IMG/VR virus record: IMGVR_UViG_3300028840_002691 | Coordinates: 1-64,000 of that record | Direction: 5' to 3' (one strand) | DNA: 64,000 bases | Source of the DNA: a virus | In this document: piece by piece, positions 1 to 64,000 of the stretch | Layout of the letters: every line of letters starts with the position of its first letter | Numbering within the stretch: the first letter of the stretch is position 1 | Position numbers and translations under genes: made by a program | Notes under the pieces: model-generated | Databases searched by the model: none | Told to the model about the DNA's origin: nothing | What the model saw: only the letters and a program-made list of their open reading frames with translations

Positions 1-8408: not shown

Positions 8409-9212
8409 ATGATAGTAACAGTTTGCATAGGCCGAGGAGGCAGCAAGGGCTTCCCAGGCAAGAACAAGTACAGGGTGCTCGGCAAGGAGCTGATGGCATG
8501 GCCGTTGCTGGCTGCTAAGTGCTGCAAGGAAATAAACAGGGTGTACTTCAGCACGGATGACGGAGAGCTGGCAGCCATCGCCAAGTGGTACGGTGCAGAG
8601 GTCATAGACCGTCCACCGGAGCTGTCTACGGATGCTGCGTTGGGTGAGGACGTGTTTGCTCACGCTTACCAGAGCATAAAGGCCAGCGCCGAGGACAGGA
8701 TAAAGCTGGTGGTGCTGCTGTTTGCCAATGCGCCTTGTGTCACGAGTCAGATGCTCACCGAGATGATACGCAAGCTTCGCGAGAGCGAGAACATGATGGG
8801 CGGTAGGTATGACTCCATCTGCACCGTGAGCGAGTACGAGATGTTTCATCCTTCAAGGTGCCGAGTCATTGATGGTCCGCTGCTCAGGCCTTTTTGCCCA
8901 TATGTGGCTGCTGGCTCCACCAGCGACCGCAGAAGCGGAGGTGACTCCTGGTTCTACGACTGCTGCGCTGCGGTGGTCCAGCCAAAGAACCTGGAGCACC
9001 TGGACAGAGGTATGCCTCCGCAGAGGTGGCTGGGGACGCTGGTACTGCCGTACAAGCAGCAGTTCCCTGCGCTGGACGTTGACTACAAATGGCAGGTGCC
9101 GCAGGTGGAGGAGTGGCTCCGCAGGTATGCTCAGTATCCAGCATGCGATTTGCCTGGGGATGAGGTGCATACCGTGAAATGGGAGGAGTTCTGCAGTGAT
9201 CAAAATACTTGA
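8409..9212 (+). CDS. Acylneuraminate (nonulosonate) cytidylyltransferase, NeuA-like #1
   Basis: GRGGSKGFPGKN, STD, RPPELSTD, LDVDY. Confidence 0.85.
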   Translation: MIVTVCIGRGGSKGFPGKNKYRVLGKELMAWPLLAAKCCKEINRVYFSTDDGELAAIAKWYGAEVIDRPPELSTDAALGEDVFAHAYQSIKASAEDRIKLVVLLFANAPCVTSQMLTEMIRKLRESENMMGGRYDSICTVSEYEMFHPSRCRVIDGPLLRPFCPYVAAGSTSDRRSGGDSWFYDCCAAVVQPKNLEHLDRGMPPQRWLGTLVLPYKQQFPALDVDYKWQVPQVEEWLRRYAQYPACDLPGDEVHTVKWEEFCSDQNT

Positions 9213-9984
9213 GAAACTGGTTATTGAAGACGACAAGGAAGTGCTTGAGAAAGCTGCCAAGTATTCTCCTACAGATATGGTTGAGGGCATAATACTAGAT
9301 ACTCGTAGGCTCTATCTTAACCGCTATCATGATCTGCGAGTGGTTTCCAGGGTGGGTGTTGGTACCGATAACATTGACCTCGATGAGTGTAAGGCGAGGG
9401 GTATAAAGGTTTACATTACTCCTTGCCGTGAGCTGACTGATGCTGTGGCTGAGTTTACTTTGTATCTTGCTTTAGCTCTGCTTAGAAAGAACAGCAGGGG
9501 CAGAAACCTGGTGGGCATGACTGTTGGCATATTGGGTTATGGAAGGATAGGCAGCGCAGTGCATGAGCTGTTTCATTCTCTTAGCTGTGATGTCATGCGT
9601 TATGATATTGATGCGTCTGTTGATTACGGACTTGAGCCGAAGGAACAGGTTTTGTCTTGTTCAAGGATAGTAACCATACATTCTTCTGGTAATGAGCAGG
9701 TGATAGGCAAAGAGGAACTGGAACAAATGATGGATGACTCCTACCTTATAAACACAGCGAGGGCTGGCTGCGTGGATGAGTACGCTGTGCTTGATGCTTT
9801 AAGGAGCAAGAAACTGGCAGGGTTCGCTACTGATGTCAATGAGCTGGCTGGCAGGTTCAAACTCTATAACACGGTGGTCACACCGCACATAGCATCCTCT
9901 ACTGTGGAGGCGCGGACAGCCATGGAGCGGATGGCGGTGAAGAACTTGATAAAGGGGCTGAAGAGTGAGAGGAACCGTAGCTAA
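9196..9984 (+). CDS. D-isomer 2-hydroxyacid dehydrogenase (SerA-like)
   Basis: SRVGVGTDNID, GYGRIG, INTARAG, TPHIAS. Confidence 0.9.
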   Translation: MIKILEKLVIEDDKEVLEKAAKYSPTDMVEGIILDTRRLYLNRYHDLRVVSRVGVGTDNIDLDECKARGIKVYITPCRELTDAVAEFTLYLALALLRKNSRGRNLVGMTVGILGYGRIGSAVHELFHSLSCDVMRYDIDASVDYGLEPKEQVLSCSRIVTIHSSGNEQVIGKEELEQMMDDSYLINTARAGCVDEYAVLDALRSKKLAGFATDVNELAGRFKLYNTVVTPHIASSTVEARTAMERMAVKNLIKGLKSERNRS

Positions 9985-10128
9985 GAGACTCAGGAACCAG
10001 GCAGCGCAGATGTGGTTTGACTCAAAAAGGGTCAGGGTCAATATGAGAATGACCAACGGTGGCCGCAGGTATGTGGATGGCAGCTACCCAAGAATGTACA
10101 GGGAGTTGAAGAAGGAGTACAAGCAGAA

Positions 10129-11061
10129 ATGAAAGCTCTAGCCGTAGGAGGTTCAGGTTTCATAGGCAGCCATGTGGTGGAGAGGCTGCTGCTTGAGCAC
10201 TGGGACGTGTTGAATTATGGGTTGCATAATTTTGCGCCAGAAGTGCGGTATGATCCATTTCAGTACAGGTTTGTCGAGGGCAGCATGATGGACTACCCGA
10301 AGCTCTCAAACACCATGTGTGAGTACAGGCCTGATGTGGTTTACAACTTTGCTGCCATTGCCAATATAGAGCAGTGTCAGAAGCGACCGCTGGATGTCGT
10401 GAGAAAGAACATATTGGGCAACACTCATTGCTTGCAGAGTGTGGTAGATGTGATGAGAGAAAATGATCCTGTTGCTGATAATCCTTTCAATGTACATCCT
10501 AAGTTCATCTTCGCCAGCTCGGTGTATGTTTACAACACAGATGCAGGCTTCTACGGCATAGGCAAGAGGGCCTGTGAGGAGCTTATCAGGGAGTACAGCG
10601 AGCAGTTTTGTTTTCCGTTTGTCATCTTGCGTTATGGCACCATTTACGGCCCAAGGGCTAAGGACGACAACAGCATACGCAGCATAGTGAAGCAGGCGCT
10701 GGAGACAAAGGTTATCTCTTATTATGGCACAGGGGAAGAGGTCAGAGAGTACGTGCATGTGAAGGACGTGGCTCGGTGCTCTGTGGAGGTGCTTCATCCA
10801 GAGTACAACAATGAGGCTGTTATCATTTCTGGCACATATCCAGTGAAGGCTAAGGACATGGTGGCGCTGCTGAGCGACATATTAGGCGAGAACTACAGCA
10901 CGGAGTTCCGAGGCGAGGAGCCAGAAGGTCATTACAAGGTCACTCCGTACAGCTTTCAGCCTGATGTCGCGGTGAAGAAGTCCATCAGGGACAGCAGGGA
11001 TCTGGCTTCTGGTTTGTATGATACGGTGCGCAGCATATACGGGGAGATGGTGGTTGAGTAG
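10129..11061 (+). CDS. NDP-sugar epimerase/dehydratase (extended SDR)
   Basis: GGSGFIG, YGIGK, RYGTIYGP. Confidence 0.9.
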   Translation: MKALAVGGSGFIGSHVVERLLLEHWDVLNYGLHNFAPEVRYDPFQYRFVEGSMMDYPKLSNTMCEYRPDVVYNFAAIANIEQCQKRPLDVVRKNILGNTHCLQSVVDVMRENDPVADNPFNVHPKFIFASSVYVYNTDAGFYGIGKRACEELIREYSEQFCFPFVILRYGTIYGPRAKDDNSIRSIVKQALETKVISYYGTGEEVREYVHVKDVARCSVEVLHPEYNNEAVIISGTYPVKAKDMVALLSDILGENYSTEFRGEEPEGHYKVTPYSFQPDVAVKKSIRDSRDLASGLYDTVRSIYGEMVVE

Positions 11062-12295
11062 TCGAGATAAATACCTGGAGCTGGTGGCGGAGCTTGGGAA
11101 GCTGTTCCCAAAGCGACTTTGTTGGTGGTACTCCTCTGTGCATGAGAAGAACACCACCACCAGCAGAGCCTACCACATATTGGCGAAAGACCTGCCAGCC
11201 GAGCCAAAAAGGTTTATGTATGTCAGGGCACTGTACAGAGCTGTAAGGAAGTTCGCGTCAATAGCAGTAAAGAAGGCAAGGAGTGAGCCAATAACAGAAG
11301 TTAGGCAGATTGAAAACCTGATTGTGACTTATGACGGCAGTTTTCTCTCCGTGTTTCATCCTTTGCCTAACGCTGGGTTGCTATATCTGGACAGGGTGTT
11401 TGGGTATCTCAGTTGGTGGGATTTCTTTCGGGTGCTTAGGGCTTACTTTGCTGTTGATTTTGACGGCTCTGTTCGCATTGGAGTTATTGTTCTGGTGGCT
11501 AAGATTTTTGGCAGAGACGACGGCTGGGAGATTTTCAAGGAGGACTTTTATGACTCGCTGTTCGGTGGCAAGTGTATAGAGGGACTGTTCTACGAGAGAG
11601 CGTTTGAAAGAGTGGCAGAGAAACACACAACGGTGAACAAGATCATCTACGTTTATGAGGGGTTTGCTTGGGAGAAGGCTTTGTGTAAAGTGTTTGATGG
11701 AGCGACAAAGGTGGGTGTGATGTGCTCGGTGCCTTCGCCCAACCACATGCAGTACTTCTACCTACCTGACGAGTATATGCCAAAGCCGGATTACTTGGGT
11801 GTGCCTGGTCAGGTGGCTTACGAGCTGATGGAGAAAGCGTATCCAGACAAAGTTTTTATTCTTGGTACAGTGAGGCACAGGCACTTGCTTAAGTGGGAGA
11901 AGATGGAAAGGAAAAAGAGTGACTGTACTTTGGTGATATTGACTCCTAATGAAAGACAGAATAGTTTTCTGATAAACTGGGTTTTTAACAACCTTCAAAG
12001 TGACATGATAAAGAGGAATGTGGCACTCAGAGCACATCCAGATCTGCCAAAGGCTGGCGGGTGGAAGACGATACAAGGCAGTTTAGCGTACTGTCTGCAG
12101 CGAGTCAAGAGGATTGTGGTGTATGACTCCACTGTGGCTGTTGAGGCGTTGGCTTTTGGGCTGGATGTCGTGGTGCCTGAGATGCCTCACTTCGTGCGGT
12201 TGTGCCCACTGCAGGCAGGCAGAAACAATCTTAGAGATTACTTTGACTTCTCTAGGGACGAAGAGCAGATGCGAGAGGCGGTGATGGCTCTGTGA
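11018..12295 (+). CDS. Putative glycosyltransferase-like surface-carbohydrate protein (start uncertain)
   Basis: YEGFAWEKAL, PDYLGVPG, LRAHP, STVAVEALAFG recall GT-B capsule/nonulosonate transferases; cluster context. Confidence 0.5.
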   Translation: MIRCAAYTGRWWLSSRDKYLELVAELGKLFPKRLCWWYSSVHEKNTTTSRAYHILAKDLPAEPKRFMYVRALYRAVRKFASIAVKKARSEPITEVRQIENLIVTYDGSFLSVFHPLPNAGLLYLDRVFGYLSWWDFFRVLRAYFAVDFDGSVRIGVIVLVAKIFGRDDGWEIFKEDFYDSLFGGKCIEGLFYERAFERVAEKHTTVNKIIYVYEGFAWEKALCKVFDGATKVGVMCSVPSPNHMQYFYLPDEYMPKPDYLGVPGQVAYELMEKAYPDKVFILGTVRHRHLLKWEKMERKKSDCTLVILTPNERQNSFLINWVFNNLQSDMIKRNVALRAHPDLPKAGGWKTIQGSLAYCLQRVKRIVVYDSTVAVEALAFGLDVVVPEMPHFVRLCPLQAGRNNLRDYFDFSRDEEQMREAVMAL

Positions 12296-12480
12296 AAAGA
12301 GTTTTGGTGGCCTTGATGGTAGCGGTAGCTTTTCCTCTTGTTGGGCTTGGGTTGGTTGTTGGGCTTAAACTGCTTGCGGATCTTGGTGGAAGATGGTTCT
12401 GGTATGCTTTGGGGTTCCTTTGCTGGTTTGGTTTTGTCTACCATCTTTTGTACTCTGATGATTTTGACTGTGTTCATTAA
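12292..12480 (+). CDS. Small membrane protein
   Basis: Two hydrophobic segments. Confidence 0.5.
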   Translation: MKRVLVALMVAVAFPLVGLGLVVGLKLLADLGGRWFWYALGFLCWFGFVYHLLYSDDFDCVH

Positions 12481-12482
12481 GG

Positions 12483-13355
12483 ATGAAACACTTACTTAAA
12501 AAACTGCCACTGCTCTACAAGAATCCAAAGCTGATAAAGCAAGCAGGCAGGGAACTGTGTATTGACATGGCTAATGACCTGCAGCGGTGGCCTTACCCAG
12601 AGCACTTGATCAACATAGCTGCATTGCCCAAGAGCGGCAGCACGTGGCTCTTCAACATGCTCTGCAACATACCTGGCTACAATCCGTGTCCAGGACTGCT
12701 TAGATCTCTGCAGCTCACTCAGGAAGAGCTGGATAACCACGATATCTCGCAGCGGATGTTCGACGGCATACCCAAGGACAAGTTCACAGTGCTGAAGCTG
12801 CATACAAGGCCAACCAGGAAGAACATAGAGCTGCTGAGGAAGAACAAGGTGAAGGCGATAGTGCTGATACGTGACCTGAGAACCATGGCGGTGTCTCGCT
12901 ACGTGCACGAGAAGACAGACAGGAGCAGCAGGTTTTACAGGGCATACAATGGGATGACGGTTGAGGACGGCATGTGGCACAACCTGAAGATCGTGGTTGA
13001 GCACTATGCTCCTTGGGTTGAGGATTGGGTCTATGTGTGCAGCAAGGATATTGATACGTTTTTCTATTACAAGTATGAAAGTTTGTTGAAATGGACTAGC
13101 ACTATTCTTCAGGATATACTGATATATTATGGTTTGGATCATTATTTTACTATTCATTTTCTTGGTGAATTAAGTAGAATGAAAAAGAGCAAAGCGGATC
13201 TGGAGAGCAACCTCAACACTCCAACCACTCCGCGCAACAGGTCAACTTATTCTGGTGGCAGGCCTGATTGGAATGATTACTACACCAAGGAGCAACGGCG
13301 GTGGTTCATAGACAAGGTTGGGCATGTAATGGCGATGTGCGGCTATGACTGGTAA
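12483..13355 (+). CDS. PAPS-dependent sulfotransferase
   Basis: PKSGSTW, KLH, IRDLR..VSRY, YESL. Confidence 0.85.
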   Translation: MKHLLKKLPLLYKNPKLIKQAGRELCIDMANDLQRWPYPEHLINIAALPKSGSTWLFNMLCNIPGYNPCPGLLRSLQLTQEELDNHDISQRMFDGIPKDKFTVLKLHTRPTRKNIELLRKNKVKAIVLIRDLRTMAVSRYVHEKTDRSSRFYRAYNGMTVEDGMWHNLKIVVEHYAPWVEDWVYVCSKDIDTFFYYKYESLLKWTSTILQDILIYYGLDHYFTIHFLGELSRMKKSKADLESNLNTPTTPRNRSTYSGGRPDWNDYYTKEQRRWFIDKVGHVMAMCGYDW

Positions 13356-14415
13356 GAAAACGATTTGCTTCATTTGTGGGGCACCCAGGTCAGGCACCAC
13401 GTATCTGTGCAACCTGCTGGGCAACCACCAAGAGGTGAGTGTGTTTCCAGGCGAGTGCAAGCTCTACTTTTACTGGAACTACTTTCAGCGCCACGGCAAT
13501 GCCCACAGGTTCTTCAACCGCGATTACCTGAAGACTCAGGAGATACTGAACATTAAGGATTTCTTTTATGCGGTGCAGATGCAGGAGTACAGGAAGAAAG
13601 TCTACGGCGTGCAGAAAGACTTTGAGTGCAGCTATGTCAAGTTTTCTAATGGTGACTGGCGCATAGGGACTGTGGTATCTCATTTGTCGCTGAGGGAGCT
13701 GTATAAAACACTTCTGTCTTCGCTGTCAAATATGGACGGCAAGGTGGTGGTGTTCAAGTGTCCAGTGGGGAATGAGATTGGGGCCATGGAGCTGGAGAAG
13801 GCATTCGGTGTTGACGACGATTACAGGGCCAAGTTCATCCACATCAAAAGGGACTACGCTACAAGGTACATCAGCGCCAAGATGCGCAGGAGGAGAAGGG
13901 GATTTGTGAGGAGTTTGAACGGTAAGGACTTCGCATCAGCGCACGCTGAAGTAGGTATGTTGAGCGATACATTGGCTGAGTTGAATAAGCTGCTTCTGGG
14001 GTCTACGACATATATGGTTACGCATTATGAGAACCTTGCGGAAGATCCTGCTGGGGTGATGTTTTATGTGGATGAGTTCCTGGGGCTGAAGGGGAGGAAG
14101 GAGTTTGAAGTAGACATAGAGGCGGAGCCACGATCTACTTTTGGTGAGCCTGGCAGCACATTGGACAGGAACAGAAGGTACATGAAGCACACCACTCAGG
14201 CTGAGAGAAACATTGTGTCGTTCGTAAGCGGAGTCAAGCCCAGACTGGCTGCTGAGGACTTCTTTCTGCCTCTGAAGTACGAGCACCCATTGGATTATTG
14301 CAGAAATAGAAAGTGGATGCTGGACAATCTCAGGGGTGGATGCGAGAACGTGAAGAGAAAACTCTACTGGCAGATGATGCGCAAATTTGACAGAGGGGAG
14401 GAGGTAACGGATTGA
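13345..14415 (+). CDS. PAPS-dependent sulfotransferase
   Basis: GAPRSGTTYL, KFIHIKRD, YENL..DP. Confidence 0.85.
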   Translation: MTGKKTICFICGAPRSGTTYLCNLLGNHQEVSVFPGECKLYFYWNYFQRHGNAHRFFNRDYLKTQEILNIKDFFYAVQMQEYRKKVYGVQKDFECSYVKFSNGDWRIGTVVSHLSLRELYKTLLSSLSNMDGKVVVFKCPVGNEIGAMELEKAFGVDDDYRAKFIHIKRDYATRYISAKMRRRRRGFVRSLNGKDFASAHAEVGMLSDTLAELNKLLLGSTTYMVTHYENLAEDPAGVMFYVDEFLGLKGRKEFEVDIEAEPRSTFGEPGSTLDRNRRYMKHTTQAERNIVSFVSGVKPRLAAEDFFLPLKYEHPLDYCRNRKWMLDNLRGGCENVKRKLYWQMMRKFDRGEEVTD

Positions 14416-15413
14416 AATTCACTATAGGCTTCGAGAAGGAAGACAAGGCAAAACTCTACGGTCACTTCGACAAGATCATAGCCACGGAGCGGTGGTCGGA
14501 GGGACCGTTCACTGAGCTGTTTGAACAGAAATGGGCAGAGTACGTTGGCACAAAGTACGCCGTGGCTTTCAGCAGTTGGTTTGGGGCTGCGATGGCTGCT
14601 CTGGAGTATTTTAATGTGAGGGGTAGAGCAGTTATCTGTCCATCTAACACTTTTATGGCTACACCGTTGTCTGTGCTGAAGGCTGGTGGAGATGTGGAGT
14701 TCTGTGACTGCAATACCCATGACCTTTGTGCTGGTTTGAGAGATGTGATGGGGTGCATGGGCTTGTCTACGGACGACTGGTATGTTGGGCCTGTTGGAGT
14801 GTTCCTGGTGCATATTGGAGGGCATATAGCTTTTGAGGTTGATGGCATAGCCGCTTACTGCAGGCAGAAAGGCATGTTTCTCATTGAGGACTGTGCTCAT
14901 GCCCACGGCGCTATTTTTCAGGAGAAGAAAGCAGGCACCTTTGGTGACTGCGGAGTTTATTCCTTTTACGCCACAAAGACAATAAGCACTGGAGAAGGCG
15001 GTATGCTGGTGACTGATAATAAGTACCTGGACAAGTTCGCCAGAGAGTACAGGAACTACGGCAAGCCCGATTACAGAACCAGAGGTGGCAACCACAGAAT
15101 GAGCGAGTTCACTGCTGCTTTGGGATTGGTGCAGACTGAACGAGTTGAGGATATAGTTGAATGGAAGAACAGATATGTTGAGAAGCATTATGCGGGGAAT
15201 TTTGAAACTGTGGAGTTCCCTAGAACTATGCGCAGTGGTTATTACAAATTTATTATTTTTGATCGTGATGGCTGTTATGGAGGCCCAACCACTGGGGCGG
15301 TGTACGATGAACCGTGCCATTTGATAATGAATGAGAGAGGGAGTTTCCCAGCAACTGATTGGGTGGCTAAGAATCACAAGTGCTTGCCCATTTACTACAG
15401 AGGCGACGAATGA
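14412..15413 (+). CDS. DegT/DnrJ/EryC1/StrS sugar aminotransferase
   Basis: IEDCAHAHG, SFYATKTISTGEGG. Confidence 0.9.
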   Translation: MKFTIGFEKEDKAKLYGHFDKIIATERWSEGPFTELFEQKWAEYVGTKYAVAFSSWFGAAMAALEYFNVRGRAVICPSNTFMATPLSVLKAGGDVEFCDCNTHDLCAGLRDVMGCMGLSTDDWYVGPVGVFLVHIGGHIAFEVDGIAAYCRQKGMFLIEDCAHAHGAIFQEKKAGTFGDCGVYSFYATKTISTGEGGMLVTDNKYLDKFAREYRNYGKPDYRTRGGNHRMSEFTAALGLVQTERVEDIVEWKNRYVEKHYAGNFETVEFPRTMRSGYYKFIIFDRDGCYGGPTTGAVYDEPCHLIMNERGSFPATDWVAKNHKCLPIYYRGDE

Positions 15414-16105
15414 CAGAAAAGCTAGGACCATTTGAGTTAGGCAAAGTGCACTACATTGATGCTGATGAAGGTTGCGAGCAGCTTCCTGATCAATCAGCTG
15501 ATCTTATTTCAATAGATTGCAGTGCGACTACAAGAGGCAGGGATTCTTACAGACTGCTAAAGCCATTGGGGGTTTTGACTCTGTTTTGGACACCGAGGCA
15601 ATTCGATGACGAAGGAAAATCTCATCTTGAGGAAACATCCCCTTATTTTTTGGGTGGGCAATTTAGAGTTGTCGGTACAATCAAAAACTGTGATAGTCCT
15701 TTCATGTCTATTGGAACTCCAGATAGGATTTCTATTTTAGTGAAAGAAAGCAATCCAATTAAAGAGGTCGGGGAAAACATTATCAGGGTCAGAAGGCGTT
15801 GTATTGTGACCAAGAATGAGAGGTCGTTCGTATTTTGCGCACTCCTTATAGAACTGTTTTCTCCTATGGGCGGTGTAGTATTAGACCCTTATGCTGGAAG
15901 CGCAAGCCTTGGTGTGGCAGCTATGTGCTTTGGCAGAAAGTACTTGGGCTTTGATAATGATCCGGCAGTGGTGGAGGCTGCCAATAAAAACTTGGGTCAA
16001 CACGGGGGAATCAGCTTGCCTTCCACCGCGCAGGCTGATGGCAAACTCTACTGCCAGGAGCTGCATCCAGGAAAGGAAGAGTGGTGGGAATTGGACGAAG
16101 AGTGA
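15410..16105 (+). CDS. N6/N4 DNA methyltransferase-fold protein with degenerate catalytic motif
   Basis: VLDPYAGSASLGVAA..GRKYLGFD SAM motif; DLISIDCS where DPPY is expected. Confidence 0.65.
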   Translation: MTEKLGPFELGKVHYIDADEGCEQLPDQSADLISIDCSATTRGRDSYRLLKPLGVLTLFWTPRQFDDEGKSHLEETSPYFLGGQFRVVGTIKNCDSPFMSIGTPDRISILVKESNPIKEVGENIIRVRRRCIVTKNERSFVFCALLIELFSPMGGVVLDPYAGSASLGVAAMCFGRKYLGFDNDPAVVEAANKNLGQHGGISLPSTAQADGKLYCQELHPGKEEWWELDEE

Positions 16106-16782
16106 TATTGGCTTCTTATCCGAGAAGTGGTACGATGTCCATTGCAGCTTTGTTTGAAAAAGTTGGTGTTAACTCCTTTCACCAGGGCACGAAACCAGGA
16201 GAGAGCACTCCTGCCGACATGAGGATAGTTGGGACTTCTGAGACGAGTGGCATTCACCCAATTAAAAAAACTCCAGAGCGCATAGTTGATAAAGTTAAGG
16301 CAAAGATGTCTAATGTTGGTGATGGAGAAATGTTTGATGCCGATTGGAGAAATTACTGTGTTTTGTACTGGTTAGAGAGATTTGACCCTTCATTGCAGTT
16401 CTTGGTGATGGTACGTGATCCAGTTGATGCCTCTTCCTCTCTGTATGAGTACCATAGGGGCGAAAAGCGGGAGAAGGACCCGAATGATTATTTGAGCAGG
16501 TGGATAGATCTTTATAGTTTTGTTCTTGAGCAGGTTGGGGAGATGACTAGACCAGTGGTTGTGCTAGATTTTGCTGGATATGTAAAGGGTGGTTATACTA
16601 AGTTTCTGCTTGACTTATACGGGAAGGATACCATAGGCAATAGGTTGGAGGTACGAGAGCACTTGAAGGAGAAACTGAACCATTTTGTAGATTACGAGGT
16701 AAAGACTTTCAAGCGCGACCTGGTGAGGAGAGCTAATAAGATAAAGAAGAGACTACTTAAAATGGAGGCACCGAAGACATGA
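16081..16782 (+). CDS. Sulfotransferase-like protein
   Basis: SYPRSGTMS, MVRDPVD..SSL. Confidence 0.65.
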   Translation: MVGIGRRVILASYPRSGTMSIAALFEKVGVNSFHQGTKPGESTPADMRIVGTSETSGIHPIKKTPERIVDKVKAKMSNVGDGEMFDADWRNYCVLYWLERFDPSLQFLVMVRDPVDASSSLYEYHRGEKREKDPNDYLSRWIDLYSFVLEQVGEMTRPVVVLDFAGYVKGGYTKFLLDLYGKDTIGNRLEVREHLKEKLNHFVDYEVKTFKRDLVRRANKIKKRLLKMEAPKT

Positions 16783-17738
16783 GAGCACTAGTAACGGGAG
16801 GCAGTGGGTTTATAGGCAGTCATGTGGTGGACTACTTGAAAGCTGCAGGTTGTAAGGTAAGGATTTTTGATATGCGCAGGCCGTATCAGGAAGAGTGGAG
16901 ATTGAATGATAGTGTTCATGGGGCTGCTAGGTATTATGGGTTAGAAAGCACAGGTATTGAGTACTACCAGGGCAGCTTGTTGGACTATGACGCAGTGAGG
17001 ATGGCACTGGACGACGTGGACGTTGTTTATCACTTGGCCGCTGTGGCCGACGTGAACGTGGTGCAGAAAGACCCAAAGCACTCCCATGACATCAACTGCA
17101 CGGGCACTGTGAACCTGTTGGAGGCAATGCGCTACAACGGACAGCCGAAGCGCATAGTGTACGCAAGCACTGTATGGGTTTACAGTGGTTCAAAGGAGAT
17201 GGATGAGCAGTCTCTGTTGCCTACACCAGAGCACTTCTACACGGCGACAAAGCTGTTCGGGGAGCACGCTTGCATCACCTACAGCAAGATGTACGACCTT
17301 GACTACACCATACTGCGCTATGGCATACCCTATGGACCGCGAGCACGCGGAGCAGCGGTGATACCTCTCTTTGTGGACAAGGCGATGAATGGACAGCCGC
17401 TCACCGTGGCCGGAGACGGCAAGCAGGGCCGCTTCTTTATCTATGTGGAGGACTTGGCCAGGGCTCACGTCTGCGTTCTGGACCATCTTATTGTTTCGAA
17501 GAACCAGATCTACAACCTCGAGAGCAACAGCTACATAAGGATAAAGGATCTGGTCTACCTGCTGAAGGAGCACTTTCCGGAGCTGAAGGTGGAGTACGTT
17601 GAGGGTCGAACTGGCGACTACGAGGCGGCACGCGCAGCGACAGACAAGGCAAAGATCGACTTGGATTGGCAACCTGAGATGGACTTTGAGCACGGATTGC
17701 AGAGGTACATAAAATGGTACGAAAAGCAGTTGAGGTAG
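16779..17738 (+). CDS. NDP-sugar epimerase/dehydratase
   Basis: TGGSGFIG, YTATK, RYGIPYGP. Confidence 0.9.
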   Translation: MRALVTGGSGFIGSHVVDYLKAAGCKVRIFDMRRPYQEEWRLNDSVHGAARYYGLESTGIEYYQGSLLDYDAVRMALDDVDVVYHLAAVADVNVVQKDPKHSHDINCTGTVNLLEAMRYNGQPKRIVYASTVWVYSGSKEMDEQSLLPTPEHFYTATKLFGEHACITYSKMYDLDYTILRYGIPYGPRARGAAVIPLFVDKAMNGQPLTVAGDGKQGRFFIYVEDLARAHVCVLDHLIVSKNQIYNLESNSYIRIKDLVYLLKEHFPELKVEYVEGRTGDYEAARAATDKAKIDLDWQPEMDFEHGLQRYIKWYEKQLR

Positions 17739-18796
17739 ATTGCCGACTGATAGACGACGATCAGCCCGTGTACATAGTGTTTGAGGCTGGTCAGACGCAC
17801 CAGGGGTTTGAGGATGCAAAGCACCTGATAGATGTGGCAGCCAATTCTGGAGCAGATGCCATAAAGTTCCAGATGTACGACGCCGAGAGGCTTATTGCTG
17901 ATGACTTGCCAGACCGCTACTCAGTTCTCACCCCAGAAGGAGAGGTGGAGGAAAGAGAAGAGCTGCTGGTGAAAACTCTGAAGCGGAAGGAGTTCACTAA
18001 GGATGAGTGGAAGGAGCTGAAAGCTTATGCCGACGATATAGGTATCACTTTCTTTTCCACTTTCTGCTTTGAGGAGGAGTTGGACTTTCTTGTCAGCGAG
18101 CTGAGGGTGAAGCTGCTCAAGATCTGCTCTGGCGATATAGACCACTACTGGCTGTTGGAGAAGGCTGCAGACACCGGACTTCCTGTGATGATAGATACAG
18201 GTTCTGCTACTCTTGGTGAGGTGGAGAACGCTGTGGATGTGTTGCGGAGGAGGGGCTGCTGCCAGATTGTCATCAACCACTGTCCTTCTGGTTTTCCGGC
18301 AGACTTGAGCTGTGTGAACTTGAACATGATCACCACATTGAGGCAGATGTTCCGGTGGCCAGTGGCGTTTTCAGATCACAATATGGGCGTGGACATGGAC
18401 ATAGCTGCTGTGGCGCTGGGGGCGAATATGGTAGAGAAAACCATTACTACTGACCAGTTCTGCCAGGAACCTGAGCACATGGTTTCTATGCCTGTTGACC
18501 TGTGCGGTGTGTTCGTAGAAAGAATACGGCAGGTCGCGCAGGCAATGGGCAGGAACAGAGTCGCTATTGCATCGGCTGCCGAGTTGTCTGGAAGAGAAGC
18601 AAAACGCAGGGGCATCTACGCAAAGAGAGACATTACAGCTGGGGAAACGCTAGGCAGAGGAGATATAGAGTTCAGGAGGCCTGTTTGCTGGGTCGCAGCA
18701 AAGCATTATAGATTGGTTATTGGCCGCAAGGCAACTTGCGATTTTTTTGAAGGCGAAGGAATAGACTTAGATTATTTGGTATCAGAAGATGAGTAA
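17714..18796 (+). CDS. Nonulosonic acid synthase NeuB-like #1 with C-terminal SAF domain
   Basis: EAGQTH, ADAIKFQ, KICSGD, FSDH, VEK, RRGIYAKRDI. Confidence 0.9.
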   Translation: MVRKAVEVDCRLIDDDQPVYIVFEAGQTHQGFEDAKHLIDVAANSGADAIKFQMYDAERLIADDLPDRYSVLTPEGEVEEREELLVKTLKRKEFTKDEWKELKAYADDIGITFFSTFCFEEELDFLVSELRVKLLKICSGDIDHYWLLEKAADTGLPVMIDTGSATLGEVENAVDVLRRRGCCQIVINHCPSGFPADLSCVNLNMITTLRQMFRWPVAFSDHNMGVDMDIAAVALGANMVEKTITTDQFCQEPEHMVSMPVDLCGVFVERIRQVAQAMGRNRVAIASAAELSGREAKRRGIYAKRDITAGETLGRGDIEFRRPVCWVAAKHYRLVIGRKATCDFFEGEGIDLDYLVSEDE

Positions 18797-19481
18797 AGTG
18801 GTCACAATACATCAGCCGGAGCACTTGCCGTGGCTTGGTTTCTTTCATAAGATATTTCAGGCAGACACGGTGGTACTGTTGGACAACGTGCCGTTCCGTA
18901 AGAACTACTTCCAGAACCGCAACAAAGTGCGCACGGCTACAGGGTTGACATGGGTGACTGTACCTGTGAAGAGGCATTTGGATACAAAGATCTGTGATGT
19001 GGAGATTGCTGGTGAGAGGTGGAAAAGAAAATGGTGGGATACTATTTACTACAATTATAAGAGAAGCAAGTTTTTTGAGAAGTATATGGAGGCATACTTT
19101 TGGCCTGATAAACTATTCGATACTTTGGAGGATTTATCTTCTTTTAATGAAGAACTGATATTTGATATGTGCTTAATGTTTGACGTTGAAACTCCAGAAT
19201 TTATTAGTACTGAAAGAGATATGAAAGTTTCTGGTGATGGTACTGATTTACTTCTTGATATTTGTGAAGCTACTATGGCCGACACTTACCTCTCAGGCCC
19301 ATCAGGCAGAGACTACTTGGAGCTGCACAAGTTCAACGAGGCAGACATAGAAGTCAAGTTTGAGGACTTCAAGCACCCAGTCTACAAGCAGCTCTACGAA
19401 CCGTTCATCTACAACACTTCGGCCATTGATCTGCTGTTCAACTACGGGCCGGACAGCTATGGGATTTTGATGGATGAATAA
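18789..19481 (+). CDS. WbqC-like protein
   Basis: IHQPEHLPWLGFFHK, FQNRNK, YLSGPSGRDY, SAIDLLFNYG. Confidence 0.9.
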   Translation: MSKVVTIHQPEHLPWLGFFHKIFQADTVVLLDNVPFRKNYFQNRNKVRTATGLTWVTVPVKRHLDTKICDVEIAGERWKRKWWDTIYYNYKRSKFFEKYMEAYFWPDKLFDTLEDLSSFNEELIFDMCLMFDVETPEFISTERDMKVSGDGTDLLLDICEATMADTYLSGPSGRDYLELHKFNEADIEVKFEDFKHPVYKQLYEPFIYNTSAIDLLFNYGPDSYGILMDE

Positions 19482-20325
19482 GACAGTCATAATAGCAGAG
19501 GTCGGAGAGTGCTGGAACGGTGAGCTGGAGACTGCCAGAAAGCTGATAAATGCTGCAGCGCATGCTGGCTGTGACTACGTCAAGTTTCAAACCCTAGACA
19601 GCGAAGGCATACGGGACAGCGACCCAGAAGCCAAATGGTTCAGGAAGGTGGCATTGACTCCTGGCCTTATGCACGTTTTTCGCACGTGGGCAGATTTGTA
19701 CAAGATAAAGCTGTTGTTTACTCCAGAGAACGTCAGAACAGCCGAGTGGGTCGCCGACATGAGGCTGCCGGAGGTGAAGGTGGCCAGCTCCTCAATAGTT
19801 GACTATGAGTTGTTGGAGTTTGTGAAGGACAACTTCGACACGATCTTTCTCTCTACTGGTATGGCTTCTGCGGAAGAAGTGTCTGCTGCTGTTGGTTTTC
19901 TTAGTAGTAGTACTTATCTTTATTTAATGCACTGTATTTCTGAATACCCAACTGGTCCTTTATTGGAAAAGAGAGGATTGAAGGCCTTGAATGAGGCAGA
20001 TGTAAATTTGAACATGATGAAAGTTTTGGCTAGCAAATACCTCTGTAAGGTTGGCTACTCAGACCACACGGCTGGCATACTGGCTCCGGTGTCCGCTGTG
20101 GCTATGGGGGCTGAGGTGATAGAAAAGCACATCTGTTGGGACAGGAGGGATGGGCTCGCTTTCCACGACGGCACCGACTACGTGCTCTCTGCTGAGCCTT
20201 GGGAGCTGAAGGAGATGGTAGACCAGATACGCAGGGTGGAGAAGATGAAAGGCAGCGGCAACTGGCAGCGCACAGGGGGTGAATTGCTGCTGAAGGACTT
20301 CTTGAGAGGGAGATTTGACGGATGA
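19474..20325 (+). CDS. Nonulosonic acid synthase NeuB-like #2 (no SAF domain)
   Basis: IIAEVG, VKFQ, LSTGM, HCISEYP, GYSDH, IEKH. Confidence 0.9.
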   Translation: MNKTVIIAEVGECWNGELETARKLINAAAHAGCDYVKFQTLDSEGIRDSDPEAKWFRKVALTPGLMHVFRTWADLYKIKLLFTPENVRTAEWVADMRLPEVKVASSSIVDYELLEFVKDNFDTIFLSTGMASAEEVSAAVGFLSSSTYLYLMHCISEYPTGPLLEKRGLKALNEADVNLNMMKVLASKYLCKVGYSDHTAGILAPVSAVAMGAEVIEKHICWDRRDGLAFHDGTDYVLSAEPWELKEMVDQIRRVEKMKGSGNWQRTGGELLLKDFLRGRFDG

Positions 20326-20672
20326 ACAGCGAGACTAAGATCGTTATGGTGATTGTGATGCTGTTGGTGGGGGCTGTTTGCTTTGCGCCATTTTTTGCTG
20401 GCAGTGGCGAGGATGCTGCCTGTAGCAAGATGCCACCGGAAGTCGAAAAGCAGAGTGATTACTTTGATAGGGTGGAGAAGCTGATAGCCGATACCGACGT
20501 GACCAATACCGAGGAGCTGTTGACTTCAAGCATACTGTGCTGTGCGATGATGGCTAAGGCATTGGGTACTGAGTACCTGCAGCTGCTTTCGGACGCCTGC
20601 GACATGTACATAGAATACATTGAGGAGTTGGCTGAGGTATTAGGCAAGAAAGACAAAGGGGAGCCGATATGA
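20322..20672 (+). CDS. Hypothetical membrane-anchored protein
   Basis: N-terminal hydrophobic segment; coupled ORF. Confidence 0.5.
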   Translation: MNSETKIVMVIVMLLVGAVCFAPFFAGSGEDAACSKMPPEVEKQSDYFDRVEKLIADTDVTNTEELLTSSILCCAMMAKALGTEYLQLLSDACDMYIEYIEELAEVLGKKDKGEPI

Positions 20673-21619
20673 GAAAGGTGCTGTTCGTCACCAGGGCAGA
20701 CAACAAGCAGGGCATGGGCGACCTTATGGGCTCTCTTGCTATAGCCGAGGAGTTCAACAGTCATGGTTGGCACACAGACTTCCGAGTGGAAATGAACGAA
20801 GCTGTGGAGAAGGTGTTCAAGGACGCTGGTTTTGTAGCAGGTTACACTCAGAGCAATGAGTATGATGTTGTGATAGTCAACCAGCTCACCACCAGCCGCG
20901 ACGACTTAACAGTGTTGAAAGAGCAGTATGGCAGGGCAAAGCTGGTAACGATAGATGATGCTGGAGAGGCAGCCGTGCACATGGCCGATCTCAGGATAAA
21001 TCCGCTCTACGATACGTTGACCGCGCACAAGGGCTTCGAGTACGTGCCCATTGACGGGGTGTTCAGAAGCGCACGCAGCGAGATTACTCCAATAAGAAGG
21101 ATGGTTGGCAGGATTCTGGTAACGCTGGGTGGGGCAGACACTTATGGTTTCAACGAGAGGGTGAATAGGTTATTGCTGAAGATACCATTGACTGCCGTTG
21201 TCAAAACAGTACACGGACCTGCCGTTAGGGATGGTGGTGGCGATTATGATGGGGCTGTCGACTATCGGCATCAAGTAAAGTGGTCGTTGACTCAGCGGCA
21301 GATGTGCAAGGCAATGACCTGGGCAGACTTGGTTATCTGCTCCTGTGGGCTGACTGTGTTTCAGGCTTTGTGTGTTGGGGTGCCTGCTGTGGTTGTTTGC
21401 GCTGAGACTTTTGAGGAGGAGACAGCGAAGAGGCTTGAGGAGAAAGGTGTGATAGTGAACTTGGGTTTCGCTGGCATGCTGGACGGATACACTTTCACCG
21501 AGGCTGTGGTGGAACTGGTGAACGACTCCTACAGACGTAAGGAGATGACTGCCAAAGGATTAGACCTTATAGACGGCAAAGGTACGGAGAAGATTTATGC
21601 TCTTATTGCCAGATACTAG
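20669..21619 (+). CDS. PseG/SpsG-like GT-B nucleotide-sugar hydrolase
   Basis: GMGD, TIDD, ILVTLGGAD, ADLVICSCGLT, IDGKG. Confidence 0.8.
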   Translation: MRKVLFVTRADNKQGMGDLMGSLAIAEEFNSHGWHTDFRVEMNEAVEKVFKDAGFVAGYTQSNEYDVVIVNQLTTSRDDLTVLKEQYGRAKLVTIDDAGEAAVHMADLRINPLYDTLTAHKGFEYVPIDGVFRSARSEITPIRRMVGRILVTLGGADTYGFNERVNRLLLKIPLTAVVKTVHGPAVRDGGGDYDGAVDYRHQVKWSLTQRQMCKAMTWADLVICSCGLTVFQALCVGVPAVVVCAETFEEETAKRLEEKGVIVNLGFAGMLDGYTFTEAVVELVNDSYRRKEMTAKGLDLIDGKGTEKIYALIARY

Positions 21620-22262
21620 GGTGTTGGTAGTGGCCCCGCATCCAGATGATGAGGTGCTTGGCTGTGGAGGGCTGATTGCCAGGTTCTGTGGTGAGAAGAT
21701 TCTGGTGGCCGTTTGTGTGGCTGGTTATAGGGTGTATAATCACACACCAGATATGGAAGAGGCAAGAGAGCAAGCGTATGCTTTGCAAGTTGCTGCTAAG
21801 ATTTTGAGCAATGGTGTCGGGTATAGGATAAACACTCTCGCTTGCAAAGATGAGGAAATGGGTCAAAAACTCATAGATACTGCAATAAAAATAGAATCAA
21901 CAGTGCACCACTTTAAACCAACTATGGTATTCCTGCCATGGAAAGGCGACACCAACCAGGACCACAAGGCCGTTCACCATGCTGGTATAATAGCCACCAA
22001 GCAGGTGCCCAACATATTCTGCTACGAGGTGCCTTCTTCCACTGAGGTTTACAGCGGGTTTGTGCCGAACTTCTACATGCCGATGACTGCTGATGTTTTG
22101 GAAAAGAAAGTGGAAGCGATGCTATGTTACAAGAGGGAAATGAGAGAGTACCCACATCCAAGATCCGCAAATGGCTTGTGCTCATGGGCAGAGAAAAGAG
22201 GAATGGAATGTGGGCACAATGCTGCAGAAGCATTCATGATGATCAGAGGGGTGTATGGCTAG
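21597..22262 (+). CDS. LmbE/PIG-L family N-deacetylase
   Basis: APHPDDEVLGCGG, NQDH, YEVPSST, AEAF. Confidence 0.9.
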   Translation: MLLLPDTRVLVVAPHPDDEVLGCGGLIARFCGEKILVAVCVAGYRVYNHTPDMEEAREQAYALQVAAKILSNGVGYRINTLACKDEEMGQKLIDTAIKIESTVHHFKPTMVFLPWKGDTNQDHKAVHHAGIIATKQVPNIFCYEVPSSTEVYSGFVPNFYMPMTADVLEKKVEAMLCYKREMREYPHPRSANGLCSWAEKRGMECGHNAAEAFMMIRGVYG

Positions 22263-23829
22263 GCTGATCATAGTTACGGACTACGTGCGGATAGGCAGCG
22301 AGTTCAAGGGCGCAGAGATACTAGCATTGACTCATGGGGCGCAACTGGCCTGCGAGCAGCAAGGCTTTCAGTGCTCAGTGCCGGACAACCTCTACGACTA
22401 CAGAGCGTTCCGCAAGGACTTCCTGCCGATAGCCTGGGAGATAGACCGAGTGCTGGAGAAGCTGGACGAGAGCGGCAAGTGGACATGGTTCCCGTATGCC
22501 TGGAGTGGCAACGAGTACTGGTTCATTGTGTTCTTTGCCAACCTGTTCTACCTGTCAAAGCTGGCTAGGAGGATAAACGAAGTCTACAGAGGCTGCAGGC
22601 CGATAATACTGCACAGTGGTGGGCTGCTTGAGAAGCCGATAGACGAAGGTATAGAGTTCACTCACAGTGACCTGAACCTGCACCGCTTCAGTTTTGGGTT
22701 GAACACAAAGGTCTATTGGCTGAAGAGTCTGCTGGATGACTGTCAGGTTCTCAGGTCCAGCTCGGCTTACAGCTTGCCGGACATGATGGCTCTGCACTAC
22801 AGCAAGATCAGGGGGCTGAAGTACAACTCTGGCGGACACCTGTTTCTGGATATATGCGACCAGGGTGCTCCGGTGTGGGTAGCGCAGGCAGGCTACGAGG
22901 TCAGCAGGCTGAAGAAGCGCCTTCCTGAGTATAAGTACTCATTCCCGCTGGTGGAACTGGAGAACGAGCAGTTGGAATATAGTGGGCTAAGAAGCAGCCC
23001 GTTGACCAAGGACTTCCGTGAGTTCTTGATGAACTACTTCTCTGGGCAGTCACTGGCGCTGAACAGAGCGTACAATGTCTTCTCCAGGTATCATGACTGT
23101 GTGGTCAGGAGGGTGCGCTCGGCGTTTGAGCTGTTGGACAGGATGTTCAGGGAGCAGAGGCCAAAGGCTGTGTTCTACTCAGTGGGCTCCACCAGGCTAC
23201 ACGAGGCGCTGCTTGGGTGGATGGCCAATGAGCGCGGCGTGCCCGTGTTCTACTTTGATCATGGTGGTGGGCAGTTGTTTGCTGAAGATCCGCTGATCAA
23301 CTACCAGGGAGCTAATAACATTGTTTCCAGGCATCACATCAGAAGGAAGCGGTTCGGTTCATTGGCCATGTACGAACTGAGCAAAAAGAAGAAGCCAAGA
23401 ACCAAAGGCATATTGTACTGCCCAGGTCCTCCAGTGTATCATGCTTACAAGGATTTGATGCTGACGTGCTCGGATGCTGAGTCGTTCAAAAAACACAAGA
23501 ACATAGTGGAGTGCGGTAGCGGCAAGGGGCTGGACATAAAGGTGCACCCAGGCGAGGGAGACAGCAACTACCTCTACTTTAGGAATCTGTGCAAGGGCTA
23601 CGACGTGAGGGTTTTGTACGGCTTTCCTGCTGAGGAGATTCTCGGGGAGTACAACTTGATAATGCTGGATTTTCTGCGCTCGGCACTGACGGAGGCTGCT
23701 GTAGCTCAAGGTGTTGCAGTTGAATACTACGGAGAGTCCGTGGAAACGCTACAAGAGAATGGCAAGAGGAAGGAACTACAGGACCCAGGACCAGCGATAG
23801 CTGACTATGTGAGGAGCTTGATAGACTGA
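22255..23829 (+). CDS. Putative glycosyltransferase-like protein
   Basis: DHGG, IKVHP, SALTEA pattern resembling GT-B nonulosonate transferases; cluster context. Confidence 0.45.
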   Translation: MARLIIVTDYVRIGSEFKGAEILALTHGAQLACEQQGFQCSVPDNLYDYRAFRKDFLPIAWEIDRVLEKLDESGKWTWFPYAWSGNEYWFIVFFANLFYLSKLARRINEVYRGCRPIILHSGGLLEKPIDEGIEFTHSDLNLHRFSFGLNTKVYWLKSLLDDCQVLRSSSAYSLPDMMALHYSKIRGLKYNSGGHLFLDICDQGAPVWVAQAGYEVSRLKKRLPEYKYSFPLVELENEQLEYSGLRSSPLTKDFREFLMNYFSGQSLALNRAYNVFSRYHDCVVRRVRSAFELLDRMFREQRPKAVFYSVGSTRLHEALLGWMANERGVPVFYFDHGGGQLFAEDPLINYQGANNIVSRHHIRRKRFGSLAMYELSKKKKPRTKGILYCPGPPVYHAYKDLMLTCSDAESFKKHKNIVECGSGKGLDIKVHPGEGDSNYLYFRNLCKGYDVRVLYGFPAEEILGEYNLIMLDFLRSALTEAAVAQGVAVEYYGESVETLQENGKRKELQDPGPAIADYVRSLID

Positions 23830-24494
23830 TGGAATATGAGTTGGATGTGGTTTACCATGTTGATTGCAATGTTGGGGAGGTAAAGGAGAAACTAGGAGAC
23901 ACTGTGGCAGATTTGATTGTTGTTGACTCACCAAGATGCTCTATGTGGAGCTACTCCTTCGACTTTCTAAAGCGCGGTGGTGTGCTGCTGCAGCTGGCGG
24001 AACTTGATAAGGAGGTTGAAAACTCTGCAATTGATTTGAGCAAGTTCTCTCTGCAGGCGAAGATCTTCAACTACGACTTGCTGAGGTGTGGAAGCGCTGT
24101 AACAGATGGGGATTCTTTCTTTGCTGTGTTTAAGGGTGGGGCCACTCGCACAGAGGACCATTCGCTGGTCTTGCCTAGGTACAACAACTTTTCCAGTTCT
24201 GAGAGGAATCTGGTCTTTGGCCTGTATCTGGTGGAGTCATTCTCTAGTGTTGGTGACTTGGTTATAGACCCGTACGCAGGCAGCGGCACCTTCGGTGTGG
24301 CCAGCTTGCTGCTGGGGAGGCGGTATTTGGGGTTTGATGATAGGAGCGGCAGGTGTGAGCAGGCCAACCAGCGCCTAGACTACGTGAAGAGTATGCATGC
24401 TGCTGGATTTAAGTTGTACCTATCACCTAATGATCTTAATAAAGTGATTTATGATTTGAAGGACTATGGAGACGTTAATCCTGCTGCCAGTTAA
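23829..24494 (+). CDS. N6/N4 DNA methyltransferase-fold protein, paralog of 15410, degenerate catalytic motif
   Basis: VIDPYAGSGTFGVASLLLGRRYLGFD; DLIVVDSP where DPPY is expected. Confidence 0.65.
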   Translation: MEYELDVVYHVDCNVGEVKEKLGDTVADLIVVDSPRCSMWSYSFDFLKRGGVLLQLAELDKEVENSAIDLSKFSLQAKIFNYDLLRCGSAVTDGDSFFAVFKGGATRTEDHSLVLPRYNNFSSSERNLVFGLYLVESFSSVGDLVIDPYAGSGTFGVASLLLGRRYLGFDDRSGRCEQANQRLDYVKSMHAAGFKLYLSPNDLNKVIYDLKDYGDVNPAAS

Positions 24495-25167
24495 GGAGCG
24501 ATCAAAAAGGCTACCAAGGAAGAACCTGAGAGAGCTAAACGGCAGGCTTATGTTCAGGCACGTTCTGTACCAGGCTTTGAGGTTCTGTTCATCAGTGAAG
24601 CCGTGTTCGGTAGTGGTATCAACAGAGAGCAGCGAGGTCGAGCATCTTGCAAAGAGGTCGATGGTTGGAATAGTGAAGAGACCACCTTGGCTAGCAGAAG
24701 ATCCGGCCACAGTGATAGATGTCACACTGCACGCACTGTATCAGTTGGAGAGAAGGGGGAAGCCATTCGATACTGTGATGGTGCTGATGCCCAACTGTCC
24801 GTTTACTACTGCTGGTGACATGAAGGCGGCATTCGGTCTCTACACAGCAAACGGAGCAAAGTGGCCAGTGATGTCCACGGTGCAGATCAGCCAACCATAC
24901 AACCCATACTACTCGATGATGGTGGTAATGAGCCGACTGAGGCCGCTGTGGTTTGCGAACATGGAAAAGCTGAGAGACAGGGAGTTTCCGGTGTGTTGGC
25001 ACTTCAATGGGGCGATATTCATCTGTCCAGTTGAGATGTTGAAAGAGGAGAGGAGCTTCTATATTAACGGCACTATACCTTACGAGATGCCTCCGGAGCG
25101 GAGCATAGATGTGGATACGGAGCTGGATTTCAGGATAGCACAATGCTTGATGCAGTCAAAACCATAA
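24466..25167 (+). CDS. Acylneuraminate cytidylyltransferase, NeuA-like #2
   Basis: SKRLPRKN, VSTES, RPPWLA, NGAIF, SIDVDT..DF. Confidence 0.9.
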   Translation: METLILLPVKERSKRLPRKNLRELNGRLMFRHVLYQALRFCSSVKPCSVVVSTESSEVEHLAKRSMVGIVKRPPWLAEDPATVIDVTLHALYQLERRGKPFDTVMVLMPNCPFTTAGDMKAAFGLYTANGAKWPVMSTVQISQPYNPYYSMMVVMSRLRPLWFANMEKLRDREFPVCWHFNGAIFICPVEMLKEERSFYINGTIPYEMPPERSIDVDTELDFRIAQCLMQSKP

Positions 25168-26354
25168 CAGACGTATTCTTCAGGAAGCGCTTCTACCAGC
25201 ATGACTTCTTCTGCGGCAGCAACACCTGGCAGGAGGTCAAGAACGTGGTTTGTCACATTCTGCTCAGGCATCCATTGGTAAAAGGCGTGTACATAGGGGA
25301 GTATGAGAAGCTGGCCGCACAATGGATGAACTGCCAGTATGGATGTTCATTTGCTACGGGGCGGCAGGCTCTTTATGCAATACTAAAAGCACTAGGGATA
25401 GGTGAAGGGGATGAAGTCATTTTACAGGCTTTTACTTGTGTTGTTGTGCCAAGGGCTATTCTGTACGCTGGTGCTAAGCCGGTTTATGTTGACATCGATG
25501 GTGAGACTTACAACATGGACGCTGCAAAGGTTAGAGCAGCTCTCACACCAAGGACCAGAGCGCTGATCATGCAGCATACTTTTGGTTATCCGGCAGCTGT
25601 CAGGGAGCTGCAGGATATCTGCGTAGAGAACAGCTTGTACTTGATAGAGGACTGCGCCCATGCGGTTGGCAGTAGATACAATGGGGTGAACGTGGGCGGA
25701 TTCGGCACAGCAGGCTTCTACAGCTCTGACCACACAAAGACAATTTCCACGAGCACGGGAGGCATGGCGTTCACTAATGATAAGACACTGGCTGAGAAGA
25801 TACAGCTTTGTGGCAGAGATAATACTCTGTCTCGTCTTGATGTACTTAGAATTGCACTTACATTCGTTGTTGAGACCTTGATCACGTATCCGCAGGTGTA
25901 CTGGCTGTTGAAGCCGTTGAGGCAGCTGTTGAACAGGACGCTATTCTTCTTTTACAAGGACGAGAACGCGGAGCAGAAACCGTTGCGCTACCCGCTAAAG
26001 CTGAGCAACCTGCAGGCTATGATCGGTCTGGACCAGCTGAGCAAGCTGGCTAGCAATTTGGGGCACCGTATGGCAATGAGCAACTGGCTTGGGGAGAACG
26101 AGAATCAACCCCTTCTCCGTTACCCAAGGTACAATGGCAACCCGCAGCTGCTGGTAGACGCCATGTGCAAGTACGTTACCATAGGTCGGTGGTATGACTC
26201 TCCAGTGTTCGGGTGCGAGCGTTTGGACTCTGTTGGCTACAAGAAAGGCTCCTGTCCAGTGGCAGAGCTGGTGGCTAAGCACGTGGTGAACTTTCCCACT
26301 CATTCAAGGACCAATACAAAGATGTTCAACTTCTTGGAGGGCTTTCATGGGTGA
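25143..26354 (+). CDS. DegT/DnrJ family sugar aminotransferase
   Basis: QHTFG, IEDCAHAVG, SSDHTKTISTSTGG. Confidence 0.9.
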   Translation: MLDAVKTITDVFFRKRFYQHDFFCGSNTWQEVKNVVCHILLRHPLVKGVYIGEYEKLAAQWMNCQYGCSFATGRQALYAILKALGIGEGDEVILQAFTCVVVPRAILYAGAKPVYVDIDGETYNMDAAKVRAALTPRTRALIMQHTFGYPAAVRELQDICVENSLYLIEDCAHAVGSRYNGVNVGGFGTAGFYSSDHTKTISTSTGGMAFTNDKTLAEKIQLCGRDNTLSRLDVLRIALTFVVETLITYPQVYWLLKPLRQLLNRTLFFFYKDENAEQKPLRYPLKLSNLQAMIGLDQLSKLASNLGHRMAMSNWLGENENQPLLRYPRYNGNPQLLVDAMCKYVTIGRWYDSPVFGCERLDSVGYKKGSCPVAELVAKHVVNFPTHSRTNTKMFNFLEGFHG

Positions 26355-26562
26355 CACCAGGCACATAAGTGATATAGTTCCGGAGAGGTACAAAGACACA
26401 GCGCGAAAGCTGGCCGAGAACCATGTGGACTGGCTGCTGGAGATGATGAGGCCGTTGATGATAACGGAGTTTGAGCACGGCTTTCGGCATGGATGGGAGA
26501 GCGCGGAGAATGCCCACGAGGAAGACTTCATAGAAGAAATGAGGCAAAGGAATGAAGAATAG
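26347..26562 (+). CDS. Hypothetical phage protein
   Basis: Overlapping-coupled small ORF, FEHGFRHG. Confidence 0.55.
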   Translation: MGDTRHISDIVPERYKDTARKLAENHVDWLLEMMRPLMITEFEHGFRHGWESAENAHEEDFIEEMRQRNEE

Positions 26563-27445
26563 AGTAGCAGTAGTTATCTCATGTTACAACCACGAGCCTT
26601 TCATCAAGGAGTGCATAAACAGCGTAAAGGGTCAAACATACAAGGACTTCACCATCCACTTCTGGGACAACAACTCCACAGATGGCAGCTTCAAGGAGGC
26701 ATTCAAGCACCTGATACCGGAGGCGAGCATATCGGACTTCGGGCTGAAGAAGGTGCTGCCCATAGGGATAGCAAGATGGCTTATGGTCACAGAGGTGCCT
26801 GCGCAGTATTCACACATAGCCATACTGGACGCAGACGACCAGTGGGGCAAGTACAAACTGGAGAGGCAGATGCCCCTGTTCGACGACCCAGAGGTGAAGA
26901 TGGTCTTTTCGGACTGCTATTACCTGCACTGGAGAAAAGAAACGGTGCAGGTGGGTGGATTTCCAGCATTTACAACAGAAAAGATATACACGAGAGTAAA
27001 AGGAACATTTCACGAAAAGTATCCCCCAAAGTCTGGAGACGTGTTCTTTGATTTACTTTACGGTGATAGATTTGGTATTGCTGGGCATAATTTTATGCCT
27101 TGTCCTACGTTGGTATTTGATAGAAAAGCACTAATGGATGTTATAGGCAACCCGATGCATTATACAAGTGCGGAAGATTATGACTGGTGTTTAAAAATGA
27201 CTGCAAAATATAAGTGTGCTTATGCTAAAGAGCCTTTGGCTTATTACAGAATACATGACACGCAAATAACACAGAAGACTCCGGCACGGTGCACGGCAGA
27301 GGAGATAGACGTAGTGAGGACAGCTATGCACTACAGACTGCTGACAAGCAGACAGAAGCGCAAAGTGTACAGGCATCTGCTCTGGCTGTACGCAAAACTC
27401 ATTTATAAGGAGGTTCAAGGACTTAAAAATGAACGGAACAGTTAA
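26552..27445 (+). CDS. GT2 family glycosyltransferase
   Basis: SCYNHE, DNNSTDGS, LDADD, EDYDW, YRIH. Confidence 0.9.
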   Translation: MKNRVAVVISCYNHEPFIKECINSVKGQTYKDFTIHFWDNNSTDGSFKEAFKHLIPEASISDFGLKKVLPIGIARWLMVTEVPAQYSHIAILDADDQWGKYKLERQMPLFDDPEVKMVFSDCYYLHWRKETVQVGGFPAFTTEKIYTRVKGTFHEKYPPKSGDVFFDLLYGDRFGIAGHNFMPCPTLVFDRKALMDVIGNPMHYTSAEDYDWCLKMTAKYKCAYAKEPLAYYRIHDTQITQKTPARCTAEEIDVVRTAMHYRLLTSRQKRKVYRHLLWLYAKLIYKEVQGLKNERNS

Positions 27446-27743
27446 GACAATAGCACTTATATTGGGAATAGTGGCTACGGCTTTTGGCGGGTATTCCTTT
27501 ATTGACTCCACCTACGCTAGCAAGACAGAGACGGTGGCTGCCTTTTACCAGTTCAAGAGGGACATGGAGACCAACCAGATGTACTATCGCCTGCGCTACC
27601 TGGAGGACTTGGCCATGAACATACGGTGGCACCTGTCGCAGTTCCCGAATGACAGGGCGGCAGCAATGCAGCTGCACAAAGTGGAGCAGGAGATACAGGT
27701 GATTCAGAAGCGCATCAATGACCTTATGTACCACGGAGGTTAA
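27429..27743 (+). CDS. Hypothetical membrane-anchored protein
   Basis: N-terminal TM followed by coiled coil. Confidence 0.55.
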   Translation: MNGTVKTIALILGIVATAFGGYSFIDSTYASKTETVAAFYQFKRDMETNQMYYRLRYLEDLAMNIRWHLSQFPNDRAAAMQLHKVEQEIQVIQKRINDLMYHGG

Positions 27744-27745
27744 GA

Positions 27746-28093
27746 ATGATGAGAGAGATAAAGTTTAGGTGCTGGCACAGATTGGCAGATAAAATGTTAT
27801 ATGATGAGAAGCCAGGAGATTGTCTAGTTTGGAAAAATCAAGGTCAAGACATTGAAGCTGTCATGCAATACACCGGCCTTAAGGACAAGAACGGTGTGGA
27901 GATTTACGAGGAGGACATTTTAAGATGTTATGATAAAACAACTAATAATGTTTTTACACTTCCCTTATACTGGTCTAAAACACAACCTGGATTTTTTTAC
28001 GGATTATATCATTTGAATACGGTTATGATCAAAGAGCATGAAATTAAAATCATCGGCAATATCTACGAGAACCCAGAACTGGTGAAAACATGA
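27746..28093 (+). CDS. YopX family phage protein
   Basis: REIKFRCW, MQYTGLKDKNGVEIYEEDI, IIGNIYENPEL. Confidence 0.9.
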   Translation: MMREIKFRCWHRLADKMLYDEKPGDCLVWKNQGQDIEAVMQYTGLKDKNGVEIYEEDILRCYDKTTNNVFTLPLYWSKTQPGFFYGLYHLNTVMIKEHEIKIIGNIYENPELVKT

Positions 28094-29379
28094 GGACAAT
28101 AGAGAAGTCATTGAAGCTGTACGACAGAGCACAAAAAGTGATACCTGGCGCCGCACAGACCATGAGCAAGATGTACGGCAGGTTCGCACAGGGTGTGGCT
28201 CCACCGTTCATAAGTGGAGGTTCTGGGGCGTATGTATTCGACTGCGACGGCAACAAATACCTAGACTGGACCGCTGCACTAGGGCCTGTGATTCTGGGTT
28301 ACGGGGCGTTGGGGCCTAAGACCAATGCACCAAAGCTCAGGCCGTCTTTACCGTTGCCGCACTTGTACGAGGTGGAATTGGCCGAGAAACTGGTAGAAAA
28401 GATCCCCTGCGCCGAGATGGTACGGTTCGGCAAAACGGGCAGCGACGTCACCAGCGCCGCTGTGAGGTTGGCCAGGCACGTGACAGGCAGAGGTGGAGTT
28501 GTGTGCATGGGCTATCATGGATGGCACGACTGGTACGCTGGCACTTTGCCCAGCCCAAGATCAGACGGAGTGCCATGGGGAGTTAGAGAGTATGTGCACA
28601 AGATAGACTACAGTGATTTGACGACATTGAAAAATCTATTTGAAGACCCTGAGAAGCACATTGCCTGCTTGATATTGGAGCCGATGTCTCGTTACGCCCC
28701 AGAGCAGGCCAACAGGCAGCACCTGCTAAAGTTGAAAGAGATGTGCGCTAAGCACAGAGTTGTCTTGGTGTTTGACGAGATGATCATGGGCTTCAGGCAC
28801 GCTGTCGGTGGCGGTGGGGAGTTGTTTGGTGTGGAGCCGGATTTGGCTTGCTTTGGCAAGGCGATGGGCAATGGATATTCTATTTCGGCTCTAGTGGGCA
28901 GGAGGGACCTGATGCAGGAGTTGGAGCACCTGCATTTTTCGGGCACGTTCTTTGGTGAGACTATTGGGCTGGCTGCAGCGCTGGACACGATAGAGTTCAT
29001 CCACATGAATGATGTGATTTCCAGGCTTTGGGACAAGGGCACGCTGCTGAATCCAAAGATCCGTCGTCTCATCAACAAACACAACCTCGGCAACAACGGT
29101 GACAGCTGTGTGCACTTGAAGGGGTACGGACCGTGGTCGTCTTTTGAGTGGAAAGAGGAATGCTTTGAGGAGCAGTGTCTGTTCCTGCAGGAAGTGGTGA
29201 AGCGAGGCATTCTGTACAGCAGGGATCATTTCATAATGCACGCGCACACCGAGGAGGACATAAAGAAAACACTCAACGTCTATGACGAGGTATTCGGCTA
29301 CATCAGGGACTGCATGGACAAGGGCACGGTGAACCAAAACCTGGAAGGACGAATAGAGAAGGAGAAGTTTCCGCGATGA
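28090..29379 (+). CDS. Class III PLP aminotransferase (GSA-aminomutase-like)
   Basis: DCDGNKYLD, GYHGWHDW, FDEMIMGFR, FGKAMGNG, SGTF. Confidence 0.9.
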   Translation: MRTIEKSLKLYDRAQKVIPGAAQTMSKMYGRFAQGVAPPFISGGSGAYVFDCDGNKYLDWTAALGPVILGYGALGPKTNAPKLRPSLPLPHLYEVELAEKLVEKIPCAEMVRFGKTGSDVTSAAVRLARHVTGRGGVVCMGYHGWHDWYAGTLPSPRSDGVPWGVREYVHKIDYSDLTTLKNLFEDPEKHIACLILEPMSRYAPEQANRQHLLKLKEMCAKHRVVLVFDEMIMGFRHAVGGGGELFGVEPDLACFGKAMGNGYSISALVGRRDLMQELEHLHFSGTFFGETIGLAAALDTIEFIHMNDVISRLWDKGTLLNPKIRRLINKHNLGNNGDSCVHLKGYGPWSSFEWKEECFEEQCLFLQEVVKRGILYSRDHFIMHAHTEEDIKKTLNVYDEVFGYIRDCMDKGTVNQNLEGRIEKEKFPR

Positions 29380-29594
29380 AAGCCATACTAGAGTTCAATC
29401 TGCCGGAGGACCAGGATGATTACAGACTCCACTGCGCCGCCAGGGAAATGTATCTGGCACTGTGGGACATTGGTGCGTGGTTGAGGGACCAGGAAAAATA
29501 TCATCCTGACGATGAGTGGCCAAAGCTGGATAAGATCAGGGATAGGTTTTACGAGATACTGGACACTAGGAACATCGATCTAGACTCGTTATGA
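29376..29594 (+). CDS. Conserved small phage protein
   Basis: MKAILEFNLPED start typical of a phage hypothetical family. Confidence 0.65.
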   Translation: MKAILEFNLPEDQDDYRLHCAAREMYLALWDIGAWLRDQEKYHPDDEWPKLDKIRDRFYEILDTRNIDLDSL

Positions 29595-29604
29595 GCAGCT
29601 TGAC

Positions 29605-30750
29605 ATGAGAATACTGCGGATCATAACTCGTTTGAATACTGGTGGCCCAGCCATTCAGGCAATAGACCTGACCAGGGAATTGCACAAACGTGGGCATGAG
29701 TGTGAACTGGTTGTTGGGTTAGCGAGCAGAGAAGAAGGACAGCAGTTTCAGGCAAAAGCAATGGGGCAATTAGGAGATAAACTTGGCTTTTCTTCTACTT
29801 TACAAAGGGAACTAAATTGGTATTGTGACAGGTGTGCCTTCAAAGCTATAAGGAAGAAGATACAGGACTTCCAGCCAGACATCGTGCACACTCATACCGC
29901 AAAGGCTGGCTTCTTGGGCAGGTTGGCTGCTATTACAATCAGGCCCAGGCCGAAGCTGGTGCATACTTTTCATGGGCATGTATTCCACTCCTATTTCAAT
30001 AAGTACAGGAGCTGGTTCTATCTGTTCTTGGAACGGTGGCTGGCGGGGTGGACGGACAAATTGATAGCTGTAAGCAGAAGCCAGATGGACGAGCTGATCA
30101 ACTATCACCTGTTCCCAAGGTACGGTTATGAGGTGATTCCTTTGGGCTTTGACTTGGAGCCGTTTCTGAAAGTGCCCATGTGGAAATACAAGAAGAGGCT
30201 GAACGTAGGGATAGTCGGTAGGTTGACGGCAGTGAAGGACCATGAGCTGTTTTTTGAGTTCGTAAATGCACTAAGAAGGATTACATCTGTAGAGGTTAAG
30301 GCTTTTGTCATTGGCAGTGGTGAGAGAAGGGCCGAACTGCAACGCAAGTATAAGGATGCACTTTTTATGGGAGAAGTGAGGCACAGTGCTCTATCAGCAG
30401 TTTATGAGAACTTGGACCTGGTTGTTTGCAGCAGTAAGAATGAGGGTACTCCGGTGGCGTTGATAGAGGCTATGGCGGCAGGCAGGCCAGTTCTGGGCAC
30501 TTCTGTAGGCGGAGTGAAAGACCTTATAGGCAGGGACGATAGATATGAGTATCCGCCGTTCTCAATAGGCACAATGAGAGGGTTTTACTTGTATAGCCCA
30601 CAGCAAGCAGCTAATGATATCACTCATTCTTTGGACTTGGAATCCTACCACTTCATGATTGCAAGGGCCAGAGAGTATGTGAAGAAGACCTATTCCTTGG
30701 ACAGGCTGGTAGACAGCATTGAGCACTGTTACAGGAGCATACCCAGGTGA
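29605..30750 (+). CDS. GT4 family glycosyltransferase
   Basis: GGPA, HTHTAKAG, GRLTAVKD, EGTPVALIEAMAAG. Confidence 0.92.
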   Translation: MRILRIITRLNTGGPAIQAIDLTRELHKRGHECELVVGLASREEGQQFQAKAMGQLGDKLGFSSTLQRELNWYCDRCAFKAIRKKIQDFQPDIVHTHTAKAGFLGRLAAITIRPRPKLVHTFHGHVFHSYFNKYRSWFYLFLERWLAGWTDKLIAVSRSQMDELINYHLFPRYGYEVIPLGFDLEPFLKVPMWKYKKRLNVGIVGRLTAVKDHELFFEFVNALRRITSVEVKAFVIGSGERRAELQRKYKDALFMGEVRHSALSAVYENLDLVVCSSKNEGTPVALIEAMAAGRPVLGTSVGGVKDLIGRDDRYEYPPFSIGTMRGFYLYSPQQAANDITHSLDLESYHFMIARAREYVKKTYSLDRLVDSIEHCYRSIPR

Positions 30751-31184
30751 ACGCTGTTGAGACGATAGACTGGACTGAGCTGAAGACGGAAGTCGAAAAG
30801 CGGAAGGGCACCAAGCTTTACAGCACAGCCGATATGTTCCACTATCTGTACTGGAGGCAGGGGATGTCTCTCAGCGAGATTGGGGCTTTTCTTGGTGTAA
30901 GCGGAAGGACAGTGTCGTTGAAGATGCAGACCTTCGGCATCAAGATCAGGCCGAAAGGCGGCAACAATGCAAAGTTCAAACCGCTGCTACCAAAGGAGCA
31001 TTCCTGCAAAGCTGAGAAAGAAGCACTTCTGAGGTGGAAGATAGAGGAAAAGAGGAGCGACTTGGACATAGCGAAACTGCTAAAGAGGCTGTACGGCGTA
31101 AGGGTCAACCAGCAAATTGTGGCTAGAAGGCTGCGTATGGCTAGGAGGGATGAGGAGTATGTTCTCAGAGATCGAGTGGTTTGA
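30747..31184 (+). CDS. HTH DNA-binding protein
   Basis: LYWRQGMSLSEIGAFLGVSGRTV; second HTH-like segment. Confidence 0.65.
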   Translation: MNAVETIDWTELKTEVEKRKGTKLYSTADMFHYLYWRQGMSLSEIGAFLGVSGRTVSLKMQTFGIKIRPKGGNNAKFKPLLPKEHSCKAEKEALLRWKIEEKRSDLDIAKLLKRLYGVRVNQQIVARRLRMARRDEEYVLRDRVV

Positions 31185-31360
31185 TTGCCTGGTTTTTTCT
31201 GTGTGGGGACTGGTTTTTTTCTGGTTTGGGAAAACTTATGGTATAATGGTAGAAAGGACTCTCAGGTATTGGTGGCTGAGGCTGAAGAGGCTCTGCCAGG
31301 GCAGGTACATAACCACGCCTGACGACATAAACATAGCTAGGTGAGGAAACAAGTGATCTT

Positions 31361-31579
31361 ATGAAGTTAGGGATTTCAAATACCTGGATACGCATCACCA
31401 CCCCGTACTTTGTAGCTGGTGCAGAACTTGATGATGATAGAAAGATAGTTAGATGCGCGCCCATCCTGATGTGGATGAAAAGGAAGGATATGAATCTGAG
31501 GGATATTATGTACTATTGCCATGTCAACCCGAAGTACAGGCTGGAGGTGTACCATGGCCCTGTTGAAAGAGTATTGTAA
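31361..31579 (+). CDS. Hypothetical phage protein
   Basis: WIRITTPYFVAG..RCAPIL.WM; GAGG RBS. Confidence 0.55.
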   Translation: MKLGISNTWIRITTPYFVAGAELDDDRKIVRCAPILMWMKRKDMNLRDIMYYCHVNPKYRLEVYHGPVERVL

Positions 31580-31997
31580 GATGTGGCTCTCAGCCCCGCA
31601 GGAAGCGAAAAGGGGGTTTGAGCCAGATGAGCAGAATAAGTGGATGTGTCCTGGTTGCTTAGTGTATTCAGACTTCATACCGGAGAAACCCTACAGGTTT
31701 CATTGCCGGACGTGCCAAGGCGAAACATTTCTCCAACCCATCCCCAGACTCGACCAGTTGTTGAAGATGGTGAAAAATGGATATATCGACATCGGCAGAA
31801 GAATCATACATAAATCTTTTACCCCTTCGGGAGAAACAGGAACATTATTCAATATTCTTGTGGCCGGTAAAAAGTATTTTGTGGGTGATAGTTTTGAAGA
31901 AGCCGTCCTGCACGGCATCGGGTGGGAGAGAGGTTATCAATGGAAGGAGGGGAAATGGGTATCTACGAAGACCGAAGAGAAGGGCAATAAGGGATAA
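31554..31997 (+). CDS. Zn-finger hypothetical protein
   Basis: CPGC..CRTC, PRLDQL; GGAGG RBS. Confidence 0.55.
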   Translation: MALLKEYCKMWLSAPQEAKRGFEPDEQNKWMCPGCLVYSDFIPEKPYRFHCRTCQGETFLQPIPRLDQLLKMVKNGYIDIGRRIIHKSFTPSGETGTLFNILVAGKKYFVGDSFEEAVLHGIGWERGYQWKEGKWVSTKTEEKGNKG

Positions 31998-32007
31998 GGA
32001 ATGATTT

Positions 32008-32118
32008 TAGGTAAAGGCGTAGACCTGTTAGTGAGGAGATGTAAGCCTATGCAGCAGTATGGTAGCGATTTCCGTTTGAGCTTAGAATCCTGTCGTTAAA
32101 ACGACAGGAGTACGTCAA
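32008..32118 (+). mobile_element. IS200/IS605-family right end / omegaRNA-like remnant without tnpB
   Basis: GAA-TCCTGTCGT-TAAA-ACGACAGGA-GTACG-TCAA terminal hairpin plus TCAA end; upstream GGAGATGTAAG resembles tnpB 3' ends. Confidence 0.65.
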
Positions 32119-32129
32119 TTTAGTAAAAG

Positions 32130-32585
32130 TTTAAGGCAGACAGACATGTAAAAGTGAAAGAGACAGAAAGGAGATAGATATGTACTTAAAGATAGCATGG
32201 CATGTGGAAGAGGATGGAATTATAGTGCCGTCGAGTTTTGAAACTGCCCCGCCTACGTTGGTGGCACCTAGACAGCACTATATGTTTGAAACTGACAGAG
32301 CCAGGTACAAAAAAGCCCGGGTTTTATCAATGAACGCATTTTGGGAATGGTTGATGAAATCCTTCCGGCGTAGTCATCATGTGGTGGGGCCGGAAATACC
32401 GCAAGAATTGTCAGAGGGAGAGGGTTTTGAGTTCCTTGTTATTGATATCCCAAATGCTCTTGAGGACAGTGGTTGGGAAACTATCTTAGCTCCTAACTGT
32501 TCATTATATGTGATGAATAGTAAGGGAAAGACGATCGATACGTTGATTTGTAGTCCATAGATGTGAAGTGTCTGTTTGCCTTAAA
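32130..32585. repeat. 17-bp inverted repeats enclosing one gene
   Basis: tttaaggcagacagaca (32130-32146) and tgtctgtttgccttaaa (32569-32585); the single mismatch is a G-U pair. Confidence 0.75.
32180..32560 (+). CDS. Hypothetical phage protein
   Basis: AAGGAG RBS; C-terminal YVMNSKGKTID motif. Confidence 0.7.
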   Translation: MYLKIAWHVEEDGIIVPSSFETAPPTLVAPRQHYMFETDRARYKKARVLSMNAFWEWLMKSFRRSHHVVGPEIPQELSEGEGFEFLVIDIPNALEDSGWETILAPNCSLYVMNSKGKTIDTLICSP

Positions 32586-32876
32586 AACCCTAGCAAGACG
32601 GTGGAGGAGGTAGGTAAGTAATGAGCTACAAAGGGGATCTACATCGGACAATATTGAGCATGAGAGAGGTTATATGTAATTATCCACCATTCCCGTATCT
32701 TTATTGGGACAAGTTTGCTGTAATGCGTTTTTTAGAGAAGAGGGGCTTAGATATAAAAAACCTCTCATAAGATTTACAGACCCATTAGCAAGAGACATAG
32801 TGTTCTTGCAAGAAAGTGTGGGTATGAGAGGAAAGAAGGGAAATGGGTGAGCCACGAGTGAGAAAGAGGAAGAAAA

Positions 32877-33806
32877 GTGAAAACACTAGTCACCGGAGGA
32901 GCAGGGTTCATAGGCTCGGCATTGGCTAGGAGGCTGCTACGGCTGGGGCACGAGGTGTATGTTGTAGACGACCTCTCCAACAGCACCAGAGAAAACGTAC
33001 CGGAAGGCGTGAAAGAGTTCTGGCGCATGGACTTCTTTGACGTTGCTGCTTACAATGCTGTGCAGTTTGACTGCATATTTCACCTGGCTGCACCATCTTC
33101 CGGAAGCAAGTCTTTTGAGAACCCACATAAGGAGCTGGAAGAGCATGTTTGGAAAACTTACGAGCTTCTCGAGTGGGCTTACAGTGTGAGCTCAAGGATG
33201 AAGTTCATCTACACAAGCTCTGCCACCGTGTACGGCAACCAAGCTGAGCCAGTGGACGAACTAGAGCCTCTGAGCCCAAAGACACCATACGCTGCAGGCA
33301 AGGCTGCTGCGGAGGCCTACGTGAAGTATTTTGCCAACAGAGGGCTACAGGCCAATGTGGTGCGGCTGCCTGCGGTCTACGGGCCTGGGCAGAACCTCCA
33401 AAACCGAGAGCAGGGCATGGTGAGCATCTACCTCTCATACATTCTAGCCAAGAAGCGGGTGCTAGTAAAAGGGCTGCCGATACGGTACAGGGACTTCATC
33501 TACGTAGAGGATGCGGTGGAGGGGATGCTGGCCGTGATGGACAACACCATGTGCCGACGCACCTACAACCTCTCGACAGGCATCGGCACAACGGTGCACG
33601 ACCTGCTAATGCTGATGTTCCGGATCTCCGGTCACCAGGAGGGCTACGAGGTTGACGAGAGGGGCACTCCTGGTGACCAGTTCGGCATAGTGCTTGATCC
33701 TGCCAGGGCAAGGGACGAGCTGGACTGGGAGGCTAAGACTGATCTTATTACTGGGTTGAAGCTGATGTATGCTTTTGAAAAAGAAAGGAGTGAGCAAAAT
33801 GGCTAA
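32877..33806 (+). CDS. NDP-sugar epimerase/dehydratase
   Basis: TGGAGFIG, YAAGK, VYGPGQ, RDFIYVED. Confidence 0.9.
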   Translation: MKTLVTGGAGFIGSALARRLLRLGHEVYVVDDLSNSTRENVPEGVKEFWRMDFFDVAAYNAVQFDCIFHLAAPSSGSKSFENPHKELEEHVWKTYELLEWAYSVSSRMKFIYTSSATVYGNQAEPVDELEPLSPKTPYAAGKAAAEAYVKYFANRGLQANVVRLPAVYGPGQNLQNREQGMVSIYLSYILAKKRVLVKGLPIRYRDFIYVEDAVEGMLAVMDNTMCRRTYNLSTGIGTTVHDLLMLMFRISGHQEGYEVDERGTPGDQFGIVLDPARARDELDWEAKTDLITGLKLMYAFEKERSEQNG

Positions 33807-34749
33807 ATGTCCATTGTGCAAAAGTGAGGATATGTTCCTGATAACAAATAAGGTCAGGTTCGGCAAAGAGGCTGACGTTTACCGTTGCAATGACTGCTCC
33901 CTGGTGTTTCTGGACCAGGATTCGTTTGAGTTCCCGAAGGACTTCTATGAGAAGGAGTACCACCAGACCTACCTGACCCATGTGGAGCCTGATGCCTTGG
34001 ACCCCGAGAAGTATTTTGAGAAGGCCAGCAAGACGACCAAGAAGTGGGCTGATAAATTCTTATATCAGTTCCCACATTGTATGGAAGCAACAGTGCTCGA
34101 CGTTGGATGCTCTACTGGTCATTTCATGTGCCAGATAAAACCAAAAGTGAGAGCCGTTATAGGTGTAGAGCTGAACGAGAAGGAGCTGAAGTTCTGTAAG
34201 GAGGAAAAGAAGCTGGAAGTGTATAATGTTATAAAGACGGTTTTGGCAAACAAGCACTTCATCACCATGATCTATGTTCTGGAGCACATAGCGGACCCAG
34301 TGACTTTCTTGAAAGACTGCAGGAAGAAACTTATAGTCCCGAACGGTAGAATCGTGCTCCTGGTGCCATGTATAAATGATGCTCTGCTGTGGCTGTACAA
34401 GATACCTGAGTACAAAGAGTTCCACTTCTGCATTGAGCACCTGTACTACTTCAACAAAAAGACTCTGAATCTGGTTCTGGAGCAGGCTGGCTTCAATGAC
34501 ATACAGATAGAGATGCTTCAGGAGTACCCGTTGACAAACCACCTGAAGTGGCTGTACCAACGAGCACCTGGAGGCCTGTTGGAGTCAAGGGAAGGTGAGC
34601 CACCTATACATCCGAGCATGTTTCTGGATACCACAGATGTTGAAACGGCATGGACTCAACTATGGGCCAGGTTCAACATTGACTACAAACACTTCTTATG
34701 GCGTTTTGGATACGGAGACAGATTATGGGCAACAGCAAGCTACGCATAG
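33799..34749 (+). CDS. Class I SAM methyltransferase with N-terminal Zn ribbon (sugar-cluster type)
   Basis: CPLC..CNDC, LDVGCSTG, VLEHIADP, HLYYF. Confidence 0.85.
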   Translation: MAKCPLCKSEDMFLITNKVRFGKEADVYRCNDCSLVFLDQDSFEFPKDFYEKEYHQTYLTHVEPDALDPEKYFEKASKTTKKWADKFLYQFPHCMEATVLDVGCSTGHFMCQIKPKVRAVIGVELNEKELKFCKEEKKLEVYNVIKTVLANKHFITMIYVLEHIADPVTFLKDCRKKLIVPNGRIVLLVPCINDALLWLYKIPEYKEFHFCIEHLYYFNKKTLNLVLEQAGFNDIQIEMLQEYPLTNHLKWLYQRAPGGLLESREGEPPIHPSMFLDTTDVETAWTQLWARFNIDYKHFLWRFGYGDRLWATASYA

Positions 34750-35774
34750 CAATTACAGGCCTAGGTAATAGGGCTTTGCCAAAAGACCCAGACAGCAGCA
34801 ACTGGGATGGCTGGGTGAAGCAGATCCAAAATCATCCCGGCTATGAGTTGATAGCAGCCCACGATCCTGTTGAGAAGAACATTGATTGCAGACAATACGA
34901 GCACCTTTCACACATGCTCTTTGTGGAGAGTGTGGATGTGCTATTGGTGTGCAGCCCCATCAGATATCACGACTCAGGAATACTGGCTGCGCTGAACAGT
35001 CTGCGTGAGCGTGGCAGTCGGCCAACAGGACTGATAGTGGAGAAGCCATTCTGCTGGAATATCCATCAGGGCGAAGTGCTGTTGGAAGACATCAAGGAAC
35101 TGGGCGTAAAGACCTGTATTGTGCAGAACTGGCGCTTCAAGGACGTGGGCCAAACACTAAGAGCCAATCTGAAGAATGAGGAAGTAGCTCACATATTCTT
35201 CTGTTACACAAGAAACAGAGAAAACCCAAACTACCCAGACTACATATTCAAGGAACCTTATCCACCACTGTACGCTATGGGCATACACCACCTGGACTTG
35301 TTCCGGTACATTCTGCGGGATGAGGTTGAGTGGGTCACTGGGCAGGCTTTTAGGCCGGAGTGGTCGCTGTATGAGTCTTATACGGGAGTAAACCTGTTTC
35401 TGCAGATGAAGAGCGGAGTGCCTGTGGTTTATACTAGTACGTTTTCCAGCCCTGGATACGATTTGAATCAAGAGAACCTGCTCATCGAAGGAAGGGGTTT
35501 TGATTGGAATTTGTTGGGAGATTGGGGTGACGGATATTTGTTCATGAGCACTAGCCAAATGAATACTCCGCCAAAATGTCTTCCTTTTGAGAAAACAAAA
35601 GAACAGTACGACAAAGCAGACAAATATATCTTGGACAGCTTTTACGAAACCATGATACACGGAGCACCAGAGATCTGCTCGGCTGAGGACGCCTTCAAGT
35701 CTGTGCTAGTGGTGGAGGCGGCTAGAAAGGCTTGCGAAACAGGGGAGAAAGTCTACATAAAGGAGTTAAGCTAA
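34725..35774 (+). CDS. Gfo/Idh/MocA oxidoreductase
   Basis: GLGNRA, VEKP, QNWRF, GIHHLDL. Confidence 0.85.
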   Translation: MGNSKLRIAITGLGNRALPKDPDSSNWDGWVKQIQNHPGYELIAAHDPVEKNIDCRQYEHLSHMLFVESVDVLLVCSPIRYHDSGILAALNSLRERGSRPTGLIVEKPFCWNIHQGEVLLEDIKELGVKTCIVQNWRFKDVGQTLRANLKNEEVAHIFFCYTRNRENPNYPDYIFKEPYPPLYAMGIHHLDLFRYILRDEVEWVTGQAFRPEWSLYESYTGVNLFLQMKSGVPVVYTSTFSSPGYDLNQENLLIEGRGFDWNLLGDWGDGYLFMSTSQMNTPPKCLPFEKTKEQYDKADKYILDSFYETMIHGAPEICSAEDAFKSVLVVEAARKACETGEKVYIKELS

Positions 35775-36292
35775 TGTACTGGTTCACAGCCGACGAGCAC
35801 TACAAACACAGCAGGATCATAGACTACTGCAACAGGCCATTTGACTCAATAGATGAGAATGATTTAATGTTAATGGCTAACCACAATAGTGTAGTGAGTA
35901 AAGATGATACTACTGTGCATGTTGGGGACTTTGGCTTTTTCAGGACAAAGAAGGAGGCTGGAGAGTACATACGATGCCTGAACGGCAATCACATCTTTGT
36001 CAGGGGTAGTCATGATCGCTGGGCACCAAAGTCTATGCGTGAGATATGGAAGAACAAGATAGATGGGCAGACAGTAGTAGCCTGCCATTATGCTATGCGC
36101 ACTTGGCCTGCATCCCATCACAACAGCTGGCTCCTCTATGGCCACAGCCATGGCAGGCTGCCTCCGCAGGGCAAGAGCTGGGACGTTGGGGTTGACTGCA
36201 ATGGGTATTTTCCTGTCTCCTGGGACACGGTGAAGAAAATAATGGAGGGGAGGCCGGACAACTTTAACTATGTTCACAAAACTAAAGCATAA
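35774..36292 (+). CDS. Calcineurin-like metallophosphoesterase (phage type)
   Basis: ADEH, VGDF, GSHD, GHSH, DVGVD. Confidence 0.85.
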   Translation: MYWFTADEHYKHSRIIDYCNRPFDSIDENDLMLMANHNSVVSKDDTTVHVGDFGFFRTKKEAGEYIRCLNGNHIFVRGSHDRWAPKSMREIWKNKIDGQTVVACHYAMRTWPASHHNSWLLYGHSHGRLPPQGKSWDVGVDCNGYFPVSWDTVKKIMEGRPDNFNYVHKTKA

Positions 36293-37094
36293 GCTGGCTA
36301 TCTGGTCTATCAGAAAAGCCTTAAAAGAACAGAACCTCATGCCCATTTACGAGGAGCTGGAAGAGATCTTGCCCGACATCAGAGACCAGTACTCGTTTGC
36401 CGAGGTCAACTCGGAGTACAAGATCACCAATATAAGGGCGATGCATGCGTTTCAGATGGACTTTTTGTCAAAGGCAATAGAAAGGGTAGGGGAAAGGGCG
36501 ATCGTCGTTTCTATGGTGTCTGAGGACGTCTCAGGGGCTTTGAAGGGTATCGATATCGGAGACAGCTCAGGCAACCACACTCTGTATCTGAAAGGGCTGT
36601 TTCCGGCCACCAGGTTCAAGATGCTCAGCGTGAACGCCGACGAGAACGCTGTGAACAAGATCGCTGCAAAAGGCCTGAACGCCATATTGTGCTCGCTGGA
36701 AGATCTGGTGATGTTTGAGAAGTACGAGCCGTATGACTTCGGGATGATGTTTGAGGTTCTGGAGCACATAGAGAATCCGGTGGACGTGCTGCGGAAGCTG
36801 AAAAAGATGTGCATAGACAAGTTCATAATCACGGTGCCCTACCTGAGAAAGAGCCGAGTCGGGCTGCACCAGATACGGCAAGGCTCTGGTGGGTACAATT
36901 TGGAGAATACGCATATCTTTGAATTGTGCCCAGAGGATTGGAAGCTGCTGTTCGCCTACACGGGATGGGAGGTGGTAAGAGAAGCTGTCTATTTGCAGTA
37001 CCCGAGGTGGTGTCTGCCGCTGAGATACTTGTGGCGGAAGAAGGACTTTGAGGGCTTTTGGGGATGTGTGCTGGGAAGGAAAGATGAAACTTAA
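36270..37094 (+). CDS. SAM-dependent methyltransferase-like protein
   Basis: DIGDSSG, FEVLEHIENP, ITVP. Confidence 0.7.
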   Translation: MFTKLKHKLAIWSIRKALKEQNLMPIYEELEEILPDIRDQYSFAEVNSEYKITNIRAMHAFQMDFLSKAIERVGERAIVVSMVSEDVSGALKGIDIGDSSGNHTLYLKGLFPATRFKMLSVNADENAVNKIAAKGLNAILCSLEDLVMFEKYEPYDFGMMFEVLEHIENPVDVLRKLKKMCIDKFIITVPYLRKSRVGLHQIRQGSGGYNLENTHIFELCPEDWKLLFAYTGWEVVREAVYLQYPRWCLPLRYLWRKKDFEGFWGCVLGRKDET

Positions 37095-37220
37095 CGACGC
37101 TGATAAAGCACTATGAGCGGATGTATTTTCGAGGACTGGTGAAGACCTTCGTCTTCATAGTGCTAATATTGGCGCTGCTGGTATTTGGGAAGATGTTCTG
37201 AAAGGCAGGTGATGCTGGAA

Positions 37221-37568
37221 ATGAGTTGGTGGGTAGATCTCAGCGACGAAAATGGCATTGTCCAAGTGGACAGGCACAGCGAAGGAGGCACGTACGCTCT
37301 TGGTGGTACTCCTCAAGCTGATCTTAACATCACCTACAACTACTCTGAGCACTATTATAAGCACTTGAACGAAGAAGAGGGTCTGCAGTGGTTGCACGGA
37401 AAAAGGGCCAAAGACACAATAGCTGCTCTGGAGAGCGCCGTCAACAAGTTAGGCACGAAAACCAGTTCAGATTATTGGAAGCCCACGAAAGGCAACGCTG
37501 GCTATGCTTTGTCTATTCTGCTTTCTTGGGCCAGGCAGTATCCAGAAGCAGTTTGGGACGTTAGTTGA
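37221..37568 (+). CDS. Hypothetical phage protein flanked by 27-bp direct repeats
   Basis: LNITYNYS..YWKPTKGNAG; tgaaaggcaggtgatRctgRaaatgag at 37199-37225 and 37566-37592. Confidence 0.7.
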   Translation: MSWWVDLSDENGIVQVDRHSEGGTYALGGTPQADLNITYNYSEHYYKHLNEEEGLQWLHGKRAKDTIAALESAVNKLGTKTSSDYWKPTKGNAGYALSILLSWARQYPEAVWDVS

Positions 37569-37587
37569 AAGGCAGGTGATACTGAAA

Positions 37588-39204
37588 ATGAGCAAACCGT
37601 TATCGGTGTTGTTGCAGTTGGTGGGGCTGGTCTGGGTGGTGTGGGCGGCAGAGATGCAACCTGAAGAAGTGGCAGAGGTGAGGGAATGGCTAGGGTGAAG
37701 TTCCCACTGTGGCGCGAGTTGACATCAGTTGGTACAGCGAGCAGCACACCTTCTGGACTCATGCTAAGACTGAGGTGAGCGCCAAATGGCGCGCAGCATC
37801 CAAACTGGCCAAGCTGCTGGGCTGGGGACCTGGTGCTGTGTTCGCTAAGATGGAGACTGGCAGTGGGCCTGTACAATGCGAATGTTTTAAGAAGGAGAAG
37901 GAGGACATGAAATGCCTGTAACCGTAGTCGTTGGCGGCCAATTTGGTTCGGAAGGCAAGGGCAAAGTCGCCCACTACCTTGCCAAAGAGATGAATGCCTC
38001 TGTGGCTATCCGATGCGGTGGGCCAAATTCGGGTCATACGGTCATCGATCCAAATGGCGAGCCAATCATTTTTCAACAACTCCCCGCAGCCTCAATACTG
38101 CCTGATATCAACATTGTCCTTTGTGCCGGCTCCTATATAGACATAGATATCTTAACAAAGGAAATCGAAATAGCTGGATTGAGTCCGGATCGTTTGTGGA
38201 TCGATCCCAACGCCATTGTCATTACCCCCGCAATGAAAAAGGCTGAGCAGCATGCAGGCCTGATGGATTCCATCGGTTCGACGGGTAGCGGAACAGGCGA
38301 GGCTGTTATACAAAGAATTCGGAGAGAAAATCTGCGGTTACTTGCCGAATCGTTTCCCGACCTCACTCCTTTGGTCAAAGAAACCAAACCTTTTCTGAGA
38401 TGCTATCTCGAAAATAGAGAGAGGATTATCATTGAAGGAACGCAAGGTTTTGGCCTTTCTCTACTGCATTCGCAACATTATCCTTATGTCACTAGTCGCG
38501 ACACAACAGCGGCAGCATTTGTATCTGAGGCTGGCTTGAGTCCCTTAGATGTTGATGATGTGGTGCTGACTATTAGAGCATTACCGATACGCGTGGCTGG
38601 AAATTCAGGCCCATTAGCGGATGAAATCGATTGGGAGACGGTCACTGTGGAAGGCGGTGGTAGTCAACTCATCGAAGAGATAACAAGTGTTACAAAATGC
38701 GTTCGCAGAGTCGGCAGATTTAATCCGGAAGTTGTGCGGACAGCTATTGAGGTTAATAGGCCAACAAGAATCGTGCTCAATCATCTTGATTGCATAGATT
38801 GGAGTGCGAGATCCGAAGGACCGACTTTCAAAATCCTTCAGTTTGTTAAACAGGTGAATTCTCTCATCGGACGGTCTGTCGACTATTGTGGTTATGGTCC
38901 AAGTTCAGATGCTCTCCAAGCCTCAGCCATTTGGCTTCGAAACTAATGTCCTCTTAAGGACAAATCATAAAATAAGGCGGACATTGCCATGAATACCGTT
39001 TTAAACGATTTAGATTATGCCAAAGACACAATAGCTGCTCTGGAGAGCGCCGTCAACAAGTTAGGCACGAAAACCAGTTGGGTGGTGTGGGCGGCAGGCG
39101 TGTTCGGCAATGGGCACATTGTCAAGGGCATTTGGTACGTGGCAGTGGGTTTGGGGTTTGTGGCTGTTGGGGGCATAGGGTTCCGGAGGAGGATAAAGAG
39201 GTGA
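37588..39204 (+). pseudogene. Small membrane-protein gene interrupted by a ~1.4-kb insertion
   Basis: MSKPLSVLLQLVGLV-WVVWAA (37588) resumes as WVVWAA-GVFGNG..RRRIKR (to 39204); 19-bp direct repeat at 37633-37651 and 39079-39097. Confidence 0.55.
37912..38946 (+). CDS. Adenylosuccinate synthetase homolog of PurZ0/PurZ type
   Basis: GGQFGSEGKG (Ser replaces PurA Asp), GPNSGHT, EGTQG, YPYVTSRD, PIRVAGNSGPL, NHLD; short 344-aa form. Confidence 0.8.
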   Translation: MPVTVVVGGQFGSEGKGKVAHYLAKEMNASVAIRCGGPNSGHTVIDPNGEPIIFQQLPAASILPDINIVLCAGSYIDIDILTKEIEIAGLSPDRLWIDPNAIVITPAMKKAEQHAGLMDSIGSTGSGTGEAVIQRIRRENLRLLAESFPDLTPLVKETKPFLRCYLENRERIIIEGTQGFGLSLLHSQHYPYVTSRDTTAAAFVSEAGLSPLDVDDVVLTIRALPIRVAGNSGPLADEIDWETVTVEGGGSQLIEEITSVTKCVRRVGRFNPEVVRTAIEVNRPTRIVLNHLDCIDWSARSEGPTFKILQFVKQVNSLIGRSVDYCGYGPSSDALQASAIWLRN

Positions 39205-39354
39205 AGCGCAAGAACAGAAGCCGAAAGAGCAGAAAGCACCGCAGCCACGTGAACGGGCCACGGGGCAGCAACCTGTTCCTGGAGCGTCTGGTGGCTAAGT
39301 TGGCTCGCCGAGAGCGTTATCTGATGAAACAAAAGAAAAGGAGGCAACAACAAA

Positions 39355-39615
39355 ATGAAAAAGCTAATTGAATGTGCTGACAAAGAAGGCTTGGAAAAGT
39401 TAGTGGGGGAACGTATTACCCTGTTTTGCATGAACTACATCTATACAGGCAAACTTGTGGGTATCAATGACAACTGTGTGCTGCTCAAAGGCCCTGCTAT
39501 AGTGTATGAGACAGGACCGTTTTCAGAAAAGGACTGGAAGGATGCCCAGTTTTTGCCTAACGATGAGTGGTATGTGATGCTTTCTGCGGTTGAGAGTTTT
39601 GGGGTGATGAAATGA
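39355..39615 (+). CDS. Small phage protein, possible Sm/LSm-like fold
   Basis: LVGERITLFC..YTGKLVGINDNCVLL resembles the Sm1 motif. Confidence 0.55.
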   Translation: MKKLIECADKEGLEKLVGERITLFCMNYIYTGKLVGINDNCVLLKGPAIVYETGPFSEKDWKDAQFLPNDEWYVMLSAVESFGVMK

Positions 39616-39767
39616 TAAGAAGTAAAAGACAAAAGCGGTCTTGGTCTTGGTCTGGGTCTCGGTCTCGGTCTTGGTCTTGGTCTGGGTCTCGGTCTCGGTC
39701 TGGGTCTTGGTCTGGGTCTGGGTCTTGGTCTGGGTCTCGGTCTCGGTCTTGGTCTTGGTCTTGCTAA
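39612..39767 (+). CDS. 51-aa (R/W/G)-Ser dipeptide-repeat peptide; absent from ORF track
   Basis: ATGA-coupled: MIRSKRQK-RSWSWSGSRSRSWSWSGSRSRSGSWSGSGSWSGSRSRSWSWS-C. Confidence 0.6.
   Translation: MIRSKRQKRSWSWSGSRSRSWSWSGSRSRSGSWSGSGSWSGSRSRSWSWSC
39636..39761 (+). repeat. Hexamer tandem repeat (NGGTCT)21
   Basis: GGTCT invariant; first base T, C or G, never A. Confidence 0.95.
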
Positions 39768-39819
39768 AAATAAATACAAAAACAATACAGAAACACCCTA
39801 AAAAGAAGGTCAAAAGAAT

Positions 39820-40419
39820 ATGCCGAAGAAAAAAGAAATAAAACGCCGTAAGCCAGGCACCACAATGGATCGCAGAAAAAAGAACCCAGGCCGACCGAGT
39901 TTAATTGACCTGGAGGAGTTGACCGACGAAATGAGAGCGCTGGCGAAGTTGAAAGCCAGAGGGGTGAGCGACAAGTACATTCGGGAGCGCCTCAACCTCA
40001 GCAAGTACAAGGTGACCACCTATCTGGGACACCCGCTGGTGCAGGAGAAGATCCACGAGTACGCCCAAGAGGCCCAGGAGGAGGACATTGAGCGTTTCTG
40101 CCGCAAGCACGACGAGGCCCTGGACCACCTTATGGACAGCCTTATACGGCAGGCCGATGAGGACAAAGTGTCGCCTACAACCATAAAGGGCTTCATGGAT
40201 GACAAGATAGCCAGCTTCAAGCTCAAGGACCCCGAGGAGCAAGAGACGCAGACACTGCAGATCACGGCCACAAAGAAGAGGATGATCACGGGGGACATAA
40301 CGCCGGAGGAGAGAAAGCGGCTGCTGCCAGCGGACGCGGTGATACCGGAGGACACAGACGAGCCACTGGACGCCGAGTTCGAGGAAGAAGAAGGGACAGA
40401 AGACGATGAAGGCGATTAG
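39820..40419 (+). CDS. Putative terminase small subunit / HTH protein
   Basis: PGRPS, HTH-like segment, helical middle, acidic tail; upstream of TerL. Confidence 0.5.
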   Translation: MPKKKEIKRRKPGTTMDRRKKNPGRPSLIDLEELTDEMRALAKLKARGVSDKYIRERLNLSKYKVTTYLGHPLVQEKIHEYAQEAQEEDIERFCRKHDEALDHLMDSLIRQADEDKVSPTTIKGFMDDKIASFKLKDPEEQETQTLQITATKKRMITGDITPEERKRLLPADAVIPEDTDEPLDAEFEEEEGTEDDEGD

Positions 40420-40702
40420 ACTGGGCACCACGGAGCACGGAGTATTCCTAAGCCAGACAAAACGGCAGAGGGAAAAGAACCTCTTCCGCATACAGGTGAC
40501 AGAGGCAGGCACAGAACGGATAAGGGCGGTGTGGCCGGTGGAGATGCTGGTGTCTGTGTTGGTGCTGATCAGCAGGCAGCCAGGTTCACTAAAGGAAACA
40601 ATGCGGGAGATGCTGGAGGTGACCACGGAGGTGGGCTGCTGGGGGAGGATAGCCGCCATACTTCAAGATCCAGAAATCAGGCGGCTGAACTGGGATGAAT
40701 AG
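40406..40702 (+). CDS. Hypothetical protein
   Basis: Coupled ORF. Confidence 0.45.
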   Translation: MKAIRLGTTEHGVFLSQTKRQREKNLFRIQVTEAGTERIRAVWPVEMLVSVLVLISRQPGSLKETMREMLEVTTEVGCWGRIAAILQDPEIRRLNWDE

Positions 40703-42516
40703 GGAGATTAAAATAAATATAGGCTTCGGTTTGTGCCTGGCCACCATGATTAGCGGTGCGTTTACTATTCTCAATCTATGGTGGTTTGTGCCCACCTGTG
40801 TACTGGCTCTAGTTACAAGGCAGTACGTTAGGGCACAGTGTACGGGAAAGAAAAGAGAAGGGAGGAGCAGCAAAGAGGACAAAGGAAGAGGGTGTGACAT
40901 TGGATAAGGCAATGGATGGGTTGGAGGAGAAGAAGGCTAAGTATCTGTTTATGGCTAACTGTGTATATCAATAGTGCTGGGCTATGTGCAGAAGTCTATT
41001 ATGTACAAGCTGAAGGAGGAGGCACTGGATAGGTATGATCCTTATCGAGATATGTAGAGAATGTTGGGGAATAAAATAAAGAGGGAGGACTAAAGAGATG
41101 ACGTTCACAATTTGGGCAGCGGCACTACTGGCTCTGCTACTTGTCGGGGTGCCGTTTGCGGTGTGGTTGGTATATGTGTTGGATGATGACAATGATCCAG
41201 GGCAGGTACACGGATTCGATTGTTGAGAATGTGCAGGGAAAAGAAAGGAGAACTGAAAGAGAGATGACACTACTGGAGTGGATAGCGGCAGGGGATGTGT
41301 TCTGGATGGCTTTCTGGCTGGGGTTTCTGCTGTAAAAGGAGAACAGATATGAGCTACGCCTGACTGAGGAAGGACAAAGAGAGAGAGAAGGCAGGCCAGA
41401 AACAGAAGGAAGAACCGCAGTGACAAAGAGGGAAGGGGGCTAAGAGATAGTGCTAACACAATAGCAGTGGTAATGATAGCAGTGTGCTGCTCTGGGGTAT
41501 TATGGGGACACGCTGATGGCCCTGTTGGTGATGATTAGGTTGGGTTTGTTGTAGTGAGTAGAAATATAAAAGGGGATAGGGTAGAAATGAACTGGGTTCT
41601 GGGTGCTGATATCTGTGGGCGGATCTGGCCATGACCCACACAGCCCAACCCCCACCCCTCAACCAGCAGGAAGAAGGGGAACCAAGAATGCCGACGAACA
41701 CAGAAACAGAAGGTAAGGAGTCCAGGGTAGTGGTGGTGCCGGACATCAGGTGCTCAGAGTGCGGTGGGCAGTTGAGTTATAGTGCTGTGTTCCGCAGAGG
41801 AGTCTGGACCCTGGAGGTGGACCCCTGCCAGCGCTGTGTTCAGAAGTCTTATAAAGAAGGTCAGGTGTCGTGGGGAGCGCCCTGGAATGGATAGTCTGAG
41901 GTGTTTTGGTTGGGGGAGGCTTTGTGGTGGATCTGTGCGTTTGGTCTTGGTGTCTGTTTGCTGGTGCTGATGTGGGGAGAATGAGTGGGCACGGGGTTGG
42001 GGGGCGGGGTGTTGGAAAACTTTTGACGGTCGGCGGGCCTGGGTGGGGGAGGTTGAATTTGCAGAATTTGAATTTTTTTGCTTAAACCCCAAAAACTGAA
42101 AATATAATATAGGAATTTTTTTGACAGAAAAAGGGAGGACTCAAAAAGATGAAAACAACAGCCTCAGTATAGGGAGAGGGACTTGAGGACACGATGACTA
42201 CCTCCGAAAAACTCTACCTACTGCTCTGGTACCTGAACAGGGAACTGCGTCTCAGGGTTGCCGTATGGTGGTCTGAGTATCGGTGGGCTGTTGTGCTGGT
42301 GGTTCACTCTTTTTCTTTCTGTAGACTTTCTGCTTTTTCTCTATTCATAAACCTGCTGCCACAGAGTGGAGGTTGTGACACTATGAAAGAAGCGCTCAAA
42401 ATCATTTTATCGGTTTTCGTGTTCATCATTCTTCTGCCGCTGTGGGTGGTGGTGTGGCTGCTGTTCAGCTACGACCTCCACTGGCACCTGACTAGGGAAG
42501 GAGGGCTGTACAGGAG

Positions 42517-42795
42517 ATGACCACCTGGCAGGACCTGGTCAACGGCACCTTTGAACTGAGCGGTGGGGCGTTCATACTGATGAGCATACTCAGAGTTTTG
42601 AAGGACAAAGCGGTGCATGGCGTCAACTGGGTGCACCCGGCGTTTTTCAGCGCCTGGGGCTTCTGGAACCTCTACTACTACCCGCACCTGGGCCAGTGGC
42701 TCAGCTTCTGGGGTGGAGCTGGAGTGGTCACCGCCAACACCGTGTGGGTCATTTTGCTGATTCGGTACAGGGGGAGGGAAAATGATGAGTATTGA
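42517..42795 (+). CDS. Small 3-TM membrane protein, PQ-loop/SemiSWEET-like
   Basis: Three hydrophobic helices; ILRVLKDKAVHGVNW resembles the K-S-x-G-V-S loop. Confidence 0.5.
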   Translation: MTTWQDLVNGTFELSGGAFILMSILRVLKDKAVHGVNWVHPAFFSAWGFWNLYYYPHLGQWLSFWGGAGVVTANTVWVILLIRYRGRENDEY

Positions 42796-43012
42796 AGAAG
42801 TCCTAGAACAAATGCGCTACATAGACTGCAAATACTACCAGAGCAATTTCCGAGATTTTGATGGTTGCCCAGGTTTAGACTATGCTGGGGATGATGAGGA
42901 CTGTGGTGACTGCCCCTACAGGCTGTTCAAAGTTCAATCAGCACCAGAAAGAGGGTCTGGGCGGCTGATGTGATATTAGTGTAGTGATCTAGCAAGGATG
43001 ACGGATTAGAAA

Positions 43013-43276
43013 ATGACCCCAGAAGAGCAACAGCTCATGGAGTTCATACGGGATGTGGTCACAGAGAACATCAAGCTCCACCTGCGCGAGATCGTGAAGC
43101 TCACCATCGAAAAAGGGGCCGAGGAAATGAGCAAAGCCGTGCACGAGAACTACACCGCACACCTGGAGAACCTGCTGGGCCGATTGGAGATGCTGGAGCT
43201 GCAGGTGCGCCAGCTCCAGAGCATCATCGACCAGGAGGCAAAAGAAGAGTTCCGGAGGTACTACAAGCTGCAATGA
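43013..43276 (+). CDS. Coiled-coil protein coupled to TerL
   Basis: ATGA overlap with TerL. Confidence 0.6.
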
Positions 43277-44964
43277 GAGACAAACCCACAGACGAGCTAA
43301 TAGGCTTTCTAATCAGCTATATGAAGAGGCCGCCCACCGATGCCCGTGACCGCAGCGTGCTCAACTCGGCCATCGGAGCATTTTACAGCCGTGAGGTCAC
43401 CGCCGGAGAGCTGAAAGCCCTGTGGAACGCTTTCGGCGAGCACGGCATTTATCATTCTGATCTGTTGCACTTCTACATACGGGTGTTCCTGGGCTACGAC
43501 ATACCGCGCAAGAGGTTCTGCCGTCAGCACATTGCTCCCTTTACCTTCATAGAGCAGATGTTCTTTGAGCGAGTGAGGAACGCCATCGCCTTCGCCAATC
43601 GCACGGGGGGCAAGACCATCAACGTGGCCATTCTCAACCACCTGAACATGCGCTTCAAGCCGGAGTGCGAGATAGCCTCCGCGGGGGCCATTCAGGCGCA
43701 GGCCGACCGCATGTACGGGTACTTCCAGAGCTTCCACAAGGGGGAGCTGTTTGCCCCGCTGCTGGACGGCGACATGACCAAGAGTAGGAGCTTTTACCAG
43801 AACGGCTCAAAGATAGAGATCATCACGGGCAGCGTCAAGGGCCTAAACAGCCCCCATCCGCACAAGGCAATCATAGACGAGGTGGAGCTGATGGACTGGG
43901 CCGTGCTGCAGGAGGGCCTGAGCATGACTATCAGCTCCAAAGACATCATGGCGCAGCAGATCTTCTGCTCCACCCGCAAGTACGAGCTGGGCACCTTCCA
44001 GCGCTTATTAGACAAGGCCAAGAAGACCTCGGGTGAGCAGGGCTACGTCATATTCAAGTGGTGCATTTGGGAGATACTGGAGAAGTGCAGAAGGAAATGC
44101 AAAAAGGACCCGCGCTACGGCGACTGCCCCATTGAGCACGTCTGCCACGGCAGGGCGCACAAGTGTTCTGGTTTCTATGATCTTTCTGATTTCATAGATA
44201 AGGTGCTCACACTGGACAAGGACACTCTGGACGCGCAGTGGTTCAACCGTAGACCATCAAGGAGTCTGCTGGTCTACGGCGACTACTGGAACAAGGCAGT
44301 GCACTTTATACCCCGCAGGCAGATCCAGGGCACGGTGGTGAAGATCGCTTCCTTGGACTTCGGCTCCAGCCCAGGGCACGACTTCGTGTTTCAGGTGTGG
44401 GAGGTGGACGTAAGCAAACTAAAGGCCCAGCTGGAGGAGCTGGGGCCTGGAGAGATACCCACCGCCAAGCCTGTGTTCTACCTCACTTACGAGTACAGGG
44501 CCGGAGGCTCTCCGCTGGAGAACCATGCGCGGTGGATAAAGAGCTGTCCGTTTTGGGATGAGGACTTGATCATATTCGCCGACCCTTCGGCCAAGCAGCA
44601 GCGCCTGGACCTGGAGGCCACCTACGGCATCAGCACCTTTGAGGCCAACAACGCCGTGACCGCAGGCATAGACTCCGTGCGCAGCCACATGCAGATCCGT
44701 GGCGACAATGAGACCTACTTCTACATCTTCAACGACTACCTGGACAAGACCGATAAGAAGCTCAAGGGCACGCATGAGGAGTTCGCCCTTTACCGATACA
44801 AGATAACCCCAGACGGCAGGCCTGATCCCGAGAAGCCCATGCAGGTGAACGATCACGGCATGGACGCCACTCGGTACGCCATAGCCAGCGCCGTGCCCTA
44901 CTTTGTGGAGATGTTTACCCCAGTGTTTGAGGACATCGTTGAAGACGAGGAGTGGCCATTCTGA
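43273..44964 (+). CDS. terL: Terminase large subunit
   Basis: [37 protein letters not shown]; Cys-rich insert. Confidence 0.9.
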
Positions 44965-45563
44965 TGAATGAAGAACTGAAAGCCGAGTGCGCAGAACTGA
45001 TCCGAAAGTACCAGTGCTACAAATATGAGTCTTACAAGGTGAGGTGTAGGAATGCGTTGTTTGTAAAAATGCAGCCTTGGATGACAAAGTGGATTAAGAA
45101 AATATGTGTCTCCTGGAATAAGCGCGAAACCAATGAGGAAGTGCTCTCTTTGAGTTGGGACGCCTTCTACTACTGTCTGGAAAACTACAAATGGGGTGGC
45201 AACAACATACCTGAACACTTTTACAAGTACACTCGCTATTGGATGCTCAACCACTACGCAGTGAAAGACACCGTGAGAGTACCGTTAGAGGAATTTGAGG
45301 AAATAATGAAACTGGCCGAAGAGCCAGCAACTAGAGCTTTTTCAATCTTGGCCAAGCTGCATAGGCTAAAGTTGGCGGTTCCTGAGAAGTACAGAGTGAT
45401 GTTGGATGATGCTCTCCTTTCTTTACATAATGAATCTGTTTATTCTAATAAAGGAAAGAAGTCAAAATGCCCAGGAGTTAGGAGTTCTGCGTATTATGAA
45501 ATAAAGGAGATTTTTAAAAGCATTATAACTACTTATGTATTAGGAATAAAGAAGACAAAATAG
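44964..45563 (+). CDS. Sigma70-like factor (region 2-like)
   Basis: RNALF..EEVLSLSWDAFYYCLENYK..FYKYTRYWMLN..TVRVP parallels sigma region 2 (FSTYATWWIRQ..TIRIP). Confidence 0.55.
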   Translation: MNEELKAECAELIRKYQCYKYESYKVRCRNALFVKMQPWMTKWIKKICVSWNKRETNEEVLSLSWDAFYYCLENYKWGGNNIPEHFYKYTRYWMLNHYAVKDTVRVPLEEFEEIMKLAEEPATRAFSILAKLHRLKLAVPEKYRVMLDDALLSLHNESVYSNKGKKSKCPGVRSSAYYEIKEIFKSIITTYVLGIKKTK

Positions 45564-45647
45564 GTAAACAGCGTTTTTTCTTTTATATTATCAAAAGAGG
45601 GTATTTCTTTTGGTATTTTTTTGTCCTAAGAGCAGGAAATGAAATAG

Positions 45648-47240
45648 ATGCTTAAAAACATAAAGGGATCACTCAAGCTCAGGCGTGCACAGAAGCAGCT
45701 TGAGCTGAAGCAAGCCGAGTACGCCACAAAGCAGTACGAGCTGGCTATTGAGCAAATTACCGAGGCCACCAACATAGTCCAGGACGAAGACCGCATGTCT
45801 GGGTGGTTTGCCCACGGAGAGAGCGGCAACGTCGGCATGAGCGTCGAGGAGCACAGCGACATGCTCCAGAACGCCTACAGGCTCTACCACAACAATCCGC
45901 ACGCCAGGGCCGTGGTGCGCAACCTTTCCAAGTTCATTCTGGGCAAGGGGCCGAACGTCATCCCCGAGGACGACAACGAGAGCAACCGCAAGAAGGCCCA
46001 GGAAGCCTGGACAGAGTTCCGCAAACTCAACAAGTTCAACCGCAGGGAAAAGGAACTGGTCAACCGCCTGTTCAGGGACGGAGAGGTGTTTCTGCGCTGC
46101 TTTGAGGACACTGCGGAAGGTGCTGTGAAGATCCGCTTTATCAGAGCAGACCTTGTAGCCGAACCACGAGACAAGAAGAACGTTATAAAGAACGGCTCCT
46201 TTGGCATCGTCACGGACCCAGACGACATCGAGGAGGTGCTCGGCTACATACGCTGCGACCGTGAGGGCAACTACAAGGAGCGGCTGAAACCTGAGGAAGT
46301 GATCCACATAAAGATCTTCTGCGACTCCGACCAGAAGCGCGGCGTGTCGGTCTACAGGGTCTGTGCCAAGCGCCTGAAGCAGTACGAGGAGTGGCTTGAG
46401 GATCGAGTGGTGCTGAACAAGATACGCAGCGCCATAGCACTGGTCAGGCAGATAGACAGCTCCGCAGCAAAGGTCAAGGCCATAAGGGACGAGAGCCTCA
46501 GTGACCAGTACTCCACAGGCAAGCGCCGAGTGCGAACTCCGCATCGAGGCACTGTGATCACTGCCTCCAAGGGCATAGAGTACAAAATGCTCACCCCGAA
46601 CATCAACGCCAGCGACTCCGCAGATGATGGCAAGGCCATACTGCTAGCGGTGGCCGCTGCGGTAGGGTTTCCTGAGCAGATACTCACTGGAGACTACTCT
46701 AACATCAATTACAGCTCCTCGCTGGTGGCGCAGAACCCGTTCGTGCGGGAGATAGAGGACTGGCAGGACTTCCTCAGCGACTTCTACACCGATATGTATG
46801 AGCGGGTGATCAAGGCGAAAATCAAAGCAAACAAACTCCCCAACAACACCAAGGCTACATGCAAGGTCGAGTTCCCGCCGATGATACTGGCCGAGCTGGA
46901 GAAGCTGGCCAAGGCTTATGAGATAATGTTCAAGTACAAGATCATCAGCAAGAAGACCTGGCGCGGCAAACAGGGCCTGGATGATGAGGTAGAGAGCCAG
47001 AACATCGAGGATGAGGAAGGCGATGAGGTCTACGGACAGCCGCCAGCAGGACACCCGAACCAGTACCCAATGGGCAGGCCTGGACCTGGCGGGCAGTTTA
47101 ACATGCCTTTGGCACCTATGAACCAACTCGGCAAAGCAGTTGTGCAACTTTGGGAGGCGTTTAGGAGGGAGGATTGGGACAAGGTGATAGAGATAGGGGA
47201 GGAGCTGAAAGGGACTGCCAATGCGGAGACTAATGAGTGA
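45648..47240 (+). CDS. Portal protein (lambda-like)
   Basis: NNPHARAVV, RDGEVF, EVIH, RGVS, LTGDYSNINYSSS; follows TerL. Confidence 0.88.
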   Translation: MLKNIKGSLKLRRAQKQLELKQAEYATKQYELAIEQITEATNIVQDEDRMSGWFAHGESGNVGMSVEEHSDMLQNAYRLYHNNPHARAVVRNLSKFILGKGPNVIPEDDNESNRKKAQEAWTEFRKLNKFNRREKELVNRLFRDGEVFLRCFEDTAEGAVKIRFIRADLVAEPRDKKNVIKNGSFGIVTDPDDIEEVLGYIRCDREGNYKERLKPEEVIHIKIFCDSDQKRGVSVYRVCAKRLKQYEEWLEDRVVLNKIRSAIALVRQIDSSAAKVKAIRDESLSDQYSTGKRRVRTPHRGTVITASKGIEYKMLTPNINASDSADDGKAILLAVAAAVGFPEQILTGDYSNINYSSSLVAQNPFVREIEDWQDFLSDFYTDMYERVIKAKIKANKLPNNTKATCKVEFPPMILAELEKLAKAYEIMFKYKIISKKTWRGKQGLDDEVESQNIEDEEGDEVYGQPPAGHPNQYPMGRPGPGGQFNMPLAPMNQLGKAVVQLWEAFRREDWDKVIEIGEELKGTANAETNE

Positions 47241-47317
47241 TGAAGCGATTGAGCTTCGTGCTGATGTTGAGAAGACTGCTGAAAGCTCTTTTCTGCCTAC
47301 GGAGGGAAAGACCACCA

Positions 47318-48013
47318 ATGGCTGCTACTGAATACTGCCCAGATCCAACCTGTGCTATTGATTTTTGGGCTTCTAAGGGGATTGGTTGGTCGCATGATGC
47401 TGCGAATAATGAGTTTGATTGTGATGGATCGATGCCAGGTTTTCCACCCGGTCTGACTACAACACTGAGTGTTTATAATCTTCCGACCGATGATAGCAAT
47501 GTAAATATTGGTGGTACGTTTAGGACAGAGTTTACAGTCAGGAATTATGTTTCTGGGACTATATGGTTTGAAATAGCAGCGGAGGACGGAACTGTTCGGT
47601 CAGCCAATGGCACTTATATTGAAGACATAACAGACCCTGGTGGTAGACGCTATGGTTTTTGGGGTATTACCGGAGATGGTGATTTTGTAGGCAGTATCAC
47701 TAATATCCACATTCAACTTTACTCTGAACTGTACGGCTGTGACACGGAGTCAGATGTTGGTCGACTACGGTTGCTGACTGGGTTGTGTAGAGGCAGTGAG
47801 GTCGAACTCTTCACGAACGAGGAGCTGGAGCAGGTGCTTTCTATCAGTGATGATGATATTGATATGGCTGCTGCTGCAGTAATGGCCAGCAAGGCAGCCA
47901 GAAGGGCAGAAAGTACTTGCAGTTTGTCTTTGGGCAAGCAGGATCTTGACGTTGATAGGTGCACGTCAACAGAGCAAATGATAAAGACAAGGAAGCAGTT
48001 TTTTGATAAATGA
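47318..48013 (+). CDS. Beta-rich domain fused to a head-tail-adaptor-like domain
   Basis: C-terminal DVGRLRLL..FTNEEL..LSLGKQDLDVDR aligns with 62020 ORF DEGRLRIL..FEDADL..LGLGKTDIYVDK. Confidence 0.55.
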   Translation: MAATEYCPDPTCAIDFWASKGIGWSHDAANNEFDCDGSMPGFPPGLTTTLSVYNLPTDDSNVNIGGTFRTEFTVRNYVSGTIWFEIAAEDGTVRSANGTYIEDITDPGGRRYGFWGITGDGDFVGSITNIHIQLYSELYGCDTESDVGRLRLLTGLCRGSEVELFTNEELEQVLSISDDDIDMAAAAVMASKAARRAESTCSLSLGKQDLDVDRCTSTEQMIKTRKQFFDK

Positions 48014-48118
48014 ATCTGATGATTGTTGATGGGACGGAGACTTGTCTGGTGTGATACAGGGCTTTGGCTGAGCGGATGACAGGCACATATCCTAAAGTGT
48101 AAACAGAGAGGGGGAATA

Positions 48119-49447
48119 ATGAAACAACTCATACTCGCAATCGGGCTGGTGCTGGTGCTGGCGTGTTCGGCCAACTCAACAACATATTATGTTGATGAAA
48201 CACAAGCACTTGAGCAGGTTATAGCTAATCTTGTCTCTGGCGATCATGTGCTGTTTAAGCGTGGGGATAGATGGGCTGGGCAGGTTGAGGTTCCTTGCTC
48301 CAATCTTACATTCGGCTCTTATGGAGTAGGCCCAAAACCCATCATTGACGGTGAAAACAACATCAACTGGATATTCAAGATTGTTGATGTATCAGACATT
48401 ACGATTGACGGCCTTGAGTTGATGAATGTTGATAGTCCCACTCAGTCTGGAAATCTTATCTATGTGGGTGCCTTTAAGTTTACTCGGTCTTCTAACAATA
48501 TTCACCTAAAGAACCTCACTCTTCATGGCGCTAAGACCCGTGGCATCGCTCTCATGGGTTACAGTGAAACAGATTATGCTGACGGCATAGTGATTGAGAA
48601 TTGCGAGATATACGATATCGGTGATTGGGGAGATACTGCCGCTGCTGATATTTGTATCATGCACCATGTCAGGGCGGTAACGATTAGAAATTGTCTGCTC
48701 TACGGGAACGCTCTTGATAGAGGCGTAGATGGTATAACATTTGATATGACACAGGCTTCTGGGCATCTGATTGAAAACAACCATATCTGGGGCCATGAAG
48801 AAAACGAGCTGGACTTCAAGTGGGTATTTGAGGCTGGGAATGAGGGCAGGACACAGGTTGTCAACAACCATTTGAGCAACACTAAGAATACGACAATAGT
48901 TATCCACCGTGGCTCAAACGGGATTGATTTTGTTGGTAATCGGCTTTCGGGAGCCAATCTTGGCGTTGCTATTATAAACCATGACAGTCCTGCCTACGAA
49001 TACTGTGATGGTCAAGAGGGAGACATCTTGTTTGAGTGCAATATCGTCACCAACATGCTTCGCTCACCATTCTTTGACACTGGCCTGACGGCTGGTGGTA
49101 ATAGGCTTTACAACAATATCTTTGCCAACAACGGTACCCAATACAATCCTACGTCTTGGTATGTGAATATCAACTCGCCTAACTGGACTGTTCGAGGCAA
49201 TGCCTTTTACAAGAATGGTCAGGGAAGAGTGGATGCTGGCAAGATGGCTTATCAGGTATGGTGTAGAGTCGATGAGGGTTTAGTAATGTCAAATAACCTG
49301 TACTGGCACCCGAACGAACAAACTGGACAAGGTGTGATTCGTCACAGTGGCGTAAGAACTTTGGCCTGGATGCAGGACAATACACCGTTCTGCGCTGGCT
49401 CTGTTGAGGCCAATCCCGCCTTTGTTGGTTGTGTTTTAGGAGAGTGA
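48119..49447 (+). CDS. Right-handed beta-helix (pectin-lyase-like) protein with signal peptide
   Basis: LFKRGD, GSYG.G.KPIIDG, repeated IENC/IRNC/IENN. Confidence 0.8.
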   Translation: MKQLILAIGLVLVLACSANSTTYYVDETQALEQVIANLVSGDHVLFKRGDRWAGQVEVPCSNLTFGSYGVGPKPIIDGENNINWIFKIVDVSDITIDGLELMNVDSPTQSGNLIYVGAFKFTRSSNNIHLKNLTLHGAKTRGIALMGYSETDYADGIVIENCEIYDIGDWGDTAAADICIMHHVRAVTIRNCLLYGNALDRGVDGITFDMTQASGHLIENNHIWGHEENELDFKWVFEAGNEGRTQVVNNHLSNTKNTTIVIHRGSNGIDFVGNRLSGANLGVAIINHDSPAYEYCDGQEGDILFECNIVTNMLRSPFFDTGLTAGGNRLYNNIFANNGTQYNPTSWYVNINSPNWTVRGNAFYKNGQGRVDAGKMAYQVWCRVDEGLVMSNNLYWHPNEQTGQGVIRHSGVRTLAWMQDNTPFCAGSVEANPAFVGCVLGE

Positions 49448-49449
49448 AC

Positions 49450-50508
49450 ATGCTAAAGAAACTCGGTTTGATCTTACTATTGCTGCTCTTGCCAGCTTTT
49501 TGCTCTGCTGCTGATAAAACTGTTGGATCGGCTGGTGCGGACTACACACAGGTTGGAACGGCCCTTACGAGTCATGCTTTTATGCCTGGGGATACAATTA
49601 CGCTTATTACAGACGTAACTGAGGCGAATAAGTGTCTTTGGGGAAATATGGACGACGGGGCAGCCGGGGTCTACGTTACTCTCGATCTAAATAGTTACAC
49701 TTGGGACATGACGGCAGCCGATGATTATATACTGGGACTGGCTGCTACAACCTACACAAGGATAAAAGGGCCTGGAACAGTTAAAACCACTGCCTCCACG
49801 AATGGCGCAATAGAAATAAGTGGGGGTAATAACATTATTATTGAAAACTGCACGATAGAGTACGTTGCTGGTGACTGGAGCGATTCCGGCATTAGGCTTC
49901 GGGCTTCTGCCGATACAACCACTATACAAAGAGTAATCTTTACTAGCCTGACTGCGGATAGTGGTGTTGGGGTGTTTGTAAGAGATGACTCAAACAATAC
50001 CACAGTTAAGTATTGTCTTTTCAATAATTGCTCCAGGGGTGTTTATTTCTACGACGTTGACGGAGTGAATCCCCCAACCGGTTTGTTTCTTTACAACAAT
50101 ACACTTTACGATTATGATTTGGCTGGTCTTTGGATAGACGCCAACACGGATGCGTCTGAGGTTACTGCTCGGAATAATATTTTTTACGGCGACGGCTCCT
50201 GTAACGGCGTTGATGATGATGGAGCAAATGAAGCTGATCTCAACTACAATTGCTACTACAACAACGCGACTGATGTGGCTGGATCAAGCTCGGTTGGCGG
50301 AAACGGTTTAGCGAACACCGATCCACTTATGGTTGATCCCGCAAACGGCAACTACCGCTTGCAGGCGTTGTCACCGTGCAGGGATAATGGTGACGCCACG
50401 CTAGGTTTAACCAGCGACATCACAGGCCGACTTGTGCCACTAGGCTCTGCTCCAGACATAGGAGCGTATGAGTACATGAAGCCGAGATGGTGGAGGTTCT
50501 GGAGATAA
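49450..50508 (+). CDS. Right-handed beta-helix protein with signal peptide
   Basis: YNNT, RNNIF, DPLMVDPANGNYRLQALSPC..PDIGAYE; KPRWWRFWR tail. Confidence 0.8.
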   Translation: MLKKLGLILLLLLLPAFCSAADKTVGSAGADYTQVGTALTSHAFMPGDTITLITDVTEANKCLWGNMDDGAAGVYVTLDLNSYTWDMTAADDYILGLAATTYTRIKGPGTVKTTASTNGAIEISGGNNIIIENCTIEYVAGDWSDSGIRLRASADTTTIQRVIFTSLTADSGVGVFVRDDSNNTTVKYCLFNNCSRGVYFYDVDGVNPPTGLFLYNNTLYDYDLAGLWIDANTDASEVTARNNIFYGDGSCNGVDDDGANEADLNYNCYYNNATDVAGSSSVGGNGLANTDPLMVDPANGNYRLQALSPCRDNGDATLGLTSDITGRLVPLGSAPDIGAYEYMKPRWWRFWR

Positions 50509-50534
50509 ATGAATGCAAATAGGAGAACATAATC

Positions 50535-50858
50535 ATGGCTGTAACAGCAGTTTGCAACGCTAACGTTATTCACGTTACAAATCTCAATGCGGATTGGGCC
50601 TGGTCTACGACCTTGCCAGCGAGAGGCAGTGGAATACGGGTAGAGAGCATACAGTTTAACCCGACTGCCGCCTCTGATAGGTGTGTTATGCTGGATGGGG
50701 CCAGTGGTACCACCATAATGGATGTCACCTGCGCTGATACAACCGATTCCAGGGTGAAGTATTTCTATGGGCAGAAGTTGAGGCCTGTTTTTGACTTCTC
50801 GCAGAGCGTTATCAGTGGCACTTCCACCGACGGTCACATTATCATCATGACGAGGTAA
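50535..50858 (+). CDS. Small putative virion protein
   Basis: AGGAG RBS, beta-rich, head module, SGTT and SGTS. Confidence 0.6.
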   Translation: MAVTAVCNANVIHVTNLNADWAWSTTLPARGSGIRVESIQFNPTAASDRCVMLDGASGTTIMDVTCADTTDSRVKYFYGQKLRPVFDFSQSVISGTSTDGHIIIMTR

Positions 50859-50888
50859 GGCAGCTGGTGATTCTGTTGAAAGGGCTAA

Positions 50889-51947
50889 ATGGCAAAGACA
50901 GCGAATGAGATCTTTAGGGACTGGCTCTTACGTCACTCACACTACTTGGGCAGGGTTGAAAATGGGGCAATCCGCGAGATGGTTGCTCCGTACCAGCGAG
51001 CGAGGCAGGAGATATATGACAGGCTGGCAGATCAAGCAAAATGGACAGGCAGGACACGAGAATGGAGAATAGCACGGCTCAATGCTCAGCTTGCGGAGGT
51101 GGAGGGTGCTCTGCAGGCTGCGGCGCTGGACTCGGCTGGCTCACTGCAGCAGACTCTGAGGGAGCTGGCCTATACGGAGGCCGACCTGCAGGCTGCGATG
51201 CTTGCTGGGCCATTTGGACGGGTGGGGGTGGATATCGTCAGCCTGCCCTATGCGCAAATAGAGCAGATACTGGACGAACCGTTGATATACCAATACAGGG
51301 GCATGACTCCAGCAGACAGTATGCTCTGGGGCAACAAGAAGGCTGTTGACGCTATGAGGCAGGAGCTGACACAGGCTGTTATTTCTGGGGAGGATATGGC
51401 TAGGGCTTCTAAAAGACTTGTGAACCCACTGACTGCAACTATGAAAGGTGTTGCCTACGAACAAATAGCACGGAGGGCGACGATAATAGCACGCTCTGAG
51501 ATAATGCACGTGAGTAACTCGGTGTCCAGAAGGGTCTTTAACGAGAACCAGGACGTCATGAAGGGCTGCATGTACACAGCCACTCTTGACAGGAGGACTT
51601 GTTTGATCTGCGCTTCTGACGATGGTCGGTTCTTTCCATACAAGGACGGCATCGATCACGAAGGTCCACTTTTGCCTAGGCATCCGCTGTGTCGGTGCTG
51701 TTACAGCCCCGTGACTAAATCCTGGACTGAACTCGGCGCAGACGCTAAAACTCAGACAGGCAAGGATTACTTCTCAGGCAAGAGGCCAGAGGTGATCACC
51801 TACAGTGACTGGCTGAAGAAGCAGCCTGATGATGTGCTGAAGGAGATACTTGGGCCTGCAAGAATGAAGCTCTGGAAGGAAGGCAAGATCACTCTTTCCA
51901 AGATGGCTACTGACAAGAAAGTGATTGCTGTAAAGGATTTGAAATAA
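50889..51947 (+). CDS. Head morphogenesis protein (SPP1 gp7 / Mu gpF family)
   Basis: IARSE, ATLDRRTCLICASDDG, PRHPLCRC, TYSDWLKKQ. Confidence 0.9.
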   Translation: MAKTANEIFRDWLLRHSHYLGRVENGAIREMVAPYQRARQEIYDRLADQAKWTGRTREWRIARLNAQLAEVEGALQAAALDSAGSLQQTLRELAYTEADLQAAMLAGPFGRVGVDIVSLPYAQIEQILDEPLIYQYRGMTPADSMLWGNKKAVDAMRQELTQAVISGEDMARASKRLVNPLTATMKGVAYEQIARRATIIARSEIMHVSNSVSRRVFNENQDVMKGCMYTATLDRRTCLICASDDGRFFPYKDGIDHEGPLLPRHPLCRCCYSPVTKSWTELGADAKTQTGKDYFSGKRPEVITYSDWLKKQPDDVLKEILGPARMKLWKEGKITLSKMATDKKVIAVKDLK

Positions 51948-51979
51948 TGCCAGTCCACACAGGAAAAGACAACAATTAA

Positions 51980-52885
51980 ATGATTAAAAAGAAAAAATAT
52001 CGTAAACTCAAAATGAGACTTTGCCAATGTGGATGCGGCCAAGCTTGCTATAATAGATTTGTCAAAGGTCATGCAAATAAAGGTAAAAAATTTTCCAAGC
52101 TACATAAAGATAGAATAGCTATCTCTCATAAGAAAAGATCCAAAGAAACAAGTAGACGTGTAAAAGCTCAATGGGAGGATGATAATTATAGAAGTAGAAT
52201 TTGTAAATCTATGAGTATTTATGCTCAAAATAGATCTAATCACCATAAATTTAATTTACAAAAATCTATTTCGACAGAGGAATGTAAAAATAAACAATCT
52301 ATTGAGGCTAAAAGACGGTGGAAAGATCCTGATTATCGGAATAGAGTGTCTTTAGGGGTATCACAATCTGTTAAAAAAAATTGGGATGATAATCCTGACA
52401 GGAAAATTAAAACTAGCAGAAGGATGAAAGAACTGTGGGCTGATCCAGATAGTATTTATAATTCAGATTGGTTTCATAATATGAATTCTAAGAAAGTAAC
52501 TAATTTGTATATTGAAGGTAAACTTTGCAAAGTTGGCAAAGGTAAATCAGGCTATTTCTTTTCCAAAAAGAACAATAAAAAACTTTGGTATAGATCTTCT
52601 TACGAATTAATAGCTTATGAATTGTTAGAACAATTATCTAAAGTGAAAAGTTATGAAGTAGAACCATTTAGTATTCAATATGAATGGAAAAATTCAATCC
52701 ATAGAACTATACCAGATATTTTGGTTACTTATATTGATAATAGTAAGGAATTAATTGAAGTTAAACCACGTTTTAAATTTGATATTAAGAAAGAACAGAT
52801 TAAATTAAATGCTATGAAAGAATATGCAGAAAATCAAGATTGGTCTTTTTCTATATGGTCTGAAAAGGAATTAGATGCCGGTTGA
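51980..52885 (+). CDS. Free-standing homing-endonuclease-like gene (NUMOD-like repeats + TnsA-N-like PD-(D/E)xK domain)
   Basis: CQCGCG..FVKGH, W.D..YR repeats, YRSSYE, PDILV..LIEVKP; markedly AT-rich. Confidence 0.8.
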   Translation: MIKKKKYRKLKMRLCQCGCGQACYNRFVKGHANKGKKFSKLHKDRIAISHKKRSKETSRRVKAQWEDDNYRSRICKSMSIYAQNRSNHHKFNLQKSISTEECKNKQSIEAKRRWKDPDYRNRVSLGVSQSVKKNWDDNPDRKIKTSRRMKELWADPDSIYNSDWFHNMNSKKVTNLYIEGKLCKVGKGKSGYFFSKKNNKKLWYRSSYELIAYELLEQLSKVKSYEVEPFSIQYEWKNSIHRTIPDILVTYIDNSKELIEVKPRFKFDIKKEQIKLNAMKEYAENQDWSFSIWSEKELDAG

Positions 52886-53381
52886 GGTTGGTAATGATAG
52901 TAGGGGATGTTTTGCAAGATGGGGTAATAGCGGGAAGAAGTACTACTACTCATGCGGCAACACAGCAGCCATGGACAAGGCCAAGCAAAAGGCTCATATA
53001 CAGGGTGCAGCAATAGGAAAGGAAACAATGAAGGAAGCTGAACTCAAAGAAGCAGAACTTGAACTCACAGCGGAAGGCTATCTGGTTGAGGCCACAAGGC
53101 CACAGGACAAGCCAGGTGGCTCCAGTGTGGGCAAGTACAAAGGGGTGAAGACATTTTGTGGGCCAGCCGGAGGAGCACCAAAGGGCAGCTTTCCGGTGAA
53201 TACTCGTAAACGAGCGGTCGCGGCATTGGCCTATGCACGCAACGCTCCCAACCCAGCAGGCATAAAGGCTTGCGTCTGTAGGCACTATCCGGATCTGCCT
53301 GCCTGCAAGAAGAAGGCAACGGCTAGTGAGAAACCTGATCTAATCGTGGAGGCAATAAGCAGAGGGAACTGGAATGGCTAA
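52875..53381 (+). CDS. Head-module hypothetical protein
   Basis: RWGNSGKKYYY..QGAAI; FCGP..SFPV..AALAYA. Confidence 0.65.
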   Translation: MPVEVGNDSRGCFARWGNSGKKYYYSCGNTAAMDKAKQKAHIQGAAIGKETMKEAELKEAELELTAEGYLVEATRPQDKPGGSSVGKYKGVKTFCGPAGGAPKGSFPVNTRKRAVAALAYARNAPNPAGIKACVCRHYPDLPACKKKATASEKPDLIVEAISRGNWNG

Positions 53382-53819
53382 GTGCTTATGCAGTTATGGT
53401 TGTGGTAGGGTTGGAAGATATTTGTTCAAGAATGGCAAATGGTGTTGTGAGAAAAATGCTGCACAGTGTCCAGTTTCACCGAGGAGCACCAACATAAAAT
53501 GAGAAAGGCATTTTCACTTAAACCGAACAAACCAGAAAGGAAGTTAAATCGGATCTTACAAAAAATGTTTCCAAATGAGTATAGATATGTTGGTGACTTC
53601 CAATTTTTTCTTGGTGGGAAGAACCCAGACTTTATGAATATAAACGGACAGAAAAAGTTGATTGAAGTTTTTGGCGATTATTGGCACAGAAATGATAATC
53701 CTGAAGACAGGATAAATCATTTCAAAAAATATGGCTTTAGCACTTTGGTTATTTGGCAAAGAGAATTAGAGAATAAGGAACATTTGGTGAAAACTTTAAC
53801 TGAATTTCATAAGAGGTAA
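53374..53819 (+). pseudogene. Split/frameshifted Vsr(DUF559)-like homing endonuclease
   Basis: 53374-53502 MAKCLCSYGCG..KWCC..QCP in one frame; PNKPE..PDF..IEVFGDYWH..VIWQRE in another. Confidence 0.65.
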
Positions 53820-53824
53820 GGGGA

Positions 53825-55225
53825 ATGGATAAAAAAGTTTTACAAACAAGGGAGATGACTGAGGAAGTAGAAGCCCCTTTTTCTGCTGTAACTGAAGCAG
53901 GTATAGATACTGATAACCACATGCTTAGCGGTGTGTGTATTTTTGGGACTAAAAAGAGCAAAAACAATCGTATCTATACAAACAAAGCAGTAGAATCTCT
54001 GGCTTCTCTTACAGAGGGAGCAAAATGTTATGTTGACCATCCTACACATGACGAGTTAAAGCAGCGGGACGGAACTCGTTCGATTAAGGACTGGATCGGT
54101 GTGTTTGAATCTTCTAGAAGGCAGGGAGACAAAGTTTTTGCAAACCTTCGCTGTAGAGAAGCATATTTCGATCTCCTTAAGGACGTTGCGTTACTCCAGC
54201 CTAAAGGCGTCGGAATGAGTATTAATGCTCGTGTAAAGGTTTTTGCTGATGAAAAGGGCATGGAAAGTGTTGAAGATATTGATTTTTTGAAGTCGGCAGA
54301 TTTAGTTTCGTCAGCGGCCTGCACATCTTCTATCTGGGAGGGTCTACAAGAAAAAGTAGAAGAAGAGAACAATAAACCTGAACAAAGGGAACGTCTTGTC
54401 ATTGTGCCCGAGGCAGTGGAGCGGAACGTTGAGTTGCTCTTCGTGCAGGAGGGCATCATACAGGACAAGTTGAACAATGACAAAATCAGAAGCGAGATAA
54501 ACGATATCGCTTACACGGCCAACAGGCTCATAGAAAATATCGTTTACGACGAGAAGCTCTCAATCACTGACAAGAAGAAGAAGGTGATCGCAGTGTTTGA
54601 CGACCTGAGCAAGGAAGTCAAGAAGAGGGTTTCTGGAATCAAGGAGTCTAAGGACTACTACGAAGAGGAGGATGAAGAGATGGATCTAAATAAACTGAAG
54701 ACTGAACATCAGGACCTTGTCGAGGCAATCATCGCTGAGTACAAGGAGACCGAAGAGGTCAAGAGCATGAAAGCTGATCTCTCCGAGGCCCAGGATCAAC
54801 TGAAGGCCAAGGACGAGACCATTGAAACACAAACCAAACAGATCGAGGAGCTCAAGAAAGAGAACACCGATCTGAAGACTCGTATGGACGAGATTGAGCT
54901 TCAGGAGAAGGTCTCCGAGAAGAAAGATCTCATGAACCGCCTCATCAAGGAAGCACAGCTCAAGGACGAGTATGTGTCCGACATCTTCATGGCTAACCTT
55001 ATGGCCCTGGAGGAGTACAAGAACGATGAGGAAGAGGCTGTTACGGTCGAAGAGCAGGCCAAGGCCATGATCACCGACCGCAAGCAGCTGGCCGAGAGCG
55101 GCTCCGGCAAGGTCAAGGGCTCAGGTGACGAATTCACAGAGGGGAACGAGGACGAAAAAGAGAAAGCCCAAAAGGTCACCGAGCAGGATGTGGATGACTT
55201 TGCTGGCAAGATCAACAAACGCTAA
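53825..55225 (+). CDS. Prohead protease-scaffold fusion
   Basis: SKNNRIY, YVDHP, GMSINA, SADLV, then acidic coiled coil; upstream of capsid genes. Confidence 0.8.
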   Translation: MDKKVLQTREMTEEVEAPFSAVTEAGIDTDNHMLSGVCIFGTKKSKNNRIYTNKAVESLASLTEGAKCYVDHPTHDELKQRDGTRSIKDWIGVFESSRRQGDKVFANLRCREAYFDLLKDVALLQPKGVGMSINARVKVFADEKGMESVEDIDFLKSADLVSSAACTSSIWEGLQEKVEEENNKPEQRERLVIVPEAVERNVELLFVQEGIIQDKLNNDKIRSEINDIAYTANRLIENIVYDEKLSITDKKKKVIAVFDDLSKEVKKRVSGIKESKDYYEEEDEEMDLNKLKTEHQDLVEAIIAEYKETEEVKSMKADLSEAQDQLKAKDETIETQTKQIEELKKENTDLKTRMDEIELQEKVSEKKDLMNRLIKEAQLKDEYVSDIFMANLMALEEYKNDEEEAVTVEEQAKAMITDRKQLAESGSGKVKGSGDEFTEGNEDEKEKAQKVTEQDVDDFAGKINKR

Positions 55226-55246
55226 ACCACACTGGATAGATACTCT

Positions 55247-55309
55247 CTTAATAGGGGATACTATCTCTGTTATTCGGTATCGTGGTTTAAGTGATTCTAT
55301 TCTAGGAGG
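55247..55309 (+). promoter_or_regulatory. Conserved leader (hairpin + 33-nt block + RBS), copy 1
   Basis: gtatcgtggtttaagtgattctattctaggagg at 55277-55309 is identical to 55937-55969. Confidence 0.6.
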
Positions 55310-55324
55310 TTGAAAGAAACGACT

Positions 55325-55891
55325 ATGTCAGGAAACAACAGACATCTCAGAGGAGATGTAAACGCTATCAAGATGCCCGTCCACGGCGCTACGGTTGTGG
55401 AGCCTGGGGATTTGCTGGTCTACGGTGGCGATACAAACATCTGGACCGCTCACAGCGACTCCAGGGCCGACTACTATGCGTATCCGGTCAGCGGCATCAC
55501 CGGCTCAGCTGGTATGGGCGGCACGGGAACGCTTTGCATCGCTAAGAACCATTTCTGCGGCATTGCCCTGTCAGGTTCGAAGAGTGGCACCACAGAGGAC
55601 ATCACGGTGGCTCTTACGGGTACGTTCCGCTATCCGCTGCGCAACATACCAGGCAAGGACGGCTCCAAGACCTGCGGCACCACAGTGGGGCTGAAGGTAT
55701 CGATGGTGACTCCGGCCTCCGTCACGGTGGCTGGGCCTTCGGACCAGGCTGTGTGCATCGCTACTCACAGCGGCACCAGTGCCTACATCGGCTACTGCAT
55801 TATGAACAGCAGCGGCGGTGGCACAAAGGGTGGTACCAGCTATGTGGACTTCGTGCTGAAGAGCAAGTGGGGTCTTGGGCTGGCTACCTAA
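55325..55891 (+). CDS. Capsid decoration/cement-like protein, paralog 1
   Basis: GATVVEPGDL, G/S/T-rich, between scaffold and MCP. Confidence 0.7.
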   Translation: MSGNNRHLRGDVNAIKMPVHGATVVEPGDLLVYGGDTNIWTAHSDSRADYYAYPVSGITGSAGMGGTGTLCIAKNHFCGIALSGSKSGTTEDITVALTGTFRYPLRNIPGKDGSKTCGTTVGLKVSMVTPASVTVAGPSDQAVCIATHSGTSAYIGYCIMNSSGGGTKGGTSYVDFVLKSKWGLGLAT

Positions 55892-55907
55892 GCAGTGAAG
55901 AATAGGT

Positions 55908-55969
55908 ACTTAATAGGAGATGCTTTTTCTATTCAAGTATCGTGGTTTAAGTGATTCTATTCTAGGAGG
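55908..55969 (+). promoter_or_regulatory. Conserved leader, copy 2
   Basis: Same hairpin position and identical 33-nt block. Confidence 0.6.
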
Positions 55970-55977
55970 AAAAGAAA

Positions 55978-56565
55978 ATGTCAGGAAACAACCGATATCT
56001 CAAAGGAGATATCAATTCAATTAAGCTACCAGTCCACGGAGCCACTGTGGTGGAACCTGGTGACTTGCTTATATTGGGAGCTACTACGGAGACCCAACAG
56101 CACCGTAAAGCAGAGGGTGTGGCTGATTACTATGCGTATCCGTTCAGCGGTGTCACCCGTGAAACTGGTGAGGGAGTCATCCGACTCTGTAAGAACTGGT
56201 TCATCGGTGTGGCGATGAGCGGCTCGGCAAGTGGCACTACCAATGAGGTTACAGTGGCCACTTCGGGCATGTTCCGCTATCCGCTGCGTAACATTACTGC
56301 CAAAGAGGGTGCTTTGACCTGCGGCACAACGGTTGGCTACATAGTCAGTGCTGCTACGCCTACGGCTTCCACAACGAGTGGCTGTTCGGCGCAGGCGGTA
56401 ATGATCCAAGGCCATGGCGGGGCGTCGGCTGCTGTTGATGGTGGTTCTACTGCCTTCTTAGGCTACTGTGTGATCACCAAGCCAGCAGGCACCAAGACTG
56501 GCGGCGCAAGCTATGTGGACTTCACTATCAGGACCAAGTACGGGCCTGGAGGACTGGTAACGTAA
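55978..56565 (+). CDS. Capsid decoration/cement-like protein, paralog 2
   Basis: MSGNNR..PVHGATVVEPGDL..ADYYAYP..FRYPLRNI shared with paralog 1. Confidence 0.7.
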   Translation: MSGNNRYLKGDINSIKLPVHGATVVEPGDLLILGATTETQQHRKAEGVADYYAYPFSGVTRETGEGVIRLCKNWFIGVAMSGSASGTTNEVTVATSGMFRYPLRNITAKEGALTCGTTVGYIVSAATPTASTTSGCSAQAVMIQGHGGASAAVDGGSTAFLGYCVITKPAGTKTGGASYVDFTIRTKYGPGGLVT

Positions 56566-56569
56566 GAAG

Positions 56570-57088
56570 ATGGCTAATGTTCAACGCTGGGACCACGGAG
56601 CAAAGCATGTAATTCACGTCACTGTGAAAAGTGGCACCACCGTGGAGACGGGGGACTTGATGTTCCTGGATGACACTGACGGTCTGCGTGAGGAGGGCGC
56701 TTCCACAGCAGACTTCAGCGCTTACCCTATGGAGCACCTGAGGCCGTCGGCAACTCTCAGCACAAACAAAGGCTACCTGGAAACGCGCTTTCTGGGTGTG
56801 GCATTGACCGACAAAGACGGTGGCACCAACAAGCCGCAGGAGGCAATGGCTATCGCCACGGGAGGTATTTTTGAGTTTGACCTCAAGCCAGCAAGAACTG
56901 TGAAGGTGGGTTACTATGCTGGGCCGTCGGGTACGACGAGCGGGTCAAACATGTTCAACCAGAAGATGATGGTTGAAGCAGAAGCAAATAAAGCCCACTG
57001 TTATGGATATTTCGTTGAGTACAAGACCCATGCCCAATCGGCTTTGGTCGAAATAAAAACGCAACATGGGGATGGGATGATATCGTAA
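56570..57088 (+). CDS. Capsid decoration/cement-like protein, paralog 3 (divergent)
   Basis: TVETGDL, ADFSAYP, FLGVAL, ATGGIFEF. Confidence 0.7.
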   Translation: MANVQRWDHGAKHVIHVTVKSGTTVETGDLMFLDDTDGLREEGASTADFSAYPMEHLRPSATLSTNKGYLETRFLGVALTDKDGGTNKPQEAMAIATGGIFEFDLKPARTVKVGYYAGPSGTTSGSNMFNQKMMVEAEANKAHCYGYFVEYKTHAQSALVEIKTQHGDGMIS

Positions 57089-57106
57089 CAAGGAGGGTAT
57101 AGAACA

Positions 57107-58183
57107 ATGGCACTAAATCCTACAGGTTCTCCGATCAAGGAGCTTGTGGAATCGAAAGGGGCGCAAGGTGCTCAGGAAGTGATCCGCGAGGGTCTGAAGC
57201 AGAAGAAGTTCCAGCCGGAGCACTTCTCACTTCAAGAGATCTGGGAAGCCACCTGCGGGCCTGTGAGTCAAATACAGGAGCAAGTGGTTGCGGACTCCTT
57301 TCCGAAGATCACCGGAGAGCTTATCAACGCAAAGATCATCGCTGGCTACGACAGCGTGGCGATGATTGGCGACCAGCTCTGCACCACGGTTCCAAGCAAG
57401 CTGAAGACCGAGACCGTAGCAGGCTTTACGGATGCTGAGGTTCCGGACTTCATTCCTGAAGCCGGAGAGTACAACGACTCCACAGTGACAGAGAAATACG
57501 TCACCATGCGCAATAAAAAGTATGGGAAGTTGATCTCCATCACCGAGGAGATGATCCTCTTCGATCAGTCTGGTCAGGTGATGACCAGAGCGCAGAGGAT
57601 CGGCGAGAAGGCAGCGCAGTACAGAGAGAAGACCATAGTGGAGGGCGTTCAGGACATCAACAGCTCAGTCTGGAACCCATCCGGCGTGGCTACGGCTTTC
57701 TACAGCGCCACCAACGGCAACCTCGCCACCAGCAACGCTTTCAATGAAGGCGGGCTGGAAGCCGTGCGCAAGCTGATGCAGCAGATGAAGGACGACTCCG
57801 AGCACAGCGACAGCAACGACTACATCCTCATCAACGAGGCCAACATGATCCTGTTGGTTCCTGTGGATCTGGAGCTTGAGGCGTGGCAGATGGTTAACTC
57901 TACTCTGACGCCCGAGTCGGCTGAGAATGCGTCCAACTTTTTCCGTGGGCGGTATCGGGTGCTGACCAGTCCTTACGTCACAAACCAAAGCGCCACCACG
58001 TGGTTCCTGGGCGACTTTAGGCAGGACTTCTGGTGGAGCGAGGTATGGCCGCTGCAGACATTTTCACGCGCGGCTGGCAACAGCGACGAGTTCAAGCGAG
58101 ACATCAAGAGCATGCACAAGGTCCGCTACTATGGCACGATCGGTGCCGTGGACGTAAGGCATAGCTTCAAATCTACTGCTTAA
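57107..58183 (+). CDS. Major capsid protein (HK97 fold, Mu gpT-like)
   Basis: FPKI, EAGEY, KYGKLISITEEMILFD, LLVP..L, SPY, WFLGD. Confidence 0.88.
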   Translation: MALNPTGSPIKELVESKGAQGAQEVIREGLKQKKFQPEHFSLQEIWEATCGPVSQIQEQVVADSFPKITGELINAKIIAGYDSVAMIGDQLCTTVPSKLKTETVAGFTDAEVPDFIPEAGEYNDSTVTEKYVTMRNKKYGKLISITEEMILFDQSGQVMTRAQRIGEKAAQYREKTIVEGVQDINSSVWNPSGVATAFYSATNGNLATSNAFNEGGLEAVRKLMQQMKDDSEHSDSNDYILINEANMILLVPVDLELEAWQMVNSTLTPESAENASNFFRGRYRVLTSPYVTNQSATTWFLGDFRQDFWWSEVWPLQTFSRAAGNSDEFKRDIKSMHKVRYYGTIGAVDVRHSFKSTA

Positions 58184-58334
58184 TCTCGTGTAGCTGTGTG
58201 TTACACGTAGGCAAGAGAGATAGGGAGGAGTTTTGTAGCCGGAACTTCACTCTGTGCGGCTGGGCTTCTTCTCCTTCCTAGTCTTTCTTTACAGCAATTA
58301 GAAGAAGACAACATAGCACGAGGAGGACTATATT

Positions 58335-58847
58335 ATGGCTAGACGAGGACCAGGACGAGGATCTCGCATGGGCAAGGGTGTGCTTTCGGGCAGCACTCTG
58401 GCTGTGCACCCGTCCGGCGTAACGATAGACAAACAGGGTATCGAGTATACTGCTGGTGTTGTTGTAACTCCAACTGAACTTGGTTACTTGGATGGGCAGG
58501 CGGGGTATGGGCTTGCTTATACTTCAGCAGCAGGGTACAGAATTGCCTATGGACTGACGGACTTCGCAGGCAGCGGCAAGCCTCTTGAAGGCACCCTGTC
58601 CGTGAGCAACGTGCTGTCCGTAGACACAGGGCTGACAACGGTGTTGGGTTTTTGGCCTAGCATTTATGATGCCACTTCTGACATGCACAAGCTGTCGGCA
58701 AGTGCATTTCTGACCTGGCAGAAGAACCTGACCACGACTTCAGAGGTGACGGTGATCTCTTTGATTGATGCTGGTGCGGCAGGCACAACGCCGTACTTCT
58801 TGTTCAATAAGGGAGTTTCCTGTTCGTGGATCGCTTTCGGCACATAA
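58335..58847 (+). CDS. Putative virion structural protein, tandem paralog A
   Basis: AGGAGG RBS; near-identical N-terminus to next gene; ends WIAFGT. Confidence 0.7.
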   Translation: MARRGPGRGSRMGKGVLSGSTLAVHPSGVTIDKQGIEYTAGVVVTPTELGYLDGQAGYGLAYTSAAGYRIAYGLTDFAGSGKPLEGTLSVSNVLSVDTGLTTVLGFWPSIYDATSDMHKLSASAFLTWQKNLTTTSEVTVISLIDAGAAGTTPYFLFNKGVSCSWIAFGT

Positions 58848-58865
58848 TACAAGGAGGACTACATT

Positions 58866-59393
58866 ATGGCGAGTACATGGAGAAGAGGCCCTGGACGTGG
58901 ATCACGTATGGGCAAAGGTGTGCTTTCGGGCAGCACTCTCGCTGTGGTGCCTTCGGGTGTTACGATCGACAAACAGGGCATTGAGTATTCAGCAGGCACG
59001 TTCATAACACCTACTGAAATCGGATATCTAGACGGTCAGGCTGGCTACGGGGTCGCCTACACCACTGCGGCAGGGTACAGAGTGGCCTATGGGTTGACAG
59101 ATGTGGCTAACAGCGGTGTAAGCCAGGGCACTGGCTCTGTGAGCAGTATTCTGGAAGTGGCCACTGGGTTGACAACGGTGCTTGGCTTTTGGGGTAGTGT
59201 TTACGATGCCACTTCAGATATGCACAAGTCATCTGTTAGCATATACCTGGATTGGCAGAAGAACGCGACATACACTTCCAGGGTGACTGTGGTGACCGCT
59301 GTAGAGGCTGCTGCAGCTGGTACTGGTGGTGCAACTCCGTACAATTTGTTCAACACAGGGGTGTCACTGTCTTGGCTGGCTTTTGGGACATAA
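58866..59393 (+). CDS. Putative virion structural protein, tandem paralog B
   Basis: RRGPGRGSRMGKGVLSGSTLAV shared; ends WLAFGT. Confidence 0.7.
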   Translation: MASTWRRGPGRGSRMGKGVLSGSTLAVVPSGVTIDKQGIEYSAGTFITPTEIGYLDGQAGYGVAYTTAAGYRVAYGLTDVANSGVSQGTGSVSSILEVATGLTTVLGFWGSVYDATSDMHKSSVSIYLDWQKNATYTSRVTVVTAVEAAAAGTGGATPYNLFNTGVSLSWLAFGT

Positions 59394-59401
59394 ACCACAG
59401 C

Positions 59402-59439
59402 GCAGAGAACCACAGTCTGTGCACACTGTGGTTCTCTGC
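59402..59439 (+). terminator. Perfect 15-bp hairpin after the structural genes
   Basis: gcagagaaccacagt-ctgtgcac-actgtggttctctgc followed by AT-rich sequence; U-tract is weak. Confidence 0.6.
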
Positions 59440-59488
59440 TTAATATATATCTGAACTGCTGGTTGCATGTTTTTGAAGGGGGGCAAAA

Positions 59489-61573
59489 TTGGAATGGGTA
59501 CTTGCTTGTTTTACACTGACGCTGATAGCAGCACCTCTGGTGTTTGCTCCGTTGAAGTTTATTGATGGCTACATATTACCACAGCTGGCAGTGCACGCCA
59601 TTGGGTTGGGGGTTGCCTTTGTGGGCATGGTGCAGTTGGGAGTGTTCCCACTGAGCTTGCTGTCATTGCTGGTATGTCTTTACTTTGTCTATATGGTTAT
59701 GACTACTTTCTGGTCTACAGCTACTCACGCCTCTTTACGGGATCTGCCTCTCGTGTTCAACGGGTTGGCTGCCTTTCTTGTGGCCTCTGTGCTCTTCCGC
59801 AGTAGCGCGCTGAACATGGTCACGGTTTCCTTGGGTGTTTTCTTTGTTAGCACTATCACTTGTATTTACTGCATTGGGCAGCGGTTGCGTATTGATCCTG
59901 TGTTCAAGGAGCGGCTGGTGTCAGCGGCGGTGGACTTCAAAGGCTTGCCCAGACAGAGGATACCCAAGTGGTTCAGGAACAAGAACTTTATTGACTCCAG
60001 ACCGATAGGCACGATAGGCAATACGAATTTTGTCTCAGGTTACTTGGGCTCTACTGTACCGTTCTTGGTTTTTTTGTCTGTGGAGGTGTCGCCGTGGTTC
60101 CTGTTGAGCATTCTGTTGGTTGTGGTCACTGTAACTATGGCCGAATGCAGGGCGGCGCTGCTGGGCATGTTTTGTAGTGGTCTGGTATTTCTGCTGATTG
60201 CCTCAAGGGCAGGGCTGGTGATTGACTTTGTGGTGTGGTTGTTTTCTTTTGAGTTGGTGCGACTGCTTTCTGTAATCGGTGCAGTGTATGTGCTGTTGTT
60301 TCTTGTGGATGCGATATGCAGGCTGCACAAGGGAGGAGTGTTCAGGATGTTGAACGCAGAGACTCCTCTCACCTCGGAGTTGTCAGTGGAGAGCGAGGAC
60401 CAGGAGGACCTTGTGGCTCACTTGCGGTACAGGTTCCGCTATTGGAAGGCGGCGTGGGAGTTGCTGAAGCAGAAACCGTTGCAGGGTTTTGGGCTCAGGA
60501 CGTTTAGGAAAGAAGTATATCAAGCACAAGCAACTTTACACAACAGGGACGGCAAGTTCTTAGGTCTTGGCTACCAGACTCCACAGCCCAGGGAGTGCCA
60601 CAATGACTATGTGGAGAACTTTGTTGAAGGTGGGTTGGTCGGTGGGTTGATGTTTCTGGCTATACTTGCGGTTGTGTTTTACAATGCCTGGGTCTACTTG
60701 TCTTCGGTGGTTGCGGTAGACTTCTTGCTGGTGGCTGGAGTGCTGTCTGGTTTCCTCTGCCTGCTTGTGGTGGCGTTCTTCTTTTTCCCGTTCAGGCTAC
60801 CAGCATCAGCGGTGCTGTTCTGGGTTGGGCTGGCGTTGCTGGACTCCATGACTACCGATGTAGCAATAGTGACATTTGAGTCGAACATCTTTCTGACTCT
60901 GCTGGTGGCTGGTGTGTTGGCTGCGCTGTTGTGGGAGGGGAGCATAAAGCCGAACGCAGCGAACTTCTACTTCAACAAGTACAGCTTCTCACGTGACATG
61001 ATGCTGCGGGAGAAGTTTCTGATAAAGGCGACGGACTTCTCGCCTAGAGAAACGATATTCAGAACTCATGCTGCGGTAAACTACTCGGAGACAGTGCCGT
61101 CGTTTGCCGAAAAGCATGCCAATGTGATGAGCTACTTCTATGACGGCATGACTCCGGCTTGGATGATGTTCTACAATGTGGCTATGGTGAAGGCAGCCAA
61201 TGGTAAGTTTGAAGAGGCCATAGAATATTTGAACCATTCACTTTACTACTTTCCGAGGTTTAAGCCCGCCTTGCAGTTCATGCAGATGATCTGGGCTGAA
61301 GCAAAGATGCCAGAAAGGAGGATCTTGATGAAGAGGATGACTAAGGAGGGCCTGCTTGCTATCAAGCTGCATCGCACGGAGGCCGAAAAGCACAACATGG
61401 CGATAGAGAACATCATCTTGCAGGAGAAGGTGAAATCGAACATACCGATAGAGTGGTCCTTTGACCTGAAGGAGGGTGTATTTCTGACTCCTACTGAAGC
61501 AGAAAACCTACGTAGAGAGAGACAGAAAGAAATGGGCGGAGGATTGAGTCTGGTACCTGGAACAAATGCTTAG
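59489..61573 (+). CDS. O-antigen ligase / O-oligosaccharyltransferase family (Wzy_C) membrane protein with C-terminal TPR-like region
   Basis: Many TM helices; GTIGNTNF, CRAALLG, RFRYWKAAWEL..KPLQGFG, HNDYVE..EGGLVG, FFFP. Confidence 0.85.
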   Translation: MEWVLACFTLTLIAAPLVFAPLKFIDGYILPQLAVHAIGLGVAFVGMVQLGVFPLSLLSLLVCLYFVYMVMTTFWSTATHASLRDLPLVFNGLAAFLVASVLFRSSALNMVTVSLGVFFVSTITCIYCIGQRLRIDPVFKERLVSAAVDFKGLPRQRIPKWFRNKNFIDSRPIGTIGNTNFVSGYLGSTVPFLVFLSVEVSPWFLLSILLVVVTVTMAECRAALLGMFCSGLVFLLIASRAGLVIDFVVWLFSFELVRLLSVIGAVYVLLFLVDAICRLHKGGVFRMLNAETPLTSELSVESEDQEDLVAHLRYRFRYWKAAWELLKQKPLQGFGLRTFRKEVYQAQATLHNRDGKFLGLGYQTPQPRECHNDYVENFVEGGLVGGLMFLAILAVVFYNAWVYLSSVVAVDFLLVAGVLSGFLCLLVVAFFFFPFRLPASAVLFWVGLALLDSMTTDVAIVTFESNIFLTLLVAGVLAALLWEGSIKPNAANFYFNKYSFSRDMMLREKFLIKATDFSPRETIFRTHAAVNYSETVPSFAEKHANVMSYFYDGMTPAWMMFYNVAMVKAANGKFEEAIEYLNHSLYYFPRFKPALQFMQMIWAEAKMPERRILMKRMTKEGLLAIKLHRTEAEKHNMAIENIILQEKVKSNIPIEWSFDLKEGVFLTPTEAENLRRERQKEMGGGLSLVPGTNA

Positions 61574-61600
61574 AAAGAGAAAGGAAGGAGACACGAGAAA

Positions 61601-62023
61601 ATGACCTTGATGGATGATTTGAGAGAAAAGGCAGCCAAGGGAACAAAAATCACTTCCGAAGAGCTGGAAGAGGCCCGCAAGGAGATGGCAATAGGCAATG
61701 CGGCTGACGCTAAGGAGGAGAAAGAAGAAAACCAGAAAGAGGAGCAAAAACCTGAGAAGGCACCACCTCCTCCTGAGCCAGAACCCGAGAAGCCTATAGT
61801 GTTTTCCTTTGACGAGTTTGTGCAGAAGAACTTAGGCACATTTAACAGGGTTACACGTTCCGTGTGGAGGAGCAACGTCACGCTGCTGGCTAATATGTTC
61901 CTCTCCATAGAGATAAGAAATGAGTTGAAGGCTATCAGACGTCTTTTGGAAGTAAAGCAAACCACAAAGCCAGAAGAATTAGCAACAGGAAAGGAGAAGC
62001 CAAAAAGGAAACCTAAAAAATGA
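61601..62023 (+). CDS. Hypothetical charged protein
   Basis: AAGGAG RBS; coupled to next gene. Confidence 0.6.
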   Translation: MTLMDDLREKAAKGTKITSEELEEARKEMAIGNAADAKEEKEENQKEEQKPEKAPPPPEPEPEKPIVFSFDEFVQKNLGTFNRVTRSVWRSNVTLLANMFLSIEIRNELKAIRRLLEVKQTTKPEELATGKEKPKRKPKK

Positions 62024-62421
62024 GCTATACTCATTCACCAGAGACCGACGAGGGGCGTCTCCGTATACTTTTATATGACGTAGTACCAAGCGGAACCAGC
62101 GCAGCTATAGGCTCAAACTACCACTTTGAGGACGCCGATCTGTCTGCCCTGCTGGATATGAACAGTGACGACCTTTGGGCTAGTGCTGCTGATGGATGCC
62201 GAGCTATGGCTGCAAAGCTCGCTGACGAGGCCATAGCCTTGGGACTTGGAAAGACAGACATCTACGTAGACAAGAGAAAGAAGCCGGACTTTTACCTAAA
62301 ACTGGCAGCAGAGTACCAGGAACGTTCCTACACTGACGTTGACGAGTACATTGACTCAATAAACTACGGCGTGAGCTACACGGGATTTGACGATACAGAG
62401 TACTTTGGTGACTACGAATAA
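62020..62421 (+). CDS. Head-tail adaptor-like protein
   Basis: GRLRILL.D..FED.DL pattern; position after MCP. Confidence 0.65.
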   Translation: MSYTHSPETDEGRLRILLYDVVPSGTSAAIGSNYHFEDADLSALLDMNSDDLWASAADGCRAMAAKLADEAIALGLGKTDIYVDKRKKPDFYLKLAAEYQERSYTDVDEYIDSINYGVSYTGFDDTEYFGDYE

Positions 62422-62831
62422 TGTCGATACTGACTTCTCAGGAGATAGCGGACATCACAAGCGACATACATGAGATAGTGACTGATGTCGAGCTGAGCAC
62501 CAGGATCACTTACAGGCTGGCTGGGGTGACAGCGGAGACCTCCTACGATCCGACCACTCAAGCCATACCGAGCATGTTTTCGACCAGCTCCGTGAGCGCG
62601 TTCAAGGGCACTTACAGCCTGGACGAGGCTGCCCAGTCAGGCGGACTGATAGAGTATGGGGATGTGAAGTTCATCGTAATGCGCTCTCATGTCACTGGTA
62701 TTTTGGGCACAATAGACCAGGTGTTCGAGAGCGGCAGCAGCGTGCAGAGCGGCACCACATACCAGGTAGTTGGTTCGCTGAGCTATGATCCGTTGAAGAT
62801 CTGCTACTTCATACATTGCAGGGCGGTATGA
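62421..62831 (+). CDS. Head-closure-like protein
   Basis: ITYR..YDPTT..GDVKF beta-rich pattern; synteny. Confidence 0.6.
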   Translation: MSILTSQEIADITSDIHEIVTDVELSTRITYRLAGVTAETSYDPTTQAIPSMFSTSSVSAFKGTYSLDEAAQSGGLIEYGDVKFIVMRSHVTGILGTIDQVFESGSSVQSGTTYQVVGSLSYDPLKICYFIHCRAV

Positions 62832-63310
62832 AAGTTACCATTGATGTTGAGACGGAAAAGTTTAACAGGAAACTGAAAAAGTTTTTGAAGAACAGCAATG
62901 TTGAGGTAGGAAAAGGAGTAAGAAAAGCAGCTTTGGATTTGCTCTTTATGATTCATAGGCCAAAACCTCACGGCACTCATCCGGTCGAGACCGGTAGAGC
63001 GAGAGGCGCTTGGGCAGCATCGATGGAGGGTCTTGGTGGCAGGTTCAATTACCATAAAGGAGTAGATCCATCAAGAGATCAAGTAGCCATGGGGAGAAAA
63101 GAAGGCGGCTTCGTAAACAAACTCAAGAACAAGTACTTCAAATATGTGGAGCTTATAAATGGCTGCCCATACATCATATATCTTGAATACGGACATAGCA
63201 AGAGCGCCCCTGCTGGAATGGTCAGGATATCTTTACGCGAGATGCGGGGTATGAAAATCACCGACAAGTACTTCAAGCCAGTTTTTCTGAAGGAGTGGAA
63301 TAAACTGTAA
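62828..63310 (+). CDS. HK97 gp10-like neck/tail-completion protein
   Basis: PVETGRARGAW, N..PYIIYLEYGHSK.APAGMVR. Confidence 0.85.
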   Translation: MKVTIDVETEKFNRKLKKFLKNSNVEVGKGVRKAALDLLFMIHRPKPHGTHPVETGRARGAWAASMEGLGGRFNYHKGVDPSRDQVAMGRKEGGFVNKLKNKYFKYVELINGCPYIIYLEYGHSKSAPAGMVRISLREMRGMKITDKYFKPVFLKEWNKL

Positions 63311-63801
63311 TGGCACTGGACATACTGGCAGAACGAGCAAACGTAAAGCGCAGCCTTGAGAGCTACTTTCATGGTATCTTTGGTCCCTCCGGCAAGGACT
63401 TCTACGTGGACTACGAGGGCGTGCCGTTTGAGACGAAAGAGAAGCGTGAGTGGCTGCAGCCACGAGTGATGGACTTCAGCGGCGAGTTCCTGCGACAAGG
63501 CTCCGCAACACAGTACGCCACCAATGTGAACATGATGTTCAATGTGAATATACTGGTTACAAAAAGCGGCACCACAATAGCCGACAGACACTACGTGCTC
63601 AGGGACAAAGTCGTAGAGCATTTTAAGATAGGGCAGACCATAAACATACGCAACTGGACCAGCGGCACCACTCCGCTGGCGATTTTAGGCAAGATGAAAG
63701 TGAGGCAGCTGATAACCGACCGCCCAATCGAGGATGAGCATTTTCTGCAGTACTCACTAACGTGGGAACTTGATTGGTTAGATTTAACAACTAATCCATA
63801 A
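63310..63801 (+). CDS. Tail terminator-like protein
   Basis: Synteny after gp10-like gene; VDYEGVPF..EWLQP. Confidence 0.6.
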   Translation: MALDILAERANVKRSLESYFHGIFGPSGKDFYVDYEGVPFETKEKREWLQPRVMDFSGEFLRQGSATQYATNVNMMFNVNILVTKSGTTIADRHYVLRDKVVEHFKIGQTINIRNWTSGTTPLAILGKMKVRQLITDRPIEDEHFLQYSLTWELDWLDLTTNP

Positions 63802-63816
63802 GGGAGATGTAATAAA

Positions 63817-64000
63817 ATGATAGAGCAAAGTGAACTCGTAAACCTACTGGCAGGCAACTCTGGCTTTTCGACAAAGCGCTGTGTGAAGACAGCCCAGACA
63901 ATGCTGGCTCCACTCAACAAACTGATCGATGAGAAGCTTGCTAAGAAGAAGAGGATAGTAAAGAAGACAAGGACAGAGGACATCACCGAACCACTCAGTG
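63817..64000 (+). CDS. Hypothetical protein, truncated by window end
   Basis: MIEQSELVNLLAG.. open to the end. Confidence 0.4.
   Translation, partial: MIEQSELVNLLAGNSGFSTKRCVKTAQTMLAPLNKLIDEKLAKKKRIVKKTRTEDITEPLS

Follow-up and report, generated by a model that had tools for sequence, protein, structure and literature searches.

The genome of the uncultured phage described here, one 105,094-bp contig whose first 64,000 nucleotides form the window that we analysed, appears to carry a glycan factory of its own, and on comparative sequence grounds we see about an even chance that outer virion proteins bear the glycan at SGx[T/S] sites. If true, the way in which this virus glycosylates proteins with its own enzymes would be new. 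The block of sugar enzymes (8409-37094) takes up ~27% of the 105-kb genome and comprises, all on the plus strand, ~30 intact yet very divergent enzymes, which point to sulfated sugars that resemble sialic acid. Among related phages the sugar genes vary, while the sequon and a WaaL-like candidate ligase are retained, which is the pattern expected for a surface coat under diversifying selection.

The first-pass annotation had called the block phage-resident rather than a simple host island, and the genome agrees: every gene of the contig lies on the plus strand, GC content and GC skew are even, RecA and SbcCD are encoded upstream of the block, and the terminase, portal and MCP genes lie downstream. 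The proposed translational coupling is borne out by overlaps at 33 of the 40 gene junctions within the block, and both the interleaved YopX gene (27746) and the MKAILEFNLPED protein (29376-29594) are present; at 35732 there is indeed a gene, but its match to a phosphoesterase is weak (18 bits against a cut-off of 27). Between a Rad50-C-like gene and the terminase, a syntenic slot of 32-37 kb occurs in four independently assembled genomes (G000, G002:C1, G003 and G004, the last two with terminal repeats, DTR); in G005 it is at most 4.4 kb, measured to the portal gene, with no 32-37 kb region. NeuB is encoded in four of the five long IMG/VR relatives as well as in a 111-kb MAG contig, and the block has 12 orthologues in common with G003, at 25-52% identity. 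An assembly chimera, or a host LPS island carried passively, has nothing in its favour except the bacterial ancestry of the enzyme families, and is contradicted by the uniform strand, GC and GC skew, by the overlapping junctions and the YopX phage gene among the sugar genes, by the filling of the same slot in four genomes and by the G003 orthologues; we regard it as scarcely credible. A search of the genome found no integrase or resolvase, and lysogenic serotype conversion is therefore unlikely. A PurZ-like gene adjoins the sugar island.

Profile searches of Pfam and NCBIfam confirmed the earlier gene inventory of the block, and of the pervasive catalytic decay that had been named as a refutation there was no sign, key motifs being intact. 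Host nucleotide sugars would be converted into modified amino-hexoses by SDR dehydratases/epimerases, DegT and class III aminotransferases, a PseG-like hydrolase and an LmbE deacetylase. SDR enzymes are encoded at 10129-11061 (Epimerase, 128 bits), 16779-17738 (Epimerase, 187.8 bits; LegB, 120 bits, not reaching its cut-off of 475) and 32877, and all three retain GxxGxxG and YxxxK. The DegT/PseC/LegC-family aminotransferase at 14412-15413 (DegT, 202.9 bits; PseC, 137.7 bits, below its cut-off of 423.5) and a second DegT-family enzyme at 25143-26354 (DegT, 192.7 bits; G003 orthologue 48% identical) both contain DxAHA, and in the former the lysine context SFxxxK is clear. They are joined by a class III, GSA-aminomutase-like aminotransferase (28090-29379; Aminotran_3, 119.5 bits; PRK06209, 306 bits, cut-off 486 not reached; G003 orthologue 52% identical), a PseG-like nucleotide-sugar hydrolase that is also GT28-like (20669-21619; PseG, 71.1 bits against a cut-off of 153.55; Glyco_tran_28_C, 22.3 bits) and an LmbE/PIG-L de-N-acetylase (21597-22262; PIG-L, 60.9 bits).

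From these amino-hexoses and PEP, two NeuB-type synthases would make two different nonulosonic acids. NeuB1 (17714-18796) combines a TIM barrel with a SAF domain (NeuB, 214 bits, plus SAF), scores 250.5 bits with TIGR03569 and 199.7 bits with PseI, neither reaching the cut-off, and matches 6NCS (129 bits) and PseI 8H2C (114 bits) in the PDB. NeuB2 (19474-20325; NeuB, 181 bits) is short and without SAF, its best PDB match is 6NCS (290 aa), and its homologues in G002, G003, G004, G006 and G007 indicate that the short type is conserved across the phage clade; both synthases carry the DH[NT] motif. The nonulosonic acids would be activated to CMP-sugars by two cytidylyltransferases: the NeuA/PseF/KdsB-like enzyme A (8409-9212; CTP_transf_3, 54.9 bits; PseF, 74.7 bits, cut-off 205.7 not reached; G003 orthologue 51% identical) and enzyme B (24466-25167; CTP_transf_3, 38.4 bits; PseF, 79.9 bits, under cut-off), whose type is conserved in all island-bearing relatives, with homologues in G002, G003 and G004. 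A D-2-hydroxyacid dehydrogenase (9196-9984; 2-Hacid_dh_C, 98.7 bits; G003 orthologue 47% identical) is a candidate for producing a side group of the N-acyl or ether type, and a WbqC-like protein (18789-19481; PF08889, 205.7 bits) has no match in the PDB.

An oligosaccharide could then be built by four glycosyltransferases, probably with the nonulosonates as caps. These are a GT2 enzyme (26552-27445; Glycos_transf_2, 57.6 bits; homologues in G002, G003 and G004), a BshA/WbnH-like GT4 enzyme (29605-30750; Glyco_transf_4, 101 bits; PDB 2JJM, 3MBO and 4XYW) and two proteins previously listed as glycosyltransferase-like unknowns, which ESM Atlas groups with GT-B proteins of the LIC12162, TIGR04326, PFTS and Capsule_synth types. 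The first of the latter (11018-12295) is TIGR04326/LIC13510-like (TIGR04326, 47.8 bits, under cut-off; structural TM 0.79-0.85 to TIGR04326, Capsule_synth and Glyphos_transf clusters) and is a candidate nonulosonate transferase A. The second (22255-23829), LIC12162/PFTS-like in the Atlas (feature score 0.95; structural TM 0.57-0.77 to LIC12162, Glyphos_transf and Epimerase_2 clusters) and with no Pfam match, is a candidate transferase B. Decoration would fall to three PAPS-dependent sulfotransferases, with PAPS from the host, and to several methyltransferases. Two sulfotransferases (12483-13355, Sulfotransfer_1, 47 bits; 13345-14415, Sulfotransfer_3, 47.9 bits) have the PSB loops PKSGST and PRSGTT; the third (16081-16782) matches Sulfotransfer_1 and Sulfotransfer_4 weakly, at 21 bits and slightly under cut-off, and has a YPRSGT 5'-PSB loop and RDP...S, so that the loop is intact in all three. 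The two methyltransferases first counted are in fact four methyltransferase-like genes, two of class I (33769 and 36270, the latter with a 39% identical G003 orthologue) and two N6_N4-MTase-like paralogues with 31% identity (15380-16105, PF01555, 39 bits, C-terminal part only; 23829-24494, PF01555, 41.9 bits), whose DPPY motif is degenerate (DCSA and DSPR). The class I genes belong to a tailoring module (32877-37094) together with the third SDR, a GFO/IDH/MocA oxidoreductase (34698) and the weak metallophosphoesterase-like gene. We infer these steps, up to the decorated oligosaccharide, from family-level homology.

The combination of NeuB-type synthases, CMP-transferases and DegT/SDR feeder enzymes resembles bacterial Pse/Leg/Neu pathways, and the claim that two different nonulosonates are made is plausible, as the synthases, the cytidylyltransferases and the candidate GT-B transferases each come in a pair. 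The proposed Pse/Leg-type chemistry holds at family level only: every enzyme scores far below its NCBIfam equivalog cut-off, and the identity of the sugars therefore cannot be assigned. Unlike the bacterial pathways, the block has no PseH/LegH-type N-acetyltransferase and no NeuC/LegG-type enzyme that we could find, and a Maf-type nonulosonate protein transferase is not encoded in the genome; the sulfotransferases are an unusual addition. Bacterial examples of such pathways and of protein glycosylation with nonulosonates include flagellin Maf/FlmG, the legionaminic-acid spore crust of the B. subtilis sps genes (PMC7439481) and the Leptospira NulO cluster (PMC3438082), and Leptospira locus tags supply the NCBIfam and Pfam names for the kind of protein represented here by the short NeuB of the 6NCS type and by the LIC12162/LIC13510-type proteins.

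The evidence for virion proteins as the target comes from a sequence motif. In the structural proteins of each of the four island-bearing genomes, SGxT exceeds expectation more strongly than any other of 8000 'a-b-x-c' tetrapeptide patterns (observed against expected, 23 and 5.1, 50 and 8.0, 34 and 6.2, 28 and 5.1; p 5e-9 to 1.5e-23), although some of the counts are inflated by paralogues and repeat proteins; a single G003 protein, for instance, has 25 sites. In the remaining proteome of these genomes, and in G005, SGxT does not rank first; G005 lacks both NeuB and the WaaL-like gene and has no SGxT excess. The motif is 4-7 times commoner than any permutation of the same composition, and in ~140 head-module loci it occurs 478 times against 70.5 expected where MCP identity is at least 45%, and 86 times against 61 below that. 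Codon usage at the sites is diverse, which points to selection at the protein level, and in 69 decoration-protein homologues the sites recur at alignment positions that are semi-conserved, some being gained and others lost. In the window, the motif is carried by three paralogous capsid decoration (cement) proteins (55310-57088) and two small paralogues of the virion module (58335-59393), all of which have 2-3 SGx[ST] sites, and by neck/connector proteins including the head closure protein Hc1 (62020-63801; phrog_161). The decoration protein model (AF2 pLDDT 86) matches the folds of the HFTV1, phi29 gp8.5-base and Pam3 decoration proteins, and in a model of this fold the two SGTT sites of the 56570 protein both fall in loop regions. 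We infer from these statistics that the glycan is O-linked, through Ser or Thr of S-G-x-T/S, to loops of virion proteins that face outward, with gpD-like decoration trimers, small head proteins, neck proteins, tail tube and fibres as presumed acceptors. The link between SGxT and the island is correlational, drawn from one clade and a single contrasting genome (G005, 78% complete), and the two could co-occur through shared ancestry.

A second component of the proposed system lies outside the block. No Wzx, Wzy, Wzm or initiating phosphoglycosyl transferase had been seen in the window; the genome indeed encodes neither an initiating phosphoglycosyltransferase nor a flippase, but a Wzy_C gene is present at 59489-61573 (plus strand; 54.9 bits, above the cut-off of 31.7). 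Its product, a 13-helix membrane enzyme of the WaaL fold with a C-terminal TPR domain, is a candidate glycan ligase or O-oligosaccharyltransferase. The model (AF2 pLDDT 83) has WaaL 7TPG as its best PDB match (TMt 0.63), plus TPR matches, and R313, R315, R340 and H371-N-D are invariant. The gene sits in the head module, at a position conserved in relatives: it lies 0.7-8.2 kb downstream of MCP in 12 of the 13 relatives with MCP identity of at least 45% and in none of the 29 below 45%, and is a conserved core gene of the clade. The sole exception is G005, which is also without NeuB, SDRs and SGxT excess. Like WaaL and the PglL/TfpO/PglS O-oligosaccharyltransferases, the phage protein has conserved Arg and His residues in its large loop, and the known tolerance of PglL-type enzymes for different glycans would be consistent with a ligase that stays constant while the sugar islands vary. 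It differs from those enzymes in its 13th helix, in a TPR domain of ~200 residues that lies on the catalytic side, in being encoded in a head operon, in its presumed cytoplasmic acceptors and in a lysine/arginine distribution opposite to that of E. coli WaaL; we found no cellular homologue.

If the glycan is destined for the virion, it could be attached in either of two ways. The WaaL-fold/TPR enzyme might take the glycan en bloc off a lipid-linked precursor and transfer it to a protein that its TPR domain recognises, or soluble transferases might add it straight from nucleotide sugars. The first-pass annotation had proposed the latter, in the cytoplasm; because of the WaaL/Wzy_C enzyme, it is one of two routes that we consider equally possible. 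A stricter alternative is that soluble transferases act alone, as in mycobacteriophages, and that the WaaL-like protein serves some other purpose. We think this rather unlikely, though all four island-bearing genomes retain GT2, two GT-B proteins are candidate CMP-nonulosonate transferases, the genome lacks an initiating transferase and a flippase, and both mycobacteriophages (Freeman 2023, as cited in PMC12619734) and the B. subtilis spore crust (PMC7439481) offer precedents. G005 has GT2 and a GT4-like gene yet no SGxT excess, the clade keeps its sequon constant while its soluble transferases have only 25-40% identity or are not shared, and the ligase and the motif co-occur.

The main rival places the glycan on the host. 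The island would make a lipid-linked glycan with the host's initiating transferase and flippase during lytic infection, and a periplasm-facing WaaL-like enzyme would ligate it to lipid A-core or envelope proteins, masking receptors, excluding superinfecting phages or sparing progeny from loss on cell debris; the virion SGxT would be unrelated. We judge this possible but clearly the less probable reading. The Wzy_C match, WaaL fold and intact Arg/His residues favour it, as does the fact that the ligase is the sole polytopic membrane protein in each genome. To our knowledge, all characterised WaaL/PglL family members work on the periplasmic side of the membrane, a compartment in which tailed-phage proteins do not occur, and this likewise favours host-envelope remodelling and speaks against a virion glycan. 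The virion reading is further weakened by the missing initiating phosphoglycosyltransferase, flippase and Maf-type transferase and by the sub-threshold scores of all pathway assignments. However, remodelling does not account for the SGxT enrichment of virion proteins, very strong and clade-specific as it is, would have to benefit a cell about to lyse (no integrase being found), demands a large investment at 27% of the genome and does not fit the reversed lysine/arginine distribution. Seroconverting phages with Wzy or Gtr genes, such as D3, epsilon15 and SfV, lend remodelling a precedent and also encode a membrane enzyme of the O-antigen pathway family, but they are temperate and modify the lysogen's O-antigen with 1-3 genes at accessory positions, whereas this phage, in which no integrase was found, has its gene in a core head-module position and a complete sugar pathway. 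DNA had been named as a target beside virion proteins. SGxT enrichment makes virion proteins the better supported of the two, and nothing supports DNA: the island gave no match to a DNA glycosyltransferase family, hypermodified bases would account for neither SGxT nor the membrane ligase, and we know of no precedent for nonulosonate, sulfate or oligosaccharide on DNA. Phage glycosyltransferases that hypermodify DNA are known (Pyle 2024, as cited in PMC12619734), and the PurZ-like gene adjoining the island would suit such a role, which we nevertheless consider very improbable.

A glycan on the phage's own virion would have parallels elsewhere. Giant viruses (chloroviruses, Mimiviridae) have a large autonomous apparatus for sugar synthesis and transfer that serves their own particle, with a clade-variable glycan as proposed here, but they infect eukaryotes, use other enzyme sets and are not known to involve a WaaL-type lipid-carrier ligase. 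In B. subtilis, legionaminic acid is needed for spore crust assembly (PMC7439481). A precedent in tailed phages is the glycosylation of mycobacteriophage capsid and tail-tube subunits inside the infected cell by phage enzymes (Freeman et al. 2023, Cell Host Microbe, as cited in PMC12619734), which for the present phage is predicted from genes. In mycobacteriophages, a few glycosyltransferases use host nucleotide sugars and the sites are at subunit C-termini. By comparison, this phage has a 29-kb de novo pathway with nonulosonates, sulfation and methylation, a candidate sequon, SGxT, that occurs at internal positions of many proteins, and a WaaL-like membrane enzyme in its conserved set.

Nearly all of the sugar genes that a first-pass annotation had listed in the plus-strand block at 8409-37094 were recovered in Pfam and NCBIfam searches, with their coordinates unchanged. 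The methyltransferases it had counted as two are present, but the block holds four methyltransferase-like genes, two of them degenerate DPPY paralogues, and the gene it had called a phosphoesterase has a sub-threshold match only. The degenerate pair (15380-16105 and 23829-24494; 31% identical) keeps the SAM-binding DPYAGSG of N6/N4 DNA methylases and has lost DPPY, which reads DCSA in the 15380 protein and DSPR in the 23829 protein; neither has a homologue in the related phages. Genes overlap at 33 of the 40 junctions in the block, and GxxGxxG and YxxxK are intact in all three SDRs, as are DxAHA in both DegT enzymes, the 5'-PSB loop in each of the three sulfotransferases, and DH[NT] in both NeuB proteins. 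The overlapping junctions and intact motifs are signs that the block genes are functional. Interspersed among the sugar enzymes are three small ORFs (12292-12480, 20322-20672, and 27429-27743), each with one or two hydrophobic helices, which could anchor enzyme complexes on the membrane.

Both NeuB proteins, NeuB1 (17714-18796, with a SAF domain) and NeuB2 (19474-20325), are recognized as NeuB-family PEP-condensing synthases by PF03102, at 214 and 181 bits (cut-off 22.1). NeuB1 scores 250.5 bits against the NeuB/LegI model TIGR03569 (cut-off 399.65) and 199.7 bits against the PseI model TIGR03586 (cut-off 340.25), and NeuB2 scores 188 and 148 bits; for both proteins the NeuB/LegI model outscores the PseI model, at scores below equivalog level. 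The two are 27% identical, and the closest solved structure to each is 6NCS, a short synthase of 290 residues. NeuB2 itself, with 283 residues and no SAF domain, is of this short type, the form retained in all related phages. A 116-residue ORF following NeuB2 was considered as a split-off SAF domain and rejected. The two CTP_transf_3 proteins encoded at 8409 and 24466 exceed the Pfam cut-off, with 75 and 80 bits against the PseF equivalog (cut-off 205.7), and every pathway enzyme lies far under its own NCBIfam equivalog cut-off: no block protein exceeds 53 bits against PseB (cut-off 407.75), and the PseG-like protein, the sole nucleotide-sugar hydrolase candidate in the block, reaches 71 bits (cut-off 153.55). 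Pfam scans of the block found no GNAT or hexapeptide acetyltransferase, no PseH/LegH-type enzyme was recovered, and no block protein matched the NeuC/LegG-type hydrolysing 2-epimerase family (PF02350, Epimerase_2), which was seen solely as a co-annotation on ESM Atlas neighbours of the 22255 protein.

Two further proteins (11018-12295 and 22255-23829) have no useful Pfam match. By features and predicted structure in the ESM Atlas, they group with GT-B proteins of the LIC12162, TIGR04326 (LIC13510), PFTS, Capsule_synth, and Glyphos_transf kind, a protein class that neighbours nonulosonate genes in bacteria. The possibility that the two are paralogues of each other was rejected. No Maf/MptE-like transferase (PF01973) was matched in the genome. 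With two NeuB proteins, two cytidylyltransferases, and two GT-B proteins, the block has two predicted synthase-activator-transferase sets, and from this gene content we conclude that two nonulosonates would be made. Both are probably of the 5,7-diamino type. Besides three aminotransferases and three SDRs, the block encodes a de-N-acetylase, as well as a 2-hydroxyacid dehydrogenase that could supply an unusual acyl group. No APS kinase is encoded, so sulfation would rely on host PAPS.

The window is the opening 64 kb of a virus record made up of a single contig of 105,094 bp with zero Ns and practically all coding on the plus strand, and both GC (0.46-0.54) and a positive GC skew run evenly over the block and its two flanks. 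RecA, an SbcC/Rad50-like ATPase, an SbcD-like phosphoesterase, and an Ig-like protein are encoded upstream of the block. Downstream lie a PurZ-like gene, the large terminase, a lambda-type portal, two beta-helix proteins, a MuF-like protein, a TnsA-like endonuclease, the major capsid protein (MCP), a Wzy_C protein, and neck genes. No tRNA genes were found in the window. A megablast search with the island and structural module returned zero matches among 50,697 phage records, and tblastn with terminase and NeuB gave remote matches only, with no close cultured phage; a scan of IMG/VR with NeuB as a single protein recovered nothing. Relatives with 45-60% MCP identity form a clade of phages that are uncultured. 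From these relatives we compared a MAG-binned contig of 111 kb (G002:C1), two IMG/VR genomes that end in direct terminal repeats (G003, 101 kb; G004, 112 kb), and a fourth genome of 100 kb that is 78% complete (G005).

In the window's phage and in G002, G003, and G004, the interval from a Rad50-C-like gene to the terminase spans 32-37 kb and contains sugar genes. The islands have in common a core of SDR, DegT, short NeuB, cytidylyltransferase, and GT2. The window and G003 have 12 orthologues in common (25-52% identity), including those of 8409-12295 in unchanged order, whereas the remaining islands show family-level likeness only, at 25-30% identity, against 44-50% for structural proteins. Sulfotransferases are confined to the window's phage among the genomes compared. 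The slot is thus conserved and its content hypervariable. NeuB occurs in four of five long IMG/VR relatives; G005 has no NeuB, SDR, or WaaL-like gene. The MAG bin labels of related contigs conflict (Planctomycetota, 'archaeon', and Pseudomonadota). More remote MCP relatives, at 31-35% identity, lie in prophage-like loci (L010, L011, L013, L015, and L017) on contigs of 0.17-5.8 Mb from MAGs of Gemmatales and other Planctomycetota, which suggests that they are planctomycete prophages of a sister lineage; these loci carry neither the WaaL-like gene nor an excess of the pattern SGxT.

Among 8000 patterns of the form a-b-x-c, SGxT ranks first in the structural proteins of all four island-bearing genomes relative to a composition-based expectation (observed/expected 23/5.1, 50/8.0, 34/6.2, and 28/5.1; p from 5e-9 to 1.5e-23). 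Neither in the other proteins of these genomes nor in G005, where it occurs once, does SGxT hold the top rank. It outnumbers every rearrangement of its residues by a factor of 4-7. Over all head-module loci retrieved, the pattern is observed 478 times versus 70.5 expected where MCP identity is at least 45%, compared with 86 versus 61 outside the clade. The raw counts are in general inflated by paralogy and shared ancestry. Diverse codons for Ser, Gly, and Thr at the sites exclude a motif at the DNA level as the cause. In the non-structural proteome, the remaining strongly enriched patterns (QVxG, DAxV, YGxA, and VSxD) all trace to one highly repetitive ORF of 312 residues outside the window (positions 90953-91891 of the genome).

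The carriers of SGx[ST] include three decoration paralogues, two small head paralogues, and adaptor, head-closure, terminator-like, tube-like, and fibre proteins, in many cases unrelated to one another; PHROGs gave a name to one of ten SGxT-bearing proteins. The MCP, portal, MuF-like protein, and terminase have zero sites. The decoration protein encoded at 56570 has a predicted fold like trimeric capsid cement or decoration proteins (HFTV1, the base of phi29 gp8.5, and Pam3), and both of its SGTT sites fall in loop regions of the model, one of low confidence. Nearly all of its 69 homologues have 2-5 sites, which fall at a small number of repeatedly used alignment positions; some sites are gained or lost, and near-variants such as SAVT and GGVT occur. 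Though a correlation only, this is the signature that a sequon for post-translational modification of exposed surfaces should leave. Two proteins of the neck-tail region, one of 908 residues in G003 (L192:50-2776) and one of 937 residues in G002 (relative positions 80252-83065), carry 25 and 11 SGx[ST] sites; they may be fibre or decoration proteins dedicated to carrying glycans, and no counterpart was recovered by BLAST from the genome of the window's phage.

The first-pass annotation had seen no Wzx, Wzy, or Wzm in the window, but a Wzy_C gene is in fact present at 59489-61573. Its 694-residue product scores 54.9 bits (cut-off 31.7); modelling (pLDDT 83) gives it 13 transmembrane helices, a large loop spanning residues 283-372, and a domain of helical repeats at the C-terminus. 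The top Foldseek match in the PDB is the O-antigen ligase WaaL (7TPG_B; E 4e-4, TMt 0.63), followed by TPR domains. R313, R315, R340, and H371-N372-D373, in the large loop before TM10, recur in nearly every one of 19 homologues, and His371 lines up with H337-N-E of E. coli WaaL; we take these arginines and His371 to be the conserved Arg and catalytic His of WaaL/PglL ligases. Each of the four genomes encodes just one polytopic membrane protein, the WaaL-like one, and a Bac_transf search found no initiating transferase in the genome. Searches of 5.8 billion proteins and of 185,579 species genomes gave no cellular homologue and matched phage-like contigs exclusively. Among distinct relatives whose sequence continues for 7 kb or more beyond the capsid gene on its downstream side, the WaaL-like gene lies 0.7-8.2 kb 3' of the MCP in 12 of 13 with MCP identity of at least 45%, G005 being the single exception, and in none of 29 more distant ones. 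Between the genes for abundant small head proteins and the WaaL-like gene lies a perfect palindromic hairpin with a 15-bp stem (59402-59439), which may be an attenuator that holds WaaL-like expression low.

The island glycan could reach virion proteins in two ways, both of which fit the data. In route (a), soluble transferases would attach the glycan straight from nucleotide sugars, as is reported for mycobacteriophages (Freeman 2023, as cited in PMC12619734). In B. subtilis, assembly of the spore crust needs legionaminic acid, which is linked to the crust (PMC7439481). In route (b), the WaaL-like enzyme would move a lipid-linked glycan en bloc onto the virion protein. Route (b) would explain how a constant sequon and a conserved ligase can sit beside sugar genes that are hypervariable, and also the joint presence or absence of motif, ligase, and NeuB; G005 has a GT2 and a GT4-like gene, yet the SGxT excess is missing. 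The obstacle for route (b) is sidedness, because all WaaL/PglL family members known to us act in the periplasm. In the phage proteins, the short loops on the catalytic side carry on average 8.7 K+R per homologue and the loops on the opposite side, which a WaaL-like topology would make cytoplasmic, 1.4 (n=19), and the N-terminus is two residues long and acidic; a hand count for E. coli WaaL, as a single crude control, gives the reverse and conventional bias, ~18 K/R on the cytoplasmic side versus 4 on the periplasmic side. Read by the positive-inside rule, the charges of the phage proteins would place catalytic loop and TPR domain on the cytoplasmic side, so that the enzyme would be inverted, which we treat as a hypothesis. 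Whichever the orientation, the 13th helix sets the TPR domain on the catalytic side, which suggests a protein acceptor.

The main alternative is that a conventional periplasm-facing ligase uses the island glycan to remodel the envelope. We regard this as possible, if somewhat unlikely: it leaves SGxT unexplained, and searches with PF00589 and PF00239 returned zero integrase or resolvase matches in a genome that CheckV rates 93% complete, giving no sign of the temperate lifestyle that lysogenic serotype conversion calls for. DNA glycosylation, in which the sugars would go onto the genome, finds no specific support. An assembly chimera is effectively excluded by the single record, the even GC and skew, and the same slot in relatives, which uphold the earlier reading of the block as phage-resident. 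Returning to virion proteins as the acceptor, route (b) in one specific form would have an inverted WaaL-fold/TPR enzyme, its catalytic loop cytoplasmic, transfer the island glycan en bloc from an unflipped undecaprenyl-diphosphate carrier to SGx[T/S] of folded virion proteins. This proposal is speculative and we hold it to be improbable. Such an inward-facing O-oligosaccharyltransferase would nonetheless explain the missing flippase and the position of its gene in the head module, along with the constancy of the sequon where sugar genes are hypervariable and the fact that island, ligase, and motif strictly co-occur; if true, it would define a form of protein glycosylation that is specific to the virus and has a sequon of its own.

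Viral glycosylation of the virus's own particle is established in giant viruses and a few mycobacteriophages, and the candidate system described here would belong with these, with a realistic chance that its enzyme mechanism is new in category. To our knowledge, a large self-sufficient pathway of this kind has not been established for environmental tailed phages. In this clade, with genomes of roughly 100-112 kb, the variable sugar factory takes up about a quarter to a third of the genome. Literature searches of incomplete coverage found no description of a phage nonulosonate pathway tied to virion proteins and none of a phage O-glycosylation sequon, and a large published NeuB phylogeny does not mention viruses. 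Because a conserved ligase-like enzyme is paired with a simple candidate sequon, the hypothesis is directly testable by heterologous expression, independent of culture. If confirmed, it would provide the first O-glycosylation sequon of a phage, new enzymes for nonulosonates and for sulfo- and methyl-sugars, and possibly a new type of oligosaccharyltransferase useful in cytoplasmic glycoconjugate production, and the 'LPS or capsule auxiliary metabolic genes' of viromes would need another interpretation.

Three other features of the downstream region deserve mention. The PurZ-like adenylosuccinate-synthetase homologue at 37912-38946 scores 255 bits against NF038379 (cut-off 300) and 250 bits against archaeal-type PurA, and in its P-loop, GSEGKGK, Ser replaces the catalytic Asp of PurA. 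This gene points to a genome containing 2-aminoadenine (Z-base); within the window, neither DatZ nor MazZ was identified as its partner. At 48119-50508, between a portal-adjacent gene and the MuF-like gene, are two neighbouring right-handed beta-helix proteins (Beta_helix, DUF5123, Disaggr_assoc), an odd location for depolymerase-like proteins; a relative of 667 residues adjoins the neck genes of G005. Finally, the TnsA-like endonuclease gene (51980-53381) sits inside a low-GC patch (0.37 at 52-54 kb), and its relatives lie directly 3' of the capsid gene in two other loci (L004 and L005), so that it looks like a mobile homing endonuclease moving around the head module.

What the first reader, a model, noticed from the sequence alone, without database searches (positions are those of the whole stretch)
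50535..63801. S-G-x-[S/T] motif concentrated in small virion proteins: candidate phage glycosylation sequon
Seen: by hand I count 20 S-G-x-[S/T] motifs (8 exactly SGTT) in nine proteins totalling ~1440 aa: 50535 (SGTT, SGTS), 55325 (SGIT, SGTT, SGTS), 55978 (SGVT, SGTT, SGCS), 56570 (SGTT x2), 58335 (SGST, SGVT), 58866 (SGST, SGVT, SGVS), 62020 (SGTS), 62421 (SGSS, SGTT), 63310 (SGTT x2). Near-variants CGTT, AGTT and AGVT also occur. TerL, portal, gp7, protease-scaffold and MCP (~2270 aa) have none. The carriers include unrelated families (decoration, adaptor, closure, terminator), so paralogy explains only part of it. Inference: a convergently acquired acceptor sequon on exposed virion surfaces, modified by the phage's own glycan machinery.
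Basis: partly seen in the sequence, partly recalled or inferred. Interest (0 to 1): 0.88.

Follow-up and report, generated by a model that had tools for sequence, protein, structure and literature searches.

The report
Sugar-attachment motif on phage virion proteins
An uncultured marine phage and all its relatives carry the four-residue motif Ser-Gly-(Val/Thr/Ala)-(Thr/Ser) about nine times too often in loops of their outward-facing particle proteins, and it occurs together with a membrane sugar-ligase gene set among the particle genes, so it is most likely an address tag for coating the virus with sugars, though no sugar has yet been shown.

Summary
The nine ORFs hold 20 S-G-x-[S/T] motifs against 3.0 expected, and 17 more lie in tail genes just beyond the window.

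Defined on the whole clade, the motif is S-G-[V/T/A/C/S]-[T/S]. It is order-specific and is selected at the protein level, not the DNA level.

All 25 relatives found through the capsid gene with at least 46% capsid identity share the enrichment (SG[TVAISC][ST] 5.7-13x). So do three contigs binned into genome assemblies (10-12x). Fifty-five more distant relatives do not (1.5x).

The enriched clade is the one that carries a conserved 700-aa O-antigen-ligase-like (Wzy_C) membrane protein with a TPR-like tail between its capsid and neck genes, plus nonulosonic-acid synthesis genes.

The carriers are capsid cement proteins, small post-capsid proteins, tail tube proteins and some connectors. In the two proteins modelled, all six motifs lie in loops, most just before a strand.

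Best reading: an O-glycosylation sequon read by the Wzy_C enzyme. No chemistry has been shown.

This scan had already flagged the same motif on other DNA, including a 112-kb phage that is probably a member of this clade.

The parts
50535..50858 (+). 107-aa small protein of the structural block, no family assigned. Motifs at aa 57 (SGTT) and 94 (SGTS).
   Evidence: 2 vs 0.14 expected. No Pfam or PHROG hit. Its homologue in L011 (32% identity) sits directly upstream of the Wzy_C gene and also has 2 motifs.
55310..55891 (+). Capsid cement/decoration protein, paralogue A1 (193 aa). Motifs at aa 61 (SGIT), 92 (SGTT) and 154 (SGTS).
   Evidence: AF2 model has pLDDT 79 and pTM 0.81, and all three motifs lie in loops, two of them directly before strands. 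Foldseek hits capsid cement/decoration proteins of phiCD508, E217, phi29 gp8.5, HFTV1, Pam3 and TW1, with weak E-values of 3e-3 to 5e-2. The SG[TV]T site at aa 92 is present in 16 of 18 orthologues.
55978..56565 (+). Capsid cement/decoration protein, paralogue A2 (195 aa). Motifs at aa 57 (SGVT), 85 (SGTT) and 134 (SGCS).
   Evidence: It is 55% identical to 55310.
56570..57088 (+). Capsid cement protein, paralogue B (172 aa). Motifs at aa 21 and 120 (both SGTT), at positions different from those in the A paralogues.
   Evidence: Weak Phage_cement_2 hit. Alignment A4 shows SGTT where the A paralogues have HGAT, and no motif where the A paralogues have their conserved one.
57107..58183 (+). Major capsid protein (358 aa). 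No motif.
   Evidence: Phage_capsid_4 at 1.4e-28. PHROG major head/protease families. One motif in 16 orthologues.
58335..58847 (+). Small post-capsid virion protein (170 aa). Motifs at aa 18 (SGST) and 27 (SGVT) in a conserved basic N-terminal arm.
   Evidence: In alignment A6, S21, G22, T24, G31, V32 and T33 (numbering of 58866) are invariant in 8 sequences at 32-77% identity.
58866..59393 (+). Paralogue of 58335 (175 aa). Motifs at aa 21, 30 and 83.
59489..61573 (+). 694-aa polytopic membrane protein with an O-antigen-ligase (Wzy_C) domain and a C-terminal TPR-like domain. It is the candidate transferase that reads the motif.
   Evidence: Wzy_C at 1.1e-14, 54.9 bits against a cut-off of 31.7. 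About 13 hydrophobic segments. Thirty full-length homologues with invariant R315, Y318, R337, R340 and H371-N-D. The same position in the structural operon in all 19 viral contigs found. Atlas neighbours are Wzy_C+TPR proteins.
62020..62421 (+). 133-aa connector-region protein (the adaptor position). One motif at aa 24 (SGTS).
   Evidence: phrog_1732, weak. Motif in only 5 of 16 orthologues.
62421..62831 (+). Head closure protein Hc1 (136 aa). Motifs at aa 104 (SGSS) and 110 (SGTT).
   Evidence: phrog_161 at 1e-6. Eighteen motifs at 6 different alignment columns in 12 orthologues.
62816..63310 (+). Tail completion/Neck1 protein (164 aa). No motif.
   Evidence: phrog_169 at 1.4e-12. One motif in 12 orthologues.
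63310..63801 (+). 163-aa neck/tail-proximal protein. Motifs at aa 86 and 118 (both SGTT).
   Evidence: 2 vs 0.06 expected, p=0.0009. In the 53%-identical homologue P0002, KSGTT is kept and the second site reads GGTT. Orthologues carry 0-2 motifs at 5 columns.
8409..37094 (+). Glycan-synthesis island: two NeuB, two CMP-sugar cytidylyltransferases, two DegT and one class III aminotransferase, three SDR dehydratase/epimerases, WbqC, PIG-L deacetylase, a PseG-like GT28 domain, three to four sulfotransferase-like proteins, methyltransferases, GT2 (26552-27445) and GT4 (29605-30750).
   Evidence: Pfam. Only the nonulosonic-acid core and a non-orthologous GT2 recur in relatives G001 and G002.

Best explanation
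S-G-[V/T/A/C/S]-[T/S] is an acceptor sequon for O-glycosylation of the outward-facing proteins of the virion: capsid cement proteins, small post-capsid proteins, tail tube proteins, some connectors and distal tail proteins.

The enzyme that reads it is most likely the clade-conserved Wzy_C (O-antigen-ligase/PglL-PglS-like) membrane protein with a TPR-like tail, encoded between the capsid and neck genes. It would transfer a phage-specified glycan containing a nonulosonic acid (sulfated in this particular phage) from a lipid-linked donor onto Ser/Thr in loops of folded virion proteins.

Shown here: the motif statistics, the motif's sharp definition, its restriction to one clade, its co-occurrence with the Wzy_C gene and the nonulosonic-acid genes, its loop location and its positional turnover.

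Inferred: that the motif is modified at all, that the modification is a glycan, which enzyme does it, and on which side of the membrane. The reversed charge bias of the enzyme suggests its catalytic loops and tail face the cytoplasm, where virions assemble.
For: 1. Enrichment in this phage. The nine ORFs hold 20 motifs against 3.0 expected. The structural block holds 37 against 8.3, and 34 against 3.4 for SG[TVAISC][ST]. The phage's other genes show 1.8x and 1.2x.
2. Not generic. The structural modules of lambda, HK97, RcKemmy and Che8 show 1.1-2.0x.
3. Sharp, order-specific motif across the clade (493 vs 113). Position 1 is S only (T/A/G/N/D/C at most 1.5x). Position 3 is V 18x, T 12x, A 7x, with charged residues about 1x. 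Position 4 is T 5.7x and S 3.1x, with A/G/N/V about 1x.
4. Clade test. All 19 loci found through the Wzy_C protein are enriched (4.5-14.7x). All 25 loci with MCP identity of at least 46% are enriched (5.7-13.4x). The 55 loci with MCP identity of 39% or less pool to 1.55x. Wzy_C is present in every in-clade locus that extends far enough and in 0 of 55 out-clade loci. Four near-complete out-clade genomes have no Wzy_C and no NeuB, and one of them has four GT2 genes yet no motif. Three further contigs binned into genome assemblies show 10-12x.
5. Carriers are external proteins. Cement, post-capsid and tube proteins carry 2.4-2.9 motifs per sequence. MCP, Neck1, the chaperone and the 53825-like protein carry 0.06-0.25. 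MuF, tape measure and the Wzy_C protein carry none in this genome and almost none in the relatives inspected.
6. A few sites are conserved and many are sporadic: 53 distinct columns in 6 families. Paralogues carry the motif at different places.
7. All six motifs in the two AF2 models lie in loops, most just before a strand. The folds match capsid cement (weakly) and tail tube proteins.
8. Wzy_C/TPR is the only glyco-enzyme with conserved architecture and synteny in the clade. The GT2s are 25-40% identical with different architectures.
9. Precedent. The Wzy_C-family O-OTase PglS modifies the fourth residue of S-G-A-S in ComP (PMC8457361; PMC12645811 Table 1).
10. Charge bias. The catalytic-loop side of the phage family carries 17.4 K+R against 1.6 on the other side. 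E. coli WaaL is the opposite, 5 against 18.
Against: - No chemistry: the phage is uncultured (found in sediment and seawater metagenomes), so no glycopeptide has been seen.
- The association with Wzy_C and the nonulosonic-acid genes rests on one clade, which is a single evolutionary event.
- All characterised Wzy_C enzymes act on the periplasmic face, while tailed-phage particles assemble in the cytoplasm.
- The cytoplasm-facing topology proposed here rests only on a K/R count with hand-set helix boundaries. Those charges could instead bind an acidic glycan or Und-PP.
- The phage encodes no initiating phosphoglycosyltransferase (Bac_transf) and no Wzx flippase, so a lipid-linked donor would need host enzymes.
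- No PglL_A or Wzy_C_2 domain was reported.
- Some motif sites are highly conserved inside well-conserved segments (for example KSGTTxADRHY), which would also fit a structural role.
Confidence: 0.5

Rival explanations
1. The motif is a glycosylation sequon, but it is read by a soluble cytoplasmic glycosyltransferase from the glycan island (GT2 26552, GT4 29605 or an unassigned protein such as 22255 or 11018). That enzyme would add sugars stepwise from nucleotide sugars, as in mycobacteriophage virions and flagellins. The Wzy_C protein would then do something else, such as remodelling the host surface.
For: Virions assemble in the cytoplasm, and GT2 and GT4 are soluble. CMP-nonulosonate synthesis genes are the conserved core of the island. 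Every clade genome examined, other than the 41%-complete fragment G004, has some GT2. Earlier notes of this scan link similar [S/T]-G-x-T motifs in other phage lineages to GT2-type enzymes (unchecked).
Against: No island transferase is conserved as an orthologue. The GT2 of G002 is a 652-aa GT2-radical SAM fusion only 25% identical to the one here, and GT4, the GT28-like protein and 22255 are specific to this genome. Despite this, the motif is the same across the clade. No Maf-type enzyme is present. An out-clade 104-kb relative has four GT2 genes and shows no motif. This reading does not explain why a Wzy_C gene is fixed inside the morphogenesis operon of every member.
Confidence: 0.2
2. The motif is not a glycan site. 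It is a short structural or interaction element (a Ser-Gly turn leading into a beta-strand) or the target of another modification or partner, such as a kinase, a cross-linking enzyme or the docking site of a shared accessory protein. It would be inherited and amplified in this clade for assembly reasons.
For: The flanks suggest a loop-to-strand junction: P or K before the motif, then I/L/V/E and alternating hydrophobic residues after it. Several sites are conserved within conserved blocks. No modification has been shown.
Against: Unrelated folds carry it, including cement, tube, Hc1, the post-capsid arm and 900-aa repeat proteins. Sites turn over between orthologues and paralogues while their number is kept. 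Internal proteins of the same particles lack it. Structural modules of four other siphophages and of 55 distant relatives with the same capsid fold show no such bias. The strict Ser at position 1 together with a hydroxyl residue at position 4 is typical of an enzyme recognition site.
Confidence: 0.2
3. The enrichment is an artefact of composition (G/S/T-rich loops), of paralogy, or of a DNA-level word such as AGYGGCACCAC.
For: In this genome the motif codons are skewed: AGY 64% vs 41%, GGC 51% vs 34%, ACC 39% vs 21%. The word GGCACCAC occurs 12 times on the coding strand. Two carrier pairs are paralogues.
Against: Per-protein shuffles never reach the observed count. Reversed and permuted motifs are not enriched. 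Removing one member of each paralogue pair still leaves SGxT the top pattern (17 vs 3.7). The DNA word is in frame 0 in 11 of 12 cases. Relatives show no codon skew in the motif: AGY 32% vs 37%, GGC 17% vs 17%.
Confidence: 0.02

Closest known systems
PglS-ComP O-glycosylation of Acinetobacter (Wzy_C-family O-oligosaccharyltransferase; glycotag CTGVTQIASGA-S-AATTN)
   Same: The enzyme belongs to the Wzy_C superfamily. The acceptor is an internal Ser in a context of small residues, and the modified Ser is the fourth residue of S-G-A-S, which fits the motif found here (PMC8457361; PMC12645811). The acceptor genes lie next to the enzyme gene.
   Different: PglS has one natural substrate (a pilin), needs about 11 residues of context and acts in the periplasm. 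Here a four-residue motif recurs on a dozen unrelated cytoplasmic virion proteins. The enzyme has a TPR-like tail and a reversed charge bias, and it shows no detectable sequence similarity to solved ligases.
PglL-type general O-glycosylation (Neisseria, Burkholderia, Acinetobacter)
   Same: One Wzy_C enzyme glycosylates many proteins en bloc with relaxed glycan specificity. That would fit the variable glycan islands seen in this clade.
   Different: PglL has no defined sequon and prefers disordered Ala/Pro/Ser-rich stretches (PMC12645811). No PglL_A domain was reported here. PglL's targets are periplasmic or surface proteins of the cell, not virions.
Virion glycosylation of mycobacteriophages Che8, Corndog and Myrna (Freeman et al. 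2023, PMC10527164; known here only through citations, since the paper is not held)
   Same: Phage-encoded sugar genes and, by my own knowledge of that paper, glycosylated capsid and tail tube subunits.
   Different: By my own knowledge, that system uses soluble glycosyltransferases and no short sequon was defined. The structural proteins of Che8 show no SGx[ST] enrichment (1.3x). That system has no Wzy_C enzyme in the morphogenesis operon.
Bacteroidota general O-glycosylation sequon D-(S/T)-(A/I/L/V/M/T) and the N-x-S/T sequon of N-glycosylation (established knowledge)
   Same: A short, strict acceptor code that is scattered over many unrelated exposed proteins and gained and lost freely in evolution. 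Wzy_C+TPR proteins are common in Bacteroidota.
   Different: The motif is different, the targets are cellular and extracytoplasmic, and those codes have been proven by mass spectrometry.
Flagellin O-glycosylation with pseudaminic/legionaminic acid by Maf enzymes
   Same: A nonulosonic-acid pathway (NeuB, DegT, dehydratase, CMP-transferase) decorates the exposed surface of a self-assembling protein polymer in the cytoplasm.
   Different: No sequon is known for Maf enzymes (PMC12645811), and no Maf (PF01973) is encoded here or in relatives.

Membership tests
Wzy_C / O-antigen ligase superfamily (PF04932) | Match to the family profile above the curated cut-off | tested here: met
   54.9 bits against a cut-off of 31.7, E=1.1e-14, residues 207-390. 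All 30 homologues carry PF04932.
Wzy_C / O-antigen ligase superfamily (PF04932) | Polytopic membrane protein with a large loop after about the ninth helix that bears conserved Arg and His residues | tested here: met
   Thirteen hydrophobic segments, nine of them before the loop at 276-382. R315, R337, R340 and H371 are invariant in 17 sequences.
Wzy_C / O-antigen ligase superfamily (PF04932) | Catalytic loops on the periplasmic face (N-terminus in the cytoplasm) | tested here: inconclusive
   The K+R count is reversed relative to E. coli WaaL: 1.6 on the N-terminal side against 17.4 on the catalytic side, where WaaL has 18 against 5. This is only a charge count with hand-set boundaries.
Protein O-oligosaccharyltransferases (PglL / PglS / TfpO) | Accessory PglL_A or Wzy_C_2 domains that separate O-OTases from WaaL ligases | tested here: not met
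   The Pfam scan at E<=0.001 reported Wzy_C only.
Protein O-oligosaccharyltransferases (PglL / PglS / TfpO) | Acceptor protein gene(s) adjacent to the enzyme gene | tested here: met
   Motif-rich genes flank the gene on both sides in all 19 viral loci and in the 3 contigs from genome assemblies.
Protein O-oligosaccharyltransferases (PglL / PglS / TfpO) | Lipid-linked (Und-PP) glycan donor made by an initiating phosphoglycosyltransferase and flipped by Wzx | tested here: inconclusive
   No Bac_transf and no Polysacc_synt (Wzx) in this genome or in four relatives. Host enzymes could supply these functions. WecA-type PF00953 was not searched.
Protein O-oligosaccharyltransferases (PglL / PglS / TfpO) | Demonstrated transfer of glycan to Ser/Thr of a protein | not testable with these tools
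   Needs mass spectrometry or a gel-shift assay.
Glycosylation sequon (a short acceptor code, as in N-x-S/T) | Short, position-specific motif enriched on target proteins and absent from non-targets | tested here: met
Glycosylation sequon (a short acceptor code, as in N-x-S/T) | Located in exposed loops, with gain and loss of sites between relatives | tested here: met
   All six motifs in the two models lie in loops. There are 53 distinct columns in 6 families. Solvent exposure in the assembled particle was not computed.
Glycosylation sequon (a short acceptor code, as in N-x-S/T) | Presence tied to presence of the modifying machinery | tested here: met
   In-clade 5.7-13.4x with Wzy_C and NeuB, against out-clade 1.55x without them. 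This is a single clade, so a single contrast.
Glycosylation sequon (a short acceptor code, as in N-x-S/T) | Residue in the motif actually carries a glycan | not testable with these tools
   The phage is uncultured and no proteomic data are available.

The most novel reading that the evidence does not exclude
A phage-borne O-antigen-ligase homologue has flipped its membrane orientation, so that its catalytic loops and TPR tail face the cytoplasm. There it would take un-flipped lipid-linked glycan, which explains why no flippase is needed or encoded. It would then stamp the glycan onto folded or assembled virion proteins at a strict four-residue O-sequon, S-G-[V/T/A]-[T/S]. This would be the first defined O-glycosylation sequon for a Wzy_C enzyme and the first en-bloc glycosylation pathway acting in the cytoplasm.
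Probability: 0.2. Interest if true: 0.95.

Novelty: new variant of a known kind. Interest (0 to 1): 0.8.

Why it matters
Direct evidence for virion glycosylation in tailed phages comes so far, to my knowledge, mainly from a few mycobacteriophages, and no acceptor code is known.

Here the sequence alone yields three things:
- a sharply defined tetrapeptide;
- the set of particle proteins that carry it;
- a single candidate enzyme conserved in a clade of about 25 uncultured marine phages.

That makes a clean test possible: co-express the enzyme with one small carrier and look for a mass shift.

If confirmed, it would have several consequences:
- It would give the first strict O-sequon for an O-antigen-ligase-family enzyme, which is useful for glycoengineering and bioconjugate work.
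- It would show that phages can cloak capsid and tail with acidic nonulosonate or sulfated glycans. This is relevant to adsorption, to sticking to particles and mucus, and to recognition by grazers or immune systems.
- It might reveal an inverted-topology ligase.

This scan has also flagged similar [S/T]-G-x-T motifs in several unrelated phage lineages. Virion sequons may therefore be widespread and readable from genomes.

Tried and rejected
- **DNA-level motif.** The codon skew in this genome and the in-frame word GGCACCAC were followed up in relatives, which show no skew. Rejected.
- **Composition artefact.** Rejected by shuffles and by permuted motifs.
- **Generic property of virion proteins.** Rejected by four control phages and 55 distant relatives.
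- **blastn and tblastn against GenBank phages.** There were no close relatives. The capsid protein gives only 24-28% matches to Rhodobacter, Paracoccus, Shewanella and Methanoculleus viruses.
- **PHROGs and Pfam on the carriers.** Mostly no hits.
- **Scans of viral contigs with single proteins 63310 and TerL.** Nothing useful found.
- **Sequence search of solved structures with the Wzy_C alignment.** Only weak TPR matches, and no ligase structure reached.
- **Complex prediction** of the Wzy_C protein with the post-capsid protein 58866: no answer. This is not evidence either way.
- **Sequencing runs.** No RNA holder is listed.
- **Freeman et al. 2023** could not be read.
- **Maf, Bac_transf and Wzx families.** Not found in five genomes.
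- **Out-clade loci with moderately raised ratios** (L054, L065-L068, L075). Their few motifs are scattered and mostly have charged or bulky residues at position 3, in portal, MCP and other proteins, so they were judged to be noise.
- **Host.** The three contigs from genome assemblies that carry the clade are labelled Pseudomonadota, Planctomycetota and archaeon. At 62-111 kb they are evidently mis-binned phage contigs, so no host can be inferred.

Full report
**What the window is**

The window is the first 64 kb of a 105,094-bp single-contig virus record. Nearly all of the record is coded on the + strand. The same DNA is held in full by one sediment and one seawater metagenome from two studies, so this is an uncultured marine phage. 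GenBank phages contain no close relative.

**The observation**

- Shuffling each protein 20,000 times gives 2.99 +/- 1.68 motifs in total and never more than 12. SGTT is expected 0.19 times.
- An unbiased list of all a-b-x-c patterns and 4-mers in the structural block ranks SGxT first (p=6e-9) and SGTT first among 4-mers. SGxT stays first after one member of each paralogue pair is removed.
- The enrichment is order-specific. The reversed motif scores 0.6x, GSx[ST] 1.45x and SxG[ST] 1.1x.
- Position 3 is almost always T, V, A, I, S or C. SG[TVAISC][ST] occurs 34 times against 3.4 expected in the structural block, and 4 times against 3.35 in the other 120 proteins, whose few SGx[ST] are mostly P-loop-like SGK[ST].
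- The motif continues past the window end into the tail genes, with 17 more copies at genome positions 63817-76005.

**Gene identities**

Other assignments are as follows.

| Coordinates | Identity | Evidence |
|---|---|---|
| 57107-58183 | True major capsid protein | Phage_capsid_4, 1.4e-28 |
| 50889 | MuF-like | |
| 55310, 55978, 56570 | Capsid cement/decoration paralogues | AF2 pTM 0.81; weak Foldseek matches (E 3e-3 to 5e-2) to cement and decoration proteins of phiCD508, E217, phi29, HFTV1, Pam3 and TW1 |
| 62421 | Head closure Hc1 | |
| 62816 | Neck1 | |
| 64046 and 64703 (genome coordinates) | Tail tube proteins | |
| 59489-61573 | 694-aa membrane protein with a Wzy_C O-antigen-ligase domain and a TPR-like tail, between the capsid and neck genes | |

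Upstream, 8409-37094 is a sugar island. It holds two NeuB, two cytidylyltransferases, several aminotransferases, several dehydratases, WbqC, PIG-L, sulfotransferases, methyltransferases, GT2 and GT4.

**Is the enrichment generic?**

It is not. The structural modules of lambda, HK97, RcKemmy and Che8 give 1.1-2.0x.

**Is it a DNA word?**

It is not. In this genome the motif codons are skewed and the word GGCACCAC is in frame in 11 of 12 cases. In relatives the motif uses Ser and Gly codons like any other position.

**The clade**

The Wzy_C protein has about 30 full-length homologues at 35-49% identity. R315, Y318, R337, R340 and H371-N-D are invariant. A scan of viral contigs with their alignment gave 19 loci, including contigs of 101 kb and 112 kb.

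Every one of these loci shows the same enrichment: SGx[ST] 2.7-6.8x and SG[TVAISC][ST] 4.5-14.7x.

Their gene order is also the same:

1. MuF
2. a 53825-like protein
3. cement A
4. cement B
5. MCP
6. small post-capsid proteins
7. Wzy_C/TPR
8. adaptor
9. Hc1
10. Neck1
11. a 63310-like protein
12. tube paralogues
13. chaperones
14. tape measure

A second scan used the capsid alignment and gave 80 loci.

- The 25 loci with MCP identity of at least 46% are all enriched (5.7-13.4x).
- The 55 loci with identity of 39% or less pool to 1.42x for SGx[ST] and 1.55x for SG[TVAISC][ST].
- Wzy_C is found in every in-clade locus that reaches far enough downstream. The seven loci without it end 0.4-3.9 kb after the MCP. 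It is found in none of the 55 out-clade loci.
- Four near-complete out-clade genomes lack both Wzy_C and NeuB. One of them, at 104 kb, has four GT2 genes yet no motif.
- Three contigs of 62-111 kb binned into genome assemblies belong to the clade and show 10-12x.

**Definition and behaviour of the motif**

Over 538 in-clade proteins the count is 493 against 113 expected.

| Position | Preference |
|---|---|
| 1 | Ser only; T, A, G, N, D and C give at most 1.5x |
| 2 | Gly |
| 3 | V 18x, T 12x, A 7x, C 6.6x, S 4.5x; charged residues about 1x or less |
| 4 | T 5.7x, S 3.1x; A, G, N and V about 1x |

The flanks favour P or K before the motif and I/L/V/E with alternating hydrophobic residues after it, which indicates a loop running into a strand.

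Cement, post-capsid and tube proteins carry 2.4-2.9 motifs per sequence. MCP, Neck1, the chaperone and the 53825-like protein carry 0.06-0.25. MuF, tape measure and the Wzy_C protein carry none in this genome and almost none in the relatives inspected.

A few sites are almost fixed:
- cement A column 101, present in 16 of 18 sequences;
- both sites in the N-terminal arm of the post-capsid proteins;
- tube column 218, present in 14 of 16.

Many other sites are sporadic, with 53 distinct columns across six families. Paralogues carry the motif at different places: SGTT in 56570 aligns with HGAT in 55310. In the two AF2 models all six motifs lie in loops, most just before a strand.

**Which enzyme?**

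Across the genomes G000, G001 and G002, only three glyco-related elements are shared: the nonulosonic-acid core (dehydratase, DegT, NeuB, CMP-transferase), some GT2, and Wzy_C/TPR.

The GT2s are not a conserved reader. The G002 copy is a GT2-radical SAM fusion only 25% identical to the one here. The sulfotransferases, WbqC, PIG-L, GT4 and the GT28-like protein are private to this genome. Wzy_C/TPR is therefore the only glyco-enzyme with constant architecture and position, which matches the constant motif.

The Wzy_C family includes protein O-oligosaccharyltransferases. The PglS acceptor in ComP is modified on the fourth residue of S-G-A-S (PMC8457361; PMC12645811). Variable islands combined with one constant coupling enzyme is the pattern expected of an en-bloc transferase with relaxed donor specificity. 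That last point is inference.

**The topology problem**

Known Wzy_C enzymes work on the periplasmic face, whereas virions assemble in the cytoplasm. The phage also encodes no initiating Bac_transf enzyme, no Wzx flippase and no Maf.

I counted K+R in the loops of 17 homologues. The side bearing the N-terminus has 1.6 in seven loops. The side bearing the conserved loop 128-183, the catalytic loop and the C-terminal flank has 17.4, not counting the big loop. E. coli K-12 WaaL, treated the same way, has 18 on the N-terminal (cytoplasmic) side and 5 on the other.

By the positive-inside rule, the phage enzyme would face the cytoplasm. There it could use un-flipped lipid-linked glycan and reach virion proteins. 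This is an inference from a crude count with hand-set helix boundaries. The charges could instead serve to bind an acidic glycan or Und-PP in the periplasm.

**Verdict**

The most likely explanation is an O-glycosylation sequon on exposed virion proteins read by the Wzy_C/TPR enzyme (confidence about 0.5).

| Alternative | Confidence |
|---|---|
| A soluble transferase reads the same sequon | about 0.2 |
| Non-glycan structural or other modification motif | about 0.2 |
| Artefact of composition, paralogy or a DNA word | about 0.02 |

Nothing chemical has been shown.

Earlier notes of this scan describe the same S-G-x-[S/T] motif with a membrane transferase among particle genes in a 112-kb phage. 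That phage is probably the contig behind L026. The notes also describe similar [S/T]-G-x-T motifs in unrelated jumbo and T4-like phages. I re-measured only the 112-kb contig.

Noticed in passing
window 48119-49447 and 49429-50508: Two adjacent right-handed beta-helix proteins (Beta_helix, DUF5123; pectate-lyase-like) sit between the portal region and the MuF gene. They have no homologue in relatives G001 and G002 and carry no motif. They may be depolymerase-like virion or accessory proteins.
   Followed up: partly
window 51980-55225: A low-GC stretch (43% against about 49-53% on either side) lies inside the structural block. It includes a TnsA-like endonuclease (51980). ORFs 52875, 53466 and 53825 have no family, but 53825 is conserved across the clade, possibly as a scaffold.
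   Followed up: partly
window 59489-61573 and homologues P0003-P0032: The K/R charge bias of this O-antigen-ligase-like family is the reverse of that in E. coli WaaL (1.6 vs 17.4 against 18 vs 5). This hints at an inverted membrane orientation.
   Followed up: partly
window 58335-58460 and 58866-59000: The post-capsid proteins start with a conserved basic arm, R-G-x-G-R-G-[ST]-R...G-x-L-S-G-x-T-L-A-V-x-P-S-G-V-T-I-D. Both motifs in it are invariant in 8 sequences of 32-77% identity. It would make an ideal test peptide.
   Followed up: partly
L016:14996-17722 and L116:14634-17447: Relatives encode 908-937-aa proteins built of short repeats. They carry 25 and 11 SG[AIV][TS] motifs respectively, often 8-9 residues apart. 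They are probably fibres or decoration proteins that display many acceptor sites.
   Followed up: no
window motifs, e.g. 56630, 62748, 63565: In this genome only, the motifs prefer the codons AGY-GGC-ACC. Several unrelated genes share AGCGGCACCACA. Relatives show no such skew, and it remains unexplained.
   Followed up: yes
window 15380-16105 and 23829-24494: Two N6/N4 DNA-methylase-like genes are interleaved with the sugar-synthesis genes.
   Followed up: no
   Followed up: no
genome G000:C1:90953-91891 (outside the window): A 312-aa protein made of 32 consecutive hexapeptide repeats (V-[S/Y]-G-[D/N]-A-Q). These dominate the k-mer statistics of the non-structural genes.
   Followed up: no
L110:1002-2960 (G002): The 112-kb relative encodes a 652-aa fusion of a GT2 glycosyltransferase with a radical SAM domain in its glycan island.
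   Followed up: no
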